Below, in pieces: positions 1 through 59,271 of a stretch of 59,271 nucleotides of DNA. The position numbers were made by a program, and so were the translations under genes. Source of the stretch: Candidatus Staskawiczbacteria bacterium. Lineage in GTDB: Bacteria; Patescibacteriota; Minisyncoccia; Minisyncoccales; Staskawiczbacteraceae. Below the pieces are notes generated by a model. That model was not told the DNA's origin and did not search any database. It saw only the letters and a list, made by a program, of their open reading frames with translations. Numbering within the stretch: position 1 is the stretch's first letter; the number at the start of each line of letters is the position of its first letter. The DNA lies in contig CAIMWV010000030.1 of assembly GCA_903845295.1 (NCBI GenBank), forward strand, positions 1 to 59,271, in the 5' to 3' direction.

Positions 1-391
1 CAAATCCTCCCATTGCTTTTTCCCTGCCCCTTAATGCCATATTTACTTTTACCTTATCTCCTTCTTCTAAAAACTTTTTTGCCTGGTTTGCCCTTGTTTC
101 CATGTCATGCGGAGAAATATTAAAAGTTAATCTTATTTCCTTTAATTCTCCTCCTTTGGGTTTTGCCATTTTCTTTTCTTTCTTCTGCTGCTGGTAAAGA
201 TATTTACCATAATTTGCAATTTTACAGACTGGGGGCTCTACTTTTTCTGTAACCTGAATCAAGTCCAAACCTTTTGATTTTGCCAAGTCAATTGCATCAA
301 ATATATTCATAATGCCAAGCTGTTCGCCTGTTTCTGAAATTACTCTCACTTCTTTTGCCCTTATGAAATTGTTGATTAATATTTTATCCAT
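1..391 (-). CDS. infC: Translation initiation factor IF-3, 5' part (runs off window start)
   Basis: Manual translation from ATG at 391: MDKILINNFIRAKEVRVISETGEQLGIM...LDLIQVTEKVEPPVCKIANYGKYLY...KEIRLTFNISPHD...GDKVKVNMALRGRE, typical IF-3 motifs. Not in the supplied ORF track. Confidence 0.95.
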   Translation of the reverse strand, partial: MDKILINNFIRAKEVRVISETGEQLGIMNIFDAIDLAKSKGLDLIQVTEKVEPPVCKIANYGKYLYQQQKKEKKMAKPKGGELKEIRLTFNISPHDMETRANQAKKFLEEGDKVKVNMALRGREKAMGGF

Positions 392-393
392 TG

Positions 394-739
394 TGGAAGT
401 GGCGGTTTTGGAACCGCGTCTGAAAAGTTTTTGAAAGCAATTCTACAAGTTTAGTCAGTTTTTATGTTCGAGCATTAAATAGAAAACTAACAAAATTTTT
501 AATGCCTTATCTCCTTAGTTTCGGCATCTCATCGGAGAAGTAAGCTGCCTATCCTAATAATATAACACCTTCATTCATTTATTAGGAGTCAATGGTGAAG
601 ATGCCGCATTAAGCGAAAGCTAACGCGGGTTGCTTATTAAATAAATTAGCAATTATGTTTTTTCCCGGAAGATTAAAGAGCCCCGAGAAAGCTCAACTTG
701 CCTTACTTAAAAGAACTAGTCATCGAAACATTCACTCCC
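394..739 (-). ncRNA. ssrA: tmRNA; tag peptide (A)ANLFNKQPALAFA* at 650..609; CCA not encoded
   Basis: 5' GGGAGUG pairs with 3' CACUUCC-A including the G3.U70 Ala determinant; T-arm-like GACGCGGUUCCAAAACCGC; resume context AUAAUU-GCU; tag ends in ALAFA; adjacent to smpB. Confidence 0.95.
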
Positions 740-742
740 GCG

Positions 743-1186
743 TTATTCTGACAGCTCGCGGTTGACTTCCCTTTCTACATCTCTCTTCTTGATTCTCTCT
801 TTTTTGTCGTATTTTTTCTTTCCTTTGGCTAATCCGAATTCGAGCTTTATCCTACCACCTTTATCATAAATTTTCAAGGGTATAAGGGAAAAACCCTTCT
901 GTGCAGACTTTCCCATAAGATAATCTATCTCTTTTTTATTCAAAAGAAGCTTTCTCTGCCTCTCTTGATTGTAATCAGCTCCGGCATTATTAGGCTGGTA
1001 TGGGGGCACCTTTACTCCCACTAAAAATGGTTCGTTCCTGTTAAATGTGACATAAGAGCCGGACAAATTTATGTGCCCGGTTTTTATCGATTTTACCTCT
1101 TGTCCAAACAAAACCAGCCCTGCCTCAAATTTTTCCAGGACATTGTAATCATAACTGGCTTTTTTGTTTTCCGAATAAATCTTCAT
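743..1186 (-). CDS. smpB: SsrA-binding protein SmpB
   Basis: NKKASYDY, EAGLVLFGQEVKS, RKLLLNKKEI, GKKKYDKKERIK motifs. Confidence 0.97.
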   Translation of the reverse strand: MKIYSENKKASYDYNVLEKFEAGLVLFGQEVKSIKTGHINLSGSYVTFNRNEPFLVGVKVPPYQPNNAGADYNQERQRKLLLNKKEIDYLMGKSAQKGFSLIPLKIYDKGGRIKLEFGLAKGKKKYDKKERIKKRDVEREVNRELSE

Positions 1187-1299
1187 AGCTTTATGGTATC
1201 ATATTAGCATAAATGTTTAATATTGACAATATAAAATATATGTGATAATAATATTATAGTTCTTCAGCCACAACTGCACTCTTTTTGGAGGTAGACCCG

Positions 1300-1581
1300 A
1301 TGGACCTGCTTGGATTAGATCTTGCCGAGCGCCGCAGAAAAGCGAAGTTCACTGTTCTGCGCCGCCCAAAGGGATGGAGTCGGCAAGAAGCAGATATGCT
1401 TTCTTGCGGACTTGAACCAGGAGCAGTGGTTGCGATTCATCCTAAGCATCCGGAGTTTTTAGTGATTGCACTCGAATACTCCAGAGAAGCCATTGCGGCT
1501 GTTCTCGGGGTGTCGGACTTCGATCACAAGATTCTCCAGGGATACAACAACCCCGACCTTCCTTTTATCGCCGAGTTGTAG
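1300..1581 (+). CDS. Hypothetical protein (93 aa), GC-richer solo gene
   Basis: GGAGG SD upstream of ATG at 1300; TTGACA upstream; followed by an intrinsic terminator. Confidence 0.7.
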   Translation: MDLLGLDLAERRRKAKFTVLRRPKGWSRQEADMLSCGLEPGAVVAIHPKHPEFLVIALEYSREAIAAVLGVSDFDHKILQGYNNPDLPFIAEL

Positions 1582-1636
1582 TATCCGGTTCTAGATGGCT
1601 GTCAGGCTATGGTTTCTATCCATGGCAATCGTGTTC

Positions 1637-1666
1637 CCGGTCAGATTCGTCTGGCCGGATTTTTTT
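1637..1666 (+). terminator. Intrinsic terminator
   Basis: CCGGTCAGA-TTCG-TCTGGCCGG stem followed by A and T7. Confidence 0.8.
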
Positions 1667-1711
1667 GTTGCATAAAACTTTATTTTTATCTTATTTTATG
1701 ATAGAAATAAC

Positions 1712-1840
1712 TATAGAAATCCCCGTTGCTTCGCAACTCTACAGCAATTTTTTAAAAGTTAATTTTACTTTGTAAAGTTTCAAAAAATTGCTGGATTTAT
1801 ATATTTCCCTCCGCTTCGCTACGGGCTTTCAGAAACTATA
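1712..1840. repeat. Intergenic nested inverted-repeat module A
   Basis: Central 12-bp arms CAGCAATTTTTT (1742-1753) / AAAAAATTGCTG (1782-1793), flanked by GTTGC-TTC-GCAAC and CCGCTTCGCTACGG hairpins and imperfect outer arms. Confidence 0.6.
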
Positions 1841-2527
1841 ATGCAATCAAAAACAAAAGAAACAATTATTATATCTTTAGGCGGATCTTTGGTTGCTCCA
1901 AATGACATTGATATAGGATTTTTAAAGAGTTTTAAGCACTCTCTGCAGAAATATCTGGATAAGAAGCGATTTTTTATTATTGTCGGCGGGGGAAAAATAA
2001 CAAGAATTTATCAAAAAGCCTTATTAGAATTCGGGGCAAAAAGCAGCGACAGGGATTGGATTGGGATTAATATCACAAGATTGAATGCTGAAATTATAAA
2101 GCAGATGTTTGTTGGAAATTGTTATCCTGACACTATCACAGACCCGAACAAAAAGGTAAAAACCAGCAAAGATATTGTGGTCGGGGCCGGCTGGAAGCCG
2201 GGCTGGTCAACTGATTACGACGCTGTCTTGATAGCAAAAAATCACGGGATAAAAACAATAATCAATCTAACCAACATTGATTATGTTTATGATAAAAATC
2301 CGAGCGAGTTTCCCGGTGCGCAGCCGCTGAAAGAAATTGATTGGAAAAGTTTTGAGCGCATCGTGGGCTCAAAATGGCTGCCTGGGCTTTCAATGCCATT
2401 TGATCCCAGGGCTTCAAAACTGGCTGCATCCCTGAAATTAAAGGTTATAATGATTAACGGGAAAAAATTGGAAAGGCTTGAAGATTTTTTAAATAATAAG
2501 CCGTTTATTGGGACAACAATCCAGTGA
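1841..2527 (+). CDS. pyrH: UMP kinase (archaeal-type)
   Basis: SLGGS, VGGG, GWKPGWSTD, NIDYVYDKNP, PFDP amino-acid-kinase motifs. Confidence 0.9.
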   Translation: MQSKTKETIIISLGGSLVAPNDIDIGFLKSFKHSLQKYLDKKRFFIIVGGGKITRIYQKALLEFGAKSSDRDWIGINITRLNAEIIKQMFVGNCYPDTITDPNKKVKTSKDIVVGAGWKPGWSTDYDAVLIAKNHGIKTIINLTNIDYVYDKNPSEFPGAQPLKEIDWKSFERIVGSKWLPGLSMPFDPRASKLAASLKLKVIMINGKKLERLEDFLNNKPFIGTTIQ

Positions 2528-4221
2528 AAGATAAAATCAAACAAATAATTGAGAAAGCGATGGCAGGTGTCGTAAAAGAAATACCCGCCTTTTCAGTTGA
2601 AATTCCTGGCGACAAAAATCTTGGAGACTATTCAACCAATGTTGCTTTGGTTTTGGCTAAAAAATTAAATAAAAATCCGACAGAAACAGCCAATCTGATA
2701 AAAGAAAAAATTGGAGAAAATAAAATTTTCAAAAAAATAGAGGTTGCCGGCCCGGGATTCATTAATTTTTTTATTTCAGACAAGGTTTTTACGGATTCTT
2801 TGAAAAAGATTGATGAAGATTTCGGTAAGGGTAAAGAATCAAAGAGCAAGAAAATCATAATTGATTATACCGACCCGAATATCTTGAAGGAGTTTCATAT
2901 CGGACATTTAATGAGCAATGCAGTCGGCGAATCTTTGTCCCGTATTTTTGAATTCCAGGGGGCTGACGTAAAAAGAGTGTGCTATCAGTCGGATGTGGGG
3001 CTTTCAGTGGCAAAAGCCATGTGGGGAATTTTGCAGAATAAAAGCAGCATGCCGGAAGATTCGGCTCCCATCTCAGAAAAAACAAAATTTTTGGGTAATG
3101 CCTATGCATTCGGTTCTAATATGTATGAAAGCGACAAAAATGCCCAAAAAGAAATTATTGAACTGAACAAGAAAATTTTTGAAAAATCAGACAAAGAGGT
3201 TAATAATTTTTATGACATAGGGAAAAAATGGAGTCTGGAACATTTCGACATGCTTTATAAAAAGCTTGGCACAAAATTTGATTATTTTATCTTTGAAAGC
3301 CAGGTTTCCGGTTTGGGCAAAAAAATTGTGGAGAAGGGGCTGAAAGAAGGGATCTTTGAGAAAGGTGACAATGGGGCGGTTATTTTTAAAGGAGAAAAAT
3401 ACGGGCTCCATACAAGGGTATTCATTAATTCTGAGGGATTGCCGACCTATGAGGCAAAGGACCTGGGATTGGCAGAATTAAAATATAAAAAGTATGCTTA
3501 CAACCAATCAATAATTGTGACTGGGAATGAGGTTAATGAGTATTTTAAAGTAATGCTTTGCGCGATGGGTAAAGTTTTGCCAAAACTTGCAAAAAAAACA
3601 AAACATATTGGGCATGGAATGCTGCGCTTGCCTGAAGGAAAAATGTCATCAAGAACAGGAAAAGTTATAACAGGAGAATCTTTAATAGAAAAAGTTGAAG
3701 AGCTGGTAAAAGAAAAAATTAAAGACAGGGAATTGTCGGAAAAAGAGAAAAAAGGAATTACAGAAAGCGTTGCAATAGGAGCTGTAAGATATTCAATTTT
3801 AAAGCAATCAATCGGGTCTGATATTATTTATGATTTCGACAAGTCGATTTCTTTCGAGGGCGATTCGGGCCCCTATCTGCAATATTCTTATACAAGGGCG
3901 GAATCTGTTTTGAGAAAAGCCAAGGCAGAGAAAATAAAACCGTCTTTCAAAAAAATACCGGATAAAATCACCGGGCTGGAAAAGGCAATATATTATTTCC
4001 CGGAAATAGTTTCAGAGTCAGAAAAAAAATGCGAACCACATTATCTGGTTTTGTATCTTACGGAGCTTGCAGGGATTTTTAACAGTTATTATGCAAAAAA
4101 TAAAATCGTAGATAAAAAAGATGATTTTTCTTCGTATAAAATTGCTTTAACAAATGCGTTCGCCACGATTATGAAGAATGGAATGTGGCTGCTGGGAATC
4201 AATTCATTAGAAAAAATGTAA
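2524..4221 (+). CDS. argS: Arginine--tRNA ligase
   Basis: GDYSTN, AGPGFINF, FHIGH (HIGH motif), MSSRTG, GDSGPYLQY. Confidence 0.97.
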   Translation: MKDKIKQIIEKAMAGVVKEIPAFSVEIPGDKNLGDYSTNVALVLAKKLNKNPTETANLIKEKIGENKIFKKIEVAGPGFINFFISDKVFTDSLKKIDEDFGKGKESKSKKIIIDYTDPNILKEFHIGHLMSNAVGESLSRIFEFQGADVKRVCYQSDVGLSVAKAMWGILQNKSSMPEDSAPISEKTKFLGNAYAFGSNMYESDKNAQKEIIELNKKIFEKSDKEVNNFYDIGKKWSLEHFDMLYKKLGTKFDYFIFESQVSGLGKKIVEKGLKEGIFEKGDNGAVIFKGEKYGLHTRVFINSEGLPTYEAKDLGLAELKYKKYAYNQSIIVTGNEVNEYFKVMLCAMGKVLPKLAKKTKHIGHGMLRLPEGKMSSRTGKVITGESLIEKVEELVKEKIKDRELSEKEKKGITESVAIGAVRYSILKQSIGSDIIYDFDKSISFEGDSGPYLQYSYTRAESVLRKAKAEKIKPSFKKIPDKITGLEKAIYYFPEIVSESEKKCEPHYLVLYLTELAGIFNSYYAKNKIVDKKDDFSSYKIALTNAFATIMKNGMWLLGINSLEKM

Positions 4222-4225
4222 TCAC

Positions 4226-4813
4226 ATGAAATTAAGAAATAAATACTATATAATGCGCCATGCTCAGGCGCTTTCAAATGTCAGGGCAATTTGTTCAAAC
4301 TGGCCGGAAAAGTTTAAAAATCCGCTTACTATATTGGGGCGGGAAATCGTCAGAGAATCAGCGGAAAAATTAAAAAACAAGCTTGACACGGAGGGCCAAG
4401 ATATTGATTTGATTTTCGCTTCTGATCTGTTGAGAACCAAGCAGACTGCAGAGATTGCCGGGAAAATTTTGGAAGCAAAACCAAAGTTTGACAAAAGATT
4501 GAGAGAGATTAATTTCGGGATTTTCAATGCGCGTCCGCTCGAAAGCATGTGGAAACACTTTAAATCAGAAGAAGAAAGAATTAAACAAAGGCCTCCGAAA
4601 GGAGAAACATATTCGGAAATTTTAAAAAGAATGATGAGTTTTTTGAAAGATACCGACAAAAAATATAAGGAAAGGAATATTTTGATAGTAAGCCATGACG
4701 GACCTTTAACTTTATTACAAGCAAAAGTTAAGGGATTATCCTTAGAAGAAACCATTGAAGAATTCCCTTTGGAAAAAAGGATTCACAAAGGAGAGGTAAG
4801 AGAATTAAATTAA
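4226..4813 (+). CDS. Histidine phosphatase family protein
   Basis: MRHAQA, SDLLRTKQTA, LREINFG, VSHDG. Confidence 0.85.
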   Translation: MKLRNKYYIMRHAQALSNVRAICSNWPEKFKNPLTILGREIVRESAEKLKNKLDTEGQDIDLIFASDLLRTKQTAEIAGKILEAKPKFDKRLREINFGIFNARPLESMWKHFKSEEERIKQRPPKGETYSEILKRMMSFLKDTDKKYKERNILIVSHDGPLTLLQAKVKGLSLEETIEEFPLEKRIHKGEVRELN

Positions 4814-4828
4814 AAATAAGCTTTAAAT

Positions 4829-7747
4829 ATGTCGTATAATTTTCCAAAAAAAGAAGAAGAGGTACTAAAATTTTGGCAAGAAAATGAAATTTTTGAAAAA
4901 ACTCTTGAAAAAACCCTTCGACCCGCTCAGGGCAAGCGAAAAGATTTTGTTTTTTATGATGGCCCGCCATTTGCAACCGGCACTCCGCATTATGGCCATT
5001 TGCTTCAGAGCGTGATTAAAGATGTGATTCCTCGCTACAAAACCATGCAGGGATTTTATGTTGAACGACAGTGGGGCTGGGATTGCCACGGGCTTCCAAT
5101 AGAAAATATTGTTGAAAAAGAGCTTGGAACTAAATCCAAAAAAGAAATTGTGGCAATGGGCGTAAAAAAATTCAATGACCTTTGCAGAGCCCGTATTTTT
5201 ACCTTTATCCACGAGTGGGAGACAATAATCCCGCGTTTTGGAAGATGGGCGGATATGAAGAACCCGTATCGTACTATGGATTTTGAGTATATGCAGTCAG
5301 AATGGTGGGCCTTTAAAGAATTATATAAAAAAGGACTTATTTACGAAGATTACAGGTCTATGCACATCTGCCCCCGTTGCGAAACAACCTTAAGCCAGGG
5401 CGAAGTTGCAGAGGGATATAAAGATATAAAAGATTTATCGGCAACTGTAAAATTTAAAGTGAAAAATCCGGAAAAAATCGGATTAAAGGGCGACGTATAT
5501 TTGCTTGCATGGACGACAACTCCTTGGACGCTGCCCGGTAATGTGGCTTTAGCTGTAGGTAAAGATATAGATTATGATTTTGTTGCACATGAAGGGGCTC
5601 ATTATATTGTCGCTAAAGCTCGAAATGTTGTTATTAATCAAAATCAACCCGTATCGATCGCTATTATCAGCAAAACAGTAAAAGGCACTCAATTAGTCGG
5701 TTTAGAATACGAACCGTTATTCGATTATTATTCAAAAGATGAAAAATTAAAAAACAGAGAAAATGGCTGGAAAATTTATGCTGCTGATTTTGTGAATACA
5801 GAAGAGGGCACGGGCATTGTCCATATTGCGCCTGCATTCGGGGCAGATGATATGGAATTAGGTAAAAAAGAAAATCTTCCATTTGTGCAGCACGTAAAAA
5901 TGGACGGTACATTTAAAGAAGAAATGGGAGAATTTGCCGGACTTGATTTAAAACCCAGGGCAAAAGATAAGCCAGAAGAAATCCGTGATGCAGATTTAGA
6001 AATAGTGCGCTATCTTAAAGGGAAAAATCTTTTATTCGATTCTCAAAAATATGAGCATTCTTATCCTCATTGCTGGAGGTGCGACACGGCGCTATTAAAT
6101 TATGCCACAAGTTCTTGGTTTGTTGCGGTTGAAAAAATAAAGTCTAAATTGCTGAAAACTGCAAAGAAAATACAATGGTCTCCTGAACATATAAAAGAAG
6201 GAAGATTCGGCCAGTGGCTAGAAGGAGCCCGTGATTGGTCTATTTCACGCCAGCGTTTTTGGGCCAACACGATTCCTGTTTGGAGGTGCGGCAAATGTAA
6301 AAAAGAACTTGTGTTCGCGTCCGCGGCAGAACTTGAAAAAGTCAGCGGAGAAAAAGTTACCGACCTACATAAAGATGTGGTTGATGAAGTTGTTTTTAAA
6401 TGTGAATGCGGAGGAAAAACGCATCGTGTGCCCGACGTATTGGATACTTGGTTTGATTCTGGGTCTGTTCCATTTGCCACTATGCATTATCCGTTAGAAA
6501 ATAAAAATAATTTAAAAAAGAGGCTGCCAGCAGACTTTATCGGTGAGGCGCAAGATCAGACACGCGCATGGTTTTATTACCAGCACGTATTGGTGGGCGC
6601 ATTGTTCGGCGTAGAGGCATTCAAGCATTGTATTGTGACGGGGATTGTATTGGCTGAAGACGGAAAAAAGATGTCTAAAAAATTAAAGAATTATCCCGAT
6701 CCAAAGGAAATGATGGAAAAATATGGAGCTGACGCGATGCGTTTTTATATGCTGACTTCTCCCGTAGTCCAGGCAGAGAATCTTTCATTCTCCGAAAAAG
6801 GCGTTGATGAAATAGTAAAGAAAAATATCAGCAGATTATATAACGTACAGGCATTTTACCAGCTTTACCAAGACGGCACGCCAGCCGGAAGCTCCAGTAA
6901 AAACATACTTGATATATGGATAGTGTCCCGTCTCAACGGGTTAATAAAAGTTATTACAGAAGGTTACGAAAATTATCGCGTTGATTTGGCAACGCGCCCG
7001 CTCACTGATTTTATCGAGGACTTTTCAGTGTGGTATTTAAGGCGAAGCAGAGATCGTTTTAAGGAAGGGGGTGAAGATAAAAAAGACGCACTTGCTACTC
7101 TGCGGTACGCGCTATCTGTTGTTTCAAAAATTATGGCTCCTGCCATGCCATTTTTTTCAGAAGAAATATATCGTGATTTAAGAACAAAAGAAATGCCAGA
7201 GTCAGTGCATTTGTGCGACTGGCCAGTATCGGATAAAAAGAAAATTGATAAGGATTTGGAAGAAAAAATGGATGAAGTGAGATTGATTGTTAATTTAGTT
7301 TTAGCTGAAAGAATTGCAAAAGGAATAAAGGTCAGGCAGCCCCTTGCTTTTTTTAAGATTAAAGCTCCTAAAACAAAAATTAAAGGAGACAGTCAATTAT
7401 TAGATTTAATCAGGGACGAGGTTAATATAAGAGAAATCATATTTGATGATAAAATTGAAAAAGAAATAGAGCTTGATACAAAGATAACAGAGGAATTGAA
7501 ATGGGAAGGCGAAAGCAGGGAGATAATTAGGGGTATAAGAAGTTTAAGAAAAGAAGCAGGTTTATCTATGGGAGTTGTTGTCGATACTGCAGGAACTAGT
7601 GTCATATTGCCTGAATCAATGAAAGAAAATTTAAGAAAAGAGTCTGGCGCCAATAATTTTTTCGCCTCAGAACAAATAAATGAATTCGATTTTAAAAAGG
7701 AAATAACAATTGACGGCAAAATCTATTTAGTCTTCATTAAAAAATGA
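4829..7747 (+). CDS. ileS: Isoleucine--tRNA ligase
   Basis: FYDGPPFATGTPHYGH, GWDCHGLP, WTTTPWTLP, DWSISRQRFW, KMSKKLKN. Confidence 0.97.
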   Translation: MSYNFPKKEEEVLKFWQENEIFEKTLEKTLRPAQGKRKDFVFYDGPPFATGTPHYGHLLQSVIKDVIPRYKTMQGFYVERQWGWDCHGLPIENIVEKELGTKSKKEIVAMGVKKFNDLCRARIFTFIHEWETIIPRFGRWADMKNPYRTMDFEYMQSEWWAFKELYKKGLIYEDYRSMHICPRCETTLSQGEVAEGYKDIKDLSATVKFKVKNPEKIGLKGDVYLLAWTTTPWTLPGNVALAVGKDIDYDFVAHEGAHYIVAKARNVVINQNQPVSIAIISKTVKGTQLVGLEYEPLFDYYSKDEKLKNRENGWKIYAADFVNTEEGTGIVHIAPAFGADDMELGKKENLPFVQHVKMDGTFKEEMGEFAGLDLKPRAKDKPEEIRDADLEIVRYLKGKNLLFDSQKYEHSYPHCWRCDTALLNYATSSWFVAVEKIKSKLLKTAKKIQWSPEHIKEGRFGQWLEGARDWSISRQRFWANTIPVWRCGKCKKELVFASAAELEKVSGEKVTDLHKDVVDEVVFKCECGGKTHRVPDVLDTWFDSGSVPFATMHYPLENKNNLKKRLPADFIGEAQDQTRAWFYYQHVLVGALFGVEAFKHCIVTGIVLAEDGKKMSKKLKNYPDPKEMMEKYGADAMRFYMLTSPVVQAENLSFSEKGVDEIVKKNISRLYNVQAFYQLYQDGTPAGSSSKNILDIWIVSRLNGLIKVITEGYENYRVDLATRPLTDFIEDFSVWYLRRSRDRFKEGGEDKKDALATLRYALSVVSKIMAPAMPFFSEEIYRDLRTKEMPESVHLCDWPVSDKKKIDKDLEEKMDEVRLIVNLVLAERIAKGIKVRQPLAFFKIKAPKTKIKGDSQLLDLIRDEVNIREIIFDDKIEKEIELDTKITEELKWEGESREIIRGIRSLRKEAGLSMGVVVDTAGTSVILPESMKENLRKESGANNFFASEQINEFDFKKEITIDGKIYLVFIKK
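4914..4932 (+). repeat. CCTTCG-N4/5-GCTCAGG palindromic element copy 1 (in ileS; LRPAQG)
   Basis: CCCTTCGACCCGCTCAGGG matches four other copies in the window. Confidence 0.8.
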
Positions 7748-8736
7748 TGATTGATTTTTCTCTATTGAAAAATATTGATTTTACGAACACAGATAATTTA
7801 ATATTTTTATCTATATTTTTAGTCATAGTTATTATTGTTTTTTTTATTTTTATTGTAGTCTTAGTAGAAATTATAAAAGTAATAAAAAAAGCGATTATTA
7901 AAATATTTAATATAGATACTGAAAAAACCGAATTTGGTATAAAAGAAAGTACGAATCAGCTGCAAGATAATAAAGAAGCAGAAAAACGACCCAGTGAGTA
8001 CCCTAGTATACCAAAACAACAAGCTATTGGGGTTAATCTTAATATTGCCGAAAAAAAATCTGAGGAGGAACAAAAAACCTCGGTAAAATCTTATAAAGAG
8101 AAAGAAGAAAAAGGTATTACAGAAGGGCTTTCAAAACTTAAATCTGGAGGTTCTGCCGGCGGAGACACATTAGAATCGAAGATGCCGTCAAGAACGGGTG
8201 GACAAGAAGAAGATGATAAGTTTAAGCCAATTAAAATACCGACACCGAAGCGTCTTGCACCAAGTAATATAACGCCAGAAGTAAAGTATGGCGGTACACC
8301 AACCGGGGAAATAAACTCAAAGCTGCGTGGCCAGCCGTTGACTTACGAAAAAGAGAGCGGCATAAATTCGGCAGCCGGCAGTTTAAAAATACCAGTTGCA
8401 GGCAAAGGAACGTCAAAACAGCAGGCAGGGCAAGATACTTCAATTTTTGGAGGTCAATCCGAGATTTCCAGAATAAAATTGGAGCAGGAAATGAAAACAG
8501 ACACCAATGTTTGGCAAGCCTCAAGGCAGTCGGGACTTAATTTAAGTCCGGTGGAAAGAGCTAAACTCGTAAAAGAAGTTTTTTCGTCTGCACTTGGCAG
8601 AAATATTTCTAAAACAGATTTAAAGTCCGGCATTACGAAGCTTAATCGTAAAATGCTTAATTCAAAAGATTCTACTGAACATGCAAAAATCAGGAAGGAA
8701 ATAAAATTTTTCAAAAAAATCGGAGGCATAAAATGA
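7744..8736 (+). CDS. Hypothetical membrane-anchored protein
   Basis: N-terminal hydrophobic helix, long low-complexity linker, helical C-terminal domain; ATGA overlaps with both neighbours. Confidence 0.8.
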   Translation: MMIDFSLLKNIDFTNTDNLIFLSIFLVIVIIVFFIFIVVLVEIIKVIKKAIIKIFNIDTEKTEFGIKESTNQLQDNKEAEKRPSEYPSIPKQQAIGVNLNIAEKKSEEEQKTSVKSYKEKEEKGITEGLSKLKSGGSAGGDTLESKMPSRTGGQEEDDKFKPIKIPTPKRLAPSNITPEVKYGGTPTGEINSKLRGQPLTYEKESGINSAAGSLKIPVAGKGTSKQQAGQDTSIFGGQSEISRIKLEQEMKTDTNVWQASRQSGLNLSPVERAKLVKEVFSSALGRNISKTDLKSGITKLNRKMLNSKDSTEHAKIRKEIKFFKKIGGIK

Positions 8737-9494
8737 CTTTAAAATATAAAACAAAGGGATTTGTTTTTAAAAAGAATAATGTAAATGAGTCAGACAGAAT
8801 TTTTTCTGTTTTTACTCATGATTTCGGACGGTTGGATATTTTTTCCAAAGCGATAAGAAAAACTGTTTCTAAGTTAAGGAGCGGAATAGATATTTTTTTT
8901 ATGTCAGAGATAGAATTTATACAAGGTAAAAACAGAAAAACCCTTACAGATACAGCTATAATAGAAAAATTTGATAATATCTGGCAGGATTTAGAAAAGT
9001 TTAAAACTGCCAACAGAATAGGAGAAATTTTAGACAATTTTATAAAAGGCGAAGAAAAAGACGAAGAAATTTTTATATTGATAAGCGAAGTGATGGAAAA
9101 GCTGAATATCCAGAAGCCCTTCAGAGAGACCATAAATCAGCCGATAATTTTTTATTATTTTCTCTGGAATTTTTTTTCGATACAAGGATATCGTTCAGAG
9201 GTCCAAAAATGCGCCGGCTGCCACGAGAAATTAAATCCTTACAATATTTATTTCTCCGGCAAAGAAGGCGGTATTATTTGCGGCAATTGCGCAAAATCAA
9301 AAAAAAACTGTCCTGAGCCTTGCCGAAGGATAAATTCGGATATTGTAAAAATATTAAGGCTTATTCTGTCAAAAGATTGGCAGACATTATCTAAATTAAA
9401 AATTGAGCAATCTTCCCAGAAACTATTGTCAGAAGTTTCAGAAAATGCCATTCATGCATTTTGCCCATCCATAATGCATTATACAATCACTTGA
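8733..9494 (+). CDS. recO: DNA repair protein RecO
   Basis: ESDRIFSVFTHDFG OB-fold start; CAGC...CGNC zinc finger. Confidence 0.92.
   Translation: MTLKYKTKGFVFKKNNVNESDRIFSVFTHDFGRLDIFSKAIRKTVSKLRSGIDIFFMSEIEFIQGKNRKTLTDTAIIEKFDNIWQDLEKFKTANRIGEILDNFIKGEEKDEEIFILISEVMEKLNIQKPFRETINQPIIFYYFLWNFFSIQGYRSEVQKCAGCHEKLNPYNIYFSGKEGGIICGNCAKSKKNCPEPCRRINSDIVKILRLILSKDWQTLSKLKIEQSSQKLLSEVSENAIHAFCPSIMHYTIT
9311..9330 (-). repeat. Palindromic element copy 2 (in recO, reverse orientation; PEPCRR)
   Basis: TCCTGAGCCTTGCCGAAGGA is the reverse complement of TCCTTCGGCAAGGCTCAGGA. Confidence 0.8.
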
Positions 9495-9593
9495 TAGCGG
9501 ACCAAGAAAGATATAAAATAAATCAAGAAAGAAGATTTCCCTCGAATATTAAAACTAAAATTTTTATTAATAAAAAATACTAAAAATAAAACA

Positions 9594-10760
9594 ATGAAAA
9601 TATATAAATCTACAATTTTTGAGCTTTTTACTTTTGTGGTGGGGGCTTTAATATTACGTTTTGTTTTAGAAGAATTTTTAGGAGAAGGCTATAACTCTTT
9701 AATAAGAATGGGGGCAGTTATTTTAATTTTATTATTTGGAACATTCTTTGTATTGAAGGGCACGGCAAAAATTATAGAAGAAACAACCGGAGCTTTAAGC
9801 CACAAAACGAAGTTGGCCGGGGGGATGCTCCAGTCTCTGGGCACTGCTTTTCCCGACCTTGTTCTTGGAGTTACGGCAGCGGTTATCAGCTTGCGCGTAG
9901 CCAGCACAGACTATACATTGGCAATCAATTACGCCATTATCGCAGCAGCTACCACATTTGGATCCAATATATACAATGTAGGGCACGCTGTCTGGTGCGT
10001 TTTTAGGCAGAATTTAGCTAATGAAAAGAAAAAAGTAGTACTTATGTTTCCCTTTATTAATAAATTAGGAGTATTAACACCCCTAAGCGACCACAAAATA
10101 AAGCCGAGTTTGAAGGAATTTGATACCTCAATAGACATATTAAATGTTCTAACAATTTTAACGGCTGTTGTTGCCATTTGCATGGTTTTGTTTGGAAAGA
10201 TTGCTAATACTCCAGCCGGAATTCAAGGAGACCTATATCAATTGATAAAGCCGGTTGGAGTGGTTATCTTAATTCTTTGCATCTTTTCTATATACTATTT
10301 TAGAAAGTCTAAAAAAGAGGAAGGCCGTCTCGCAGAAGAAGAGGAAGAAAATTACTACAGCAAAAAATCTATTCCGGTAATATTAGCACATTTACTTTTT
10401 TCAGGCATAGCCATTTTATTTGCTGCAGAAACCATGGTTAATGCAGTAAAAGTATTTTCTGATTTGACCGGACTGCCATTTGTGGTAACCGGTGTTCTTG
10501 CAGGGATAATCGGATGTTTGGGCGAAATGATTGTTATCCATAACTTTTCTGTGAATCCAAAAGGCAGGCTTGGGGACGCTATAGTGGGCGTTTCTATGGA
10601 CAATATAGTAACTACTATGGGCGCTGCAATTGTGGCTATAATGGGCGGTATCTTCCTTGGTGGGAATGCTTTAATTTTGATTTTCGTCATTATTTTAACC
10701 CTTAATACAATGTTAATCTGGCAAATTTCTAGGCTGAAAAATTATTTCTATAAATTTTAA
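9594..10760 (+). CDS. Cation/Ca2+ exchanger (CaCA, YrbG-like) family membrane protein
   Basis: About 10 TM segments; alpha-repeat-like GGMLQSLGTAFPDL and GVLAGIIGCLGEM. Confidence 0.6.
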   Translation: MKIYKSTIFELFTFVVGALILRFVLEEFLGEGYNSLIRMGAVILILLFGTFFVLKGTAKIIEETTGALSHKTKLAGGMLQSLGTAFPDLVLGVTAAVISLRVASTDYTLAINYAIIAAATTFGSNIYNVGHAVWCVFRQNLANEKKKVVLMFPFINKLGVLTPLSDHKIKPSLKEFDTSIDILNVLTILTAVVAICMVLFGKIANTPAGIQGDLYQLIKPVGVVILILCIFSIYYFRKSKKEEGRLAEEEEENYYSKKSIPVILAHLLFSGIAILFAAETMVNAVKVFSDLTGLPFVVTGVLAGIIGCLGEMIVIHNFSVNPKGRLGDAIVGVSMDNIVTTMGAAIVAIMGGIFLGGNALILIFVIILTLNTMLIWQISRLKNYFYKF

Positions 10761-10784
10761 AAATAAGTTTATTTTTAAAAACCA

Positions 10785-12446
10785 ATGGCAAAAAAAATAT
10801 TTTTTATAATATTCGCGGTTATAGTGGTCATTTTTATCGCCTTTTTGTATTATAGAGAAGGTATGTTTTCAAAGGAAATTTTAAAGCTCGAGATTTTAGG
10901 CCCAGATAAAGCCAAAATAGGAGATGAAATAGAATACACTGTAGAATATAAAAATAACGGCAACTTTGTTTTAGAGCAGGCAAAGCTGACTTTTATTTTG
11001 CCGGAAAATTCTTTGACCGAAGACGGCAAAACGATTTTTACTCAAAATTTAAACGACATATATCCGGGAAACCAAGAATCTGTAAAATTTAAAGCGCGCC
11101 TTTTAGGCAAAGATGGCGACTTGAAAACCGCAAAAGCATCTCTTTCTTATGTGCCCAAAAATATAACTGCTACCTACGAATCGAATACCACTTTTATCAC
11201 TAAAATTGATTCTACTCCTATTACTTTAGATTTTGATTTGCCGACTAAAGCAGAGCAGGGAAAAAGTTTGCAGTACTCAATTAATTACTTTTCAAACGTA
11301 GATTATCCTTTGGAAAATCTTAGTATAAAAGTTGATCCTACGCCCGGTTTTGATTCTGTATCATCTGACCCGGTATCTTTAGACAAATCAGAATGGAAAT
11401 TGCAAACTTTGAACAAAGCACAGGGAGGAAGAATCGGCATTACGGGCAAGGTTTCGGCCGGCACTAATCAAAATTTAACCTTTGCAGCTTCATTAGGAAT
11501 GTGGCAAAACGGAAGTTTTATTGTAATGAAGCAGGCCAGCGTGGCGGTTCAGGTTATCCAGCCATTATTATTTATTTCTCAACAGGTTAATGGCTCGTCT
11601 TCCTACGTCGCTTCGCCCGGCGAGACCCTCCATTACCAGATTTTTTTCAGGAATATAGGGTCTACTCCTTTTGATAATTTATTTATGGTGACAAAGCTTG
11701 ATAGTCCAGCTTTAGACATGTCTACAATACAAGCGGATGGAGGCGGCCAAGCGCAGCCCAATGATAATATGATTGTTTGGGATCAAAGCCAAGTGGCTCA
11801 GTTAAGGCATTTAGATGTCCAGCAGCAGGGAGAAGTCGATTTTGATGTAAAAGTAAAAAGTGATTGGAATCCTTCCGCCACTGATATAAATAATACAGTA
11901 ATAAATGATGAAGTAAATATTTCTCAAATTACCCAGAAGTTTGCGATAAAGGTAAGTTCCGGGTTAGCAATTTCTCAAAAAGGATATTATAAAAATCAAA
12001 ATATTTCCAATTCTGGACCTATTCCGCCCACAGCCGGTAAACCAACTACCTACACAATAACCTGGGAAATTAAAAATTATTTTAGCGATACAAACAACGT
12101 TAAAGTAAAAGCCACTTTACCAAAAAATGTCAGTTTGACCGGCCAAATTTTACCACAGAATGAATCGTCAAATTTTTCTTTTGATTCAGCCAGCCGCGAA
12201 ATTGTTTGGTCGGCCGGCGATATTCAAGCTGGCACAGGCGTGACAGGAGACCCTGTTACTTTATCTTTCCAAGTTTCGTTAATACCGGATAGTTCGCAAA
12301 AAGGAATTTCGGCGCCCCTTATAGGCCAAGTGCAAATTTCGGGAGAAAATCAATTTACAAGTACCACAATCACATCTCAAGATTCCGGGGTAGACACAAG
12401 TTTGCCCGACGATTTTGCTAATTCTGGCGGCGGAATAGTGCATTAA
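10785..12446 (+). CDS. Membrane-anchored extracellular protein with repeated Ig-like (DUF11-like) beta domains
   Basis: N-terminal TM; repeated GDEIEYTVEYKNNG / PGETLHYQIFFRNIG / YTITWEIKN modules. Confidence 0.65.
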   Translation: MAKKIFFIIFAVIVVIFIAFLYYREGMFSKEILKLEILGPDKAKIGDEIEYTVEYKNNGNFVLEQAKLTFILPENSLTEDGKTIFTQNLNDIYPGNQESVKFKARLLGKDGDLKTAKASLSYVPKNITATYESNTTFITKIDSTPITLDFDLPTKAEQGKSLQYSINYFSNVDYPLENLSIKVDPTPGFDSVSSDPVSLDKSEWKLQTLNKAQGGRIGITGKVSAGTNQNLTFAASLGMWQNGSFIVMKQASVAVQVIQPLLFISQQVNGSSSYVASPGETLHYQIFFRNIGSTPFDNLFMVTKLDSPALDMSTIQADGGGQAQPNDNMIVWDQSQVAQLRHLDVQQQGEVDFDVKVKSDWNPSATDINNTVINDEVNISQITQKFAIKVSSGLAISQKGYYKNQNISNSGPIPPTAGKPTTYTITWEIKNYFSDTNNVKVKATLPKNVSLTGQILPQNESSNFSFDSASREIVWSAGDIQAGTGVTGDPVTLSFQVSLIPDSSQKGISAPLIGQVQISGENQFTSTTITSQDSGVDTSLPDDFANSGGGIVH

Positions 12447-12459
12447 TAACTATACATCT

Positions 12460-13017
12460 ATGCTAAATAAAAATACCAAAGTCCTACTTTTTGCGGATGT
12501 GACATGGTTTTTTGGCGAAGGCATGCTTGGCCCGCTTTTTGCGGTTTTTACCCAAAGAATCGGCGGAGATATATTGAATATAGCCGGAGCATGGGCAACT
12601 TACCTGATAGTCACGGGACTGCTGATTGTTTTTATAGGGAAAATTTCTGATAAAATTGTAGACAAGGAAAAACTTGTTTTTTACGGTTATATTCTTAATG
12701 CTGTTCTTACTTTTGGATATCTTTTAGTCAGCAATCCATTCCAACTTCTGATGCTTCAGGCGGGGCTGGGCGTTGCAGCTGCCATGGCCACCCCGACATG
12801 GGACGCCCTCTATTCAAAATATGAAAATAAAGAGACAGACGGGTTCACTTGGGGATTAGCTGATGGAATTTCCCAGTTGTCTACAGGATTGGCGATAATA
12901 ATCGGAGGACTAGTTGTTGTTTATTTCTCATTTACGGCTTTATTTATAATTATGGGAGTGATTCAAATAATTTCTGTAATTGTTTTATACCCTATACTAA
13001 AAAATAGAGAAAAATAA
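12460..13017 (+). CDS. Half-size MFS-fold membrane protein (6 TM)
   Basis: GKISDKIVDK (MFS motif A-like), QAGLGVAAAM...PTWDAL; 185 aa, intact start and stop. Confidence 0.7.
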   Translation: MLNKNTKVLLFADVTWFFGEGMLGPLFAVFTQRIGGDILNIAGAWATYLIVTGLLIVFIGKISDKIVDKEKLVFYGYILNAVLTFGYLLVSNPFQLLMLQAGLGVAAAMATPTWDALYSKYENKETDGFTWGLADGISQLSTGLAIIIGGLVVVYFSFTALFIIMGVIQIISVIVLYPILKNREK

Positions 13018-13078
13018 TAAAAGGTCGATTCACTCCCGCAAAGTCAGCGGAGAAATAAAAAATTAAAATCTTAAATTT

Positions 13079-13600
13079 ATGGAAAATAAAAATAAAATGG
13101 ATTATTCAAAGTTTGACGAAAAAACAAAAAATACAATAAAATACAGCGCCATCTGGAATGCCGTGGCGATGGCAATCACATCTATAGCAAGTTCTTTAGC
13201 CGTTTATTATTTTGCCAGCGACATTTATAACAGGATGGGGATATACGGGAACGCGTTTGCGAGAGCTTATGCCCCCCAGCTTATTAATTTCGGAAGTTTA
13301 ATCAGCAGTATAATTTGGGGAGCAATTTGGGGAGCTGTTGCAGGCTATATTATAGCCAAATTTTATCCTGTTTTGATGGATTGGCAAAAGAAGATTACAG
13401 GCAACAGGTTAAACACGCTTTTCAAGCTTTTATTTTGGCCATATATGGTGGTTGCATTAATATATTTACTAACGGCAGGAGGATTCAGCTATATATATGG
13501 AGGATTTACAGGAAGCATAATTGTTATAATAGGAGATTTGGTTGCAGGATTTGTCTATGCCAAGATGATGGAAAAAAATGTGGGAAAATATTATCAGTAA
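13079..13600 (+). CDS. Hypothetical membrane protein
   Basis: Four hydrophobic segments; followed by a terminator. Confidence 0.75.
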   Translation: MENKNKMDYSKFDEKTKNTIKYSAIWNAVAMAITSIASSLAVYYFASDIYNRMGIYGNAFARAYAPQLINFGSLISSIIWGAIWGAVAGYIIAKFYPVLMDWQKKITGNRLNTLFKLLFWPYMVVALIYLLTAGGFSYIYGGFTGSIIVIIGDLVAGFVYAKMMEKNVGKYYQ

Positions 13601-13614
13601 AAATTTCGATTTTT

Positions 13615-13644
13615 AAAAAATGCCCGCTGAAACGGGCATTTTTT
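13615..13644. terminator. Intrinsic (bidirectional-type) terminator
   Basis: AAAAAATGCCCG-CTGAAA-CGGGCATTTTTT. Confidence 0.85.
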
Positions 13645-13852
13645 ATTGCAATTAAACCTCGGTATTTTCCCGAAATCGCCTTTTAATTGAGGAGGTTTTG
13701 ATTCTAAATCTAAAATATAATAACTTGTATTTTTTATAATTTGGTGTAGCTTTATTTATAAGACAGCCCGAGGAGTACTCCGGCTGGTTGCGGCCTGTGG
13801 ATAAAGCGTGCCGCAAGAAAAATTCGGACATTGTCAATGAAAGGGGCTTCCG

Positions 13853-14440
13853 ATGGGAATACCAAAGAGAGTTGCAATTTTTGTTTCCGGGACAGGCTCG
13901 TTGCTCGAGGCGATGATTCCGCAAAAAGACGAGCTTGGGATTGTGCTTGTGCTGGCAGACCGGCCGTGCCGCGGATTGGAAATCGCGCGGGCTGCCGGGA
14001 TTGAGACGGAGTTGGTGAAACGCACAGATTTCAATCCCAAGAGATTCGATGCGGAAAGGGATGTGTACACCCTGCGGATTTTGCAGATTCTTATCGGCTG
14101 CCAAATTGATTTGGTCGCGATGGCCGGCTTCATGACGATTCTACATCGCGTTATCTTTGAGCGGGGCTTTAAGGGCAGAATTCTCAACACGCATCCTGCG
14201 CTTCTGCCCATGTTTAAGGGAAACCATGTGGTTTTAGACGCCATCCTTGCTGGCGTGAAAGTCACGGGTTGTACCGTCCACGTGGCGACTGAAGTGCGAG
14301 ATGAAGGCCCAATCCTGGCGCAGAAAGCAGTGGATGTGCTGCCCAACGACACCGTGGAAACACTCTGGGAACGCATCAAAGTCGTAGAGCGAGTTCTTTA
14401 CCCCAAAACAATACTGGAATACGCCGCGACGCTAAAGTAG
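13853..14440 (+). CDS. purN: Phosphoribosylglycinamide formyltransferase
   Basis: VAIFVSGTGS, DLVAMAGFMTIL, ILNTHPALLP, TGCTVH, DEGPILAQ; GC-richer than flanks. Confidence 0.93.
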   Translation: MGIPKRVAIFVSGTGSLLEAMIPQKDELGIVLVLADRPCRGLEIARAAGIETELVKRTDFNPKRFDAERDVYTLRILQILIGCQIDLVAMAGFMTILHRVIFERGFKGRILNTHPALLPMFKGNHVVLDAILAGVKVTGCTVHVATEVRDEGPILAQKAVDVLPNDTVETLWERIKVVERVLYPKTILEYAATLK

Positions 14441-14469
14441 GTCCGTCATCATGTGTGCCGGACTTTTTT
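14441..14469 (+). terminator. Intrinsic terminator after purN
   Basis: GTCCG...CGGAC stem then T6. Confidence 0.6.
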
Positions 14470-14494
14470 GTTATAAAATAATAGCAATATATTG

Positions 14495-14623
14495 ACCCCG
14501 TTATAAGTTTGCCACCGCATAGCAATTTTATAGGTATGTGTAATTTGATAATTAATCCGTGGCGGTGAAAGTTCAGCGGAACTTTCACCGCAATATTATT
14601 CCATCGCAAACTTATAACGGGGT
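14495..14623. repeat. Intergenic inverted-repeat module B
   Basis: Perfect 18-bp terminal IR ACCCCGTTATAAGTTTGC / GCAAACTTATAACGGGGT; internal perfect 13-bp hairpin at 14562-14591. Confidence 0.8.
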
Positions 14624-14674
14624 TGAATTTATGGGTTCAAAAGGTTAAGATGAAACAATTAAACTTTATTATAT

Positions 14675-15991
14675 ATGACGGCAAAAAAAGAAGACTTGCC
14701 TGCGCAGGCAGGAAATAATCCAGAATTAATGGATAAAATCGTATCTTTGTGCAAGAGGAGGGGCTTTGTTTTCCCGGGATCTGAAATATATGGAGGATTG
14801 GCTAATTCATTTGATTACGGTCCTTTGGGTGTTGAACTTGAAAATAATATAAAAAACATCTGGTGGAAACGCTTTGTCCACCAAAGAGATGATGTGGTCG
14901 GCATAGATGCCGCCTTGATAATGAATCCGAAAGTCTGGGAAGCCTCGGGCCACCTGGAAAATTTCTCAGATCCTTTGGTTGAATGCAAAAAATGCCACCA
15001 TAGATTCAGGGAGGACCAGCTTAAAGAGAAAAAATGTCCTGATTGCAAGGGAGAATTAATGCCGGCAAAACAATTTAATTTAATGTTGAAGACTTTTTTG
15101 GGGCCGGTTGAGAACGGTGACAGCGCGGTTTATCTGCGTCCGGAAATAGCCCAGACAATGTTTGTTGATTTTAAAAATGTTTTAGATACCACAAGAAGAA
15201 AATTGCCTTTCGGCATCGCTTCTCAGGGCAAGGCTTTCAGAAACGAAATAACTCCTGGTAATTTTATTTTTCGCACAAGAGAATTCAATTTGATGGAATT
15301 TGAATACTTTATCCGCGAGGATGAATGGAAAAAGTGGTTTGAATATTGGAAAGAAGAAATGGAAAATTGGCTCTTGGATTTGGGTGTCAATATGGGACAT
15401 ATCCACCAAGTTGAAATTCCCGATGGTGAAAGGGCGCATTATTCCAAAAGAACCGTTGATTTTGAATACGAATATCCTTTCGGCCAGAAAGAGTTGTATG
15501 GCCTGGCTTATCGCACTGATTTTGATTTGAAAAATCATTTCAAAGAACCGCCGTATGAAGACGCAGAATCCGGAGAAAAATTTTATCCGCATGTCATTGA
15601 GCCGACATTCGGCCTCGATAGGTCGGTTTTAGTGGCGCTTTTGGAGGCATATTGTCAGGAAAAAGACCGGGTTGTCCTGAAACTTCCGGTAAAATTGGCT
15701 CCATACAAAGTTGCCGTTTTCCCTCTCTTAAAAAACAAGCCGGAATTGGTTAAAAAAGCCACAGAAGTATACCATCAGTTAAAGAAAAATTTTACAGCCG
15801 CATTTGATGACAGGGGAAATATTGGAAAACGTTATTACAGCCAGGATGAGATTGGAACGCCTTTTTGCGTGACAATTGATTTTGATACTTTAGAAAATGA
15901 GGATGTGACGGTCAGAGACAGAGATACAATGAAACAAGAAAGAATAAAAATTAAAGATCTAACATCATTTTTAAATGGCAAACTTGTATAA
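14675..15991 (+). CDS. glyQS: Glycine--tRNA ligase (alpha2 homodimeric type)
   Basis: KRRGFVFPGSEIYGG, YLRPEIAQ, FRNEITPGNFIFRTREF, IEPTFGLDR, anticodon-binding domain. Confidence 0.96.
   Translation: MTAKKEDLPAQAGNNPELMDKIVSLCKRRGFVFPGSEIYGGLANSFDYGPLGVELENNIKNIWWKRFVHQRDDVVGIDAALIMNPKVWEASGHLENFSDPLVECKKCHHRFREDQLKEKKCPDCKGELMPAKQFNLMLKTFLGPVENGDSAVYLRPEIAQTMFVDFKNVLDTTRRKLPFGIASQGKAFRNEITPGNFIFRTREFNLMEFEYFIREDEWKKWFEYWKEEMENWLLDLGVNMGHIHQVEIPDGERAHYSKRTVDFEYEYPFGQKELYGLAYRTDFDLKNHFKEPPYEDAESGEKFYPHVIEPTFGLDRSVLVALLEAYCQEKDRVVLKLPVKLAPYKVAVFPLLKNKPELVKKATEVYHQLKKNFTAAFDDRGNIGKRYYSQDEIGTPFCVTIDFDTLENEDVTVRDRDTMKQERIKIKDLTSFLNGKLV
14695..14712. repeat. 18-bp near-perfect palindrome within the glyQS 5' end (LPAQAG)
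   Basis: CTTGCCTGCGCAGGCAGG; inner 14 bp TGCCTGCGCAGGCA is a perfect palindrome. Confidence 0.6.
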
Positions 15992-17255
15992 AAAAACAAC
16001 TCTAAATAATGGGTTAAGGATTATTACAGTTCCAGTAAAAAATGCTAACAGTGTTACGGTCTTGATATTGGTCGGTACGGGTTCTAAATATGAAACAAAA
16101 GATATAAACGGGATTTCACATTTTTTAGAGCACATGTTTTTTAAAGGGACCGTAAAGTGTCCCAATACTTTAAAAATTTCAGAAACCTTGGATTCGGTCG
16201 GCGGAGAATACAACGCATTCACGTCTAAGGAGGTTACCGGATTTTGGGCGAAAGTTGATAAAAAACATTCGGATGTGGCATTAGACTGGATTTCAGATAT
16301 ATTTTTGAATTCCAAGTTTGCCGGAGAAGAGATACAAAGGGAAAAAGGCGTAATAATTGAGGAAGTAAATATGTATTTAGACACTCCTACCGCATATATC
16401 GGAGACCTTTGGGAAAAACTTTTATACGGGGACCAACCGGCGGGCTGGATGACCATAGGAGAAAAGGAAAATATAATGAGTTTTAACAGGAAGAAGGTTT
16501 TAGATTATTATAATTCCCACTATTCTTCATCAAATGTGATAGTCTGCGTTGCCGGAGCCGTGGAGCCTAAAAAAATAGAAAAAGAAATTGAAGGTTATTT
16601 CAAAGATATAAAAAAGGGCTTAGCCGGAAAAAAAATTAAAGTAAAAGAGGTTCAGCAGGAGCCGAAAGTTTTGCTGCACAATAAAAAAACAGACCAAACG
16701 CATTTTTGCCTGGGAGTAAGAGCATATGATTTATTTGATAAAAGAAAGTATGCCCTAGCTTTACTGTCTATTATTTTAGGGGGCAATATGAGCTCGCGGC
16801 TTTTCATAAAAGTAAGGGAAAGAAACGGCTTGGCATATTCGATACATACATCAGCCGATAACGCCACTGATACGGGATATCTGGTCACACAGGCCGGAAT
16901 TGACCATAAAAACCTGGAAAAATCTATAGAATTAATCTTGCAGGAATATAAAGATCTGAAAAATAATAAGATTACGGAAAAAGAATTACAGAAGGCAAAA
17001 GACTATGTGAAAGGAACCACGTCTTTGTCTTTAGACTCTTCAGACGTCCAAGCTTCTTTTTATGCTGTGCAGGAATTATTGGAAAAAAATATTTTGACCC
17101 CAGAAGAAAAGTTCAAAAAAATTGACAAAGTCTCTATAGATGATATAAAAAAAGTGGCAGAGGATATATTTTTGCCGGAGAAGCTTAATTTAGCCGTGAT
17201 AGGTCCGGTTGAACAAAAAGATTCTGCCAGATTAAAAAAATTATTAAAACTATAA
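15975..17255 (+). CDS. M16 family zinc peptidase
   Basis: HFLEH (HxxEH), NAFTS, SSRLFIKVRERNGLAYS. Confidence 0.92.
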   Translation: MANLYKKTTLNNGLRIITVPVKNANSVTVLILVGTGSKYETKDINGISHFLEHMFFKGTVKCPNTLKISETLDSVGGEYNAFTSKEVTGFWAKVDKKHSDVALDWISDIFLNSKFAGEEIQREKGVIIEEVNMYLDTPTAYIGDLWEKLLYGDQPAGWMTIGEKENIMSFNRKKVLDYYNSHYSSSNVIVCVAGAVEPKKIEKEIEGYFKDIKKGLAGKKIKVKEVQQEPKVLLHNKKTDQTHFCLGVRAYDLFDKRKYALALLSIILGGNMSSRLFIKVRERNGLAYSIHTSADNATDTGYLVTQAGIDHKNLEKSIELILQEYKDLKNNKITEKELQKAKDYVKGTTSLSLDSSDVQASFYAVQELLEKNILTPEEKFKKIDKVSIDDIKKVAEDIFLPEKLNLAVIGPVEQKDSARLKKLLKL

Positions 17256-17257
17256 AA

Positions 17258-18289
17258 ATGGAGAAAGAACAAGTTCTGGATATTTCATGGGGAACGATAG
17301 TCAAGGTATTCGTAGCAATTTTAATTTTCTACGTTATTTATCTTGCCAGAAATATAGCTATCTGGTTCTTTTTTGCTTTAGTAATTTCAGTTTTGCTTGA
17401 CCCGGCAATTAATTTTTTACGTAAAATCCGCACACCTAAAATTATAGCCATAATAGCGGTTTATCTGTCCATCTTCGGCGTGTTGGGGCTTTTAATTTAT
17501 TTAACAGCTCCAATTTTCATTTCAGAATTAAAACAATTTTCCCATTATTTGCCGGGCTATTTTAACCAGATCAGTCCGGTTTTGAGGCAGCTGGGCGTTG
17601 ACACAGCGCAGAATTTTAATGACTTTATAAAATCTCTTACAAATGATTTGGAAGAGAGTTCAGGGAATGTTATAAGCGCATTGCTGGTATTTTTTGGAGG
17701 GATTTCTTCGGCTGCCTTTATTTTGACTATTGCTTTTTTCCTTTCTTTGGAAGAAGAAGGAATAGAAAAATTTTTAGTTCTCCTGACCCCTAAAAAACAT
17801 GAGGAATATGCGCTTGATCTTTTTGAAAAAGTCCAGGTTAAAATTTCCGGATGGTTTGGTGCAAGAATATTGGCTTGTGCCTTTGTGGGGATAGCTTCTT
17901 TTATTGTTTTTTATATATTCGGAGTAAAATATGCTTTTATTCTGGCTTTGATATCGGGAATTTTAAATTTCATTCCTTATGTAGGACCATGGATAAGCAC
18001 TCTTCTGTTTATTATATTTATTGCCGTTTCATCTGGCTCATGGATGACAGTTATCTATGTTTTGATTGCCGTAGTCATAATTCAGGAAATCGAAAATAAG
18101 CTTTTAACGCCCCTATTAATGAAAAAATTCGTGAATGTGCCGCCGGTTTTGGTTATAGTCTCTCTGCTTGTCGGAGCTAAATTGTTCGGATTTTTAGGCA
18201 TGATTTTTGCAGTTCCGGTTTTTGGCATTATCTATGAATTTTTGAGAGAATTTTTAGAAAAAAGGAGGGAGGAAAGCTTAGATTCTTAG
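17258..18289 (+). CDS. AI-2E family transporter
   Basis: NFIPYVGP, QEIENKLLTPLLM, GAKLFGFLGMIFAVP. Confidence 0.88.
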   Translation: MEKEQVLDISWGTIVKVFVAILIFYVIYLARNIAIWFFFALVISVLLDPAINFLRKIRTPKIIAIIAVYLSIFGVLGLLIYLTAPIFISELKQFSHYLPGYFNQISPVLRQLGVDTAQNFNDFIKSLTNDLEESSGNVISALLVFFGGISSAAFILTIAFFLSLEEEGIEKFLVLLTPKKHEEYALDLFEKVQVKISGWFGARILACAFVGIASFIVFYIFGVKYAFILALISGILNFIPYVGPWISTLLFIIFIAVSSGSWMTVIYVLIAVVIIQEIENKLLTPLLMKKFVNVPPVLVIVSLLVGAKLFGFLGMIFAVPVFGIIYEFLREFLEKRREESLDS

Positions 18290-18742
18290 TATTATTATAG
18301 AAATTGCAACAACTATAACTTGATTTACTATTCTCCAGAATTTGGAGATTTTTTTTCCTTTTAAAAAATGGATTATTTGGTGATGTATCTTGTTGTGGAT
18401 TTCTAAAATTTTATTTGGCACAAGATGATTTAAAACAGTGAAACCATCGGGCAATATCGCCATAAAGGCACAGATATAAATAATCCCCCATCCTGAGCAC
18501 GTCGAAGGATCAGAGAATATCCAAATAAGCAAAATGCCTAAACAGAAATCTAAAAAAATTTTTAAAACATCGGGCAATATTTTGTGCCATTGTTTTTTTT
18601 CTATATTTTCAATGCCATATTCAATGTGGGGGAATAAATCCAAGAAATAATGGCTTAAAAAGGCCAGAATAATAGCCAAGGGGATATTATTTACCGCAGA
18701 GCCTACCGCAGCACCGAATAATAAATGCACGAGTAAAATCAT
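18278..18742 (-). CDS. Membrane-bound metal-dependent hydrolase-like protein
   Basis: HLLFG, SHYFLD..PH, LPD motifs in hydrophobic context. Confidence 0.6.
   Translation of the reverse strand: MILLVHLLFGAAVGSAVNNIPLAIILAFLSHYFLDLFPHIEYGIENIEKKQWHKILPDVLKIFLDFCLGILLIWIFSDPSTCSGWGIIYICAFMAILPDGFTVLNHLVPNKILEIHNKIHHQIIHFLKGKKISKFWRIVNQVIVVAISIIILRI
18490..18510 (-). repeat. Palindromic element copy 3 (PSTCSG)
   Basis: Minus strand ATCCTTCGACGTGCTCAGGAT. Confidence 0.8.
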
Positions 18743-18869
18743 GGAAATTTTATCGGAAAAATGTTAAATTGGATAATGTCAACAATTATAGAAATAGCTT
18801 CGCCATTTATATAATTACGGCATTCGGCCGAAATGAAAATAAATTTTCATTTCTTCCTCATTTGTAATT

Positions 18870-20324
18870 ATGGCAAATAAAAACAAAAAATTCTATATTA
18901 CCACCAGCATCCCTTACACAAATGCGCCGCCGCACATCGGCTTTGCGCTAGAAATCATACAAGCGGATGTTTTGGCAAGGTACAACCGAGGTCTCGGCAA
19001 AGATACTTTTTTTCTGACCGGAACGGATGAGCACGGAATCAAGACGCTAAGGGCAGCCAAAGAAGCCGGAAAAGATATAAAAGATTTTACAGATGAGGTT
19101 TCGGGAAAATTTAAATCTCTGGCAAAGGTTTTAAATATATCTAATGATGACTTTATAAGAACTACAGATGAAATCCGCCACAAGCCGGCGGTAGAGAAGA
19201 TTTGGGAAAAAATGGACGAAAAGGGAGACATATATAAGAAAAAATACAAAGGGTATTACTGTCCCGGATGCGAGGCGTTTAAAACAGAAAAAGAAATGGT
19301 TGACGGAAAATGCATCATCCATTTAAAACCCCTTGAACTCGTTGAAGAAGAAAATTATTTTTTTGAACTTTCAAAATATACGGATAAAATAACAGGGATG
19401 ATTGAAAAAAATAAACTGATTATAATCCCGGAGGGGAAGAGAAATGAGACTTTGGCTATGCTAAAGCAAGGAATGGAAGATGTCAGTTTTTCCCGCACAA
19501 AAGACAAATATTGGGGATTGCAGGTTCCAGGAGATCCTTCCCAAGTAATGTATGTTTGGTGTGATGCCCTGTCTAATTATATTTCCGCTATAGGATATAC
19601 GGACGAAACTAAGCAATTTAAAAAATATTGGCCGGCTGACGTTCATTGCGTAGGGAAAGACATAATGAAATTCCATACTATATTCTGGCCTGCAATGCTT
19701 TTGTCGGCAGGATTAGAATTGCCAAAGACAATTTTTGTGCATGGATTTATAAATGTCGGAGGCCAAAAGATGTCAAAATCTTTGGGAAATGTTATTGATC
19801 CGTTTGAGCTGGTAAATAAATATGGCGTTGATGCGGTAAGATATTATTTATTAAGGGAAATTCTTCCGACAGAGGATGGCGATTTTACTTACGATAAATT
19901 TGAACAAAGATATAATTCAGATTTAGCCGGGGGTATAGGAAATTTAGTTGCCAGAGTTTTAGGCATTGCCGGGAAATTAGATATAAAAGAATTAAAGCAG
20001 ACAAAAAAGACTTCCGATAAGATTAAGCAAATAAAGGAAAATTATAAGTTAGCTATAGAAGAGTTTAAATTTAATGAGGCGCTGGCACATATCTGGGAGT
20101 TAATGAGCTTTTGCGATAAATATATAAATGAAGAAAAATTATGGGAAACCCCTTCGGCCAGCTCAGGGCAGGCAAAAAAACTTCAAGTTATAAATGATTT
20201 ATTTTTTGCCATAAATGAAATAGGAATTTTGCTTCTGCCATTTTTGCCAGAGACTGCAGAAAAAATTAAAAAAGCAGTTGAGTCTAAAAAGTCAGAAAAT
20301 TTATTTCCCAAAATATTAAAATAA
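18870..20324 (+). CDS. metG: Methionine--tRNA ligase (short form)
   Basis: YTNAPPHIG, TGTDEHG, YVWCDAL, GKDIMKFH, KMSKSLGN. Confidence 0.97.
   Translation: MANKNKKFYITTSIPYTNAPPHIGFALEIIQADVLARYNRGLGKDTFFLTGTDEHGIKTLRAAKEAGKDIKDFTDEVSGKFKSLAKVLNISNDDFIRTTDEIRHKPAVEKIWEKMDEKGDIYKKKYKGYYCPGCEAFKTEKEMVDGKCIIHLKPLELVEEENYFFELSKYTDKITGMIEKNKLIIIPEGKRNETLAMLKQGMEDVSFSRTKDKYWGLQVPGDPSQVMYVWCDALSNYISAIGYTDETKQFKKYWPADVHCVGKDIMKFHTIFWPAMLLSAGLELPKTIFVHGFINVGGQKMSKSLGNVIDPFELVNKYGVDAVRYYLLREILPTEDGDFTYDKFEQRYNSDLAGGIGNLVARVLGIAGKLDIKELKQTKKTSDKIKQIKENYKLAIEEFKFNEALAHIWELMSFCDKYINEEKLWETPSASSGQAKKLQVINDLFFAINEIGILLLPFLPETAEKIKKAVESKKSENLFPKILK
20150..20168 (+). repeat. Palindromic element copy 4 (in metG; PSASSG)
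   Basis: CCCTTCGGCCAGCTCAGGG. Confidence 0.8.
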
Positions 20325-20326
20325 AA

Positions 20327-21145
20327 ATGATTATAGATACGCATAGCCATTTGAGCTTTAAGGCTTACGATAAAGACAGGGATGAAGTTATAAAACGCAC
20401 TCAGAAAGAGGGCGTTGTTTGTATTGACGTGGGAACAAAATATGAAACATCAAAATATGCAGTTGAGTTGGCCAAAAAAAATGAAGGCATGTATGCTGCC
20501 ATCGGGATGCATCCCATTCACATTAAAACAGATTTATTAAAACTAAAAATGGATGAAGAAGAGGGTGCTTTTGAACCGTTTGGAGAAGAATTTGATAAGG
20601 AAAGATATAAAGAGTTGGTAAAATCTAAAAAGGTGGTTGCAATTGGCGAAATCGGCTTGGATTATTATTACAGGCCGAAAGGCACAGCTAAGACTGAGAA
20701 GTTCAAGGAAAAACAAAGAGAAGTTTTTATTAGCCAGTTAAATTTGGCAAAAGAATTAAATTTTCCGGTGATAATTCACTGCAGAATGGCTCACGATGAT
20801 ATTATTAAAATTCTGGAAAATTATAAAGGTATTGCCGGAGTAATACATTGTTTTACCGGAAATTGGGAGCAGGCGCAAAAATATATGGATTTAGGATTTT
20901 ATATCGGTATTAATGGTATAATTTTTAAACTAGATTTGGACGAAGTGATAAAAAAGGTTCCGTTGGAGAAGATTTTAACAGAGACGGATTGTCCCTATCT
21001 TACCCCACCCGCTGCCGGTACAGAAAGGAATGAGCCGATTTTTGTAAAATACGTAATTAAAAAAATCGCAGAAATTAAGAATATTAGTTTTGAAAAAGTG
21101 GCGGATATCACAACTCAAAACGCGAAAAGTTTGTTTCAAATATAA
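20327..21145 (+). CDS. tatD: TatD family hydrolase
   Basis: IDTHSHL, AIGEIGLDYY, VIIHCR, IHCFTG, ETDCPYL. Confidence 0.93.
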   Translation: MIIDTHSHLSFKAYDKDRDEVIKRTQKEGVVCIDVGTKYETSKYAVELAKKNEGMYAAIGMHPIHIKTDLLKLKMDEEEGAFEPFGEEFDKERYKELVKSKKVVAIGEIGLDYYYRPKGTAKTEKFKEKQREVFISQLNLAKELNFPVIIHCRMAHDDIIKILENYKGIAGVIHCFTGNWEQAQKYMDLGFYIGINGIIFKLDLDEVIKKVPLEKILTETDCPYLTPPAAGTERNEPIFVKYVIKKIAEIKNISFEKVADITTQNAKSLFQI

Positions 21146-21154
21146 ATGTGAATA

Positions 21155-21279
21155 AACCCCATCACTAATTTCAGATATATTTTTGATGAAATAAAATTTT
21201 TATTATGCGAAGCGACTTCGCTTCGCTCCGTCTGTAATTGAGGCAATACAGAAATTGTTGGTAAAATTAGTGAGGGGTT
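21155..21279. repeat. Intergenic inverted-repeat module C
   Basis: AACCCCATCACTAATTT / AAATTAGTGAGGGGTT terminal IR; internal GCGAAGCGA-CT-TCGCTTCGC at 21207-21226. Confidence 0.75.
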
Positions 21280-21315
21280 GTTTGGCTTTTATTCGTGATT
21301 AAATTGATGCCAAAC

Positions 21316-21350
21316 AAAAAAAAGCGCGGTTGCCTTTGGGACAACCGCGT
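21316..21350 (-). terminator. Intrinsic terminator of the receiver-domain gene
   Basis: Minus strand ACGCGGTTG-N9-CAACCGCGC followed by T8. Confidence 0.8.
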
Positions 21351-21378
21351 TGCAGTTCGACCGGCTGAACGCCGGTTT

Positions 21379-21735
21379 TTAGATTCGGGCCATGAGCCGG
21401 CTAAATGCGGCCCTAAAGTCGTCGATGGAAGCAGGCTTCAGAAGGAACTCATCGGCGTGGCCGGGAAGTTCATGAGAGGTAAATAAAAGGATGGGAATCT
21501 TAAGATGGTTATGTCTGAGCCATGCGATAAGTTCCAATCCCGTCATCCCATTACCGAAGTCAAAACCGGTAATGACTGCCATGATTTCAGCTCCGGGCGT
21601 GCTAAAGGTGGCTTGGGCTTCGACGCCGTTCTGCGCCTCTATAACTACGACATCCGGCTGTGCTTCTCCGATGATTGTCTTAATCAATTCTCTGATTTGC
21701 TTCTCGCCGTCTGCTACCAAAATCTTGGTTGCCAT
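21379..21735 (-). CDS. Stand-alone response-regulator receiver domain protein
   Basis: KILVADGE, AQNGVEA, GMTGLELI, PILLFTS, FLLKP; likely start ATG at 21735. The usual phospho-acceptor position reads VITGFD, so it is atypical. Confidence 0.75.
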   Translation of the reverse strand: MATKILVADGEKQIRELIKTIIGEAQPDVVVIEAQNGVEAQATFSTPGAEIMAVITGFDFGNGMTGLELIAWLRHNHLKIPILLFTSHELPGHADEFLLKPASIDDFRAAFSRLMARI

Positions 21736-21881
21736 CACTGATTCTCCGCGGGTTTTTCCTTGACTTAGCTTCCCTTCATCCACATCGGCAAAGGGCTACA
21801 ATAGTTTTAGCGCATTTTTTCAAAATTGTCAATCTTTCTCTCAGTAGCTACTTATGGTAAAATCGAAGAATAAGGTTTTAT

Positions 21882-24314
21882 ATGAAATACAATCCGCAAA
21901 AAATAGAACAGAAATGGCAGGAATCCTGGTATAATTCCAATGCATTTAGAGCCAAAAATGGCTCTAAAAAGAGGAAATTTTACCTTTTGGTAGAGTTTCC
22001 TTACCCCTCCGGAGACGGGCTTCACGTAGGCCATTGCCGGAGCTATACTGCCTTGGATATATTAGCCCGCAAGAAAAGAATGCAGGGATACAATGTTTTG
22101 TTTCCGATCGGATGGGATGCTTTTGGCCTGCCGACAGAAAATTATGCCATTAAGAAAGGAGTCCATCCGTCTGTAGTCACGAAAAAGAACACTGACAATT
22201 TCAGGCGCCAGATGAAGGAAATGGGGCTGTCTTTTGACTGGTCAAGAGAAATTAACACGACAGACCCCAAATACTATAAATGGACGCAGTGGATTTTTCT
22301 GCAGTTGTTCAAACACCAGCTGGCTTATAAGACAAAAATATCGATTAATTGGTGCCCGAAAGATAAAATCGGCCTGGCTAACGAAGAGGTTGTTGACGGC
22401 AAATGCGAGAGATGCGGGACAAAAGTTGAAAAAAGGGAAAAAGAGCAATGGATGATAAAAATTACCAATTATGCCGACAGGCTGATTAAAGATTTGGATC
22501 TGGTTGACTATTTGGAAAAAATTAAGACACAGCAGAAAGATTGGATAGGCGAATCCGACGGGGCTTTAGTCAAATTTTCTGTCGAGGGAATCGAAGAATT
22601 TATAGATGTTTTTACAACCAGAATAGACACTATATTTTCCGGAACGTTTTTAATTTTAGCGCCAAGCCATAATTTTATAGATAAGCATAAAAATAAAATT
22701 GAAAATATTGAAGAAGTTTTAAAATATAGGGAAGACATAAAAAATGTTTCTGATATAGACAGGACAAACCAGGATAAAGATGTGACGGCTGTGCAACTGA
22801 AGGGAATTACAGTCAGGAATCCCTCGACCAACGAAAAAATGCCGGTGTGGACTGCGGATTTCGTTTTGGAGAACTACGGCACAGGAGCTGTTTTTGCAGA
22901 TGCGCACGATAAAAGAGATTTTAAAATGGCGAAAAAATACGGCATACCCTTGCGCACATCTATAAAACCGGATGATGAATTGCTGACCCAAAAGGTAAAA
23001 AATTTGGAGGAATGTTTTGAGGGCGAGGGAATTTTGTACAACTCCATGCAGTTTGACGGATTAAAATCTGCAGAGGCTCGGCCAAGAATAATAGCATGGC
23101 TGGCATCCAAAGGTTCAGCTTATCCTAAAATCAGTTATAAATTGAGGGATTGGGTTTTTTCCCGCCAGCATTATTGGGGAGAGCCCATACCAATGATTTA
23201 TTGCAAAAAATGCGGCTGGCAGCCGGTTGATGAAAAAGATTTACCGGTTAAATTGCCGAATGTGAAGAAATACAAGCCCACAGACACGGGAGAGTCTCCT
23301 CTTTCTTTGATTAAAAAATGGGTTGATGTTAAATGTCCAAAATGCAACGGTCCAGCCCAAAGAGAAACAGACACCATGCCAAATTGGGCCGGGTCTAACT
23401 GGTATTATTTAAGGTATACAGATCCGAAAAACAGCAAGAAATTAGCCGATGAAACAATATTAAAATATTGGATGCCGGTTGACTGGTATAACGGCGGAAT
23501 GGAACACACAACTTTGCATCTTTTGTATTCGAGGTTTATTTTTAAATTTTTGTGGGATATCAAGGCGGTACCGACATCAATCGGACCCGAACCTTATAAA
23601 AAAAGAACTTCCCATGGCATGGTTTTAGCGCAGGACGGCCAGAAGATGTCAAAATCGCGCGGGAACGTGATTAATCCCGACAGTGTCGTCAAAGAATACG
23701 GTGCCGACACTCTGAGGCTTTATGAAATGTTTATGGGGCCATTTGACCAGATGATTGCGTGGGATACCAACGGCATTATAGGCTGCAGACGGTTTTTAGA
23801 CAGATTTTGGAATTTAGTTTTAGCAGAAAAAAAGGCCAAAAAGTCTTCAAAAGAAGTCCAGGCGATATTGCATAAATTAATTAAAAAGGTAAGCGATGAT
23901 TTAGATTCGGCAAAATTCAATACTGCCGTCGCCGCATTCATGGAAGCCTTGAATTTTTTTCACGGAAAGCAAAATGAGGTTGGCCAAGAGGCAATTGAAA
24001 AATTAGTTATTTTATTTGCGCCTTTTGCCCCGCATATTACAGAAGAACTTTGGTCTGCAACTGGGAAAAAGGGCAGCGTTCATATGCAAAAATGGCCGAA
24101 ATATAATCCCGCGTTCATAAAAGAAGAAAAAATAACATTGATTATACAAGTAAACGGGAAGGTACGCGGCAAGATAGAAGCTAAGACGGGGATTACAGAA
24201 GAAAAAGCCAAAAAATTGGCGATGGCCGAACAAAGAATAAAAGAACTGATTGCCGGGAAAGAAATCAAGAAAATAATTTTTGTCCCAGATAAATTAATTA
24301 ATATTGTTATTTAA
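21882..24314 (+). CDS. leuS: Leucine--tRNA ligase
   Basis: FPYPSGDGLHVGH, LRDWVFSRQHYWGEPIP, GGMEH, KMSKSRGN. Confidence 0.97.
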   Translation: MKYNPQKIEQKWQESWYNSNAFRAKNGSKKRKFYLLVEFPYPSGDGLHVGHCRSYTALDILARKKRMQGYNVLFPIGWDAFGLPTENYAIKKGVHPSVVTKKNTDNFRRQMKEMGLSFDWSREINTTDPKYYKWTQWIFLQLFKHQLAYKTKISINWCPKDKIGLANEEVVDGKCERCGTKVEKREKEQWMIKITNYADRLIKDLDLVDYLEKIKTQQKDWIGESDGALVKFSVEGIEEFIDVFTTRIDTIFSGTFLILAPSHNFIDKHKNKIENIEEVLKYREDIKNVSDIDRTNQDKDVTAVQLKGITVRNPSTNEKMPVWTADFVLENYGTGAVFADAHDKRDFKMAKKYGIPLRTSIKPDDELLTQKVKNLEECFEGEGILYNSMQFDGLKSAEARPRIIAWLASKGSAYPKISYKLRDWVFSRQHYWGEPIPMIYCKKCGWQPVDEKDLPVKLPNVKKYKPTDTGESPLSLIKKWVDVKCPKCNGPAQRETDTMPNWAGSNWYYLRYTDPKNSKKLADETILKYWMPVDWYNGGMEHTTLHLLYSRFIFKFLWDIKAVPTSIGPEPYKKRTSHGMVLAQDGQKMSKSRGNVINPDSVVKEYGADTLRLYEMFMGPFDQMIAWDTNGIIGCRRFLDRFWNLVLAEKKAKKSSKEVQAILHKLIKKVSDDLDSAKFNTAVAAFMEALNFFHGKQNEVGQEAIEKLVILFAPFAPHITEELWSATGKKGSVHMQKWPKYNPAFIKEEKITLIIQVNGKVRGKIEAKTGITEEKAKKLAMAEQRIKELIAGKEIKKIIFVPDKLINIVI

Positions 24315-24315
24315 A

Positions 24316-25962
24316 ATGGTAAAAGAAGTTTTATTGGGAAATGAGGCAATCGTCAAAGCGGCTTTAGAAGCAGGTGTGGATTTTGTGTCCGGTTATCCGG
24401 GATGTCCGGCAGCCGAAGTCGGGGACGAGTTCGGAAAAATTGCGAAAGAAAATGGTATTTATTTTGAATGGTCAACAAATGAAAAAGTAGCTTTGGAGGC
24501 AGCTATAGGCGCCAGCTTTTCGGGTTTAAAAACTTTGGTGGCAATGAAAAATTTCGGCCTGAATGTTTGTGCCGAGGCGTTGCTGCCCCTTTGTTATACC
24601 GGCACAAACGCGCCAATGGTGGTTGTGGTGGGAGATGACCCTTCTTGCTGGAGTTCGGCTCAAACCGAGGAAAATTCGCGTGGATACGCATTTATAGCGC
24701 ATATACCGGTGTTAGAGCCGTCGGATTGCCAGGAATGCCATGATTTTACTAAACTGGCATTTGAAATTTCAGAAAAATTTAAATTACCGGTTATTTTGAG
24801 AACCACAATCCGCGTAGCTCATCAGCGTGCGCCCGTACAGTTTGAGGAAACAGGCAAGAAAGAATTAAAAAAGGGCAATTTTATTAAAAATCCCCATCAG
24901 TATGTTACTTTGCCCCCGAGGGTTCTGGAAATGAAAAAAGAATTGCTGGAGAAAATGGAAAAAATCCAGGCGTATGCCGAGAAAGAAAAAATTAATTTTG
25001 TTAAAGGCGGCAAGTCACCCTTCGGCACGGCTCAGGGCAAGAAAATAGGCATTATCGCTTCGGGCGTGGGTTATCTGCATTTAATGGAGGCACAAAAAGA
25101 AATGGGATTAGATTTGCCTGTTTTAAAAATAAATCTTTTTTATCCTTTAACAGAAAAAACGGTTGCCGATTTTGTTAAAAAATTAAATAAAGTTCTGATA
25201 GTCGAGGAATTAGACGGTTATTTGGAAAAAGAAACAAAGGTGATAGCAAGGGAATCGAATCCTAAAATTAAAATTTCCGGAAAAGATTTGCTGTCTGAAA
25301 TAGGAGAATTAAATGTAGAAAAAGTCGGTTTGGCTTTGGCTAAATTAACCGGAAAAAAAATTAAAATTGTAAAACCACAAACGCCGGATATCCCGAGAAG
25401 ATATGCCAAGCTTTGCGACGGCTGTCCGCATTTTTATACTTTTTCCGTTATTAAAAAAGTCGCACCGGAAAATACTATTTTCGGCGGCGACATCGGCTGT
25501 TATATGATTGCAGGCATGCCTCCGCACAATATCCAGGATTATGAATTTTGCATGGGATCCTCTTTGGGTATTGCCCATGGCGTCCGCAAATCAACGAACC
25601 AGAAAGTAATTGCTTTAATCGGCGACGGAACATTCTTCCATTCGGGAATTGCAGGGCTGATTAACACGGTTTACAATAAATCCAATCCATTGATTATTAT
25701 TTTAGATAACCGGATAACCGCAATGACAGGGCACCAGAACAACCCGGGTATGGGTAAAAATGGCATGGGAGAGCCGGCGCAAGAATTAAACATAGAAGAA
25801 ATAGTCCGGGCTTGTGGAGTTAAAAGTATAAAAGTTTTAGACCCGATAAATGTAAAAGAGCTGGAAGACACAGTTACAGATTTTCTTTCAAAAGAGGAAG
25901 TTTCTGTAATAGTCTGCAAGAGAATCTGTGCTCTGCTGGCTCGTAGACAACAAAATGGGTAA
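24316..25962 (+). CDS. iorA: Indolepyruvate:ferredoxin oxidoreductase alpha subunit, lacking the C-terminal ferredoxin domain
   Basis: LLGNEAI, GYPGCP, NEKVALE, CDGCPH, GDIGCY, IGDGTFFHSG, DNRITAMTGHQ; ATG at 24316 preferred. Confidence 0.9.
   Translation: MVKEVLLGNEAIVKAALEAGVDFVSGYPGCPAAEVGDEFGKIAKENGIYFEWSTNEKVALEAAIGASFSGLKTLVAMKNFGLNVCAEALLPLCYTGTNAPMVVVVGDDPSCWSSAQTEENSRGYAFIAHIPVLEPSDCQECHDFTKLAFEISEKFKLPVILRTTIRVAHQRAPVQFEETGKKELKKGNFIKNPHQYVTLPPRVLEMKKELLEKMEKIQAYAEKEKINFVKGGKSPFGTAQGKKIGIIASGVGYLHLMEAQKEMGLDLPVLKINLFYPLTEKTVADFVKKLNKVLIVEELDGYLEKETKVIARESNPKIKISGKDLLSEIGELNVEKVGLALAKLTGKKIKIVKPQTPDIPRRYAKLCDGCPHFYTFSVIKKVAPENTIFGGDIGCYMIAGMPPHNIQDYEFCMGSSLGIAHGVRKSTNQKVIALIGDGTFFHSGIAGLINTVYNKSNPLIIILDNRITAMTGHQNNPGMGKNGMGEPAQELNIEEIVRACGVKSIKVLDPINVKELEDTVTDFLSKEEVSVIVCKRICALLARRQQNG
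25018..25037 (+). repeat. Palindromic element copy 5 (in iorA; PFGTAQG)
   Basis: CCCTTCGGCACGGCTCAGGG. Confidence 0.8.
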
Positions 25963-26530
25963 AAGCAATTTTAATATCATTATCGCGGGAGCCGGCGGGC
26001 AGGGAATAGTAACCTTGGTGGATATTTTAGCCAACGCGGCATTTATTGAGGGATATGACATCAAATCATCAGAGTTGCACGGGCTTTCGCAAAGAGGCGG
26101 AACAGTTTTAACTTATGTCAGGTTCGGCGAAAAAATATTTTCCCCGCTTTTTGAAAATGGCCAGGCGAACCTGATAATCGGTTTGGATTTATTGGAAAGC
26201 CTGCGCCAAACGGTTTTTTCCAGCAAAAAAACCAACATCGTAATAAACAAATATTTAATGCCTTTTATCGGAATTATTCCTGAAAAAGAAATTTTAGACG
26301 GCCTTGAAAAAGCGCAAAAAAATAAGTTATATCTGGTTCCGGCTTCAGAAATTTGCCAGAAAGAATTAGGAAAAGAGGTTGTTTCCGGAATTTATCTTTT
26401 AGGTTACGCCGCTTATAAAAACATGATCGGATTAAAACCAGAATCAATATTAAAGGCAATTGAAAAAGTAGTGCCTCAAAAGTATCTGGAATTAAATATT
26501 AAAGCTTTTAATTTGGCAAAATCAGCATGA
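25955..26530 (+). CDS. iorB: Indolepyruvate oxidoreductase beta subunit
   Basis: AGAGGQG, SELHGLSQRGG; overlaps iorA end; ATG at 25955. Confidence 0.9.
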   Translation: MGKSNFNIIIAGAGGQGIVTLVDILANAAFIEGYDIKSSELHGLSQRGGTVLTYVRFGEKIFSPLFENGQANLIIGLDLLESLRQTVFSSKKTNIVINKYLMPFIGIIPEKEILDGLEKAQKNKLYLVPASEICQKELGKEVVSGIYLLGYAAYKNMIGLKPESILKAIEKVVPQKYLELNIKAFNLAKSA

Positions 26531-27267
26531 AGGTAGTCATTGCGGCAGCCGGGCAGGGTACCCGGATGCAACATTTGTCAAAAAATAAATCAAAGCACTT
26601 GATAAAGGTTAATAAAAAACCTTTTTTGTCTTATGTTTTGGATAATTTATTAAAAGCGGGATATAAGGAATTTATTCTTGTAGTCGGATACCACAGCGAC
26701 CTGATGAAAGATTTTCTGAAAAATAACGGATATGAGGCAACCGTAGTTGACCAATTTGAAATTCTGGGCCCAAAAGAAAAAATGTACGGGACTGCCTGCC
26801 CTTTGATGTGCACGAAAGATATCTTAGGGAAAGACCAATTTTTGTATATCAGCGGAGATAATCTTTATTCGGTTGAAGATCTGAAAGAGATGAAAATTGA
26901 AGACAAATATAATTATGTTGCGGGTTTGGAGCATGAGAATCCGGAAAAATACGGGGTTTTGGTCAAGGGAGAGGGCGATTTTCTTGAGAAGATTGTTGAA
27001 AAACCGAAACAATTTATCGGAAATTTGATTAATGCCGGCATGTATAAGTTTACGAGTGATGTTTTTGAAGAATTACCGAAAATAAAAAAATCTCCACGGG
27101 GCGAATATGAGATTACAGATGTCGTTTCCCTTCTGGCTAAAGGCAAAAAAGTGAAAATAAAAATCATAAAAGATTATTGGAAAGATTTTGGAAATCCGGG
27201 AGATGTGCCTAAACTCAGCAAGTTTCTCAAAAATGGAAATAATTCAGGCAAAAAAAGAAAACCTTAA
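26527..27267 (+). CDS. Sugar-phosphate nucleotidyltransferase family protein
   Basis: AAGQGTRM, K..L..VNKKP, GDNL, KSPRGEYEITD, W.DFG.P.D. Confidence 0.85.
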   Translation: MKVVIAAAGQGTRMQHLSKNKSKHLIKVNKKPFLSYVLDNLLKAGYKEFILVVGYHSDLMKDFLKNNGYEATVVDQFEILGPKEKMYGTACPLMCTKDILGKDQFLYISGDNLYSVEDLKEMKIEDKYNYVAGLEHENPEKYGVLVKGEGDFLEKIVEKPKQFIGNLINAGMYKFTSDVFEELPKIKKSPRGEYEITDVVSLLAKGKKVKIKIIKDYWKDFGNPGDVPKLSKFLKNGNNSGKKRKP

Positions 27268-27811
27268 AAACATTATAAGCTTCCTGGAGAGTGGCATGGT
27301 TTTAGTTTGCCCGACAGACACTGTTTACGGTTTGATCTGCGACGCTAAGAATGAAAAAGCGGTGGAGAGAATTTTTGATATAAAACAAAGGGAAAAAACA
27401 AAGCCATTGGCAGTTTTTGTAAAAAATATTGCCGAGGCAAAAAAGATTGCGGCAATAGACCAAAAACAGAAAGAGTTTTTGAAAAAAAATTGGCCAGGAC
27501 CGACAACCGTAATCTTTAAGGCAAAAAGAGGATTATCTAAGCTGGTTTATAAAGAAGATACTATTGGCATCAGGATTCCCGATTACTATTTTATAAAATT
27601 GATTTTAGAAAAATTTAAAAATCCCTTAGCCCAAACCTCCTCCAATATTTCCGGGCAACCGTCCAGGACCAGAATAAGAGAGACCTTGAGACAATTTGAA
27701 AATGCAGAAATTCAGCCCGACATCATAATAAATGCAGGAGATTTGCCGGAGAATAGACCATCTAAGATAATAGATTTTTCAAAAAATACAATTAAAATTC
27801 TAAGAAAATAA
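27233..27811 (+). CDS. tsaC: L-threonylcarbamoyladenylate synthase (TsaC/Sua5 short form)
   Basis: PTDTVYGL, K.R...KPL, WPGPTT, IGIRIP, TSSNISG. Confidence 0.92.
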   Translation: MEIIQAKKENLKNIISFLESGMVLVCPTDTVYGLICDAKNEKAVERIFDIKQREKTKPLAVFVKNIAEAKKIAAIDQKQKEFLKKNWPGPTTVIFKAKRGLSKLVYKEDTIGIRIPDYYFIKLILEKFKNPLAQTSSNISGQPSRTRIRETLRQFENAEIQPDIIINAGDLPENRPSKIIDFSKNTIKILRK

Positions 27812-27815
27812 AAAT

Positions 27816-29060
27816 ATGGCAACATTAAAAAAAGAAGATCCGCAGGTGGCAAAATTAATTGAACTGGAAACAGAGCGCCAGAAAACAATGTTGGAAATGA
27901 TTCCATCGGAAAATCATACTTCGCCGGCAGTGAGGGAAGCTTTAGGTTCGATTATGACCGACAAATACGCCGAAGGATATCCGGGCAAAAGATATTACGC
28001 CGGTTTGGAATACTATGACAAACTGGAAACTCTGTGCATTGAAAGGGCAAAAAAATTATTCAAGGTTCCGCATGCCAATGTCCAGCCCTATTCCGGCTCG
28101 CCGGCAAATATGGCGGTTTATATGGCAACCTGCAATCCGGGAGAAACTGTCACGGGCATGGCTTTGCCAATGGGCGGGCACTTAACTCATGGATGGAAAG
28201 TTAATTTTTCCGCCAAATTTTTTAATTCAGTCCAATATGGCGTGGATGAAAAAACTAATTTGATTGATTATGAAGCCGTTAGAAAAATCGTAGAGGCCGC
28301 AAAACCAAAATTAATGTGGGTGGGAGCCACGGCTTACCCAAGGATTTTTGACTGGGCAAAATTCAGGGAAATAGCTGACTCTGTAGGCGCTTATCTGGCC
28401 GCTGATATCGCCCATATCGCAGGACTGGTTGTAGCCGGAGTTCATCCAAGTCCTGTCCCATACGTACATATTGTCTCTACGACTACTCATAAAACGCTCC
28501 GTGGGCCGCGGGGAGGCATGATAATGGTGACAGATGAAGGATTAAAGAAAGATCCGGAATTAGCCAAAAAGATTGATAAGGCCGTATTTCCGGGCCTGCA
28601 AGGGGGACCGCATATGAATAGGGTGGCGGCCTTGGCGGTCTGCCTGAAAGAGGCATCAACCCCGGCGTTTAAAAAATATGGCAAGCAAGTCGTGAAAAAC
28701 GCCAAGGCCTTGGCCGAAGAATTAAAAAAACTCGGTTTTAAATTAATCACCGGCGGTACAGAAAATCATTTATTACTATTGGATTTGCGCAATAAAAATA
28801 TTTCCGGTTCAGATGCCCATATAAGACTGGAAAAAGCCGGAATCATCATCAATAAAAATTCCATTCCCTTTGACCCTAATCCGCCGTTCAAACCATCGGG
28901 CATAAGAATGGGAACTCCTGCCATCACCACCCAGGGAATGAAAGAAAAAGAAATGAAAATTATCGCCGGATTCATAAATGAAGTTATTTCTGACGAAAAA
29001 TCGGTGTTTAAAATCGGGCAGAAGGTAAAAACGCTTTGCAGGAAGTTTCCGCTTCCTTAA
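27816..29060 (+). CDS. glyA: Serine hydroxymethyltransferase
   Basis: IPSEN, KYAEGYPGKRYYAG, GGHLTHG, STTTHKTLRGPRGG. Confidence 0.97.
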   Translation: MATLKKEDPQVAKLIELETERQKTMLEMIPSENHTSPAVREALGSIMTDKYAEGYPGKRYYAGLEYYDKLETLCIERAKKLFKVPHANVQPYSGSPANMAVYMATCNPGETVTGMALPMGGHLTHGWKVNFSAKFFNSVQYGVDEKTNLIDYEAVRKIVEAAKPKLMWVGATAYPRIFDWAKFREIADSVGAYLAADIAHIAGLVVAGVHPSPVPYVHIVSTTTHKTLRGPRGGMIMVTDEGLKKDPELAKKIDKAVFPGLQGGPHMNRVAALAVCLKEASTPAFKKYGKQVVKNAKALAEELKKLGFKLITGGTENHLLLLDLRNKNISGSDAHIRLEKAGIIINKNSIPFDPNPPFKPSGIRMGTPAITTQGMKEKEMKIIAGFINEVISDEKSVFKIGQKVKTLCRKFPLP

Positions 29061-29067
29061 AAATCAA

Positions 29068-29574
29068 ATGACTTTTTCAGTTTTCAAAAATATTAATCGG
29101 TTTGCCAATAAGTCAAAATTGCTCGACTCATCTGCGGTTTTTTGCGCAAGGTATCTTCCGTATTTAATGATCATATTTTTGTTACTGTTTGCTCTTGCTA
29201 CCGGCAGCTGGCAGATATTTTTCTATCCTTTGCTGTCCGGATTGATTTCGGCATTTGTTTTCGATAAACTAATTTATGTTTTTTATAAAAGACACAGGCC
29301 GGCTGAGTTAAAAAGTGCTAATATACTGATACCTGTGCCCAAAAATCCATCTTTTCCGTCACGCCATACATCCCTTCTTTTCGGGATCTCTTTTTATCTA
29401 TTTTTTTACAACACTCCTTTGGCAATATTTTTTGTCATATGCTCATGCCTGGTTGGAATTGCCAGAGTTTTTTGCGGGGTCCACTGGTTCAGCGATATTC
29501 TAGCAGGAGCATTTGTGGGGCTTGTGTCTACTTTGGCAGTGTATGGTTTATTAAACTGCATAAAATTTATTTGA
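29068..29574 (+). CDS. PAP2 family phosphatase (BcrC-like)
   Basis: KRHRP, SFPSRH, ARVFCGVHWFSDILAG. Confidence 0.85.
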   Translation: MTFSVFKNINRFANKSKLLDSSAVFCARYLPYLMIIFLLLFALATGSWQIFFYPLLSGLISAFVFDKLIYVFYKRHRPAELKSANILIPVPKNPSFPSRHTSLLFGISFYLFFYNTPLAIFFVICSCLVGIARVFCGVHWFSDILAGAFVGLVSTLAVYGLLNCIKFI

Positions 29575-29586
29575 GATAAAAGATAT

Positions 29587-30897
29587 ATGCCAAAAAATTT
29601 AGAAGAATACCAGCCGGACAGATATGACAAAGAGGTTCTTTCCGTTGCGGAATTGTATACGCAATTTCCCGGTATAAAAGAAGCGACGGAGCAAATGGAG
29701 AAAGTGCTGAAAAATGGCGAACACAGCCCAGAGTTTGTCAAAGAAATGGAATTTGCATTGCAGAATTTAAGGGGTGCAACGGAAATTTTGGAGATTTCCC
29801 TAAAAAATCAGGAAGAGTATGGCTTAGTAGATAAACGCTGGATGAGAGAGCCAGAGTTTATGAAAAATGCCCTTGAAAAAGGCCGTCTTGCCATGGAGCT
29901 TGATGTAAGAATAGATAAGGACGGAAAATTTTGGGTTTCCCATGCGACCGGAGCAAGGTCAAGCGTCTTGCCTCCTTTTATCAACGCCATGACGACAGAA
30001 GAAATGGAAGAAAAAGGCCGGCGTTTTACAGTTGAAGAGGCTTTTGAAATTTTTTCGAAATACAAAGACCGCGGGCACAAGCTTATTCTAGAATTAAAGA
30101 CGCTTGGTCCAGATGAAAAAAAATTTCCGGAGGTGGTGGAATCTTTAAAAAAGTTGATTGATGAAAAAGGGCTTTCTGAGGCAGTTGCTGTTTCTTCTTT
30201 ATCCCCGGGCGTTTTAATGTCAGTGCACGAATCAATCCCCGAAATGCCGCTTATTTTGAACGGCGGCATTGTTCCAATCGTAAGTTATGAAAAGCCGGCT
30301 GGAAAACAAACAAAAACTGAAAAAGCGGTAAGCAATATTTTAAGAAAAATTATTCCGACTGATAAAAAATGGAGGGCGTTTGGACTAGATCTCCCGGTAT
30401 TGGGCAAGGTTTTTGAAGTTGTTGTTTCTGCCTCGGAAAAAACTATACGCCGGCCGGATGGGGAAGGAACACAGACAGGATATGCTTTAACGCGATTGCC
30501 TGAAGACCTTGTAAAAGTATTGCGCGAGCAAAGAAAAAAAGGAATGAAGTTTGGCGGAATGGTTTCACTTTCCGCAGTTACTATTTTAGCCAGTGTTTTA
30601 GAAAATTTAGGAGCAACAAAAGAAGCCGAAGAAATGAGGCGGTATTATAACGAAATAGTAGATGATCTGGGTTTGGGTAAAATGGCCACAACATGGGGAC
30701 AGGGGCTGAATAAAATTCCTCTTTTGGGTAATACTCTTTTTAAAAATTTAAAACCCGAGGAGCAAATAAGAATTTTTAAGGAGCAACTGGGAATAGACGT
30801 GTTGATATACACCAAGTCGCCGGAGGCCTTTGCTCATAAACTTGAGCCATTTTCAATTTACAAACAGAAGATAAAAAAGAAAAAGGAAAAAAAATAG
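29587..30897 (+). CDS. Glycerophosphodiester phosphodiesterase-like protein, divergent
   Basis: ELDVRIDKDG..VSH and ILELK match GDPD motifs; canonical HRG reads LRG. Confidence 0.5.
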   Translation: MPKNLEEYQPDRYDKEVLSVAELYTQFPGIKEATEQMEKVLKNGEHSPEFVKEMEFALQNLRGATEILEISLKNQEEYGLVDKRWMREPEFMKNALEKGRLAMELDVRIDKDGKFWVSHATGARSSVLPPFINAMTTEEMEEKGRRFTVEEAFEIFSKYKDRGHKLILELKTLGPDEKKFPEVVESLKKLIDEKGLSEAVAVSSLSPGVLMSVHESIPEMPLILNGGIVPIVSYEKPAGKQTKTEKAVSNILRKIIPTDKKWRAFGLDLPVLGKVFEVVVSASEKTIRRPDGEGTQTGYALTRLPEDLVKVLREQRKKGMKFGGMVSLSAVTILASVLENLGATKEAEEMRRYYNEIVDDLGLGKMATTWGQGLNKIPLLGNTLFKNLKPEEQIRIFKEQLGIDVLIYTKSPEAFAHKLEPFSIYKQKIKKKKEKK

Positions 30898-30934
30898 GGA
30901 TTTGCACCCTGTTAAGCCATTTAAAATTATAATA

Positions 30935-31669
30935 ATGAAAATTGTATTTTTAGGAGTAGGGGAAGCATTTGACGAAAACTTTCCCAACAATTCGCATTTG
31001 TTATCATCTGAAAAAACTAATTTGCTGGTTGACTGCGGATACACCGTGCCGCCGCAGTTGTGGAAATTTAATCCAGATCCTAATTTTTTGGATGCAATCT
31101 ATATCAGCCACCAGCACGCAGATCATTTTTTTGGTTTACCGGCTGTTCTCATGCGTATGTGGGAGGATGGCAGAAAAAGAGATTTAACAATTATCGGCCA
31201 GAAGGGATTGCAGGATTTTATGGATTACGCATACAAGGGTTTTTTGGAAAAATTTAAATACAAGATTAACTTAGTGGAATCAAAAGAAGGCGGAGCAATT
31301 AATTTCCAGGATTTAGAATTGTCATTTACAAAAACAGTGCATTCAGGAGAAAATTTGGCTGTAAAAATAACCGATGGGAAAAATATTTATGCTTATAGCG
31401 GGGACGGTTCGCCTTTGCCCGGAACTGATTTCTATAAAAATTTGGATCTGCTTGTTTTGGAAACATATTTATATGACCAGGAAAAAATCGGCCACTCTTC
31501 AATTATTTCTGCTATTAAATTTGCCGAAGGAAACAACGCAAAATGTTTGGCGTTAACGCATATGAACAGATATTTCAGAAAAAACGATTTGCCAAAAATC
31601 AAAAACAAGATAAAATCTCGTAAGGTTAAGATAATAATTCCCGAATCCCTGGACGAATATGAGATATAA
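30935..31669 (+). CDS. RNase Z-like metallo-beta-lactamase fold protein
   Basis: LGVGEA, LVDCG, ISHQHADH (HxHxDH), YSGDG, GHSS, LTHM. Confidence 0.8.
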   Translation: MKIVFLGVGEAFDENFPNNSHLLSSEKTNLLVDCGYTVPPQLWKFNPDPNFLDAIYISHQHADHFFGLPAVLMRMWEDGRKRDLTIIGQKGLQDFMDYAYKGFLEKFKYKINLVESKEGGAINFQDLELSFTKTVHSGENLAVKITDGKNIYAYSGDGSPLPGTDFYKNLDLLVLETYLYDQEKIGHSSIISAIKFAEGNNAKCLALTHMNRYFRKNDLPKIKNKIKSRKVKIIIPESLDEYEI

Positions 31670-31693
31670 AAAACGGGCTTTTAGCCCGTTTTT
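31668..31693. terminator. Bidirectional terminator between the RNase Z-like gene and tRNA-Leu
   Basis: AAAAACGGGC-TTTTA-GCCCGTTTTT. Confidence 0.8.
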
Positions 31694-31700
31694 ATTTATG

Positions 31701-31784
31701 TGCCCGAGGTGGGAGTTGAACCCACAATTCCGTAAGGAAATGCGATTTTGAGTCGCACGCGTATGCCAATTCCGCCACTCGGGC
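31701..31784 (-). tRNA. tRNA-Leu (CAA), CCA not encoded
   Basis: GCCCGAG acceptor stem, D-loop GGAATTGG, anticodon arm TGCGA-CTCAAAA-TCGCA, long variable arm, GGTTCAACTCC T-arm. Confidence 0.95.
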
Positions 31785-31827
31785 TTACTACAAATTATTT
31801 TGCCACATTTTACGGCTTTTTTCAAGA

Positions 31828-31994
31828 AATCCTGCTACCCTCTAATTTTTTCGTTGCGAAATGCAGGAATTTTGAAGCGAAAAATCAGAAAATTGAGGAG
31901 GCATACTGACAAAGTAATGTCTGCCGACGAGATTTTATGATTTTGCAGCCTAAATTACAAGTTTTAGCAAAAAAAATCAGAGGGCAGCAGGATT
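31828..31994 (-). repeat. Intergenic inverted-repeat module D between rel and tRNA-Leu
   Basis: Arms AATCCTGCTACCCTCTAATTTTTT / AAAAAATCAGAGGGCAGCAGGATT; the two mismatches are G.U pairs on the minus strand. Confidence 0.75.
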
Positions 31995-31995
31995 A

Positions 31996-33729
31996 TTACT
32001 CCCACGAAGCTTCGATTATTTTTTCCGGGAATTTTTCAGCTATTTTCTTGAAATTATTGCACGATGTCTTATGTAAAACAGCAGCTCTATTCTGCGCAAG
32101 GTATGCATTAACCTTATCTCCCGGCTGAGGACTGCAACACTTTGCAATATGGATAAGTATGCCTTTCTGTCCGGCCAGAAAAATTTGCCCCATATTTCCT
32201 TTCGCGATCTTCAGTTTCTCCTCTTTTCTTTTTTGAGAAGCTTCGGAAATTTCTATAATCTTTTTTCTTATAAAGCCGGGCAGGGGAAATCTGAAGCCGG
32301 ATTTTTCTTCGCCGGTCAGTCTTTTTATGTGAGACCGCGCTAAAGGTGTCTTAACAAATTTTAGCCAATCTTTTGACGGGATTTTGTTTTTGTTTGTTGC
32401 GACTTCCACAACATCCCCGTTTTCTAAAATGTGGTTAAGCTGCACTATTTTGCCGCTTATTTTTGCCGATTCGCAATGGTTTCCGATATCTGAATGCACG
32501 GCGTATGCAAAATCAACGGGAGTCGAATCTTTGGGCAAAACAATGACGTCTCCTTTCGGGGTGAAAGTAAAAACCTTATTTTCAAAGAAATCTATTTTGA
32601 AAGTTTTCCAAAACTCAGGAATATTTTTCATCCATTCAAAATTTTCCCCTTCTTTGATAAGGTCAATTTTTTCCTTATATGACCAGTGGGCGCAGATGCC
32701 GTATTCGGCTTCTTTGTGCATCTCTTCTGTTTTTATCTGGACTTCGGTTATTTCGCCCTCCTGCAAAAAAATAGTGGTATGCAGAGATCTGTAGCCGTTC
32801 GGCTTCGGTTTGGCTATATAATCGTTTATTTCTTCAGAAATCGGCTTGAAGTGCTTGTGTATTATGCCTAAAATCCGGTAACAGCTTTCAACATCAGTGG
32901 TAATTACCCTTAATGCAAGCAGGTCGTGGATTTCGTCAAAATTCATGTTGTGGCGTATAAGCTTTTGATAGGTGCTCCAGTAAGATTTTGCCCGGTAGTT
33001 TATATCCAAAATTTTTACCCTTTCTTTTTTAAAAATTTTTTTAAGCCGCGGGATGAATTTTCTTAGATATTTTTCTCTTTCTTCGTGCTCTCCTTTGATG
33101 TTTTCTTTAAGCCATTTAAATTTATCCGGGAACAGGCATGCGAAAGCCCCGTCTTCGAGGACTCTCCTTATTCCGGACAATCCCAGTCTGTTGGCGATAG
33201 GTACAAAAATCTGCAAGGTTTCAAGGGAATATAATTTTTGCTGGTCTTCGGGCAAACGTTGCAAAAAATTCATTCCATCTAATCTTGAAACAAGCTCCAC
33301 TAAAACCACCCTTAAATCCCCGGACAGCGCCAAAAACATCCTTCTTAAATTCTCAATTTTTTCCCTGGTGAATGTTTTCTTCTCCCTTATGCCGACAGAC
33401 AAGGAGTAGCGGACCCTGCTGAGTTCTGAATTTTTTTCTATTAAACGGCTTATTTCCTTCCCGAATTTTTTTTCAATCTCTTTTGTTTCAACTTTTCTGA
33501 CAAAACCGGGGACATCATCCAATACGTCGTGAAGAAGCCCAAAGGCGATTGTTGTCGGATCCAAGTCCATTTTATCAAGAGCCAAAGCCACCCTCGTTGC
33601 ATGGATAATATAATTTTCCCCGGAAAGCCTGTATCTGTCTTTATAGGCCTGGGTCGCAAATTCAAAAGCCGACTCAATCAGTTTTGGGTCTGAACTTCTT
33701 TTTATTATTTTTTGTATGTCACCGCTCAT
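31996..33729 (-). CDS. rel: RelA/SpoT homolog (HD, synthetase, TGS, ZFD; no ACT domain)
   Basis: LLHD, DLLALRVI, YIAKPKPNGYRSLHTT, EVQIKT..MH..AEYG..AHWSYKE, FTPKGD, KCCSP.PGD. Confidence 0.9.
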   Translation of the reverse strand: MSGDIQKIIKRSSDPKLIESAFEFATQAYKDRYRLSGENYIIHATRVALALDKMDLDPTTIAFGLLHDVLDDVPGFVRKVETKEIEKKFGKEISRLIEKNSELSRVRYSLSVGIREKKTFTREKIENLRRMFLALSGDLRVVLVELVSRLDGMNFLQRLPEDQQKLYSLETLQIFVPIANRLGLSGIRRVLEDGAFACLFPDKFKWLKENIKGEHEEREKYLRKFIPRLKKIFKKERVKILDINYRAKSYWSTYQKLIRHNMNFDEIHDLLALRVITTDVESCYRILGIIHKHFKPISEEINDYIAKPKPNGYRSLHTTIFLQEGEITEVQIKTEEMHKEAEYGICAHWSYKEKIDLIKEGENFEWMKNIPEFWKTFKIDFFENKVFTFTPKGDVIVLPKDSTPVDFAYAVHSDIGNHCESAKISGKIVQLNHILENGDVVEVATNKNKIPSKDWLKFVKTPLARSHIKRLTGEEKSGFRFPLPGFIRKKIIEISEASQKRKEEKLKIAKGNMGQIFLAGQKGILIHIAKCCSPQPGDKVNAYLAQNRAAVLHKTSCNNFKKIAEKFPEKIIEASWE

Positions 33730-35744
33730 CTGATATAATCACATTCTTTGTTAGAACACTTTATTTTTTTGCCCTTTTCTATCAATATAGAATCGCATTT
33801 GGGGCAAAACTCATTTACGGGCTTATCCCATAAGGCAAAATCGCATTTTGGAAAATGGTTGCATCCATAAAATGTTTTTCCTTTTTTTGTCCGCTTCCCG
33901 GTTATCTTTCCTTCTTTGCATTTCGGGCAGGTTATATTCAAAGTATCCGGGTCTCCCTCAATGGATTCTGTATATTTGCATTCCGGGAATTTTGAGCATG
34001 CGTAAAATCTGCCAAATCTTCCAAGGCGTTCAATCAACGGAGCTCCGCACTTCGGGCAGACTTTGTTTGTTTTTTTGGTTAAATCTGTTTTTACTACTTC
34101 TTTATATTTTTCTTCCAGATTTTTGGCAAAAGGATTATAAAAATCTCTGCAGGTTTTTTCCCATGTGTCTTTGCCCTCTGCCACTTCGTCCAATTCTTTT
34201 TCCATTTTTGCCGTAAAATCAATATCAACGATTTCTGGAAAATTTTTCACCAAAACATCATTAACTATTATTCCCATCTCGCTAGGGAAAAATCTTCTCT
34301 GGTCATTTTCAGCAACATAATTCCTTTCTTGTATGGTAGATATGATCGGGGCATAGGTTGACGGCCTGCCGATGCCATGTTTTTCCAAAGTCTTTATCAG
34401 GCTGGCTTCGGTGTATCTTGCCGGGGGTTCGGTAAAATGCTGGAGGGAGTCCAATTTTAAAAGATTTAAAACATCATTTTTTTCTAAATCAGGCAGTTCT
34501 GTTTCTTCAAATTTTGTCGGATAAACTTTCAAAAAACCGTCAAACTTTAACGTCTGGCCGTTTGCCCTGAATGTATAATTACTTGCGTTTATGTCTGCGG
34601 ATACAGAATCAAAGACAGCCAAAGCCATCTGGGAGGCGATAAACCTTTGCCAGATTAATGTATAGAGTTTCAGCTGCCTTGCATCAATTCCTTTTAAAGA
34701 CTCTGGATTTTTGTCTGCATAGGTCGGCCTGATTGCCTCATGGGCTTCTTGGGCTCCGCTGCTCTTTGTTTTGTACTTTACCAATCTGCCTGCCCAGTAA
34801 TTCTGCCCGAATTTTTCTGATATAAGTTTTTTTGCGGAATTTAATGACATCTCCGAGAGGTTCAGTGAATCTGTTCTGTGGTAAGTTATATTTCCTTCTT
34901 CATAAAGCCTTTGGGCCAGAGACATAGTCATTTTTGCAGAAAATTTAAATCTTTGCCAAGCCGCCTGTTGAAGGGTGCTTGTTGTGAACGGGGGTGCGGG
35001 ATATCTTTTCGTTTCTTTTTTTTCTACGGATTCAACAATATAATCTGCATTAGTTAAATCCTGCAGAATTTTGTCTGCCTCGGTTTTATTCTTTATTTCC
35101 AGCTTGTCTAAAGCCTTTCCGTCCTTTTTGACTAAAGATGCGTTAAATTCTTTATCTACTTTTTTCAGCAAAACCTCAATACCCCAATATTCCTGTGCAA
35201 CAAACTTTTCTATTTCCCTTTCTCTCTCAACAATTAATCTCACGGCAACCGACTGCACTCTGCCGGCTGAAAGTCCTTTCGCGACTTTTTTCCATAAAAA
35301 CGGTGATATTTTATAACCTACAATCCTGTCTAAAATTCTTCTGGCCTGTTGGGCATCGACTAAATTCATATCTATGTGCCTAGGCGTTTTTAAAGCATTT
35401 TCAATTGCTGTTTTGGTAATTTCATGGAATACAATTCTCTGCGGATTTTTTAATTTTAAAGCCTCCTGCAAATGCCAGGCAATTGATTCTCCTTCGCGGT
35501 CCTCATCAGTCGCCAGAATTGTATTGTCTGCTTTCGCAGATTCTTTTTTCAGTTCAGACACAACTTTTTTAGCTTTTGTCGGTATGACATATTTTGGCTT
35601 AAAGCCATTTTCGACATCAACGCCAAGCTCCCTTTTCGGCAGATCCCTTACATGTCCAAAAGACGACTTGATAATAAAGTCGTTTCCCAAAAATTTTTGA
35701 ATTGTTTTTGCCTTCGTCGGGCTTTCCACTATTACTAAATCCAT
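33726..35744 (-). CDS. topA: DNA topoisomerase I
   Basis: IVESPTKAK, ATDEDREGE, AGRVQS, ITYHRTDS, three C-terminal zinc ribbons. Confidence 0.97.
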   Translation of the reverse strand: MDLVIVESPTKAKTIQKFLGNDFIIKSSFGHVRDLPKRELGVDVENGFKPKYVIPTKAKKVVSELKKESAKADNTILATDEDREGESIAWHLQEALKLKNPQRIVFHEITKTAIENALKTPRHIDMNLVDAQQARRILDRIVGYKISPFLWKKVAKGLSAGRVQSVAVRLIVEREREIEKFVAQEYWGIEVLLKKVDKEFNASLVKKDGKALDKLEIKNKTEADKILQDLTNADYIVESVEKKETKRYPAPPFTTSTLQQAAWQRFKFSAKMTMSLAQRLYEEGNITYHRTDSLNLSEMSLNSAKKLISEKFGQNYWAGRLVKYKTKSSGAQEAHEAIRPTYADKNPESLKGIDARQLKLYTLIWQRFIASQMALAVFDSVSADINASNYTFRANGQTLKFDGFLKVYPTKFEETELPDLEKNDVLNLLKLDSLQHFTEPPARYTEASLIKTLEKHGIGRPSTYAPIISTIQERNYVAENDQRRFFPSEMGIIVNDVLVKNFPEIVDIDFTAKMEKELDEVAEGKDTWEKTCRDFYNPFAKNLEEKYKEVVKTDLTKKTNKVCPKCGAPLIERLGRFGRFYACSKFPECKYTESIEGDPDTLNITCPKCKEGKITGKRTKKGKTFYGCNHFPKCDFALWDKPVNEFCPKCDSILIEKGKKIKCSNKECDYIR

Positions 35745-35752
35745 AATAAATT

Positions 35753-35794
35753 CTAATTTAATGAATACATATTTGCTCTGAGACCGCGTATTTT
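35753..35794 (-). pseudogene. Diverged duplicate of the last 14 codons of dprA
   Basis: Encodes KIRGLRANMYSLN* versus the dprA end KIRSLRANIYSLN* (35847-35888); 34/42 nt identical. Confidence 0.75.
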
Positions 35795-35846
35795 ATATAG
35801 GAAGGATGCAAGCTCAATAAAATTTTTCGGGCAACGATAAACTATC

Positions 35847-36788
35847 TTAGTTTAATGAGTAGATATTGGCTCTGAGACTTCTTATTTTACCTGAAACCTC
35901 CATTAATGCAAGCGTGCTTGCCACGGCCGATGCGCTTAATTTCGTTTTTTCTATGATTTTATCTACGTGTAATGGCTCATCTTTTAATGCGTCTATAATC
36001 AATTTTTCCTCTAAATTTTCCGCAGAAAATTCGTTCTGGGCAAAATTGAAGGATTGCAACCCCAATTCATTCAGAATATCAGTTGTACCGGTAATTAATT
36101 TAGCGCCATTTTTTATCAGTTTATTCGGGCCCGCGGAGTTTAAAGAATAAATGGGGCCGGGCACGGCAAACAGTTTTTTATTCTGTTTTATTGCATAATC
36201 GGCGGTTATCAACGAGCCGGATTTTTCTTTCGCTTCTATTACTAATACGGCTAAGCTCAGGCCGCTGATTATCCTATTCCGCCTGGGGAAAGAAAATTTA
36301 GATCCCGGCGTGCCTTCGGGCAATTCAGAAATAAGGCATCCGCCGCACTCTATAATCTTTTTGGATAAATCTAAATTTGCCTGCGGATAAATTGATTTTT
36401 CATCTAATCCTGTGCCCAATACAGCGATTGTGCGTTTTCTTTTTTCAACTGCAGCCCCGTGGCTGAATGTATCGATTCCCGGAGCTAATCCCGAAATAAT
36501 CGTAAGCCCTGCGTCAGATAATTCGCCGGATATTTTTGAAGCAACTTGCTGGCCGTACGGCGAGTAACGCCTTGTCCCGACAATCGCGATGCATTTTTCA
36601 TCGGGGTTTGATAAAATTCCTCTATAATATAAAACCTTCGGCGCATCTTTAATTTTTTTCAAATCTTCCGGGTATTCTTTTTCCTCAATTTTTACAATTT
36701 TCACCCCCGCACCAAACGGATGCTGGGTTTTGTTACTCAAAATGTTAAAATTTTTATCCATTATGGTGTGGGGGTTAATTTCTTCCAT
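35847..36788 (-). CDS. dprA: DNA-processing protein DprA
   Basis: AIVGTR, ISGLAPGID..SH, IAVLGTG, FPRRNRIISGLS, EA..KSGSLITA, winged-helix C-terminus. Confidence 0.96.
   Translation of the reverse strand: MEEINPHTIMDKNFNILSNKTQHPFGAGVKIVKIEEKEYPEDLKKIKDAPKVLYYRGILSNPDEKCIAIVGTRRYSPYGQQVASKISGELSDAGLTIISGLAPGIDTFSHGAAVEKRKRTIAVLGTGLDEKSIYPQANLDLSKKIIECGGCLISELPEGTPGSKFSFPRRNRIISGLSLAVLVIEAKEKSGSLITADYAIKQNKKLFAVPGPIYSLNSAGPNKLIKNGAKLITGTTDILNELGLQSFNFAQNEFSAENLEEKLIIDALKDEPLHVDKIIEKTKLSASAVASTLALMEVSGKIRSLRANIYSLN
36702..36776 (-). repeat. 75-nt inverted-repeat element in frame in the dprA N-terminus
   Basis: ACCCCCGCACCA (36703-36714) / TGGTGTGGGGGT (36764-36775); encodes NPHT...FGAGV between MEEI and KIVKIEE. 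Confidence 0.65.
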
Positions 36789-36887
36789 TTGTTTGTTTAT
36801 AATAACATAAAACTTTCAAACTCTTGAATTCTCCGGATTTTAAAGTAGAATCTAAACCAGTAACTTGACATTGGGAGGGGGTGCAAG

Positions 36888-37403
36888 ATGAAAATGTCGG
36901 TTAAGTGTGCTTTGGGAAAAAATACGGTTGTCATTTCGAAAGAGGAAATCGGGAAAATCCTCTTTCCCAAAGGAAGAATGCTCCTTTTGGACCAAGTGAT
37001 AATCACAGATGGTTTTGCTGTCGGAGAATTTACAGTCCCAATTGAAAACTGCGAAGGCCATGAGCCTATACCCAATATGCCGGTGATGCGGGGAGTCGAA
37101 ATCCCTGAAATGGCTTTTCAACTGCTTGGCATTTTTCTTTCCCAGGATCCCGGATTGTTTAATGAATTAAAGGGTAAGGTTTGCGTTGCCAGAGAAATAA
37201 CCAGCGCAAAGTTCATGGGATTTATCCGCCCCGGCGACAAGCTGGTTTTGAAGACTAAGACGGATATCGGCATTGATAATGTTGGTAAGACTTCAAGAAT
37301 TGAAAGCAGTGTAATGGTTGCCAGGGTTGGTGGCGAAAAAAAGTGCATAATCTCTTCTGTTGCCATTGTGGCTTTCAATCCGGATTCGATAAAGGCTGTC
37401 TAA
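36888..37403 (+). CDS. FabZ/FabA-like hotdog-fold dehydratase
   Basis: MLLLDQV, EGH.P..PVMRGVEIPEMAFQ, A.F.G.I.PGD; strong SD GGGAGGGGG. Confidence 0.75.
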   Translation: MKMSVKCALGKNTVVISKEEIGKILFPKGRMLLLDQVIITDGFAVGEFTVPIENCEGHEPIPNMPVMRGVEIPEMAFQLLGIFLSQDPGLFNELKGKVCVAREITSAKFMGFIRPGDKLVLKTKTDIGIDNVGKTSRIESSVMVARVGGEKKCIISSVAIVAFNPDSIKAV

Positions 37404-37435
37404 AAGATCAGCCTTTTTTCTTTTTATGGAAAATT

Positions 37436-39421
37436 CTAATAGGATTTAAATTTTTCAATTGCTTCCGAAATCATCTGGCTGTATAAATTCAATCCTATTT
37501 TATTTATGGCACCCGACTGTTCTTTGCCTAAGATATTACCGGCTCCTCTTAGTTCCAAATCCCTGATTGCAATTCTGTATCCGGCTCCCAATTCCTGCGC
37601 GTCTTTTAATGCGTCGAGGCGCTCTTTAGCCAAAGGCGTTAAATTTTTTGAGTCGTACATGAAATAAGCAAAACTTTTTGTTCCGGACCTGCCGACTCTG
37701 CCCCTTATCTGGTGCGCCTGGCTAAGCCCGAGGCGCGTGGAGTCTTCTATTATAATCGTATTTACGTTCGGCAGATCCAATCCGTTTTCAATAATTGTTG
37801 TGGCAACCAGAACATTTATTTTTTCCTTTTGGAATTCGTCCATTATTTTTATTAATTTTTTTTCTGGCATCCTGCCATGGATCAAACCAATCCTTGCCTT
37901 TTTGCAGAGATTCTTCAATTCTTCTGATTTCGCTTCAATGCTCTGAACCCTATTATGTAAAAAATAAACCTGCCCCTTTCTTTTCAGTTCAGAATCGATT
38001 ATTTTTTTAACAGATTTTTCGTTATATTGGAGAACTTCTGTTTTTATGGCCTGTCTGCCCATCGGGGGAGTTTGCATCAAGCTTATATTTTTTAAAGAAG
38101 AAAGCGCCAAATAAATTGTGCGCGGTATTGGTGTGGCCGACAAGCTGAGAACATCCAAACTGGTTTTTAACTGCCTGAGTTTTTCTTTTTGTTTTACGCC
38201 AAATTTTTGTTCGTCGTCAATAATCAGAAGCTGCAGGTTTCTGAATTCTACATCTTTTGACAAAAGCCGGTGTGTGCCGATCAAAATGTCTATTTTACCC
38301 TCTTTTAAATCTTCGATAATTTTTTTCTGCTCTAACTTTGTCTGCAACCCTGAAAGCAAAGCAATTTTTACGGGCAGCTTTTCAAATCTTTTTTTGAAAG
38401 AATTAAAATGCTGGTTTGCTAAAATCGTAGTCGGGCATATCAAAGCCGTCTGCCTGTTGTTCAAGGAAGCCAATAAGGCCGTTCTCATCGCCACTTCTGT
38501 TTTGCCGAAACCGACGTCGCCGCAGACGATCCTGTCCATAGGTTTTGTTTTTTGCAGGTCATTTTTAATGTCTTCTATAGCCTGAATCTGGTCCGGGGTT
38601 TCCTGGAAAGCAAAACCGGACCTGAACTGCGCTTCCAATTCTTTATCTTCTATATAAGGGGTTCTTTCGGTGATTTCCTTTTGGGCATATAACTGCAGAA
38701 GTTCCTTGGCTAACTTTTCAACGTCTTCTTTTATTTTTCCTTTTGTTTTCTGCCACAAAGAAGATCCCAGCCGTGAAATTTTCGGATCCTGAAACCCAAC
38801 GTATCTCGACAGTTTTCTTTCAAGACCCAGGGGAACATATAATTTGTCGGCTTGTGCATATTCTAAAACATAATAACTTTGGAATTCGGGCGACCCAGGG
38901 AGCGCGGAAGTCTGAAATTTTTCTATTCCTATAAATTTTCCGATGCCATGGTCTAAATGGACCAGATAATCTCCCGGTTTTAATCCTTTCAGCTCTGAAA
39001 ACAGTTTCTGTGATTTCAGTTTCTTTTTTAAAATCTCCCTGGATTTTTTTTCATCATCAACTTTAATGTCCAGTATTTTTATTTCATCCACTTCATTCCC
39101 TAAAAAATCCAAACGCACCGCATTTGCTAAATTGATGGGGAAAATATCAATTATCCCTCCGCGCTGGGAAAATTCGCCGGGCTCTGAAACCTTAAACACC
39201 CTTTCATATCCCATTTCATCTAGTTTTCTCAGAAATTGCGAAAATTGGAAGCTATGGTCTTTTTCTAAAAAAATTATATTGTCTTCAAAAAAATTCTGTG
39301 AGTGCCTGGCGCTTAATATCTCATGCAGGTTTTCTTGAAACCACAAAAACCCCTTATCTAAAAAATAAGGGGTGATGCTGACTATTAAAAGTTGGTTAAT
39401 ATCTTTATCTGTTGTATTCAT
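37436..39421 (-). CDS. mfd: Short Mfd-like (TRCF) translocase
   Basis: UvrB-like GGIIDIF, RID VHLDHGIG, CGDVGFGKT, SATPIPRT, QIRGRVGR, TRG motif DLELRGAGNILG.EQSG; ends right after TRG. Confidence 0.88.
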   Translation of the reverse strand: MNTTDKDINQLLIVSITPYFLDKGFLWFQENLHEILSARHSQNFFEDNIIFLEKDHSFQFSQFLRKLDEMGYERVFKVSEPGEFSQRGGIIDIFPINLANAVRLDFLGNEVDEIKILDIKVDDEKKSREILKKKLKSQKLFSELKGLKPGDYLVHLDHGIGKFIGIEKFQTSALPGSPEFQSYYVLEYAQADKLYVPLGLERKLSRYVGFQDPKISRLGSSLWQKTKGKIKEDVEKLAKELLQLYAQKEITERTPYIEDKELEAQFRSGFAFQETPDQIQAIEDIKNDLQKTKPMDRIVCGDVGFGKTEVAMRTALLASLNNRQTALICPTTILANQHFNSFKKRFEKLPVKIALLSGLQTKLEQKKIIEDLKEGKIDILIGTHRLLSKDVEFRNLQLLIIDDEQKFGVKQKEKLRQLKTSLDVLSLSATPIPRTIYLALSSLKNISLMQTPPMGRQAIKTEVLQYNEKSVKKIIDSELKRKGQVYFLHNRVQSIEAKSEELKNLCKKARIGLIHGRMPEKKLIKIMDEFQKEKINVLVATTIIENGLDLPNVNTIIIEDSTRLGLSQAHQIRGRVGRSGTKSFAYFMYDSKNLTPLAKERLDALKDAQELGAGYRIAIRDLELRGAGNILGKEQSGAINKIGLNLYSQMISEAIEKFKSY

Positions 39422-39968
39422 TCATGGTTTTATCTAATCCTGCTTTTACGAAGAAATCAAGGGCATCAGTTATTTTTTTTATTGTTTCATCTATTACTTT
39501 TTGTTCTTCCTGTGAAAAGTTCTTCAATACAACTTTCATTGCATTCACGTCTTTTTGCCCGGCAACACCTATCCTGAACCTCATCAATCCGTCATTTCCG
39601 ATACTTTTGATTATTGATTCAACTCCTTTATGGCCGGCTGAACCCCTTTCTTTTATAATTTTTATTTTTCCGACCGGCACATCGACATCATCATGGACTA
39701 TCACCAAATCTGACATTTGCGCTTTGGTGTTAGACATCAGCTGCTTTACTGATTTGCCGGATTCATTCATGAATGTTTGGGGTTTTACCAAAACAACGGT
39801 TTTGTCTCCGAGAATGTGTTCTGAAACGAGAGCGTTTGATTTTTTTTGCAATTTAAATTCAGGAAAATTGTTTTTTTCCGCAAACGCATCGATTGCGATA
39901 AATCCGACATTATGGCGGGTATTTTTATATTGTTCACCCGGGTTTCCCAAACCCACAATAATTATCAT
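39405..39968 (-). CDS. pth: Peptidyl-tRNA hydrolase
   Basis: VGLGNPG, TRHNVG, KPQTFMN.SG, HDDVD, AGHKG, RFRIG. Confidence 0.96.
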   Translation of the reverse strand: MIIIVGLGNPGEQYKNTRHNVGFIAIDAFAEKNNFPEFKLQKKSNALVSEHILGDKTVVLVKPQTFMNESGKSVKQLMSNTKAQMSDLVIVHDDVDVPVGKIKIIKERGSAGHKGVESIIKSIGNDGLMRFRIGVAGQKDVNAMKVVLKNFSQEEQKVIDETIKKITDALDFFVKAGLDKTMNEYNR

Positions 39969-40060
39969 TTTGTTTTTCAGTTAATTTGTTGTATTTTAAT
40001 ATAATATACTATTTTTTACTTATTTTCCACATATACGCCGGTGAGAGGAAAAATAGTGGC

Positions 40061-40089
40061 TTGACAATTAATATTTTAGCGTATAATAT
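40061..40089 (+). promoter_or_regulatory. Sigma70-like promoter of a two-gene GC-rich unit
   Basis: TTGACA (40061) with TATAAT (15-nt spacer) or TAATAT (17-nt spacer). Confidence 0.6.
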
Positions 40090-40233
40090 AAGTATTTAGT
40101 TCAAGATATCGCACATTAACAAGATAATATAAATTTGCGTGATTTATGCGCAGAAGATTAAACCCGAAAAATGTGATCTCGGTGCGTGGCCGGGATCGAG
40201 AGGGGGAAGGGAAAAAGTAATAGGGAGGTAGGG

Positions 40234-40545
40234 ATGCCAAACCTTTGGCGTAAGTTGTCTCAAGGGCAGAAAGAGTTCCTCTTAAAGGAGGGATTCGATC
40301 CAAGCAGGAGGGGCTCTGGCGTCAGAATCAAGGCGCTGGCAAATCGTTTCAACACCACGTTCGAAAGCAAGTGGAGGCCTCACGAAGTGAGGCAGATGCT
40401 TGCAGAAGTTACACGTAGCGGCAGTAACGGTAACGACAACGGGAACGGCGACAACAACGGCAACGGGAATGGGAGGGTCAAGAGTAAAAGCAAGAGCAGG
40501 TTTTACACCCGCGCCCACCAGTTGGTTTCCGGGGGTGCGCGATGA
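40234..40545 (+). CDS. Hypothetical basic protein with Gly/Asn repeat linker
   Basis: SD GGGAGGT before ATG at 40234; NGNDNGNGDNNGNGNG tract; ATGA overlap with the next gene. Confidence 0.7.
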   Translation: MPNLWRKLSQGQKEFLLKEGFDPSRRGSGVRIKALANRFNTTFESKWRPHEVRQMLAEVTRSGSNGNDNGNGDNNGNGNGRVKSKSKSRFYTRAHQLVSGGAR

Positions 40546-41090
40546 TTAGTACAGAGACTACAGCAGGATCCGGCGAGGCTCACACCATTCATCAAAGAAT
40601 GGCTTTCGCGGAAGAACTGGTGGAGATCGTAAGGAGTGCCGAATGTCCGATAGGACTCGGGCATACGGTCGATGATGAGGCATTGCCTGTTCTTCTGGCC
40701 TGCCTCAAGGATATTTTGGGAGTTGTACCGGTACGCGATATTGTATATTACCGGAGTCCTGAGGATGAGCGCGGCCAAGATTGCCTCTGGTCGCTCCATA
40801 CTAACCGTGGGATGGTGCTGGTGCTCCAGACTTCAAAAGGGCTGAAGACGAGCGTGGAAAACCGTGTGGATATCGAAGATTTTCCTATGATCGACGCTCG
40901 CCGGAAACTTCTGAAGATTCTCGGAGCAGATCAGAAATTCTCTGCTAAGAAAATCATCGGCCGGCGCGTTACCCTGGTCGGCGATTATAGAGGGATCAAC
41001 CATCTTGTCTTCGTTGCCTTGGAGCATTTCTTCCAGGAGAGGGGGGCCAGGGAGGTCGAGTTCGTCAGCCTTAAGCTCAAAACGGCTTAA
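40542..41090 (+). CDS. Hypothetical protein, possible degenerate type I phosphoribosyltransferase fold
   Basis: GRRVTLVGDY...QERGAREVEFVSL resembles the PRTase core GKRVLLVDD...GAKEV. Confidence 0.55.
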   Translation: MISTETTAGSGEAHTIHQRMAFAEELVEIVRSAECPIGLGHTVDDEALPVLLACLKDILGVVPVRDIVYYRSPEDERGQDCLWSLHTNRGMVLVLQTSKGLKTSVENRVDIEDFPMIDARRKLLKILGADQKFSAKKIIGRRVTLVGDYRGINHLVFVALEHFFQERGAREVEFVSLKLKTA

Positions 41091-41140
41091 CTCCTCAAGA
41101 TAGCTTGCGCAATAACGCGTATAACTAGCGCAGATACTTT

Positions 41141-41180
41141 GCGGGATTGTTTCTCATGTGAAACAATCCCGCCTTTTTTT
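41141..41180 (+). terminator. Intrinsic terminator
   Basis: GCGGGATTGTTTC-TCATGT-GAAACAATCCCGC then C and T7. Confidence 0.9.
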
Positions 41181-41256
41181 GCTTTTGACAGGGGGTTGCA
41201 ATTGCTTTAAAAATATGATAAAATATTAAAATTAACCCGATTAATTTAAAACTTTT

Positions 41257-41865
41257 ATGGATAGCGATAATAAAGAAGAGAATTTAAAAAAAGAAGAAAT
41301 ATCCAGAACAGGAATTAGAAAATATATACCTTTTGTTTTGGAGCTGATTAAAATAGCCATTATAGCTTTCGTGATAGTGGCGCCTATCCGTTATTTTCTA
41401 TTCCAGCCCTTTATCGTGAGCGGAGCATCCATGGCTCCAAATTTTGCCACAGGCGATTATTTGATTGTAGATGAAATTTCTTACAGGTTTTCCAGTCCGC
41501 AAAGAGGAGATGTAGTCGTTTTTAACACAAGTTTTATACCGGGATATTATGGCCAGCGTTTTATCAAAAGAGTCATCGGGCTTCCCGGCGAAACAGTTGA
41601 TATAAAAAACGGACAAGTTAAAATAATTAAAGACGGCAAGGTAACAATTTTAGACGAAAAATATTTACCCGATAATTTGAAAACATACGGGGATGTGAGT
41701 ACCACCTTAAAGGCAGATCAATATTTTGTTTTGGGAGATAACAGAGAATATTCTTATGATTCGAGAATGTGGGGAGTTGTCCCGAGAACCGATATAATCG
41801 GCAAAGCATCTTTAAGAGTTCTGCCCATAAAATCTTTATCAGAAATAACCCGTCCAGCTTATTAA
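41257..41865 (+). CDS. lepB: Signal peptidase I
   Basis: VSGASMAP, FIKRVIGLPGE, LGDNREYSYDSRMWG. Confidence 0.95.
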   Translation: MDSDNKEENLKKEEISRTGIRKYIPFVLELIKIAIIAFVIVAPIRYFLFQPFIVSGASMAPNFATGDYLIVDEISYRFSSPQRGDVVVFNTSFIPGYYGQRFIKRVIGLPGETVDIKNGQVKIIKDGKVTILDEKYLPDNLKTYGDVSTTLKADQYFVLGDNREYSYDSRMWGVVPRTDIIGKASLRVLPIKSLSEITRPAY

Positions 41866-41887
41866 ATTTTAAATCAAAAATTATCGC

Positions 41888-43171
41888 ATGAGCAAAATTA
41901 AATACCAAACTTTGACCGGAATGCACGATGTACTGCCGCAGGACCAGGTTTACTTTAAAAAAATTCAGAAAGCGGTTGAATCTGTAGCCGGCTATTATAG
42001 TTTTGAAAAAATTGAAACTCCTATTCTGGAGTTTGCCGAGGTTTTCCAAAAGGCAGTTGGAGATGACACGGATATTGTCGGCAAAGAAATGTATACATTC
42101 AGGACAAAGGGAGGAGATATGGTTTGTTTAAGGCCGGAGGGGACAGCTGCTGTTATGAGAAGTTATTTAGAACATGGGATGCACAATCTGCCTCAGCCAA
42201 TAAAACTTTGGTATATAGGTCCATTTTTCAGATATGAAAGGCCCCAGGCAGGACGCTTCCGCCAATTCCATCAGTTTGGATTTGAAATAATAGGAGAGGG
42301 CAGCCCTTCCATCGACGGTCAAATTATCCAGATGAGTTACGATGTTTTAAAGGAGTTGGGATTTAAAAATCTGACAATTGAAGTAAATTCCATAGGCGAC
42401 TCAGAGTGCAGGCCATATGCCAAAAAAATCCTGACAAGTTATTTCAAATCCAGGCGTTCGTCTTTATGCTCTGACTGCCAGAGAAGGCTGAAAGAAAATC
42501 CATTGAGAATTTTAGACTGCAAAGAAGAAAAATGCCAGAGAGTAAAAGCATCAGCTCCGCAGATAATCGACCATCTTTGCGAAAAATGCCACTTGCATTT
42601 TAAGGAGGTCCTGGAATTTTTAGACGAGTTGGAATTGCCGTACACATTAAACCCCTATTTAGTCCGCGGATTAGATTATTACACAAAAACAGTTTTTGAA
42701 ATTGTTGAAACAACAGAGGACGGGAAATCTTTGGGCACATTGATCGGTGGCGGAAGATATGACAATCTGTCGAAAATGCTCGGTGGCAGAGATACGCCAG
42801 GTTGCGGGTCTGCAGCCGGCATAGAGAGGATATCCAGTCTGATGAAAACCCGGGGAATGAAACTCGGCCCGAAAGTTGAGGAGCCAAAAATATTTTTAGC
42901 TCAATTGGGACAGTTGGCAAAAAGAAAAAGTATGAAATTATTTGAAGAGTTGAGGGCAGCTAAAATCCCTGTGGCAGAATCATTCTCAAAAGATTCTTTA
43001 AAAGCCCAATTAAGAACCGCCAATAAATTAAATATAAGATGGGTTTTGATTTTTGGGCAGAAAGAAGCATTGGAAGATTTTATTACTTTAAGGGATATGG
43101 ACACAGGAATCCAAAAAGAAATAAAACTTGACAAGGTCGTACAAGAAATGAAAGATAAAATTAAGAAGTAA
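41888..43171 (+). CDS. hisS: Histidine--tRNA ligase
   Basis: LRPEGTA, FRYERPQAGRFRQFHQ, LVRGLDYYT, GGGRYD. Confidence 0.97.
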   Translation: MSKIKYQTLTGMHDVLPQDQVYFKKIQKAVESVAGYYSFEKIETPILEFAEVFQKAVGDDTDIVGKEMYTFRTKGGDMVCLRPEGTAAVMRSYLEHGMHNLPQPIKLWYIGPFFRYERPQAGRFRQFHQFGFEIIGEGSPSIDGQIIQMSYDVLKELGFKNLTIEVNSIGDSECRPYAKKILTSYFKSRRSSLCSDCQRRLKENPLRILDCKEEKCQRVKASAPQIIDHLCEKCHLHFKEVLEFLDELELPYTLNPYLVRGLDYYTKTVFEIVETTEDGKSLGTLIGGGRYDNLSKMLGGRDTPGCGSAAGIERISSLMKTRGMKLGPKVEEPKIFLAQLGQLAKRKSMKLFEELRAAKIPVAESFSKDSLKAQLRTANKLNIRWVLIFGQKEALEDFITLRDMDTGIQKEIKLDKVVQEMKDKIKK

Positions 43172-43200
43172 ATTTAAACTTAAAATTAAAAATTATCGCT

Positions 43201-43419
43201 ATGCCAATACAAGTCACAAAAAAAGAAAAAGAGACTTCCCAGAATTTAGGGCACCGTTTTACAAAAACTGTACGCCAATCAGGCATCCTGCTCCAAATAA
43301 GGAAAGGGAGGTTTTTTAAAAAAGCAAAATCTGATTTAGCTAATAAAAGGTCTGCTTTGAGGAGGGTTAAGGTAAGGGCAGAGAAAAGAATAGCAGAAAA
43401 ATTAGCAAAACCCAAATAA
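43201..43419 (+). CDS. rpsU: 30S ribosomal protein bS21-like
   Basis: 72 aa, basic; I.V.KKEKE....L..RF...V..SG.L pattern; rpsU-yqeY synteny. Confidence 0.7.
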   Translation: MPIQVTKKEKETSQNLGHRFTKTVRQSGILLQIRKGRFFKKAKSDLANKRSALRRVKVRAEKRIAEKLAKPK

Positions 43420-43422
43420 ACT

Positions 43423-43923
43423 ATGTTAAAGCAACAAATCCAAGTTGCCGCTACTAATGCATTGAAGGCAAGCGACCAATTTTTGGTTGGAACTTTGCGT
43501 ATGTTATTAGCATCTATTTTAACAAAAGAAAAGGATAAGAGATATAAAATTTCCAAACAAAATCCGGATTTGAACGAAGACGGTTTGGTTAAAGAATCCC
43601 AATTGTCAGACGAGGAAATCATTGAAGTTATTTCTTCTGAGATTAAAAAAAGAAAGGATGCTATAGTTTTGTATGAGCAAGGCAACAGGCCGGAGCTGGC
43701 GGACAGAGAAAAAAAAGAAATAGAAATTTTAAAAAAGTATTTGCCAGAACAGCTGTCAGAAGAAGAAGTTAAGAAGATTATAAAAAAAGCTATCGCAAAA
43801 ACAGGCGCCAAAGAAATGAAAGATATGGGAAAAGTTATGGCTGAAGTTTCTCCAAAGGCAAAAGGCAAAGCAGACAACAGCGAAATCTCAAAAATTGTAA
43901 AAGAATTATTATCTCAAAAGTAA
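43423..43923 (+). CDS. yqeY: GatB/YqeY domain protein
   Basis: LRMLLA, KKRKDAI..Y..GNR.EL...E..EI..L..YLPEQL, KDMGKVM. Confidence 0.92.
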   Translation: MLKQQIQVAATNALKASDQFLVGTLRMLLASILTKEKDKRYKISKQNPDLNEDGLVKESQLSDEEIIEVISSEIKKRKDAIVLYEQGNRPELADREKKEIEILKKYLPEQLSEEEVKKIIKKAIAKTGAKEMKDMGKVMAEVSPKAKGKADNSEISKIVKELLSQK

Positions 43924-43928
43924 ATTTC

Positions 43929-43954
43929 AAAAAACCGCTGATCAGCGGTTTTTT
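43929..43954. terminator. Palindromic terminator after yqeY
   Basis: AAAAAACCGCTGATCAGCGGTTTTTT is a perfect palindrome. Confidence 0.8.
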
Positions 43955-43971
43955 GTTTAATTTTAAGTTTG

Positions 43972-43999
43972 TTGACAAAAGAAAATAAAACACTAATAT
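43972..43999 (+). promoter_or_regulatory. Sigma70-like promoter
   Basis: TTGACA-16 nt-TAATAT; predicted start about 44005-44008. Confidence 0.65.
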
Positions 44000-44008
44000 A
44001 AAAACCGT

Positions 44009-44193
44009 GCTCTTTGATTTAAGCCTTAAGTTGAGAAATGCCCTACAAACGGTTTTGATTTTAATTTTCGGGCGAGAATTTGATAGAGCGAGGAGGTTTG
44101 CCCTTGTGGTAAGCCGACGAGTTATAGCAAATTCGGAGCCAAAATTAAAATTAAAGAGTTTAAGGTTATTTCGCAATTTAAGGCTGTAAGAGC
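44009..44193 (+). ncRNA. Candidate structured RNA, 185-nt imperfect rod (6S-like size)
   Basis: End-to-end pairing with at least six G.U pairs that work only on the + strand; starts immediately after the promoter. Confidence 0.55.
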
Positions 44194-44234
44194 TTTCCGC
44201 AGGCTTCCAAAACCCAAGAAAAAGGAGGGGATTT

Positions 44235-45524
44235 ATGAAGATCCTAGTTGTGGGGTCTGGCGCCCGAGAACACATTTTGTGCGATACATTTGTGAAACTA
44301 GGGCATCAAGTGCTAGCGGCGCCGGGCAGAGAAAGTCTGTGGCAGGGGGTGGACAGCGTATCTGTCCAGGCCATAGATATTCCAGGAGTGACAAATTGGG
44401 CCAAAGCCAATCGGCCCAATTTGGTCGTAGTCGGGCCGGAAAACCCGCTGGTGGATGGATTGGCTGACCGGCTCAGGCAGGAGAAGATCCCGGTTTTCGG
44501 GCCATCAGCAAGAGCTGCTTTCCTCAGCGAGGGTTCAAAGGCCGAATCGAAGTCGCTGATGAGGGCGGCAAAGGTCCCAACATCCGCTTTCCGCGTCTAT
44601 TCTGATTATGATGCAGCAAAGGCCTGCATTATGTCTAACCCCGTCCCGATCGTGGTGAAAGCCAGCGGACTGGCCGCAGGCAAGGGAGCTTACGTGTGCA
44701 AGACCAGAGAAGAGGCTCTCGAAGCGCTAGATCAGGCTATGGTCAAGAAAGTGTATGGCAAGGCCGGGGACCAGGTCGTCATTGAGCAGTTTGTTGCAGG
44801 GCCAGAGGTTTCAGTGATGGCGATTTGTGACGGGGAAACCTGCCTCATGTTGCCGTCTTCCCGCGACCACAAGCAAGCCTTCGACGGCAATCAGGGAAAG
44901 ATGACCGGCGGCATGGGTGCGGTTTCGCCGGCGCCCGGAGTTACTCCTGAGATGATGGAGCAAGCCAAAGACAGGATTATCCTTCCGTTTTTGGCAGAGC
45001 TGAAAAAAGCAGGCGCTCCATTTGTCGGGTGTCTCTATGGGGGATTGAAAATTTCCCCCAGTGGACTCCTGATGACCCTGGAGTTTAACTGCCGATTCGG
45101 CGATCCCGAAGTTTTGGCAGTTCTGCGGCGTCTTGCCCCAAGCGTTGATTTGGCGCAGCTTTTGCTGCAATGCGCCAACGGCAGGCTGGATCCCATATGG
45201 GAAACGCGGCAAAGCGGCCTTTGGCTTCCTGAATGCGCCATTGATGTAGTGCTGGCAACCAAGGGCTATCCCGATCAGGACAAAGCCGATTACGGCAAGG
45301 TTATATCTGGGATTGGCGAAGCCCATCGAATTCCAGGAGTAGCAGTCTTTGACGCGGGCTCCAAACTGGCTGAGAATACAACCCGTGTTAATACTTCGGG
45401 CCGCGTTCTCAACGTGACGGCCATTGGCCCTACTTTGGAGAAAGCCCGTGAAACTGTTTACCGGGCTGTCGGGTGCATTAACTTCCAAGGCATGCAATTC
45501 CGTACAGACATCGGCCTTTGGTGA
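44235..45524 (+). CDS. purD: Phosphoribosylamine--glycine ligase
   Basis: ILVVGSGAREH, VVGPE.PL, VKASGLAAGKG, DHKQAFDG..G..TGGMG, EFNCRFGDPE, GRVL.V; SD AAGGAGG. Confidence 0.95.
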   Translation: MKILVVGSGAREHILCDTFVKLGHQVLAAPGRESLWQGVDSVSVQAIDIPGVTNWAKANRPNLVVVGPENPLVDGLADRLRQEKIPVFGPSARAAFLSEGSKAESKSLMRAAKVPTSAFRVYSDYDAAKACIMSNPVPIVVKASGLAAGKGAYVCKTREEALEALDQAMVKKVYGKAGDQVVIEQFVAGPEVSVMAICDGETCLMLPSSRDHKQAFDGNQGKMTGGMGAVSPAPGVTPEMMEQAKDRIILPFLAELKKAGAPFVGCLYGGLKISPSGLLMTLEFNCRFGDPEVLAVLRRLAPSVDLAQLLLQCANGRLDPIWETRQSGLWLPECAIDVVLATKGYPDQDKADYGKVISGIGEAHRIPGVAVFDAGSKLAENTTRVNTSGRVLNVTAIGPTLEKARETVYRAVGCINFQGMQFRTDIGLW

Positions 45525-45551
45525 ACGACCTCTGATGAACGTTCGTTGTAG

Positions 45552-45587
45552 GGCAGAGAAATTGTTGTTTCTCTGCCTCTTTTTTTT
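45552..45587 (+). terminator. Intrinsic terminator after purD
   Basis: GGCAGAGAAA-TTGTTG-TTTCTCTGCC then a T-rich run. Confidence 0.85.
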
Positions 45588-45695
45588 CTTGCACCCTTCA
45601 TCTCGCACCCTTCATATAGAAATTATATAAAAGGCTGTATAAAGATTTTATATAAGGCTGTGTATTTATTTTTAATAATGGGTTAAAATAGAATA

Positions 45696-46352
45696 ATGGC
45701 AAAAAGCAGAAAAGCTGTTACAAAAACAAGAAGAACACAATTTGTTTTAATGGTTGTAATTATTCTGCTGATTTTATCGGCTGGGTTTTTTGCGTACAGC
45801 CATTTTTTTTCGAGCAAACCCGACAACTATCTTATTGAAAACAAATATTACGGTTTTAAATTACAAACGCCGAAAAACTGGATTGCAGAAGAAAAGACAA
45901 TTTATTCAGAAGATAATATAACTCAAATCCTGGCACAATGTAAAAATGATGAATCATCCGGAGCACCTGTTCATGAAATCGGAAGATTCAGATTTGAAGA
46001 CAAAAAATACCCCGATGGTCTAGGAGATTCGGGATCTTTTCCTGCCGGGCTTCCAGGCGGAGTTATTTTAGAAATAGCAGTTAATTGCGTTCCTGACAGC
46101 ATAAAAAGCAAAATCGGAAATTATTCAGGCAATCTTAAAATAGCCGGCGAACAAGCATTTGAAGAATTTTTGAATTTGCCCGGATTCGGGAAGACAGCGT
46201 CTTTTTATTTTTTGCATAATGGTTTTCAATATAAAATCAACGAATATGTTTATATTTCACCTAGCGACAAAGTTAAAAATGAAGACAAAATAAGGGAAAA
46301 TTATAATGCTGAATTTGACAAAATAACTTCCAGCTTCAAATTCGTGAAATGA
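45696..46352 (+). CDS. Hypothetical membrane-anchored exported protein
   Basis: Basic N-terminus, one TM, YGFKLQTPKNW... FDKITSSFKF (PsbP-like pattern). Confidence 0.7.
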   Translation: MAKSRKAVTKTRRTQFVLMVVIILLILSAGFFAYSHFFSSKPDNYLIENKYYGFKLQTPKNWIAEEKTIYSEDNITQILAQCKNDESSGAPVHEIGRFRFEDKKYPDGLGDSGSFPAGLPGGVILEIAVNCVPDSIKSKIGNYSGNLKIAGEQAFEEFLNLPGFGKTASFYFLHNGFQYKINEYVYISPSDKVKNEDKIRENYNAEFDKITSSFKFVK

Positions 46353-46765
46353 CAATAGAAATAAATAACCTTACAAACTTTGCTGTGGATAAAAAAGTTT
46401 TTTCCACAGTTGCAAAAAAAGTATTAAAAGGCGAAAATAGAGAAACAGAAGCAGTATCCTTGGCCTTTGTTGATAAAGAAGAGATAAGGAAGGTTAATAA
46501 AAAATTCCGGAAAAAAAACAGAGCGACAGATGTTTTGTCTTTTTTGCTTAATGAAAAACAATGTTTGGGGGAAATAATTATTTGTCCTGAAATTGTAAAA
46601 AAGAATGCAAAGGAATACGGAGTTTCTGCAAAAGAAGAAATGTTGAAGGTGTTTGTCCACGGAATTTTGCATTTATGCGGATATGACCATGAAAAATCAA
46701 AAAAAGAAGCAGAGGAAATGGAAAAAAAACAAGAAAAATACTTAAGTCACATAAATTTAAAATAA
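46349..46765 (+). CDS. ybeY: rRNA maturation RNase YbeY
   Basis: ATDVLSF, LGEIIICP, HGILHLCGYDH. Confidence 0.95.
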   Translation: MTIEINNLTNFAVDKKVFSTVAKKVLKGENRETEAVSLAFVDKEEIRKVNKKFRKKNRATDVLSFLLNEKQCLGEIIICPEIVKKNAKEYGVSAKEEMLKVFVHGILHLCGYDHEKSKKEAEEMEKKQEKYLSHINLK

Positions 46766-46780
46766 ATTAAATTAAATTAA

Positions 46781-48004
46781 ATGTCTAAGGGTAATATTGT
46801 TACAGGCTTAGATATAGGGACATACAGCATTAAGGCGCTGGTGGCTCAAGGGAAAGGAAAAGATTGGGAGGTTTTGTCATATGCAGAAATTCCTTCTTTC
46901 GGACTCCGTAAAGGGGCAGTGGTTTCAGTTGAAGAAACTTCAAAAAATGTGCAGATGATAATGTCCGGGATTGAAAAAGATTGCAATAGAAAAATCCACG
47001 ATGTTTTTGTTAATATAGGCGGCAGTCATTTATATGTTACCCCCTCTGATGGAATAATCTCTGTTTCAAGGGCGGATAATAGAATTTCTAAAGAAGATAT
47101 TGAAAGAGTTTTACAGGCGACACAGGCTGTAAATATCCCTTCTAATGAACAAGTGTTGAAAGTTTTTCCAAGAGAATATATTATTGACGATCAAAAAGGG
47201 ATAAAAGATCCGGAAGATTTAACAGGCGTAAGGCTGGAGGCAAAAGTTTTGTTGCTTTGCGTTTTTTCTCCTTATTTTTTAAAGCTTACACAATCTGTTT
47301 TAAATGCAAAGCTTCAGATAAACGACGTGATACCCTCTCCTCTGGCAGCCGCTAACGCCGTTTTAACTCCCCAGCAAAAAGAATTAGGGGTTGCTTTAAT
47401 TGATATGGGAGCTGCCACAACATCTTTGGCAGTTTTTGAAGAAGGAGAGCTGATACATCTGGCTGTTTTTCCTATCGGGTCAGCCAATATTACAAACGAT
47501 ATTGCAATAGGCCTTAAAACAGAAGTTGCAATCGCAGAGTCAATTAAAAAACAGCACGGTACGTGCATGTTTGCCAAAACAGATAAAGATAAAACAGCTC
47601 AGTCAAGGAAAAAAATTGAAGTTTTTGACAAATCATCTTCGCTTAATTTTACAAAAAAAAATTTGGTGGATATTATCGAGCCCAGAGTTTCTGAAATTTT
47701 AGACATAATCCAAAAAGAACTGAAAAAAATTAACAGGCAGGAGTTGCTTCCTGGAGGGGTTGTTTTAACCGGAGGAGGGGCTAAAATGCCAAAAATAAAA
47801 GAGCTTACAAAAGAAACATTAAAACTTGCCTGCGAAATAGGAACACCCAAAGGCATTATAGGCTTGCAAGACGATCCTGCTTTAGCTACTGTGGCAGGTT
47901 TAGTCTTCGAGGGGGTTGATTCTGGCGAAGAAGGGGGTATACTGGGAGGTGCGGGGAAATTAGGTTCTGTATTTAAGAAAATTTTCAGAGCCTTTAAACC
48001 TTGA
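46781..48004 (+). CDS. ftsA: Cell division protein FtsA
   Basis: GLDIGT, G.RKG.V, IDMGAATT, IGSANIT.DIA, VLTGGGAK, C-terminal amphipathic helix. Confidence 0.95.
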   Translation: MSKGNIVTGLDIGTYSIKALVAQGKGKDWEVLSYAEIPSFGLRKGAVVSVEETSKNVQMIMSGIEKDCNRKIHDVFVNIGGSHLYVTPSDGIISVSRADNRISKEDIERVLQATQAVNIPSNEQVLKVFPREYIIDDQKGIKDPEDLTGVRLEAKVLLLCVFSPYFLKLTQSVLNAKLQINDVIPSPLAAANAVLTPQQKELGVALIDMGAATTSLAVFEEGELIHLAVFPIGSANITNDIAIGLKTEVAIAESIKKQHGTCMFAKTDKDKTAQSRKKIEVFDKSSSLNFTKKNLVDIIEPRVSEILDIIQKELKKINRQELLPGGVVLTGGGAKMPKIKELTKETLKLACEIGTPKGIIGLQDDPALATVAGLVFEGVDSGEEGGILGGAGKLGSVFKKIFRAFKP

Positions 48005-48038
48005 ATTCCGTTCAAGGTTTTTCAAACCCCGAAACTCT

Positions 48039-48959
48039 ATGAATCCGATTATAAAAGTTATTGGCGCAGGCGGTTCTGGATCTAATACCGTTTCGCGCAT
48101 GGCAAAGTTTGATATTGCAGGAGTTGAATTGATTGCCGTGAACACCGATGCGCAGGCTTTGTATTTTTCCAAAGCGGATAAAAAGCTATTGATAGGAAAA
48201 GATCTCACAAAAGGGCTCGGTACCGGCATGGACGCGGATTTGGGCAGGCGCTCAGCAGAAGAATCTAAAAAAGAAATTTCAGAAAATTTAAAAGGGGCAG
48301 ATATGGTTTTTGTGACCTGCGGGCTTGGCGGTGGCACAGGAAGCGGAGCTTCGCCAATCATTGCTGAGATTTCAAGGAGTCTCGGCATTTTAACTATAGC
48401 GGTAGTCACAACTCCTTTTTCCTTTGAGGGCTTGGAAAGAAAAAAAATAGCAGGAGAGGCCCTGAAAAATTTAAAAGAAAAAGTAGATTCTTTATTGATT
48501 ATTTCCAATGACAAGCTTTTAAAAATTATTGATGAAAAAACCACGGTATCAAACGCATTTTTAATTTGCGATGATGTTTTAAGGGAAGCCGTACAATCAA
48601 TAACTGATTTAATTTTAGTGCCAGGAATAATAAATATTGATTTTGCGTCGGTTTTGTCTGTTATGAAGAATTCCGGCCAGGCTTTATTCGGCGTAGGCAA
48701 AAAATCAGGAGAGAATCGTGCAGTTTTAGCATCAGAAAGCGCAATTAATTCTCCATTATTAGATTCTTCGATTAAGGGAGCCAAAGCAGTTTTGTTTTCT
48801 GTTTCCGGAAACGATATTACCCTAAACGAAATTCAGGAAGCAGCTAAAATTATCACTAAAAATGCCGACCCCAAAGCTCAAATAATTTTCGGCGCGGTAA
48901 AAGACAAGAATCTTAAAAAAGGAGAAATAAAAATTACCGTAATCGCAACAAAGTTTTAA
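48039..48959 (+). CDS. ftsZ: FtsZ homolog, 306 aa, atypical
   Basis: VIGAGGSG, NTDAQAL, GLGGGTGSG, PFSFEG; T7 loop INIDFAS; no C-terminal tail. Confidence 0.9.
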   Translation: MNPIIKVIGAGGSGSNTVSRMAKFDIAGVELIAVNTDAQALYFSKADKKLLIGKDLTKGLGTGMDADLGRRSAEESKKEISENLKGADMVFVTCGLGGGTGSGASPIIAEISRSLGILTIAVVTTPFSFEGLERKKIAGEALKNLKEKVDSLLIISNDKLLKIIDEKTTVSNAFLICDDVLREAVQSITDLILVPGIINIDFASVLSVMKNSGQALFGVGKKSGENRAVLASESAINSPLLDSSIKGAKAVLFSVSGNDITLNEIQEAAKIITKNADPKAQIIFGAVKDKNLKKGEIKITVIATKF

Positions 48960-49018
48960 AAAATGGCAAAAAATGGCGTTTTTTATTTTTTCTATACAAA
49001 ATGGGGTGCAATAATTAG

Positions 49019-49077
49019 TTATCCACAGATTTTGTATTGAAAGTGGGATTTGACACGATTTTTTGTTGGAGTAAAAT
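49019..49077 (+). promoter_or_regulatory. DnaA box plus promoter upstream of nrdD
   Basis: Perfect TTATCCACA at 49019-49027; TTGACA (49050)-16 nt-TAAAAT (49072). Confidence 0.6.
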
Positions 49078-49191
49078 GTAGTAATGAATAGATTTTCCAC
49101 TTAAAAGTTTTTTATTCTAAAGATTTTTAAGTTTAAAAATTAATGAAAGCCGTAAGGCATTTTTTTATCCCTAATTTGTCCCTAAATTATT

Positions 49192-51348
49192 ATGGAAGCA
49201 GAATTAAAAGTAAAAAATAATATAAGCAAAATCCAAAAGAGAGACGGAAGAGTCGTTGATTTTGAGCAGGAAAAAATTTCCAATGCAATCCACAAGGCTG
49301 TTGTCGCGGCGAACCAGGGAGACGGAGAAGTTTCAAAAAAAGTTTCCGATAAAGTTGTCAGTTTGCTGAACCGCAGGTTTAAAAAAGGCGAGATCCCGAA
49401 TATTGAGCAGATCCAAGACATTGTTGAAGAGGCGCTGATGCTGGAGGATCTGATTGAAACTGCCAAAGCTTATATTTTATATAGAGAGCAAAGAAGAGCC
49501 ATCCGTGAGGCGGCAAAAGTTAGCGATGAATCTTCGGAAAAAATAGACAGTTATTTAAAAGAGGTTGATTGGCAGGTTAAAGAAAACGCCAATATGACTT
49601 TTTCTCTGCAGGGATTAAACCAGTATGTAGGATCTTATATTTCAAAAAAATATTGGTTAAATAAAATTTATCCAAAAGAAATAAGAGAAGCGGCGGCCAA
49701 TGAAGATTTTCATATCCATAATTTAGAATTGCTCGCACCGTATTGCGCCGGATGGGATTTATACGATTTTTTAATAAAGGGTTTTGGCGGAGTGCCAGGA
49801 AAAATAGAATGCAGGCCTCCGAAGCATTTCAGAACCGCATTGGGGCAGCTGGTGAATGTTTTGTTTACGTTGCAGGGAGAAATAGCCGGAGCAAATGCTG
49901 TTTCAAATTTTGATACGCTTTTAGCCCCGTTCATCAGATATGACAATTTAAACTACCAGCAAGTAAAACAATCAATGCAGGAATTTTTATATAATTGCAT
50001 GGTGCCTACCCGCGTAGGTTTTCAAACGCCGTTTTTGAATGTGTCTTTAGACATCAAGCCACCGGCATTTTTAGCTAAACAGCCCGTAATTATAGGAGGC
50101 GAACCGCAAAACGAAACTTATGGAGATTTCCAGCCGGAAATGGATATGTTCATCAAGGCATTTTATGAAGGGTTGATGGAAGGAGATGCATCCGGCCGGC
50201 CGTTTACTTTTCCAATCCCGACGGTTTCAATTACCAAGGATTTTGAATGGGATAATCCGAATTTGACAACAATGTGGGAAGCAACGGCAAAATACGGCAT
50301 TAATTATTTTTCAAATTTTATCCATTCTGATATGAATCCGGATGACGCAAGGTCAATGTGCTGCCGGTTGCGCCTTGATAATAGGGAGCTTTATAAAAGA
50401 GGAGGAGGATTATTCGGATCTTCCCCAAAAACAGGATCGATCGGGGTGGTTACAATCAATCTGCCAAGAATCGGATATACTTCCAAAACAAAAACAGAAT
50501 TCTTTGACCGCCTGGGATATTTAATGGATTTGGCGAAAGAAAGTCTGGAAATAAAAAGAAAAGCTTTGGATAATTTTATGGAAAAAGGCCTTTACCCGTA
50601 TTCAAGGCATTATTTGGAGGATATGAAAAAAATGAGGAATTCTTATTTTGGAAACTACTTTTCAACCATAGGAATTTGCGGAATGAATGAAGCTTTGCTT
50701 AATTTTTTGGATGAAGATATCACAACTCCGAAAGGCAGGAAATTTGCCATTGAAGTGCTTGATTTCATGAGAAAAAAAATGGTGAAGTTCCAGGAGGATA
50801 CAGGGAACCTGTATAATCTTGAAGCTACTCCGGCAGAAGGCACAAGCTACAGGCAGGCAAAAACCGACAGAGAAAAATATCCTGACATTATTGCCGCGGG
50901 CACGAAAGAGGTTCCTTATTATACAAACTCAAGCCAGCTGCCGGTTGGTTTTACAGATGATGTTTTTGGAGCACTTGATTTGCAGAACGATATCCAGACA
51001 AAATATACGGGCGGAACTGTTTTACACATATTTTTAGGGGAAAAAGTTTCAGATCCTTCAATGGCAAAAAATCTGGTCAAAAAAATATTTGAAAATTACA
51101 GTTTGCCATACATTACTTTAACCCCGACATTTTCAATCTGCCCGACGCACGGCTATCTTTCAGGCGAACATTTTGAATGTCCTCAATGCACGATAAAACA
51201 GCCCTGTGAAGTCTATTCAAGGGTTGTGGGCTATATAAGGCCTGTCCAGCAATGGCATAAGGGAAAACAAGAAGAATATAAGGAAAGAAAGGAGTTTTCC
51301 TTCCCAGCAGAAATAGCAGAAAAAGTAGAGGAAAAAGTAAAAGTATAA
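49192..51348 (+). CDS. nrdD: Anaerobic (class III) ribonucleoside-triphosphate reductase with ATP cone
   Basis: IQKRDG...F...KI ATP cone; SMCCRL; EATPAEG; TPTFSICPTHG..CPQC; YSRVVGY glycyl-radical motif. Confidence 0.96.
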   Translation: MEAELKVKNNISKIQKRDGRVVDFEQEKISNAIHKAVVAANQGDGEVSKKVSDKVVSLLNRRFKKGEIPNIEQIQDIVEEALMLEDLIETAKAYILYREQRRAIREAAKVSDESSEKIDSYLKEVDWQVKENANMTFSLQGLNQYVGSYISKKYWLNKIYPKEIREAAANEDFHIHNLELLAPYCAGWDLYDFLIKGFGGVPGKIECRPPKHFRTALGQLVNVLFTLQGEIAGANAVSNFDTLLAPFIRYDNLNYQQVKQSMQEFLYNCMVPTRVGFQTPFLNVSLDIKPPAFLAKQPVIIGGEPQNETYGDFQPEMDMFIKAFYEGLMEGDASGRPFTFPIPTVSITKDFEWDNPNLTTMWEATAKYGINYFSNFIHSDMNPDDARSMCCRLRLDNRELYKRGGGLFGSSPKTGSIGVVTINLPRIGYTSKTKTEFFDRLGYLMDLAKESLEIKRKALDNFMEKGLYPYSRHYLEDMKKMRNSYFGNYFSTIGICGMNEALLNFLDEDITTPKGRKFAIEVLDFMRKKMVKFQEDTGNLYNLEATPAEGTSYRQAKTDREKYPDIIAAGTKEVPYYTNSSQLPVGFTDDVFGALDLQNDIQTKYTGGTVLHIFLGEKVSDPSMAKNLVKKIFENYSLPYITLTPTFSICPTHGYLSGEHFECPQCTIKQPCEVYSRVVGYIRPVQQWHKGKQEEYKERKEFSFPAEIAEKVEEKVKV

Positions 51349-51357
51349 TTTCAAATG

Positions 51358-51385
51358 AAAAATCGCTTTGTAAAAGGCGATTTTT
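51358..51385. terminator. Terminator-like hairpin between nrdD and nrdG
   Basis: AAAAATCGCTTT-GTAA-AAGGCGATTTTT. Confidence 0.6.
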
Positions 51386-51402
51386 TAATGTAATATACAA
51401 AT

Positions 51403-52107
51403 ATGTTAATTGCCGGTTTGCAAAAAACAACTTTAATAGATTATCCGGGCAAAATCGCCTGCGTAGTTTTTTTGGCCGGCTGCAATTTCAGGTGTCCCTG
51501 GTGTTATTCTTCAGAACTAGTTTTACCGTTGAAAATTGTTAAACAACCTATAATTTCAGAACAGGAATTTTTTAATTTTTTGAGAGAAAGGCAAGGCTTG
51601 TTAGAAGGCGTTGTAATTTGCGGGGGAGAGCCGACAATAAACAAAGGTCTCCTCCAGTTTATAGAAAAAATAAAACATTTAAGATATTCAATAAAATTGG
51701 ACACCAATGGATCAAATCCAAAAATATTAAAAGATTTAGTCAGCACGAAGCTGATAGACTATGTGGCAATGGATATTAAAATCGCGCCGGAAAATCCTGT
51801 TTATCAAAATCTTATGACCGAAGGGATTACGCTAGATAATATAAAAGAAAGCGTGGAATTTTTGAAAAAAGGAAACATTGATTGGGAGTTCCGCACCACT
51901 GTGGTCAATACGATCCATAAAAGAGATGATTTTTTGAAAATCGCAAGATGGATTGGAGGGCCAAATGTTAAATATTATCTGCAAAACTTCAGAGCAGAAA
52001 AAACAATTGACCCGGAATTTGAAAAAATAAAACCATTCAAAAAAGAATTTTTGGAAGAGATAGCAAAAGAGGTTTCTCCATATTTTAAAATTTGCCAAGT
52101 AAGATGA
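51403..52107 (+). CDS. nrdG: Class III RNR activating enzyme (radical SAM)
   Basis: GCNFRCPWC (CxxxCxxC), GGEPT, KLDTNG; next to nrdD. Confidence 0.92.
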   Translation: MLIAGLQKTTLIDYPGKIACVVFLAGCNFRCPWCYSSELVLPLKIVKQPIISEQEFFNFLRERQGLLEGVVICGGEPTINKGLLQFIEKIKHLRYSIKLDTNGSNPKILKDLVSTKLIDYVAMDIKIAPENPVYQNLMTEGITLDNIKESVEFLKKGNIDWEFRTTVVNTIHKRDDFLKIARWIGGPNVKYYLQNFRAEKTIDPEFEKIKPFKKEFLEEIAKEVSPYFKICQVR

Positions 52108-53576
52108 GTCCGTCTAAAATATTATTTTTTCTTTGTCTTTCTTTTGTTGCAGGAATATTTTTAGAATCAGTAATAAAAATCCCGCAAGTTTTCTTGTGGG
52201 ATTTTTTATCGGTAATTTTTTTGGCAATTATTATTTTTCTTCTAATAAAAAAAGATATTTTGACGATTGCCGGATTCTGTCTGTTATTTCTAGTAATCGG
52301 AATTTTGCGAGTACAAATTTCTGAATTTAACATTGCAAATGATAAGTTGAGCAAATTTAACGGAAAAGGGCAGATTGTTTTGACTGGCATGGTTTCTGAT
52401 GAGCCGGATGTCAGAGATACTTCTCAGAAGATTAAGGTAAAAGTTTCAGATAGTTTAATTTTAGTAACAACAAAAAGATACCCAGAATATCAATATTTGG
52501 ACAAAATAAAGCTTACAGGAAAATTAGAAACTCCGATGGTGGCTGATGATTTTAACTATAAAGATTATTTGTTGAAAGACCATATTTATTCTGTGATGAA
52601 TTTTCCTAAGGTTGATGTGGTTTCTCAAGAGCATCGGTACGATGTTTTTTCGTATTTATATGAGAAAATTTTATTTTTAAAACAAAAATTAAACCAAAGC
52701 ATACAAGACAACTTTTTGCCGCCCCATAGTTTAATTTTAGAGGGAATAATTTTGGGTAACAATAAGAATATGACTCAGGACCTAAGGGATAAGCTTAATA
52801 ATACGGGTCTGCGCTTTTTAACGGCTATTTCGGGTGTGCACGTGATTATTTTAAGCGCTATTTTAATATCGCTTATGTTGTTTTTAGGTCTTAGGCGTAA
52901 TCACGCTTTTTATTTTTCAATTATTCTTATATGGTTTTATATTGTAATAACTGGTTTTACTGCATCCGGCATCAGGGCGGCAACAATGGGCAGTATCTTT
53001 ATTTTTGCAGAAGTTTTCGGCAGGCAAAATACTAGTTCAAGAACTATAGTTTTGGCCGCGGCCTTAATGCTTCTGCAAAATCCATTGCTTTTAATTTATG
53101 ATGTTGGTTTTCAGCTTTCATTTATGGCTTGTCTTGGAATTATTTATTTAAAGCCGTCGATCAATTATTTATTGAAAATTTTGTTTAAAGAAAGATTGAA
53201 AAAGTTGGTAGACATTATTTCGGTTACTTTTACTGCCCAGATTTTTACTTTGCCGATTATGATTTATAATTTTGGCAGCGTGTCTTTGATATCTCCTATA
53301 ACCAATATCTTGATTTTACCAGTCATGCCGTGGATTCTATCGTTTGGTTTTATATTTTCCATTATGGGAGCGTTATCTAAATTTTTGGGCTGGATATTGT
53401 TTGTGCCGTGTTGGATTTTAATTGCATATTTTTTAAAAGTTATGGATTTATTCTCACAGCCGTGGATGGCAAAACCCATTACAAATGTTTCTTGGATTTG
53501 GCTTTTAATCTCTTATTTTGTCATCGGACTTGCCACATGGTTTTTAAATGAAAAATACAGTCCCAAAATTGTATAA
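52104..53576 (+). CDS. comEC: ComEC/Rec2 competence channel (no MBL domain)
   Basis: DUF4131-like OB region; AISGVHV, S.IRA..M, DVGFQLSF, N.L..P; ATGA overlap with nrdG. Confidence 0.92.
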   Translation: MSPSKILFFLCLSFVAGIFLESVIKIPQVFLWDFLSVIFLAIIIFLLIKKDILTIAGFCLLFLVIGILRVQISEFNIANDKLSKFNGKGQIVLTGMVSDEPDVRDTSQKIKVKVSDSLILVTTKRYPEYQYLDKIKLTGKLETPMVADDFNYKDYLLKDHIYSVMNFPKVDVVSQEHRYDVFSYLYEKILFLKQKLNQSIQDNFLPPHSLILEGIILGNNKNMTQDLRDKLNNTGLRFLTAISGVHVIILSAILISLMLFLGLRRNHAFYFSIILIWFYIVITGFTASGIRAATMGSIFIFAEVFGRQNTSSRTIVLAAALMLLQNPLLLIYDVGFQLSFMACLGIIYLKPSINYLLKILFKERLKKLVDIISVTFTAQIFTLPIMIYNFGSVSLISPITNILILPVMPWILSFGFIFSIMGALSKFLGWILFVPCWILIAYFLKVMDLFSQPWMAKPITNVSWIWLLISYFVIGLATWFLNEKYSPKIV

Positions 53577-53634
53577 AAAAAAGTCTCCTTTTCAGGGGAG
53601 AAATATGGCTCTTAAAGCCCTGTTATGTCGCCAA

Positions 53635-54081
53635 CTAGCACTTTTCGAAAACAATTTCGGCGCGGCTCTCGTCGGAGAATCTGGCATAGTAGGACTCAAC
53701 CTTTATGCCCGGCATATGGTGCAAGAGAATATCGGTTGCCCTCGGCAAGTCTTTCTTTTCCTTGTCTTCCTTGTCGGGATGGTCGATGGTTTTATAGTAC
53801 CCGCAGTTCTGGTGTCCGACAAGGACAACCTTTCTTATAGTGTCAAAGTGCTCTAGGAAAAACTTTATCTGACTCATCAGATAGTGGAAGTCTTCAGGCT
53901 TCGCTTTCTGGTGCGCCAGCGCTGCCGGTCCGCCCGCAACATTGATCGGGACGAATTCTCCCTGGGCCAGCCCCAATTCTTCCGCTGTAAAGTCGCGGAA
54001 CGCAATCCGGAACCTCGGATCGCTACAGCGGAGTATGAGCACGCTTGGTTTAGGATCCCTGATTGCTTTGTAGCTCTTCAC
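53635..54081 (-). CDS. Beta-class carbonic anhydrase-like protein
   Basis: CSDPR (CxDxR) and HQNCG (HxxC) zinc ligands; SD AAGGAG before GTG at 54081. Confidence 0.75.
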   Translation of the reverse strand: MKSYKAIRDPKPSVLILRCSDPRFRIAFRDFTAEELGLAQGEFVPINVAGGPAALAHQKAKPEDFHYLMSQIKFFLEHFDTIRKVVLVGHQNCGYYKTIDHPDKEDKEKKDLPRATDILLHHMPGIKVESYYARFSDESRAEIVFEKC

Positions 54082-54231
54082 GGCTCGCTCCTTTTCCCTT
54101 ACAGATGTTCCGTTATTTGCGTCTTCCGTAACGCAAACAAATATATAATAACACATATTTGAGTTATTTTCAAGTATCTGGGGCTATCCTGTTAAAATTT
54201 TTTAATAAATAATGTATAATAATATAATATT

Positions 54232-55563
54232 ATGAAAACAGAGAAACAAACCAAAAAAAGCGAAAACTCTGAGTGCAGCAGAAAGGCATGGATTATAGCT
54301 GCAGATATGGGTTATGGCCACCAGCGAACAGCTTATCCATTAAGAGATATTGCTTTTGGGGGTAAAGTGATTAATGCCAATAGCTATCAGGGTATTCCTA
54401 AAAAAGACCAAAGGTTTTGGCGGCAGACGCGCTCCGTATACGAATTTATTTCGAGATTCAAAAAAATTCCCCTTTTGGGAACTTTGGCTTTTTCCATTTT
54501 AGACAGGTTCCAAAAAATTTCAACCTATTACCCTAAAAGAGATTTGTCTCGGCCGGATTTCGGCTTGAAAAATATTTTTTATTTTATCGAAAGGGGCTGG
54601 GGAAAAGATCTAATTGAAAGATTAAAGAAAAATCCTATCCCGATAGTATCTACTTTTTTTACCCCTGCTTTTATGGCAGAGGAGTTCAAATATTCCGGCC
54701 AGATTTACTGCGTAATTTGCGATGCAGATATCAACAGGTCCTGGGCGCCGATGGACCCCCAAAAAAGCAAAATTAAATATTTTGCTCCCTGTAGCTGGGT
54801 CAGAGACAGGTTAAAGCTTTACGGCGTAAAGCCCGAGCATATTTTTTTGACGGGATATCCACTGCCGAAAGAAAATATCGGAGAAAACCTGGGAATTTTA
54901 AAAGAGGATATGAGAAACCGGCTTATAAATTTAGATCCCAATAAAAACTACAGAAAAATATACGGGCCTTTGATTAAAGTTTCATTGGGGAAATTGCCGG
55001 AAAAGCCAAGCCATCCTCTTACGATTATGTTTTCCATAGGAGGAGCCGGTGCGCAGAAAGAGATTCCGTTAAATGCCGTAAACAGCCTGAAAAATAAGAT
55101 AAAAAACAAAAAATTAAGATTTATCATTGCTGTGGGGGTGAGAGAAGAACTGAGGAAATATTATGCAAAAAATATCAGAGATTTGAAGCTGGACAGCTGG
55201 GTGCATATACTTTCCGGGATAACAACGGACGAATATTTTAAAAATTTTAATGAAGCCCTCAGAGAGACGGATATTTTGTGGACAAAACCTTCAGAGCTTT
55301 CTTTTTATGCAGGCCTCGGAATTCCTATAATTATAGCTCCGACAATCGGCTCGCAAGAAGATTTTAATAAAAAATGGCTGTTGCATATCGGTGCTGCTTA
55401 TTCACAGGAAAATCCGAAATATGCAGACCAATGGCTTTATGATATGCTAAAATCGGGAGATTTAGCCGAAGCCGCAATGCGCGGTTTTATGGAAATAGAA
55501 ACAACCGGAGCATATAATATAGAGCAAATTGTAACTGCCGGAAACCATCCTTTAAAAAGTTAA
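54232..55563 (+). CDS. GT-B fold glycosyltransferase-like protein (MGDG synthase/GT28-like)
   Basis: DMGYGHQR, TFFTPA, LTGYP, IGGAG, LWTKPSELSFY, GSQE. Confidence 0.6.
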   Translation: MKTEKQTKKSENSECSRKAWIIAADMGYGHQRTAYPLRDIAFGGKVINANSYQGIPKKDQRFWRQTRSVYEFISRFKKIPLLGTLAFSILDRFQKISTYYPKRDLSRPDFGLKNIFYFIERGWGKDLIERLKKNPIPIVSTFFTPAFMAEEFKYSGQIYCVICDADINRSWAPMDPQKSKIKYFAPCSWVRDRLKLYGVKPEHIFLTGYPLPKENIGENLGILKEDMRNRLINLDPNKNYRKIYGPLIKVSLGKLPEKPSHPLTIMFSIGGAGAQKEIPLNAVNSLKNKIKNKKLRFIIAVGVREELRKYYAKNIRDLKLDSWVHILSGITTDEYFKNFNEALRETDILWTKPSELSFYAGLGIPIIIAPTIGSQEDFNKKWLLHIGAAYSQENPKYADQWLYDMLKSGDLAEAAMRGFMEIETTGAYNIEQIVTAGNHPLKS

Positions 55564-55579
55564 GCTCGGATAAAAAATC

Positions 55580-56605
55580 ATGCGCAAGATTTTTAAGATA
55601 TTTATTTTTATAATAATAATAGTTCTAGCCGTACTGGCGGTTGTTTTTTATTATTTTTTTGTCGGATCCTCGCCGGTCCAAAAAAATATCACCTGGGGCG
55701 TCGATTTTTCCCAGATGCAGGCGCAATCACTGGGATTGAATTGGAAACAAGCTTATTCGGCCATGATTGATGATTTAGGCGCAAAAAACATAAAACTTCA
55801 TACGCAGTGGGATTGGGTCGAAGGCAAAAAGGATAATTATTATTTTAACGATATAGATTGGCAATTGAATCAGGCAAAAGCCAAAGGAGTAAAAATTATA
55901 TATGTTGTGGGAATGAAAAGCGGACGCTGGCCGGAATGCCATATTCCAGCTTGGGTAAACGGCTTGTCAGAGCAGCAACAACAGGACGAGCTGCTACAAT
56001 ATGTAAAAGAAGTTGTTTTAAGATATAAAAATAACGATGCAATTATCAATTGGCAGGTGGAAAACGAGCCGTTATTCCATTTTGGCGCCTGCCCGTCATG
56101 GTATTATCAAAACGATAATTTTTTAAAAACAGAAGTTGCTTTGGTGAAATCGCTGGATCCCTCAAGGCAGATAATTATTTCTGATTCAGGAGAGCAGTCA
56201 AGCTGGTTTAGCGCCGCAAAAATTGCAGACATTGTCGGCATTACCATGTACAGGGAGGTTTGGGCGCACGTGGCAGACGGCTGGGGATTTTATTTAAAAT
56301 CATTTTTGTCTCCGGTGACTTATTGGCGCAAAGCCCTGCTCATCAAAAAAATATTCGGCAAAGATGTGATATGCATAGAATTGCAGGCGGAACCATGGGC
56401 CTCAAAGCCATTTTACGATGTTCCTTTAGATGAGCAGTCAAAGACAATGAATCCAGAAATATTCAAACAAAATGTCGAGTATGCAAAAAAAACCGGATTG
56501 GACAAATTTTACTTCTGGGGAGTAGAATGGTGGTACTGGATGAAGGTTAAGCAGAATCAGCCGGCGATATGGGATGAGGCAAAGATTTTGTTTAATAAAA
56601 ACTAA
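55580..56605 (+). CDS. Membrane-anchored clan GH-A glycoside hydrolase-like protein
   Basis: N-terminal TM; QVENEP (acid/base) and IELQAEPW (nucleophile-like); FWG.EWWY. Confidence 0.65.
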   Translation: MRKIFKIFIFIIIIVLAVLAVVFYYFFVGSSPVQKNITWGVDFSQMQAQSLGLNWKQAYSAMIDDLGAKNIKLHTQWDWVEGKKDNYYFNDIDWQLNQAKAKGVKIIYVVGMKSGRWPECHIPAWVNGLSEQQQQDELLQYVKEVVLRYKNNDAIINWQVENEPLFHFGACPSWYYQNDNFLKTEVALVKSLDPSRQIIISDSGEQSSWFSAAKIADIVGITMYREVWAHVADGWGFYLKSFLSPVTYWRKALLIKKIFGKDVICIELQAEPWASKPFYDVPLDEQSKTMNPEIFKQNVEYAKKTGLDKFYFWGVEWWYWMKVKQNQPAIWDEAKILFNKN

Positions 56606-56621
56606 AAATAAATAAAAAAAT

Positions 56622-56657
56622 ATCCCCACCACAACTGTGCGTAGCTGTGGTGGGGAT
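56622..56657. terminator. Hairpin between convergent genes
   Basis: ATCCCCACCACA-N12-TGTGGTGGGGAT. Confidence 0.7.
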
Positions 56658-56662
56658 TTGGT

Positions 56663-57292
56663 TCACGGAAGCCGGTGAAAAATTCCGGCCTTATCTCTGT
56701 TGTCCTTCAGTCTCATCTTTTTATACCACCACCTGTAGACAGGCGATAATATAATGGCGATAAAGATAAAGACCAACAGAAACCCGAGTAAACACATTTG
56801 ATTCATTGCGCTGGCGATGGCGCTGTGCTCGGCCAGGCCACTTAGCCCCGCCAGCAGTACAGATGCGCCCCATCCCGCAACATAATCAAATGGAAATATC
56901 CCGAACACCCAGTAGCTCTTGGCAAACCACCAGATGTTTTCCCTCTTATAATTCTTGAGGGTATAGTTGGGGTTGAAAACGAACCACATAAAGTCCCAGC
57001 AGACCGTCATGGCAAAGAACTTGGCCAGGGTAGTAAGTTCTGTTGCTCCTGACCACTCCGCACCATCGAGAAACTTGAAGTGGAACATGGATAGAAGTAG
57101 TATGTTGAGGAACAAGTGGTAACCTGTCAGAGGTTTTCCACCCATTATCAAACCCCACAATCTTCCTGCGAATCCCGTGGTTCTGTACCACGTCGGGATT
57201 CTCTCTGCCCAGCCGTATTTGCCCTCAACTTCAATTTCGACAAGGGCAAGAAATAACGAAATTGCGAACAATCCCAAAGCAATCGTAAACAT
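56663..57292 (-). CDS. Hypothetical integral membrane protein (GC-richer solo gene)
   Basis: About 5 TM segments; SD CAGGAGGG; EIEVEG..GWA and WDFMWFV.NP.Y look like conserved blocks. Confidence 0.75.
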   Translation of the reverse strand: MFTIALGLFAISLFLALVEIEVEGKYGWAERIPTWYRTTGFAGRLWGLIMGGKPLTGYHLFLNILLLSMFHFKFLDGAEWSGATELTTLAKFFAMTVCWDFMWFVFNPNYTLKNYKRENIWWFAKSYWVFGIFPFDYVAGWGASVLLAGLSGLAEHSAIASAMNQMCLLGFLLVFIFIAIILSPVYRWWYKKMRLKDNRDKAGIFHRLP

Positions 57293-57330
57293 GGAACCCT
57301 CCTGTTTGTTCTCTTGTTGGTAGGCTCACT

Positions 57331-57388
57331 AAAAAGAGTAGCACAACGCTACTCTTTTAATATAACACATGTTATACATAAATGTCAA
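57331..57388 (-). promoter_or_regulatory. Promoter with an overlapping inverted repeat
   Basis: Minus strand TTGACA (57388-57383) and TG-n-TATATT; IR AAAAGAGTAGC-N5-GCTACTCTTTT at 57332-57358. Confidence 0.55.
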
Positions 57389-57457
57389 GCATAGCTTGAT
57401 TCAAACTCAAATTTTGCTACAATTATAAAATCAAATAAATAACTAAAAAATAAAAAC

Positions 57458-58519
57458 ATGAAAGAGTCAAAAAAATTAAACCAAGATACTGGAACAGAAG
57501 TTTTAGATACAGATCTTCAACCGGAAAGTTTTGCAGATGCAGAATTAAAGGAACCATCAATAGAACCGGGAAAACAACAAGAGCAACAAGAACAGGAAGA
57601 CACAAAAGAAATAGAAAAACTTGAACATGAAATAGGGGATTTTCTAGATAAAGAAAAAACACGCCAACTTGAGCAAGAAGACCCTGGAGTTGTAAAACAA
57701 AGAATTACGGGTTACCAAAGGCGTTATCTTCCAGATTATCTTCAAAAGAAACCCGGTTTATTGTCTAATGCGCTCAAGGGTATATTGAAGATTATAGAAA
57801 GAAACACTGAAACAGAAGGAGCAGAAAATATTCCGGAAGATGAATGTCTCATAATATGTAATCATTTTGGCGGAGGCAATATGGGAATGGGAGATTCTGC
57901 GGCAATTTCGGCCGCTTTTAGGAAAAAAAATGTCCATCTTGGAGTGGGTAAAAATATTTGGTGGGATCAAAATCCCGCCTTAAGATGGCTTTTTAAAAAA
58001 GTGGGGTTAATCCCCGTTGAAGAAAGTTTAGACAATATCTCCGAAGAAGAGAGGGAAGAATCATTAAAACGGCAGAATAAATATGGACAAAAAGTATTTC
58101 GGAAGATAATAGACAAAAAAAAGCAAGGCGGATTATCAAATAAAACCGAATTTGTCAGACAGGCTGTTGCAGTTTTATCTAAAGGAGAAGCCGTTGGTAT
58201 TTATCCAGAGGGTCTTTGGCTAAATCCAGAGGGAAAGACGAGAGAGAAGCAAGAATTAAAACAAGGTTATACGGGAGTAGAATTAATAGCCAGTCAATAT
58301 AAAAAATTAACAGGGCGGGAATTAAAAATTGTACCGACAGTTTTTATAGAAGACAGGAAAACTGGAAAGAAAAAATTTGTTATAGGAAAAAATTTTGTTT
58401 CTAGTGAAAATAACAGTGGAATGAGCCTCACTGATTATGGTATGTCTAAAATAGCTGGAATGCTGCCGAAAGAGCAAAGAGGGTATTATAAAGATAAGGT
58501 TGCAGCCATAGAAAAATAA
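57458..58519 (+). CDS. PlsC-like acyltransferase with acidic N-terminal extension
   Basis: IICNH, GLIPV, GIYPEG, IVPT blocks. Confidence 0.7.
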   Translation: MKESKKLNQDTGTEVLDTDLQPESFADAELKEPSIEPGKQQEQQEQEDTKEIEKLEHEIGDFLDKEKTRQLEQEDPGVVKQRITGYQRRYLPDYLQKKPGLLSNALKGILKIIERNTETEGAENIPEDECLIICNHFGGGNMGMGDSAAISAAFRKKNVHLGVGKNIWWDQNPALRWLFKKVGLIPVEESLDNISEEEREESLKRQNKYGQKVFRKIIDKKKQGGLSNKTEFVRQAVAVLSKGEAVGIYPEGLWLNPEGKTREKQELKQGYTGVELIASQYKKLTGRELKIVPTVFIEDRKTGKKKFVIGKNFVSSENNSGMSLTDYGMSKIAGMLPKEQRGYYKDKVAAIEK

Positions 58520-58521
58520 TT

Positions 58522-59241
58522 ATGCTGTCCATTATTATTCCAACCTTAAACGAGGAAAAATATCTGCCCCTGCTTTTAGATTCCATAAAAAAACAGGATT
58601 TCAAGGATTATGAAATTATTGTAGCTGACGCCGGTTCAGAAGATAAGACTGTTGAAATAGCAAAGCGGGACGGATGCATGGTAATAAAAGGAGGTATGCC
58701 GGCAAAAGGCAGAAATGAAGGGGTAAAAGTTGCTAAAGGCGAATTGTTGCTTTTTTTGGATGCAGATATTATTTTACCGAAAGGATTTTTAGAAAAGGTC
58801 ATAAGTGAAGTCAAAGAAAAAAACATAAGCATAGGAACATTCCCCATTCTTCTCCATCCGGCCAAAAAATTTGATAAATTAATTTCAAAATTTTATAATA
58901 TTGTCACTGATTTGACAAAAAGTTTTTTAGCCCATGCTGCGGGCGGAGCGTTTCTGGCGACAAAAAAAATCCATGAGAAGATCCACGGCTTTGATGAAAG
59001 CATATTACTTGCAGAAGATTATGACTATGCCAGGAGAGCCCAAAAATTCGCCAAATTTGAATTTTTGAAGACGTCGCCTGTTTTGTATTCCAACAGGAGG
59101 TTTAAGAAAGAAGGCTATATAAAAAGCTGCATAAAATATGTACTAATAGAGCTGTATATTATTTTTTTCGGCCCGATCAGATCCGATATTTTCAACTATA
59201 AATTCAGCCACTACGGAGAGAAAGGCGGCACCAATAAATAA
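58522..59241 (+). CDS. Family 2 glycosyltransferase
   Basis: SIIIPTLNEE, IIVADAGSED.T, RN.G, LFLDAD, EDYDY. Confidence 0.92.
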   Translation: MLSIIIPTLNEEKYLPLLLDSIKKQDFKDYEIIVADAGSEDKTVEIAKRDGCMVIKGGMPAKGRNEGVKVAKGELLLFLDADIILPKGFLEKVISEVKEKNISIGTFPILLHPAKKFDKLISKFYNIVTDLTKSFLAHAAGGAFLATKKIHEKIHGFDESILLAEDYDYARRAQKFAKFEFLKTSPVLYSNRRFKKEGYIKSCIKYVLIELYIIFFGPIRSDIFNYKFSHYGEKGGTNK

Positions 59242-59271
59242 TTTCCAGACGTATTATTCATAACAAAGTTA

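Follow-up and report, generated by a model that had tools for sequence, protein, structure and literature searches.

How is initiation factor IF3 made when the start codon of its gene directly adjoins the 3' end of a tmRNA gene? The question is raised by the stretch of 59,271 nt analyzed here (the window), one whole contig that begins within infC and whose locus of interest is read on the minus strand. The host is a Parcubacteria bacterium with a small genome. According to a preliminary description of this DNA, tmRNA maturation could release a near-leaderless IF3 mRNA. To this explanation as a whole, i.e., excision of the tmRNA from a polycistronic RNA, which would leave a near-leaderless infC mRNA, and leaderless-type translation of that mRNA, we assign a probability of roughly 0.55.

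Direct reading of the window reveals smpB, ssrA and infC as consecutive genes on the same minus strand. The smpB CDS (743..1186, minus strand, 147 aa, from the ORF list) matches the NCBIfam SmpB model with 176 bits, above the cut-off. Its 3' end reads TCA GAA TAA with the stop codon at 745-743, and a gap of three bases (C742, G741, C740) leads to G739, the 5' base of the tmRNA. The tmRNA gene (394..739, minus strand) extends from this G to the discriminator A394; Rfam RF00023 matches 739..391 with 102.3 bits (gathering score 47, E 3.6e-40), and the tRNA-Ala-like acceptor stem pairs 5'-GGGAGUG with CACUUCC-3', including G3:U. Tail positions 74-76 (391..393, minus strand; sequence and Rfam) are encoded as CAA, not CCA, namely C393, A392 and A391, and A391 serves both as last tail position of the tmRNA and as A of the infC ATG (391-389). 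The infC CDS (2..391, minus strand, from the ORF list) is truncated at the contig end after its first 130 codons, and its translation opens MDKILINNFIRAKEVR; the NCBIfam IF3 match of 139 bits, above the cut-off, was scored on the full-length copy on contig C32 of the same metagenome-assembled genome (MAG). Reading and Rfam thus confirm the anatomy given in the preliminary description, including a tail whose CCA is not encoded by the gene.

The tag frame (609..650, minus strand, read directly) encodes ANLFNKQPALAFA followed by a stop. Its codons are GCU AAU UUA UUU AAU AAG CAA CCC GCG UUA GCU UUC GCU UAA, with an Ala resume codon (GCU, 650-648) and a hydrophobic C-terminus, ALAFA, before the stop. 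ARAGORN reported no tmRNA in the window because the T-loop measures 6 nt instead of the canonical 7. Loops of 6 nt likewise occur in 53 of 69 relatives; both a 7-nt T-loop and an encoded CCA are typical of the tmRNA family, not required. The acceptor architecture is the same in 69 of the 72 loci of the order, where the end given by a structural finder coincides with the Rfam end.

The relatives surveyed, Candidatus Staskawiczbacteria and allies, represent one order. Among 72 loci of 70 relatives, 71 have smpB, ssrA and infC in this order on one strand with short spacers. This arrangement is far beyond chance, and the adjacency on which the preliminary description had made its reading depend is kept order-wide. 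From the discriminator to infC codon 1 the median distance is 24 nt (<=35 nt in 54 and <=80 nt in 68 of 71 loci), and the ssrA-infC spacers are A/T-rich across the order. Position 74 is a C in all 72 tmRNA genes of the order, only 11 of which encode CCA. Neither ssrA-infC linkage nor tRNA punctuation in bacteria was described in the literature that we searched. We regard the layout as a real and conserved form of tRNA-punctuation-like expression, the mechanism of which we in part infer.

Transcription of the locus was approached by a consensus scan and by RNA data from relatives. The scan placed a sigma-70-like promoter, TTGTCA-17-TAATAT with TG, upstream of smpB (1201..1229, minus strand); a transcript started there would reach the smpB ATG at 1186 after only ~8 nt of leader. 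A second promoter-like site, TTGAAA-17-TAGGAT with TG, lies within smpB (849..877, minus strand), and the ssrA transcript might have a second start there. Its motif also occurs in the congener G016, whose RNA in run X25 begins inside smpB, 154 nt before the tmRNA; this start lies upstream of the motif, and the site is thus not confirmed. Between tmRNA and infC the scan found no promoter-like or terminator-like site, and infC visibly has no spacer to itself either, which supports the preliminary reading.

In G016, metatranscriptome contigs at 100% identity from five runs of one lake study start within ~10-30 nt of the smpB start and continue unbroken through the tmRNA, a 30-nt spacer and infC to rpmI-rplT, with zero depth on both sides. 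For this congener, smpB-ssrA-infC-rpmI-rplT is hereby shown to be one transcription unit, which supports the preliminary reading as well. Bridging RNA contigs from two or three other populations were present as loose ends. The RNA runs searched contained no match to the window's own infC and none to the fused allele of the relative G020. Contig breaks at L044:2028, which recur in four runs, were considered as an RNA 3' end and rejected; they are better explained by a 30-mer that strains occurring together have in common where the conserved NNFIRAKEV is encoded.

Which signals could then direct ribosomes to the infC start? The 3' end of the genome's own 16S rRNA, GGATCATTTTTTT (also given as GGAUCAUUUUUUU), is devoid of CCUCC, and CCTCC is missing in 29 of 30 16S 3' ends of the order. 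SD-like motifs precede 8.9% of the ORFs against 7.5% in the background, i.e., they are not enriched. Loss of the anti-SD has been published for one Parcubacteria subgroup (PMC9297842). Because the 16S rRNA of the order lacks an anti-SD and the genome shows no SD enrichment, the preliminary argument that the locus leaves no room for an SD is moot and carries no weight. A peak of -10-like hexamers at -12 from the ORF starts (19 versus about 5) hints at genes that may be leaderless from their transcription start site.

The start codon of infC varies with the spacing. Fused alleles, with a spacer of 0-2 nt, were found in the window, in the relatives G009 and G020 and on the four metagenome contigs Ga0172371_10001763, Ga0247841_10000857, Ga0172375_10127740 and Ga0156745_109, the contigs being identified by a pattern that permits any NTN start. 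All of them carry ATG (six of six distinct sequences). The 20 spaced alleles of the genus comprise 15 with TTG, four with ATC and one aligned at CAG with TTG one codon upstream; not a single one carries ATG. Outside the genus, non-canonical infC starts are ATT (7), ATA (3) and ATC (1). For each of the six fused sequences, a spaced TTG allele is more similar than any other fused sequence, and parsimony yields five changes on the tree, where independence was judged by nearest-neighbour identities with weak nodes left uncollapsed. In the genus, ATG is thus restricted to fused alleles, as leaderless initiation would require, and the association fits a leaderless-type start. ATG could instead compensate for the crowding of the start codon by an adjacent folded RNA. 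In the distant relatives G065 and G056 an apparent TTG follows the discriminator after 1-2 nt; hence AUG is no absolute rule order-wide.

A downstream non-AUG start of infC was considered and rejected: codons 2-5 are conserved as protein with synonymous changes (Leu5 is TTA, CTA, CTT or CTG), and translation therefore starts at codon 1. The first 60 nt of the predicted processed infC mRNA appear unstructured (MFE -2.8 kcal/mol, z 0.25).

The preferred explanation combines these elements as follows. smpB, ssrA, infC and rpmI-rplT would be co-transcribed as a single unit, from which the tmRNA would be excised in the fashion of a tRNA: RNase P would cut at G739, a tRNA-type 3' endonuclease would cut after A394 or C393, and a CCA-adding enzyme would complete the tail. 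Since the tmRNA ends two bases before the ATG, its excision should leave an almost leaderless IF3 message. This downstream product would be an infC-rpmI-rplT mRNA with the 5' end (C)A-AUG, just 1-2 leader nucleotides and no structure at its beginning, which anti-SD-less ribosomes would translate by a leaderless-type route. Such a route would account for AUG in the window allele and UUG or AUC in the spaced ones.

The genome provides RNase P RNA and a PolyA_pol/CCA-type (CCA-adding-type) enzyme. A family-profile search of the genome and its relatives identified no convincing tRNA-type 3' endonuclease; a weak candidate is a metallo-beta-lactamase (MBL)-fold, RNase Z-like ORF (30902..31669, plus strand, alternative start 30935). 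It carries the HxHxDH metal motif of this fold (YISHQHADHFFG, HQHADH), and its best family is RNase Z (TIGR02651), where it scores 114 bits (cut-off 293); the RNase Z search of the genome gave it a sub-threshold 81.7 bits. The match covers model positions 1-150 and 200-302 and omits positions 150-200, the flexible arm or exosite, in a protein of 244-255 aa compared with about 300. In RNase Z, this arm clamps the tRNA elbow. A match at E <= 1e-5 was found in 10 of 26 genomes, although the layout is kept across the order; among these 26 genomes, the gene is missing in several congeners of at least 97% completeness and in nearly all other families.

The nature of position 74 also bears on the cut. 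C74 is shared by all 44 tRNA genes of the genome, of which only 7 encode CCA. A universal C after the discriminator suggests that cleavage may occur after C74 rather than A73; in B. subtilis, C74 acts as an anti-determinant against cleavage by canonical RNase Z. The earlier interpretation is partly supported, by the missing infC signals, the synteny, the co-transcript, the unencoded CCA and the restriction of ATG to fused alleles in the genus, while the SD argument falls and RNase Z remains a weak choice of enzyme, given its sub-threshold score, missing arm and occurrence in 10 of 26 relatives.

A rather unlikely alternative is that tmRNA maturation and IF3 synthesis use different copies of the same transcript. 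On some copies, a distal cut and exonucleolytic trimming would form the tmRNA 3' end and destroy the infC 5' end; on others, left uncut, the 30S subunit would load at the AUG adjoining the tRNA-like domain, with AUG selected as a strong codon that makes up for the loss of the A-rich standby spacer. RNases J and Y are present, a conserved RNase Z was not found in the 26 genomes, and the ATG-fusion association fits this alternative equally well. Uncut-junction RNA of G016, moreover, assembles in four runs at depths similar to the downstream mRNA (depths being means per contig, and contigs clipping RNA ends). Bridging RNA of such abundance indicates that cleavage is not complete in the congener, and uncut RNA could be the translated species. 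However, the uncut junction offers only 1-2 nt between the 7-bp stem with its T-arm and the AUG, and would lack ~12-15 single-stranded nucleotides of mRNA on the 5' side of the P site, a figure we infer from known 30S footprints. Furthermore, one product would be wasted per transcript, yet the operon is near-zero-spaced in many lineages, and two protein genes of the same genome adjoin ordinary tRNAs likewise: tRNA-Arg is followed after 4 nt by the ATG of recG (728 aa), and tRNA-Glu after 1 nt by the ATG of a GIY-YIG gene.

The preliminary description had extended excision to a feedback loop, in which excess IF3 would specifically repress the near-leaderless AUG message of infC. This loop would replace the control by weak or non-canonical starts in spaced alleles and would tie the supply of IF3 to tmRNA synthesis. 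IF3 of E. coli impedes AUU and AUA starts as well as leaderless initiation (La Teana 1993 and Tedin 1999, both cited in PMC9723500). An IF3-sensitive feature could thus exist in both layouts, as TTG, ATC, ATT or ATA in spaced alleles and as a leaderless ATG in fused ones, and the antagonism described by Tedin et al. 1999 (as cited in PMC9723500) would supply the proposed sensitivity of 5'-CA-AUG. It was shown, however, in E. coli with lambda cI-type mRNA, whereas the ribosomes considered here have no anti-SD, and IF3 accepts UUG, the majority codon. The window infC itself starts with ATG, not with a codon of the AUU, AUC or AUA type that marks IF3 autoregulation. Finally, an anti-SD-less host probably has many short-leader or leaderless genes, so that discrimination against leaderless messages would not be specific to infC and may be relaxed. 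On balance, we consider the feedback doubtful.

It is improbable that infC is driven by an internal promoter embedded towards the 3' end of the tmRNA gene, e.g., at TAGAAT (445-440), in which case a leader of ~40 nt of tmRNA 3' sequence would precede the gene and tmRNA processing would be irrelevant to IF3. A -10-like TAGAAT does lie inside the conserved UGUAGA segment, and the uncharacterised promoters of these bacteria leave some latitude. But this motif is constrained by tmRNA structure in all bacteria and has neither a -35 element nor a proper extended -10, and the scan is empty on the minus strand from 849 to the ATG. In G016, where the contigs are continuous, RNA depth drops rather than rises from tmRNA to infC. 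The presumed leader would also place the T-arm hairpin directly before the AUG.

At the end of contig C32, the same MAG carries the locus once more, in a copy of 88% identity. This copy has a 51-nt spacer, ATC in place of ATG at the infC start and an A:C mismatch in the tmRNA acceptor stem; its tag frame is intact despite a 3-nt insertion. The MAG is mixed at this locus, with two tmRNAs compared with one in each of 73 relatives, and in DNA runs X1-X4 no contig spans the exact junction of the window, where only short, low-depth, mixed-strain contigs were obtained. A chimeric assembly in this strain-mixed MAG, or an infC-inactivating deletion in a minor variant, might be suspected from these features, from the mismatch as a sign of a chimeric contig end and from the position of both copies at contig ends, but is very improbable, since equivalent junctions (A-C-ATG or A-CA-ATG) occur in two independent MAGs of different studies and on four metagenome contigs, the end of the tmRNA gene and the beginning of infC have no common long word for a de Bruijn mis-join, and the infC ORF is intact with a protein 95% identical to that of the other copy.

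Elements of the layout are known from other systems. In E. coli, the thrU-tyrU-glyT-thrT-tufB operon places stable RNA genes and a translation-factor gene under one promoter, and the transcript is split by processing; there, in contrast to the window, the mRNA has a normal leader with SD, and the tRNA ends at a distance from the start codon. The E. coli thrS-infC-rpmI-rplT operon is subject to AUU-dependent IF3 autoregulation. In both this operon and the one studied here, infC-rpmI-rplT is transcribed from upstream through a translation-related gene, and the relatives share weak or non-canonical infC starts (ATC, ATT, ATA, TTG). Differences are that the upstream gene is ssrA and not thrS, that an SD is missing and that the window has ATG and thus no AUU-type feature.

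Linkage of smpB and ssrA has been described, and in Candidatus Carsonella the two genes overlap (Hudson, Lau and Williams 2014, PMC4131195). As there, smpB lies directly upstream of ssrA in our order, and in about 24 of 71 relatives its stop is located 8 nt inside the tmRNA 5' end, while in the window it precedes the tmRNA by 3 nt. In that study, which covered 2012 complete genomes, the frequent smpB neighbours include ssrA, ratA/rnfH and RNase R, and infC is never mentioned (PMC4131195).

A close parallel is the tRNA punctuation of animal mitochondria (Ojala, Montoya and Attardi 1981; see PMC11996679 and PMC5203842). In both cases, a polycistronic transcript contains a tRNA-like element that coding regions flank immediately. 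In mitochondria, RNase P and a 3' tRNase excise this element and thereby set the mRNA ends, and the same is proposed here, as are messages with no or almost no leader that are read by ribosomes without anti-SD. The host, in contrast, is a free-standing bacterial lineage and the element a tmRNA, with ordinary tRNAs at a few other loci. Most relatives, moreover, retain an A-rich leader of 10-35 nt, and cleavage and leaderless translation are proposals here.

A wider joint reading is, as a whole, less likely than not: Staskawiczbacteria and allied Parcubacteria may employ tRNA punctuation as a routine bacterial expression strategy. Under this reading, the anti-SD would have been lost and the universal C74 of tRNAs and tmRNA would mark the 3' cut; excision of these RNAs would make the downstream 5' ends of infC, recG and GIY-YIG genes; loss of the spacer would yield a truly leaderless message with an obligatory AUG; the swap between a weak start with A-rich leader and a leaderless AUG would preserve self-repression by IF3; and the output of IF3, L35 and L20 would be tied to tmRNA transcription.

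If true, excision at this locus would be the first bacterial case in which removal of a tRNA-like RNA creates an essential mRNA whose 5' end lies at the start codon, a principle of excision-made mRNA 5' ends so far known from mitochondria. It would also offer a handle on translation initiation in a large uncultured bacterial group without anti-SD, where recurrent independent spacer losses, each giving ATG, constitute a natural experiment on start-codon requirements. One promoter would serve both ribosome rescue (SmpB, tmRNA) and initiation and ribosome supply (IF3, L35, L20). On the practical side, gene callers miss the tmRNAs of this order because of the 6-nt T-loop and the unencoded CCA, and they mis-start infC because of its TTG or ATC start without SD.

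In metatranscriptomes X21 and X23, tmRNA bodies of relatives are found alone, the abundant RNA being limited to that segment. Adapter-flanked ends at C74 or C75, from relatives, were observed in runs X23 and X28. One X23 contig links position 739 back to 393 with two additional letters.

On the minus strand of the window, smpB, the tmRNA gene ssrA and the IF3 gene infC abut. The smpB CDS (1186..743, 147 aa; NCBIfam SmpB match of 176 bits) ends with TAA at 745-743, and three bases past this stop the tmRNA starts with G739. The tmRNA (739..391; Rfam RF00023, 102.3 bits against a gathering score of 47) has the acceptor stem GGGAGUG/CACUUCC with a G3:U pair, a tag frame at 650..609 reading ANLFNKQPALAFA, and the discriminator A394. 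Beyond it lie C393, A392 and A391, the last of which opens infC (ATG at 391-389). The infC ORF begins MDKILINNFIRAKEVR and is cut by the contig end at codon 130; a full-length second copy on contig C32 of the same MAG, used as query, gives an IF3 match of 139 bits (NCBIfam). The abutment claimed in the preliminary description is thus borne out at each of these positions. What is special at infC is a folded tRNA-like domain in contact with the start codon. ARAGORN did not detect the tmRNA gene of the window because its T-loop has only 6 nt, a length also found in 53 of 69 relatives' tmRNAs.

Our comparison took in the tmRNA loci of 70 relatives, some from the genus or family of the source organism and others from 32 further families of its order. 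In all loci not truncated by a contig end, smpB, ssrA and infC share one strand. The adjacency of ssrA and infC is kept order-wide, with a median distance of 24 nt (71 loci) between discriminator and infC codon 1; this distance is at most 35 nt in 54 and at most 80 nt in 68 loci, and three outliers measure 340, 490 and 1141 nt. The spacers are A/T-rich. The smpB stop varies from a few nt upstream of the tmRNA to 8 nt inside it (about 24 of 71 genomes), and in the latter position RNase P cleavage would yield a non-stop smpB mRNA. To our knowledge, Carsonella is the sole earlier report of such an internal stop. The overlapping relatives, which resemble Carsonella in this respect (PMC4131195), use TGA within GGGGAUGA, while the window instead keeps its stop 3 nt upstream of the tmRNA.

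The missing room for an SD sequence before infC, to which the preliminary description had pointed, turned out not to be telling. The 16S rRNA 3' end of the same genome (...GGAUCAUUUUUUU; contig C6, 170-230) has no CCUCC anti-SD, CCUCC is absent from 29 of 30 16S 3' ends sampled order-wide (L074-L103), and the regions upstream of ORFs show no enrichment of SD-like motifs (8.9% vs 7.5% background). Where no SD system operates, lack of space for it says nothing special about infC. Anti-SD loss in a subgroup of Parcubacteria has already been published (PMC9297842).

The start codon is associated with spacing. Of the 20 spaced alleles within the genus, 15 have TTG, 4 have ATC, and the remaining one has CAG in the aligned position and TTG as the codon before it; the three fused alleles (0-2 nt from discriminator to start codon) all carry ATG. 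Scanning metagenome contigs for fused junctions with the start codon left free (NTN) yielded four, each with ATG. Six distinct fused sequences are 74-83% identical among themselves, each is nearer to a spaced TTG allele (80-88%), and parsimony on the locus tree calls for five changes. Both junction types, A-C-ATG and A-CA-ATG, can arise when a deletion removes all that separates the CA or CAA tail from the TG of TTG; no deletion retaining TTG turned up in the genus. In two distant genomes from outside it, G065 and G056, TTG seems to lie 1-2 nt past the discriminator, so the ATG-fusion rule is not absolute. Codons 2-5 of infC are kept as D/N-K-I/V/T-L with synonymous variation (Leu as TTA, CTA, CTT or CTG); this conservation at the protein level indicates that translation starts at codon 1, and a downstream start is rejected on the same grounds.

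Metatranscriptomes provide evidence for co-transcription in a congener. Runs X21 and X23 are very deep on the tmRNA body of relatives and have nothing on the flanks. This congener, G016, is present at 100% identity in five runs that belong to one lake-water study. One contig of 841 nt in X48 begins 28 nt inside smpB, crosses the tmRNA and a spacer of 30 nt, and reaches infC; X49, X25, X37 and X50 contain the same bridge. The RNA extends via infC-rpmI-rplT to about position 3050 of the G016 locus (L044), and depth is zero over hundreds of bases on each side of the unit, which excludes DNA carry-over as its source. Given the continuous contigs and zero flanking depth, smpB through infC-rpmI-rplT is one transcription unit in G016. 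Bridging RNA from other populations also turned up, as loose ends. In X25, the G016 RNA begins inside smpB, 154 nt ahead of the tmRNA, pointing to either a second start or a processing product that is stable. As contigs clip tips and give mean depth, the mature CCA end and a processed infC 5' end are not visible in these data. One RNA contig of X23 leads from the tmRNA 5' end (739) back to 393, the two positions being separated by two extra letters; a circular or ligated RNA may lie behind it, or else a loop in the assembly.

With respect to processing, the genome contains RNase P RNA (110 bits), a PolyA_pol/CCA-type enzyme, RNase J and RNase Y. The gene at 30935-31669 had been described as RNase Z-like. 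This attribution did not hold up well: the ORF (30902-31669) has an HQHADH motif and RNase Z as best family match, but reaches 114 bits against a cut-off of 293, lacks model positions 150-200, i.e., the exosite arm, and was detected in no more than 10 of 26 relatives. As the 3' nuclease for a step needed order-wide, it is a weak candidate. A tRNA-Leu gene on the minus strand (31700-31784) is convergent with it, at 31 nt from its end. The base directly after the discriminator, position 74, is C in 72 of 72 tmRNA genes, in all 44 tRNA genes of the genome and in the 17 credible ones within 400 kb of relative G005 (C1:1-400000). CCA is encoded by only 11 of the 72 and 7 of the 44, respectively, and most tails of the clade read CA+N. 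A universal C74 with few encoded CCA points to an unusual 3' processing rule, in which cleavage might follow C74 or C74 might serve the nuclease as a determinant. If the cut falls after C74, A-C-AUG alleles would give a perfectly leaderless AUG and the window 5'-A-AUG.

We favor, at a probability of roughly 0.55, the following reading. One transcript would span smpB, ssrA and infC-rpmI-rplT; RNase P and a tRNA-type 3' endonuclease would excise the tmRNA, whose CCA tail would be finished enzymatically. The infC-rpmI-rplT mRNA would thereby be freed with a leader of 1-2 nt and read in a leaderless-like way that requires AUG. The cut infC RNA is computed to be unstructured over its first 60 nt. 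The main rival, that the uncut precursor is translated while tmRNA maturation uses up other molecules, is possible though clearly less probable: it gains from the bridging RNA and from the absence of any clear RNase Z, and is opposed by 30S loading geometry and by two tRNA junctions of the same genome. At the first (C34:11917-14180), recG (728-aa product with typical RecG N-terminus) starts 4 nt past the discriminator of a tRNA-Arg, and at the second (C34:17040-17382, minus strand), an 88-aa GIY-YIG gene starts 1 nt past that of a tRNA-Glu, as A-C-ATG. The tmRNA-infC design thus has tRNA counterparts. A second GIY-YIG ORF lies 19 nt after a tRNA-Met (C10), and additional ORFs begin 9-27 nt past tRNAs.

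Feedback of IF3 on its own message, proposed as an addition to the excision reading, is tentative. It would cohere with known IF3 action, since PMC9723500 describes AUU/AUA starts and leaderless initiation as impeded by IF3. However, it could not be gene-specific if the organism uses many short leaders. Genome-wide, in the 415 ORFs whose upstream region is non-coding, -10-like hexamers (TATAAT family) peak at -12 from start codons (19 vs about 5 per position), which suggests that a fraction of genes may be leaderless from transcription start. Expression of infC from an internal promoter, set beside the continuous G016 RNA, is improbable.

That the fused junction is an artefact is very unlikely: the window's exact junction was not re-assembled in DNA runs, but the junction type is real, as A-C-ATG or A-CA-ATG occurs in G009 and G020, MAGs from two different studies, and in four metagenome contigs.

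The layout is akin to known tRNA punctuation and stable-RNA/mRNA co-transcripts. Our literature search found no paper on ssrA-infC linkage or bacterial tRNA punctuation, and infC is not among the neighbors in a 2014 survey of tmRNA neighborhoods (PMC4131195). New are the order-wide ssrA-infC numbers, the RNA proof of smpB-ssrA-infC co-transcription, the ATG-fusion association across several lineages, a universal C at position 74, and the parallels at tRNA-recG and tRNA-GIY-YIG junctions.

Besides the window, which makes up all of contig C30, the 779-kb source MAG has another tmRNA copy, which sits at the end of contig C32 ahead of infC-rpmI-rplT (C32:43040-44955, L002; 88% DNA identity to window 1-810), with a 51-nt spacer and ATC in place of the window's ATG. 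Since each of the other 73 relatives with a match has a single tmRNA, the bin is most likely a mixture of two populations here. The C32 acceptor stem carries an A:C mismatch, its 5' strand being of GGGGAUG and its 3' strand of CACUUCC type, a hint that the contig end may be chimeric. In this spaced allele (L002:1390-1503, minus strand), base pairing between GCCCUUAUGGG in the spacer and infC codons 9-12 (UCAUAAGGGC) holds the AUC start in the loop (MFE -20.7 kcal/mol, z -3.0, 0/200 shuffles); the predicted hairpin could be regulatory or merely the inserted repeat described next. This repeat, beginning CAC-TTCGACTCGCT..CGCTCAG(T/G)G, lies directly 3' of tRNA-Met (C10:1044-1118) and tRNA-Pro (C15:41038-41109), recurs in the tmRNA-infC spacers of G016, G033, G038, G032 and the C32 copy, and accounts for the longer spacers; it seems to be a small element targeting t(m)RNA 3' ends.

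What the first reader, a model, noticed from the sequence alone, without database searches (positions are those of the whole stretch)
4914..25037. A ~20-bp palindromic element inserted in frame in five protein-coding genes
Seen: consensus YCCTTCGRC-N2/3-GCTCAGGR occurs at 4914 (ileS, LRPAQG), 9311 (recO, reverse, PEPCRR), 18490 (membrane hydrolase, PSTCSG), 20150 (metG, PSASSG) and 25018 (iorA, PFGTAQG). All five copies I found are intragenic, use different frames and both orientations, and leave the ORF intact; outer arms covary (CCCT/AGGG, TCCT/AGGA, ATCCT/AGGAT). On the CCTGAGC..GYCGAAGG strand the stem contains tandem G.A pairs. DNA conservation with unrelated peptide products implies a nucleic-acid-level element. 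Established analogy: Rickettsia palindromic elements in coding sequences. Inference: a non-autonomous mobile or RNA-structural element mobilised in trans; no transposase is in this window. Similar motifs probably occur in other CPR genomes, so novelty is uncertain.
Basis: partly seen in the sequence, partly recalled or inferred. Interest (0 to 1): 0.7.

Follow-up and report, generated by a model that had tools for sequence, protein, structure and literature searches.

The report
Pan-bacterial 24-base hairpin repeat in genes
The five look-alike stretches are copies of a tiny (24-base, 8-codon) hairpin-forming DNA repeat inserted without breaking the reading frame; the same repeat occurs almost letter for letter in many bacterial phyla, has no recognisable transposase, and its core stays unchanged even at silent codon positions.

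Summary
Shuffled sequence gives none.

What it is:
- The window's genome (779 kb, probably Ca. Staskawiczbacteria, a CPR bacterium) holds 33 strict copies.
- Species of the same genus hold 0 to 59 copies.
- 148 of 401 sampled genomes of the phylum carry it.
- The exact 20-mer also occurs in Acidobacteriota, Chloroflexota, Sphingomonas, Bacteroidota, Actinomycetota, Nostoc and other groups.

The unit is YCCTTCGRC-N2-3-GCTCAGGR-CARG(C). It has a covarying outer stem, an invariant mismatched core and a free loop.

Evidence that it is inserted DNA:
- Comparison with two relatives and with a roughly 94%-identical strain shows lineage-specific insertions, typically of exactly 24 nt.
- There is no target duplication, and the insertion sites are A-rich.
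- In proteins the extra residues fall in loops and linkers.

Candidate enzymes that do not explain it: Y1/RAYT transposase, topoisomerase IB and reverse transcriptase. No Rfam family matches.

Two unexpected results:
- In ileS, eight diverged alleles keep the core unchanged at 15 of 16 positions. In the flanks, 20 of 27 silent third positions vary.
- That ileS allele sits in non-sister lineages.

Best reading: an undescribed, REP-like, non-autonomous hairpin element under sequence constraint. Its mobilising or binding factor is unknown.

The parts
4914..4937 (+). Copy 1, CCCTTCGACCCGCTCAGGGCAAGC, in ileS. It is read as (T)LRPAQGK, a net +5 aa relative to empty alleles.
   Evidence: It is absent from 103 of the 120 closest IleRS homologues. 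It aligns to a 5-residue gap in solved IleRS structures, just before the first beta strand.
9307..9330 (-). Copy 2, TCCTTCGGCAAGGCTCAGGACAGT on the minus strand. It is antisense within recO and read as PEPCRR.
   Evidence: G003 and G023 carry unrelated sequence of similar length at this site. A loop variant at 9320 is seen in other runs.
18486..18509 (-). Copy 3, TCCTTCGACGTGCTCAGGATGGGG on the minus strand. It is in the sense orientation in the unannotated 154-aa ORF 18278-18742 (-) and read as PSTCSG.
   Evidence: There is an 18-nt gap at this site in G023. Variants in a related strain fall in the loop and at the R position (18499, 18502).
20150..20173 (+). Copy 4, CCCTTCGGCCAGCTCAGGGCAGGC, in metG (anticodon-binding domain). 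It is read as PSASSGQA.
   Evidence: The site shows a clean 24-nt gap in G003 and G023. A contig of a roughly 94%-identical strain (run X5) also lacks exactly 24 nt at 20147-20175.
25018..25041 (+). Copy 5, CCCTTCGGCACGGCTCAGGGCAAG, in the iorA-like TPP enzyme. It is read as PFGTAQGK.
   Evidence: It lies in the linker between POR_N and the next domain, directly before the strand KIGIIASG.
15205..15232 (+). Degenerate sixth copy, GCCTTTCGGCATCGCTTCTCAGGGCAAG, with one mismatch in each half and a 6-nt loop. It lies inside ORF 14675-15991 and is read as PFGIASQGK.
4829..7747 (+). ileS, the host gene of copy 1.
8733..9494 (+). recO, the host gene of copy 2.
18870..20324 (+). metG, the host gene of copy 4.
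24304..25962 (+). iorA-like 2-oxoacid:ferredoxin oxidoreductase alpha / TPP enzyme, the host gene of copy 5.

Best explanation
The five sequences are copies of a very small, non-autonomous, hairpin-forming repeat of the REP kind. The family appears to be undescribed and is spread over many bacterial phyla.

Anatomy (shown):
- The consensus is 5'-(AA)-YCCTTCGRC-N2-3-GCTCAGGR-CARG(C)-3'.
- A 4-bp outer stem has three covarying pairs plus an invariant T-A pair.
- Inside it lie an invariant 2x2 mismatch (T.C/C.T, or G.A/A.G on the other strand), an invariant G-C pair, a free R position and a free 2-3-nt loop.
- The usual inserted unit is 24 nt, i.e. 8 codons.
- Five of its six reading frames have no stop codon, so a copy landing in a tolerant protein loop leaves the gene working.

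History (shown):
- Copies arrive as insertions without target-site duplication.
- Sites are mostly A-rich. Some copies sit inside the loop of an existing copy.
- Arrivals are independent in related lineages.
- Some copies later shrink by small deletions or decay.
- The core of retained copies is held constant at the nucleotide level.

Mechanism (inferred):
- The hairpin, extruded in single-stranded DNA, is recognised through its invariant mismatched core by a trans-acting protein that has not been identified.
- That protein copies or moves the 24-nt unit into single-stranded, easily melted DNA. This resembles the 'peel and paste' of IS200/IS605 ends and REP/RAYT, but without their Y1 enzyme.
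- Filled alleles then pass between related species by short-patch homologous recombination.
For: Non-random and widespread:
- There are 33 unique strict copies in the 779-kb genome.
- Copy number ranges from 0 to 59 in the genus. The reversed-pattern control is 0 everywhere.
- 148 of 401 sampled genomes of the phylum carry it.
- More than 120 loci in many phyla hold the exact 20-mer.

Hairpin:
- Three stem pairs show 31, 29 and 10 double-sided changes.
- The covariation score is 0.300, against 0.114 in shuffles (0 of 500 reach it) and at most 0.109 in slid controls.

Insertion:
- Empty orthologous sites exist in G023 and G003.
- Clean 24-nt inserts without target duplication are seen, e.g. CAAA^AAAA receiving CCCTTCGGCAAGCTCAGGGCAAGC.
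- A strain about 94% identical lacks exactly 24 nt in metG.
- Twelve sites are filled only in G000 although G023 is its closer relative.
- Nested copies occur. Tandem arrays of 24-nt period occur in other phyla.

Tolerated in proteins:
- Every net length change inside an ORF is a multiple of 3.
- Only one of the six frames has a stop.
- The sites are loops or linkers.

Constraint in the ileS copy:
- The core varies at 1 of 16 sites, against 20 of 27 flanking silent third positions (Fisher p = 1.8e-5).
- Nucleotide diversity is 0.016 in the core against 0.425 at those silent sites.
- Two alleles in one clade have decayed heavily.
Against: - No mobilising enzyme was found. Y1_Tnp is absent from this genome and from 7 of 12 carriers in other phyla. 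Where it is present it is not flanked by the motif.
- TopIB is absent from the genus. Reverse transcriptase presence does not track copy number.
- No gene recurs beside copies in 120 loci.
- Single copies are not predicted to fold better than shuffles.
- A purely selfish element should decay after insertion. The silent-site conservation instead points to a function, or to some form of maintenance.
- A few sites look like equal-length replacement rather than insertion (window 9312; C27:68610).
- Near-identity of the core across phyla is unlike REPs, which are lineage-specific.
Confidence: 0.6

Rival explanations
1. The motif is a host-selected DNA signal, comparable to HIP1 of cyanobacteria, DNA uptake sequences or parS. 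A conserved DNA-binding or DNA-processing protein would read it. Copies would be kept by selection, or by recombination bias, rather than spread by transposition.
For: - The core is conserved at silent positions across eight diverged ileS alleles.
- The same allele sits in non-sister lineages, as expected if motif-bearing patches spread by recombination.
- Both orientations and all open frames are used.
- No transposase is linked to it.
- The core is nearly identical across phyla.
Against: - Copy number runs from 0 to 59 within one genus, and 63% of the sampled genomes of the phylum have none. That is hard to square with a needed host signal.
- Most copies are clean insertions of a fixed 24-nt unit, not motifs built up by point mutation.
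- Density is about 1 per 23 kb, far below that of HIP1 or uptake sequences.
- Nested and tandem copies look like element behaviour.
- No candidate reader protein is known.
Confidence: 0.22
2. The motif is a cis-acting RNA stem-loop in mRNAs. It would be a processing, stability or pausing signal, or a protein-binding site.
For: - Of the 26 strict pattern matches inside genes in this genome, 19 are sense and 7 antisense. One sense copy is counted twice because of the palindromic contig C26, leaving 18:7 unique copies.
- Several intergenic copies lie 3-31 nt after stop codons.
- The stem covaries.
Against: - The sense excess is about what the single antisense TGA frame predicts (3 open frames against 2).
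- Antisense copies would give a different RNA.
- Predicted RNA folding is no better than shuffles.
- There is no Rfam match.
- The invariant part is a specific sequence, not only a set of base pairs.
Confidence: 0.08
3. The matches are chance, a low-complexity protein linker, or an assembly or adapter artefact.
For: - Most carriers are metagenome-assembled genomes.
- One contig of this genome (C26) is an assembly artefact.
Against: - Shuffles and reversed-pattern controls give 0 matches.
- The motif is read in five different frames.
- It is present in isolate genomes (Sphingomonas natans, Nostoc sp., Chakrabartia) and in long-read chromosomes.
- It is present in independent runs and studies.
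Confidence: 0.01

Closest known systems
REP / REPIN elements with RAYT (Y1) transposases (Nunvar 2010, PMC2817692; Bertels & Rainey 2011, PMC3116915)
   Same: - It is a short imperfect palindrome, dispersed in many copies.
- It has conserved mismatches inside the stem and an unpaired conserved flank.
- It is thought to act as a single-stranded hairpin.
- Doublets and nested forms occur.
   Different: - Three quarters of copies here lie inside genes.
- There is no GTAG tag.
- There is no RAYT in this genome or in most carriers tested.
- The core is almost identical across phyla, whereas REPs are lineage-specific.
CGTC-tagged REPs (Di Nocera, De Gregorio & Rocco 2013, PMC3733652)
   Same: - They occur in several phyla.
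- They 'apparently lack a dedicated transposase'.
- Some copies are intragenic and in frame.
   Different: - Those have an 8-9-bp stem beginning with A-T pairs, a 4-5-nt loop, a CGTC tag and a CCA tail (the dRS3 / RPE-6 type).
- This element has a 4-bp stem, a mismatched core, and AA and CARG flanks.
- That paper's text holds none of four core words searched for (CTGAGC, GAAGG, CCTGAG, TCGAAG), apart from TCGAAG inside an unrelated 41-bp palindrome consensus. Its consensus figures are not held.
Rickettsia palindromic elements (RPE)
   Same: They are palindromic repeats inserted in frame in housekeeping genes and translated as extra loop residues.
   Different: - RPEs are 100-150 bp and restricted to Rickettsia (from my own knowledge).
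- This unit is 24 nt and occurs across many bacterial phyla.
Small dispersed repeats (SDR) of Nostoc (Elhai et al. 2008, Genome Res 18:1484). The paper is not held, so it is cited from memory and from PMC3116915.
   Same: - They are 21-27-nt mobile repeats, some forming hairpins.
- They show nested insertion, no target duplication and no encoded protein.
   Different: - They were described only in cyanobacteria.
- Sequence identity to any SDR family could not be checked.
HIP1 (GCGATCGC) of cyanobacteria (PMC5861425) and DNA uptake sequences
   Same: - The motif is kept at the nucleotide level inside coding sequence, in all frames.
- It is conserved across a whole phylum.
   Different: - Those are 8-12-nt motifs at roughly one per kb that arise by point mutation.
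- This is a 24-nt inserted unit at about one per 23 kb, with very uneven copy number.

Membership tests
REP/REPIN-RAYT | 20-40-bp imperfect palindrome present in many dispersed copies | tested here: met
   There are 33 strict copies in this genome. The stem covaries.
REP/REPIN-RAYT | Cognate Y1 (RAYT) transposase gene in the genome, flanked by the repeats | tested here: not met
   - PF01797 is absent from G000 at E <= 1.
- It is absent from 7 of 12 carriers in other phyla.
- None of the 19 Y1 loci found is flanked on both sides by the motif.
REP/REPIN-RAYT | Extragenic location and a conserved GTAG (or CGTC) tetranucleotide at the hairpin foot | tested here: not met
   26 of 34 pattern matches are intragenic. 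The flanks are AA and CARG.
Rickettsia palindromic elements | In-frame insertion into protein-coding genes with the ORF preserved | tested here: met
Rickettsia palindromic elements | Element of about 100-150 bp with sequence similarity to the RPE families | tested here: not met
   The unit is 24 nt. The CGTC-1 and CGTC-4 families that include RPE-6 and RPE-4 have a different architecture.
MITE | Terminal inverted repeats of a parent IS, plus target-site duplication | tested here: not met
   - There is no target duplication at clean insertions.
- The only transposase genes found in G000 (IS110, rve and DDE_5 types, each single-copy on a small contig), from a partial screen of ORFs, show no link to the motif; only the IS110 contig C20 was scanned for it.
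- The genome has no large multi-copy repeat of the kind a multi-copy IS would give.
IS200/IS605-type hairpin ends (PATE-like) | No target duplication, insertion next to a short preferred motif in single-stranded DNA, and a subterminal imperfect hairpin | tested here: inconclusive
   - There is no target duplication.
- Sites are A-rich (AAA^).
- Some copies insert into hairpin loops.
- The required TnpA (Y1) enzyme is absent.
DNA uptake sequence / HIP1-like selected motif | Nucleotide-level conservation at orthologous coding positions beyond codon constraint | tested here: met
   In ileS the core varies at 1 of 16 sites, against 20 of 27 silent flank sites (p = 1.8e-5).
DNA uptake sequence / HIP1-like selected motif | High and even density (about 1 per kb) across related genomes, with origin by point mutation | tested here: not met
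   Density is about 1 per 23 kb. Copy number is 0-59 in one genus. Copies arise by 24-nt insertion.
Known structured RNA families (Rfam 15) | Match to a covariance model | tested here: not met
   At gathering threshold the window gives only tmRNA and one tRNA. A five-copy array gives nothing better than E = 3.4.

The most novel reading that the evidence does not exclude
The 24-nt hairpin may not be a transposon at all. It would be a cis-acting DNA signal, found across many bacterial phyla, that is read by a widely conserved single-strand DNA-processing machine (replication restart, recombination or competence). The element would use that machine to get itself copied into melted A-rich DNA. It would also be preferentially retained or transmitted in recombination heteroduplexes, which would make it a sequence-specific gene-conversion or recombination driver. 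This would explain three things together: the near-identity of its core across phyla, the conservation of the core at silent sites, and the presence of the same filled allele in non-sister species.
Probability: 0.15. Interest if true: 0.9.

Novelty: new variant of a known kind. Interest (0 to 1): 0.66.

Why it matters
The kind of thing is known: small palindromic repeats tolerated in frame inside genes. This family departs from it in four ways that make it a useful handle on an old question, namely how REP-like repeats without a transposase spread and persist.
- The unit is only 24 nt, exactly eight codons.
- Its core is essentially the same in ultra-small CPR genomes, Acidobacteriota, Chloroflexota, Sphingomonas, cyanobacteria and other groups.
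- It has inserted repeatedly in lineages with no Y1 transposase.
- Retained copies are protected from change even at silent codon positions.

That combination implies a sequence-specific partner that is either very widespread or very mobile. Cultivable carriers exist, so the partner can be fished out with a 24-nt oligonucleotide.

There is also a practical point. The peptides it encodes (PSTSSGQA, LRQAQGK, PFDKLRAG, LSLSKG, PELVEG) contaminate protein predictions and alignments in many phyla. They should be recognised as repeat-derived.

Tried and rejected
Rejected, or led nowhere:
- **RAYT/Y1 transposase partner.** It is absent.
- **Poxvirus-type topoisomerase IB.** The left arm YCCTT is its cleavage motif, but the enzyme is absent from all 26 genomes of the genus.
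- **Reverse transcriptase / DGR link.** RT presence does not follow copy number. G000, G013 and G016 have many copies and no RT. G017 has no copies and 3 RT hits.
- **Known RNA family, hammerhead, K-turn or T-loop readings.** There is no Rfam hit, and the core does not fit those consensus sequences by inspection.
- **Phage vector.** Only 98 stretches were found in the whole IMG/VR collection.
- **A gene that travels with the repeat.** All-against-all comparison of ORFs from 120 loci found none.
- **Genes shared by the two copy-rich genomes but missing from the copy-poor one.** The list is dominated by essential genes missing because G023 is incomplete.
- **IS110 transposase on contig C20.** There is no motif nearby.
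- **Correlation between the loop and the 3' tail** (the tail as a duplicated loop). None beyond chance, by inspection of the copies listed.
- **Mimicry of the 16S rRNA 5' end** (shared GCTCAGG). The genome has no rRNA gene, and the similarity does not extend further in CPR.
- **Literature searches** for the DNA motif and its peptides. There were no relevant papers.

Could not be completed:
- The Elhai 2008 SDR paper is not held.
Full report
**1. The observation**

The pattern YCCTTCGRC-N2/3-GCTCAGGR occurs five times in the window:
- 4914-4932 (+)
- 20150-20168 (+)
- 25018-25037 (+)
- 18491-18509 (-)
- 9311-9330 (-)

One hundred dinucleotide-preserving shuffles give no match for either spacing. 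The host ORFs are all intact. They are ileS, recO, metG, an iorA-like TPP/POR_N enzyme, and a 154-aa ORF with no Pfam match. The copies are translated as LRPAQG, PEPCRR (the only copy antisense to its host gene), PSTCSG, PSASSG and PFGTAQG. A sixth, degenerate copy lies at 15205-15232.

**2. The family in this genome**

The window is contig C30 of a 779-kb, 35-contig genome of 40% G+C. The names that sources give to the closest IleRS homologues point to Candidatus Staskawiczbacteria, in Paceibacterota/CPR.
- A strict pattern finds 34 matches. That is 33 unique copies, because contig C26 is an exact self-reverse-complement and so an assembly artefact.
- The extended consensus is AA-Y-CCTTCGRC-N2-3-GCTCAGG-R-CARG(C).
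- Twenty-six of the 34 matches lie in ORFs and 8 between genes, against 11% non-coding DNA.
- Inside genes, 18 unique copies are sense and 7 are antisense. The consensus has a stop codon in only one of its six frames, an antisense one. That alone predicts a 3:2 excess of sense copies.
- Two copies are nested in the loop of another copy (C10:16320-16380 and C35:690-740).
- Four copies are a larger composite form.

**3. Distribution**

- In 25 other species of the genus, copy number runs from 0 to 59. The same pattern read backwards gives 0 everywhere.
- In an even sample of the phylum, 148 of 401 genomes have at least one exact match, again with 0 for the control.
- Those loci come from Acidobacteriota, Chloroflexota, Saccharibacteria and other CPR groups, Alpha-, Beta-, Gamma- and Deltaproteobacteria, Verrucomicrobiota, Planctomycetota, Bacteroidota, Actinomycetota, Gemmatimonadota, Chlamydiota and Cyanobacteria.
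- They include isolates (Sphingomonas natans, Nostoc sp. CHAB 5844, Chakrabartia godavariana) and closed long-read chromosomes.
- Some loci hold tandem arrays with a 24-nt period.
- Viral contigs hold very few copies: 98 stretches in IMG/VR.

The element is therefore neither an artefact nor a CPR speciality.

**4. Structure**

Ninety-seven distinct copies were anchored only on the invariant inner part. The sample was stratified by stem type, which is a caveat.
- The three outer stem pairs show 31, 29 and 10 double-sided changes (CCC/GGG, TCC/GGA, GGC/GCC, TGC/GCA, TGG/CCA, CAC/GTG and others).
- Helix 2, which combines these three outer pairs with the two invariant pairs (T-A and G-C), is 90% paired.
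- The covariation score is 0.300. Shuffles average 0.114 and 0 of 500 reach the observed value. Slid controls reach at most 0.109.
- Positions further out are not paired.
- Inside the stem, T.C and C.T oppositions (G.A/A.G on the other strand) and one G-C pair are invariant.
- The R position and the loop are free.
- Nearest-neighbour folding of single copies, as DNA or RNA and on either strand, is no better than shuffled sequence (z between about -0.2 and +1.3). Only the composite form folds significantly (z -2.4 and -3.0).

Pairing clearly matters, but probably only when the hairpin is bound by a protein or extruded as single-stranded DNA. No Rfam family matches.

**5. Insertion**

I fetched two whole relatives, G023 (1 copy) and G003 (37 copies). 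By proteome identity G000 is closer to G023 (76.7%) than to G003 (72.4%).
- Of the G000 copies alignable to G003, 4 are shared and 14 are empty in G003.
- Of the G003 copies alignable to G000, 5 are shared and 15 are empty in G000.
- Every alignable site is empty in G023.
- Twelve sites are filled only in G000. Given the relationships, these are gains in its own lineage. About half are clean gaps. The rest lie in poorly aligned loops.
- The cleanest cases are insertions of exactly 24 nt with no target duplication. Examples are CAAA^AAAA, AATT^GCCA and CGTA^TTTG.
- A-rich sequence before the insertion point is common, including for copies antisense to their gene.
- Logan contigs from another study, from a strain about 94% identical, lack exactly 24 nt at 20147-20175 in metG.
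- Variants inside other copies fall in the loop and at the R position (9320, 18499, 18502).
- Net length differences inside ORFs are 0, 12, 15, 18, 21 or 24 nt. All are multiples of three.
- A few sites (recO; C27:68610) look like replacement without a change in length.

**6. Position in proteins**

- The ileS copy aligns to a 5-residue gap in solved IleRS structures, in the turn just before the first strand (FVFYDGPP).
- The iorA-like copy sits in the linker before the strand KIGIIASG.
- The metG copy sits in a loop of the anticodon-binding domain, after the conserved W.

**7. The ileS copy as a natural experiment**

Distribution of the allele:
- Among the 120 closest IleRS homologues, 103 have the empty spacing and 12 carry the +5-residue allele TLRPAQG. 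Two of the 12 have decayed, to TREPKNG and TKNPKKD.
- One other homologue has an independent insertion at the same point in another frame (RSTGSGQA, +8 residues, a clean 24-nt unit).
- The +15-nt allele is explained as a 24-nt insertion followed by a 9-nt deletion between the element's tail CAAGC and the native AAAGCG. This is an inference.

Constraint on the allele:
- The DNA of eight intact alleles reads ACC CTT CG[A/G] CC[N] GCT CAG GGC A[A/G]G.
- The core varies at 1 of 16 positions. In the flanks, 20 of 27 silent third positions vary (Fisher p = 1.8e-5).
- Nucleotide diversity is 0.016 in the core against 0.425 at those silent positions.

Phylogeny of the allele:
- On a tree built from the rest of the gene, the filled species G000, G007 and G003 fall in three different clades, two of them well supported, each beside empty species.
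- In the 118-protein tree the +5 allele appears in about eight separate places.
- All intact alleles share the unusual C-N loop, which argues for a single origin.
- The scattered distribution is therefore best explained by short-patch recombination between species. Repeated insertion at a preferred site is less likely.
- Among 150 distant representatives, about 25 have other insertions in the same loop, so it is a generally permissive spot.

In the four copies shared by G000 and G003 the same pattern holds. The core differs at 3 of 68 positions, the loop at 7 of 10, and the flanks at about 22-25%.

**8. The search for a partner**

- Y1/RAYT transposase is absent from this genome and from 7 of 12 carriers in other phyla. 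Where present it is never flanked by the motif.
- The left arm YCCTT is the poxvirus-type TopIB site, but TopIB is absent from all 26 genus genomes.
- Reverse transcriptase presence does not follow copy number.
- No gene recurs next to copies in 120 loci.
- The genome's three transposases (IS110, rve and DDE_5 types) sit on tiny contigs. The IS110 contig C20, the only one scanned, has no copy of the motif.
- The genome search closed, so a class-wide profile could not be added.

**9. Interpretation**

Shown:
- It is a real family found across many bacterial phyla.
- It has a covarying hairpin and an invariant mismatched core.
- It inserts as a 24-nt unit without target duplication.
- It is tolerated in protein loops.
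- Gains are lineage-specific.
- The core is constrained at the nucleotide level in retained copies.
- It has no link to the usual enzymes.

Inferred:
- A trans-acting, sequence-specific protein recognises the extruded hairpin.
- Insertion goes into single-stranded, A-rich DNA or into hairpin loops.
- Filled alleles spread by recombination.

The main rival is a host-selected DNA signal. It explains the constraint and the scattered allele. It does not explain the fixed inserted unit, the nested and tandem forms, or the 0-59 range of copy number.

**10. Comparison with what is known**

The closest kinds are:
- REP/REPIN elements;
- the transposase-less, partly intragenic CGTC REPs of Di Nocera et al. 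(PMC3733652), which have a different architecture;
- Rickettsia palindromic elements;
- the 21-27-nt SDRs of Nostoc (Elhai 2008; the paper is not held).

Full-text searches for the motif and its peptides found nothing relevant. Earlier notes of this scan report the same family in other genomes, and same-site occupancy in non-sister lineages for another CPR repeat. I treat these as leads only.

**11. Verdict**

I rate it a new variant of a known kind. Interest is moderately high because of four features together: the minimal size, the identity across phyla, the absence of a transposase, and the silent-site constraint.

Noticed in passing
G000 contig C26 (whole contig, 27,938 nt): The contig is an exact reverse complement of itself, so it is an assembly artefact. 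Genes and the element copy on it are counted twice by scans.
   Followed up: yes
G000 C1:~790-850, C15:~42000-42050, C25:~6045-6100, C32:~16280-16330: A composite nested form, YCCTTCGRC-NNGG-GCTTCGACTGAGCTCAGC-CGAATGTC-CTCAGGR. It has four copies in G000 and none in G003 or G023. Two copies are read in frame inside ORFs. It folds better than shuffled sequence (z -2.4 and -3.0).
   Followed up: partly
G000 C1:1432, 2965, 13293: A related variant with a longer inner stem, CCTTCGCC(C)TGCGGGGCTCAGGGTGATTT. It has three copies on one contig, all intergenic.
   Followed up: no
window 15205-15232 (+): A degenerate sixth copy (GCCTTTCGGCATCGCTTCTCAGGGCAAG) inside ORF 14675-15991.
   Followed up: partly
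L074, L081, L086, L095, L112 (Acidobacteriota loci): In Acidobacteriota the same core is one arm of a longer multi-hairpin repeat. That repeat is closed by GCCCCA...TGGGGC and followed by ACCC.
   Followed up: no
L023:7487-7611; L061:227-318: Tandem arrays of the unit with a 24-nt period: 5.2 copies in an Actinomycetota MAG and 3.8 copies in a Flavobacteriales MAG.
   Followed up: partly
ileS, window 4890-4960, and homologues P0001-P0270: The turn before the first beta strand of IleRS is an insertion hot spot. It holds the LRPAQG allele in about eight scattered lineages, an independent RSTGSGQA insertion in P0078, and unrelated inserts in about 25 of 150 distant representatives.
   Followed up: yes
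G000 contigs C20 (1.9 kb), C13 (3.5 kb), C28 (1.5 kb): Single genes for an IS110-family, an rve/IS481-like and a DDE_5 transposase sit on very small contigs. The IS110 contig C20 was scanned and carries no copy of the motif; C13 and C28 were not scanned.
   Followed up: partly
window 391-739 (-) and 31701-31784 (-): A tmRNA gene and one tRNA gene. These are the only Rfam matches in the window.
   Followed up: no
genus genomes: Sixteen of the 26 genomes of the genus carry one to three reverse-transcriptase genes, some probably DGR-type. G000 has none.
   Followed up: no

Follow-up and report, generated by a model that had tools for sequence, protein, structure and literature searches.

Two dprA ends at the dprA-topA junction

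The window, by which we mean the whole stretch of DNA analysed here (59,271 nucleotides), belongs to a Candidatus Staskawiczbacteria metagenome bin of 779 kb in 35 contigs, 95% complete, which we designate G000; the related genomes that were compared with it carry other G numbers (G003, G007, G018 and so on). On the minus strand of the window an intact dprA gene is followed by topA. The dprA product matches PF02481 (E = 3e-75) and PF17782, the DprA winged-helix domain, and the topA product matches PF01131 together with Toprim and Zn-ribbon domains (Pfam). Between the two genes the end of dprA is present a second time, and the elements of this junction are collected in Table 1.

Table 1. Features of the dprA-topA junction and of a second repeat copy in the window
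Feature	Position	Strand	Basis
dprA coding sequence, 313 aa, intact, ends in the upstream (live) tail	35847..36788	-	ORF, translation, Pfam
Live tail T_A, 13 last dprA codons + TAA	35847..35888	-	contiguous with the dprA frame
Locus-specific linker part gatagtttatcgttgcccgaa, homologous to the same-site linker of G007	35826..35846	-	
13-nt repeat extension AAATTTTATTGAG, adjoins the core at other copies of one subfamily	35813..35825	-	
Core-repeat remnant CTTGCATCCTTCCTATAT	35795..35812	-	nhmmer E 1e-6, model positions 2-35
Promoter-like match TTGAGC-16-TAAAAT (extension + core remnant + first orphan bases)	35790..35817	-	consensus match, 9/12
Orphan tail T_B, putative displaced resident dprA end, 13 codons + TAG	35753..35794	-	topA-side alignments of element-free relatives
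Ancestral dprA-topA spacer, 8 nt	35745..35752	-	overlap to 21 nt in element-free relatives
topA coding sequence, 672 aa, ATG at 35744	33726..35744	-	ORF, Pfam
Second family member: complete core 45602-45638 nested beside a partial second core; no gene-end duplication	45587..45643	+	

Read on the minus strand, the live tail is AAA ATA AGA AGT CTC AGA GCC AAT ATC TAC TCA TTA AAC TAA and the orphan tail is AAA ATA CGC GGT CTC AGA GCA AAT ATG TAT TCA TTA AAT TAG. The initial annotation of this DNA had described the latter as a second, mostly synonymously diverged dprA 3' end whose stop lies 8 nt ahead of topA, and the sequence reads as it claimed. The tails agree at 34 of 42 bases (81%) with a spacing of 94 nt, and a repeat search returned the pair as a gapless repeat of 53 nt at 77% identity. 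Seven codons are changed, five of them synonymously (AGA/CGC, GCC/GCA, TAC/TAT, AAC/AAT and TAA/TAG) and two not (S/G and I/M); with eight differing bases, the dprA comparison taken alone deals in small numbers. The further claim that the orphan has no start codon holds in the sense that no usable start was found, although its frame, which is open back to the dprA stop, does contain one ATG, GTG or TTG, namely an internal ATG five codons before the end. This frame is +1 relative to dprA, so plain readthrough from dprA cannot reach the orphan. Translation of the copy by readthrough or frameshifting was rejected on the same grounds, the dprA frame itself meeting a TGA after 10 codons. The 52 nt that separate the tails are non-coding and contain a member of a genome-wide repeat family.

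In a metagenome bin of 35 contigs, such a pair might reflect chance similarity, an assembly artefact of two strain variants or a drifted local tandem duplication. Yet only 1.5e-5 of the 117 million pairs of 42-mers lying 50-200 nt apart in G000 reach 34/42, and the chance matches expected for one given 42-mer number 0.002. The longest exact match between the tails is 10 nt, which is too short to mislead a k-mer assembler. The same layout is seen at the same site in the independent assembly G007, the same anatomy recurs at about 20 other sites in nine assemblies, and drift of the orphan would not yield the excess of synonymous differences described below. We regard these non-biological readings as scarcely credible; the duplicated dprA end is real.

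Empty and filled junctions in related genomes

Comparison of the dprA-topA junction among relatives, as proposed in the initial annotation, revealed both states. In G018, G022, G023 and G015 there is one tail, with topA within 21 nt of it or overlapping it, and these element-free relatives align to the window from topA through the orphan copy. In G007, by contrast to these single tails, the same insert is found, 72 nt long with a complete core, in an array of three units with a 114-nt period. Against this complete same-site copy, the core remnant of G000 keeps the first 18 nt and has lost about 19 nt of the 3' half, GAAGGCTGT included. The dprA linkers of G000 and G007 (34 and 35 nt, the extension included) match in 28 of 37 columns (76%), above all 200 shuffles. 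Divergence of the duplicate in G007 is not random: all five differences are synonymous. In the G007 array the middle tails are chimeric, of orphan type on the left and of live type on the right, as is characteristic of unequal crossing-over. Both loss and amplification have taken place through the repeats. The filled state is patchy and does not track kinship by topA, as the nearest relatives, G018 and G022, are empty at dprA and the more distant G007 is filled.

The two tails also differ in their affinities. Against the tails of element-free G021, G018, G022 and G023, the dprA orphan scores 0.82, 0.78, 0.77 and 0.72, respectively, and the live tail 0.74, 0.69, 0.72 and 0.64; the live tail is nearest to that of G007, with which it shares the signature GCC/AAC/TAA. 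Since the orphan runs directly into the ancestral spacer and topA and lies nearer the element-free tails, these alignments point to the downstream copy as the displaced resident tail, in keeping with one half of what the initial annotation had proposed. The other half, displacement by a divergent incoming dprA allele, fared less well and is taken up below.

A 37-nt repeat family between the tails

The repeat that separates the tails has a 37-nt core with the consensus CTTGCACCCTTC-ATATAAAAAATATATA-GAAGGCTGT, whose ends read CTTGCA and GGCTGT. G000 contains about 37 copies in its 779 kb (nhmmer E < 1e-3), located between genes or at gene ends. The core pattern has 24 exact matches in G000 as compared to two, chance-like, in 120 other genomes of the order, a set that takes in two other genera of the family. 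With a stricter pattern, 20 matches were obtained in G000 and 0-6 in each of 25 other species of the genus, so that the family has expanded in the G000 lineage. Among the genomes searched, then, the repeat family was found only in this Candidatus Staskawiczbacteria genus. We found no description of it in the literature on Patescibacteria repeat elements or on homology-facilitated illegitimate recombination with duplication, and an Rfam search of positions 35000-46500 gave nothing at E <= 1, with three chance-level matches elsewhere.

Nesting is seen for about 10 copies, each lying within the AT-rich middle of another with borders exact at 37 nt, which argues for a mobile unit, and these nested copies were inserted without any duplication. 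The window itself contains a second member that is nested in this manner (Table 1). The core folds only weakly (-2.5 kcal/mol, z = -0.8), and CCTTC/GAAGG is its only internal inverted repeat; "hairpin element" is therefore not a safe label. The 13-nt extension AAATTTTATTGAG is found as the same 13 nt at positions 1754-1766 of G000 contig C35 and as a near-identical copy on contig C24 of G022. Because a decayed element is still present between the dprA tails, the orphan is not the att-like scar of an excised element, which the initial annotation had offered as an alternative.

Duplicated gene ends beside other copies of the repeat

To compare layouts, the 160 nt before each core were aligned with the 100 nt after it, and the threshold was set at the 99th percentile of a cross-locus null. 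By this measure 11-12 of the 37 G000 copies lie within a flank repeat, and a stricter, codon-aware pass added two more. A common layout is evident at no fewer than 12 G000 copies: gene, live end, linker of 7-60 nt, core, orphan end. The gene is always on the CTTGCA side of the core, and the orphan starts 0-3 nt after GGCTGT, the exception being a copy at position 9462 of contig C10, which has the weakest score and an orphan beginning about 7 nt further on. Where the gene points at the core, its stop-codon end is duplicated; examples include dprA, rplW, a polA-like 5'-3' exonuclease gene and the gene before miaB. Where the gene points away from the core, its start-codon end is duplicated and the orphan is a short upstream ORF. 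Indeed, a second place in G000 with the same spacer sequence as dprA shows a gene start, on the opposite strand, present twice. Similarly, 8 of 25 further copies in relatives have this layout. The duplications at gene-end copies are 20-58 nt long. Identity between live and orphan ends is 61-92% at the other loci, and each locus includes an identical block of 6-36 nt, which at dprA amounts to 6 nt.

The linker, outside its first 8-13 nt, does not recur elsewhere. In G041 the duplication extends past the stop codon up to the ATG of the next gene, as a plain copy of the local sequence would; in G000, 10 of 11 linkers show no detectable copying of the sequence that follows the orphan (one of 11 loci reaches P = 0.05; P = 0.12 at dprA).

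Empty sites are found at these loci as well. The rplW-rplB junction is TAA-c-ATG in more than 15 relatives and is filled in G021 alone. None of the 12 relatives examined has the insert at the polA-like locus. The miaB-side locus lacks it in seven or more relatives and contains it in G007 (as two units) and in G003, and in others an unrelated 2-kb insert is present. The miaB-side orphan begins at the same codon in three species. Between species, the linkers at the miaB-side and rplW loci cannot be aligned and thus look like independent insertions rather than the spread of one allele.

These observations bear on the proposal that the resident allele was replaced by homology-facilitated illegitimate recombination, in which a foreign dprA and the flank that follows it would have been joined by homology on one side and illegitimately on the other, with the repeat as a bystander. 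The native-like orphan and the live tail that is nearer to distant G007 would agree with such an event, as would a hint that dprA is chimeric: in the last third of dprA, G000 scores 0.67-0.71 to all relatives and the G018-G022 value is 0.84, and in topA G000 groups with G018/G022 at 0.84. This discordance gives P of about 0.02 in a 2x2 test that was chosen post hoc, however, the branches are poorly supported, and other distant genome pairs also show greater divergence in the 3' half of dprA. The comparison of dprA and topA trees suggested in the initial annotation therefore yielded a weak hint and little more. Moreover, 12 loci in G000 and 8 in relatives have the join precisely where the same 37-nt repeat ends, so the repeat is not a bystander, and since the same layout always lies beside it at other genes, simple replacement of a dprA allele is not the explanation; we consider this reading very unlikely. 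The layout is the same at rplW, the polA-like gene, the gene upstream of miaB and about eight others. Nor does a link to the role of DprA in loading incoming DNA, which had been part of the initial annotation, find support. The cause is a small insert, neither whole-gene replacement nor anything tied to dprA function, and the dprA case is one member of a genus-specific family of mini-inserts that duplicate gene ends.

The inserts may also be compared with integrative elements. Elements that integrate at the 3' ends of tRNA or protein genes restore their target, and CIMEs are gene-less remnants of such elements; each uses a single recombinase at a single target and shows a block of identity at both of its junctions. 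The inserts resemble them in that the gene end is present twice, with the live copy on the element side and with tandem accretion. The dprA junction might then be the attL/attR remnant of a lost island, or a CIME-like unit, targeting gene 3' ends, and the direct repeats of gene ends, the identical block at one insert end at many loci and the tandem accretion in G007 would fit. Unlike integrative elements, though, a dozen targets share one tiny 37-nt core, the identical block at dprA is only 6 nt, nested copies lack duplication, and no recombinase or integrase adjoins any copy within the ORF contexts examined. An origin of this kind is quite improbable.

Synonymous divergence of live and orphan ends

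The initial annotation had also held that both tails were once translated. At dprA the evidence is confined to a few codons, and the pattern proved to be general: over 12 G000 loci with 132 aligned codons, live and orphan ends differ by 50 synonymous and 13 non-synonymous changes. The observed synonymous share of 79% compares with 39% expected if the orphan drifts freely and the live end takes silent changes only (P = 7e-11, and P = 3e-10 with dprA left out). That the differences are mostly synonymous follows if both copies spent their history as working gene ends, and both are conserved at the protein level. Orphans compared with orphans between species differ by synonymous changes only (6/6 at rplW and 3/3 at the copy at position 37964 of contig C35 as compared with G021). 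In G003, at the miaB-side locus, a lineage-specific Asp is common to both tails while six third positions differ.

The differences are not spread evenly. They lie preferentially far from the core (permutation P = 1e-4): adjacent to GGCTGT the two copies share an identical block, beyond which divergence rises sharply, in the distal codons to about that of the most distant species pairs in the genus. This distal divergence looks like that of two working alleles rather than of a decaying copy. One candidate for translation of the orphan, a small ORF starting in the linker or core, was found in two of six stop-type cases and in G007 and was rejected as a general explanation. In G000 dprA, the 19-nt core deletion shifts the frame of such an ORF.

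Possible signs of exchange between lineages

Several loci indicate that live and orphan tails have different relatives. At the C35:37964 copy, the live tails of G000 and G021 share signature codons that are absent from the orphans. At the miaB-side locus, the orphan ends in the same four triplets as the live tails of G021 and of G020, which is the closest relative at this locus; the live tail ends in the same four codons as the live tail of G013, and in both copies the proximal identical block has the native type. The polA-like orphan and the live tail of G006 are 84% identical, and the distal live part at that locus matches no sampled relative. Among 25 congeners we found no donor lineage for the live tail at loci filled only in G000. 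The G000/G007 and G000/G021 linkers are 76% identical (24% diverged), as compared to 0.40-0.50 identity (50-60% divergence) at 4-fold sites.

Proposed origin of the duplicated ends

In our view the second dprA end probably arose from a small genus-specific insert that duplicates gene ends, with tails that later recombined and with the orphan as the resident tail. Ancestrally, the dprA stop would have stood a few bases ahead of the topA start. The repeat would have entered 14 codons before the dprA stop, its GGCTGT side being joined directly to the resident tail, and on the other side a second copy of the tail with a linker of about 21 nt would have kept dprA whole. The same event may have occurred at 12 or more G000 gene ends, which include stop-codon ends and, for genes on the opposite strand, start-codon ends. 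The tails would later have recombined, with unequal crossing-over giving the three units of G007 and with the core losing 19 nt in G000. The most likely reason for the synonymous pattern is that filled and empty versions of a locus keep exchanging by homologous recombination, within and between lineages, in bacteria that are naturally transformable. The insert would take along the few codons adjoining the linker, and a recently live tail would either be the orphan or regularly overwrite it.

Three models each fit part of the data. In the first, the units would arise as insertions with long target duplication. Such insertions (Nobusato et al. 2000, in Furuta, Abe and Kobayashi 2010, PMC2853133) have no transposase or integrase of their own and lie between direct repeats of more than 30 bp; the repeat is single in the element-free relative and often overlaps the 3' end of a gene. 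They occur mostly in naturally competent species, their repeats allow amplification and their mechanism is open; the published cases are restriction-modification genes of several kb, with repeats 93-100% identical (PMC2853133). Similarly, the 42-nt dprA tails flank an insert and are represented by one copy in element-free relatives, at dprA and at three other loci, and the insert (52 nt here and 72 nt in G007) holds no mobility gene. Unlike the published cases, the cargo is a non-coding repeat of 37-70 nt in dozens of copies, and the repeats are 61-92% identical, diverged at synonymous sites, with one insert end exact. This model accords with the G041 duplication that crosses a gene border, with insertions that recur independently and with the lack of mobility genes; against it stand linkers that do not copy the local sequence and repeats that fall short of near-identity.

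In the second model, a replacement end would travel with the insert, as in the WHO elements at yeast FBA1, which encode their own nuclease and have a single target; their fragments begin where the nuclease cuts, and an open frame need not persist in them (Coughlan et al. 2020, PMC7282813). As at FBA1, the live end is a diverged allele, the old end is kept as a downstream fragment, the gene is chimeric and arrays form by repeated events; unlike at FBA1, the insert has no coding capacity, the targets are many and the orphans are protein-perfect. The live-tail signature codons common across species, the presence of both allele types as live ends elsewhere and linkers less diverged than 4-fold sites favor such a replacement end, and the many targets and the lack of a nuclease do not.

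In the third model, homologous recombination would exchange the orphan with the live tails that element-free alleles carry, and the few codons adjoining the linker would be shielded because too little homology is left beyond them. This would explain the polarity, the sharp boundary and the protein-perfect orphans, and it requires filled and empty alleles to coexist. The best account would combine the first model for the birth of the units with the third, and some of the second, for their later history. An identical block next to the core followed by a diverged distal part fits no simple model without a further step, for instance local gene conversion or a crossover.

A fuller analogy with WHO elements can be drawn, in which the element-free gene end is cut by a nuclease whose gene lies elsewhere, the insert is copied in during repair together with a cut-resistant, synonymously rewritten tail, and the old tail is left as the orphan, the units being gene-less riders of this "break and replace" process. 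The layout would fit, with its chimeric live gene, orphan 3' fragment and arrays by repeated events in G007, as would differences that are synonymous and concentrated in one part of the tail, signature codons shared by live tails of different species and absent from orphans, and the small GIY-YIG genes present in G000. However, no nuclease gene lies in or adjoins any copy, and with its full-length tail, even the stretch shared with the live copy, the orphan has no evident reason to escape cutting. To cut a dozen unrelated targets, either as many specificities or one very relaxed enzyme would be required; the distal codon divergence is at, not beyond, the ordinary between-species level, and the discordance between the dprA 5' and 3' parts is weak. 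We thus hold such homing to be unlikely. Slightly less doubtful, and still speculative, is the broader idea that the 50-70 nt units are a bacterial, gene-less counterpart of WHO elements, a selfish family that would invade the last or first 10-20 codons of essential genes with a protective, synonymously rewritten end, spread between species by transformation and rely for its drive on a trans-acting nuclease or nickase that works at the GGCTGT end.

Two further kinds of small element invite comparison with the favored small insert. REPs and REPINs, associated with RAYT, are imperfectly palindromic intergenic repeats of 20-40 nt with many copies, nested copies and a GTAG or CGTC tag (PMC3733652). 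The core is like them in its 37 nt, its roughly 37 copies, its location between genes or at gene ends and its nesting, and unlike them in its weak hairpin, in lacking a GTAG/CGTC tag and in the lack of a RAYT gene in G000. It is unlike a MITE in having no terminal inverted repeats and no short fixed target duplication, since there is none at nested copies and 20-58 nt at gene ends. To our knowledge, REPs have not been reported to duplicate gene ends.

If the pattern is general, essential genes, such as those for ribosomal protein L23, dprA and the polA-like protein, can receive tiny non-coding inserts in their coding ends harmlessly, because the interrupted gene end is supplied again. The orphan ends would then be a record of gene flow: that they stay protein-perfect points to frequent short-tract exchange within and between unculturable species, so that the recombination rate and tract length of Patescibacteria become testable with existing metagenomes. 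A family this abundant (37 copies in 779 kb) may also serve for working out the mechanism of long target duplication, unexplained since 2000. For annotation, such orphan ends should be taken neither for pseudogenes of a second gene copy nor for assembly errors.

Candidate enzymes and functions

Searches for a mobilising enzyme gave no candidate beside the repeat. A Y1 transposase of the IS200/RAYT type (PF01797) had no match in G000 and is present in 14 of 26 congeners, where the RAYT-like genes have no flanking cores at the four loci checked. The GIY-YIG genes of G000 lie kilobases from any core. Both enzymes were set aside for want of adjacency to cores.

Other readings of the sequence were likewise discarded. 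A diversity-generating pair of template and variable repeats (DGR) does not fit the substitutions between the tails (A/C, A/C, A/G, C/A, C/G, C/T, C/T and A/G), which are not at adenines. A strong hairpin is at odds with the weak fold given above, and a ribosome-binding site on the reverse strand (GAAGGGTG before ATG) with a genome that lacks any Shine-Dalgarno signal. A promoter within the core (TTGCAC-17-TATARA) was rejected as its main role because core orientation relative to the genes is mixed, 12 copies being co-directional with them and 22 opposed. We found no evidence that the duplicate serves dprA or topA. The separate TTGAGC-16-TAAAAT match (Table 1), of which one was found against 1.1 expected in shuffles, a count that is not significant alone, could drive topA.

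Gene neighbourhoods and small inserts at two junctions

Among the 23 relatives for which the region upstream of topA was retrieved, dprA adjoins topA in only eight, and no dprA C-terminus was found within ~0.8-1.5 kb upstream of topA in the others; adjacency of the two genes therefore varies within the genus. One relative, G021, carries an insert between dprA and topA that is bounded by two ~45-nt repeats containing TTT(C/T)GCACCTGC(G/A)AAA, and no tail duplication (a second copy of the gene end) is present at this site. The rplW-rplB junction is a recurrent target of small inserts. In three relatives (G022, G018 and G010; loci L037, L038 and L039) this interval holds hairpin-type repeats that are unrelated to the 37-nt genus-specific core and have no gene-end duplication beside them. 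In one of the three the hairpin-type repeat is doubled.

Positions of repeats, inserts and associated features (G000, source genome of the window; G007, G021 and G041, relatives; C, contig; L, locus)
Feature	Location	Strand	Remarks
37-nt repeat, complete copy with partial second copy alongside	window 45587-45643	+
3-unit tandem array, unit of 114 nt (tail + linker + core)	G007:C4 ~33790-34150 (L016)		dprA-topA interval
Second G007 array, 2 units of 112 nt	G007:C3:37988-38147 (L062)
Duplicated segment extending beyond stop codon, across 27-nt spacer, up to next gene's ATG	G041:C12 ~66500-66700 (L071)
Clean terminator-like hairpin, gacggcttgaaaaagccgtc then T run	G000:C11 ~9330-9380 (L031)		between orphan tail and miaB
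650-nt insert between dprA and topA	G021:C53 (L014)		encodes 167-aa ORF

Variant arrangements of the repeat and duplicated gene ends

The repeat pair in the window consists of nested or tandem halves flanked by ORFs of 429 and 218 aa, and gene-end duplication is absent there. In the dprA-topA array of G007 the dprA frame would be open across linker and core, given stop readthrough. Where the duplication crosses a gene border, in G041, the left duplicate reads ATG TAG. The hairpin before miaB is missing in element-free relatives (one gene end and no core at the junction), where the two genes lie 2-5 nt apart.

Translation start signals

Shine-Dalgarno sites appear to be unused in the G000 genome. 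Across 528 long ORFs no G enrichment was found in the 25 nt before the starts; this stretch is A-rich, with A reaching 45-55% at positions -6 to -2.
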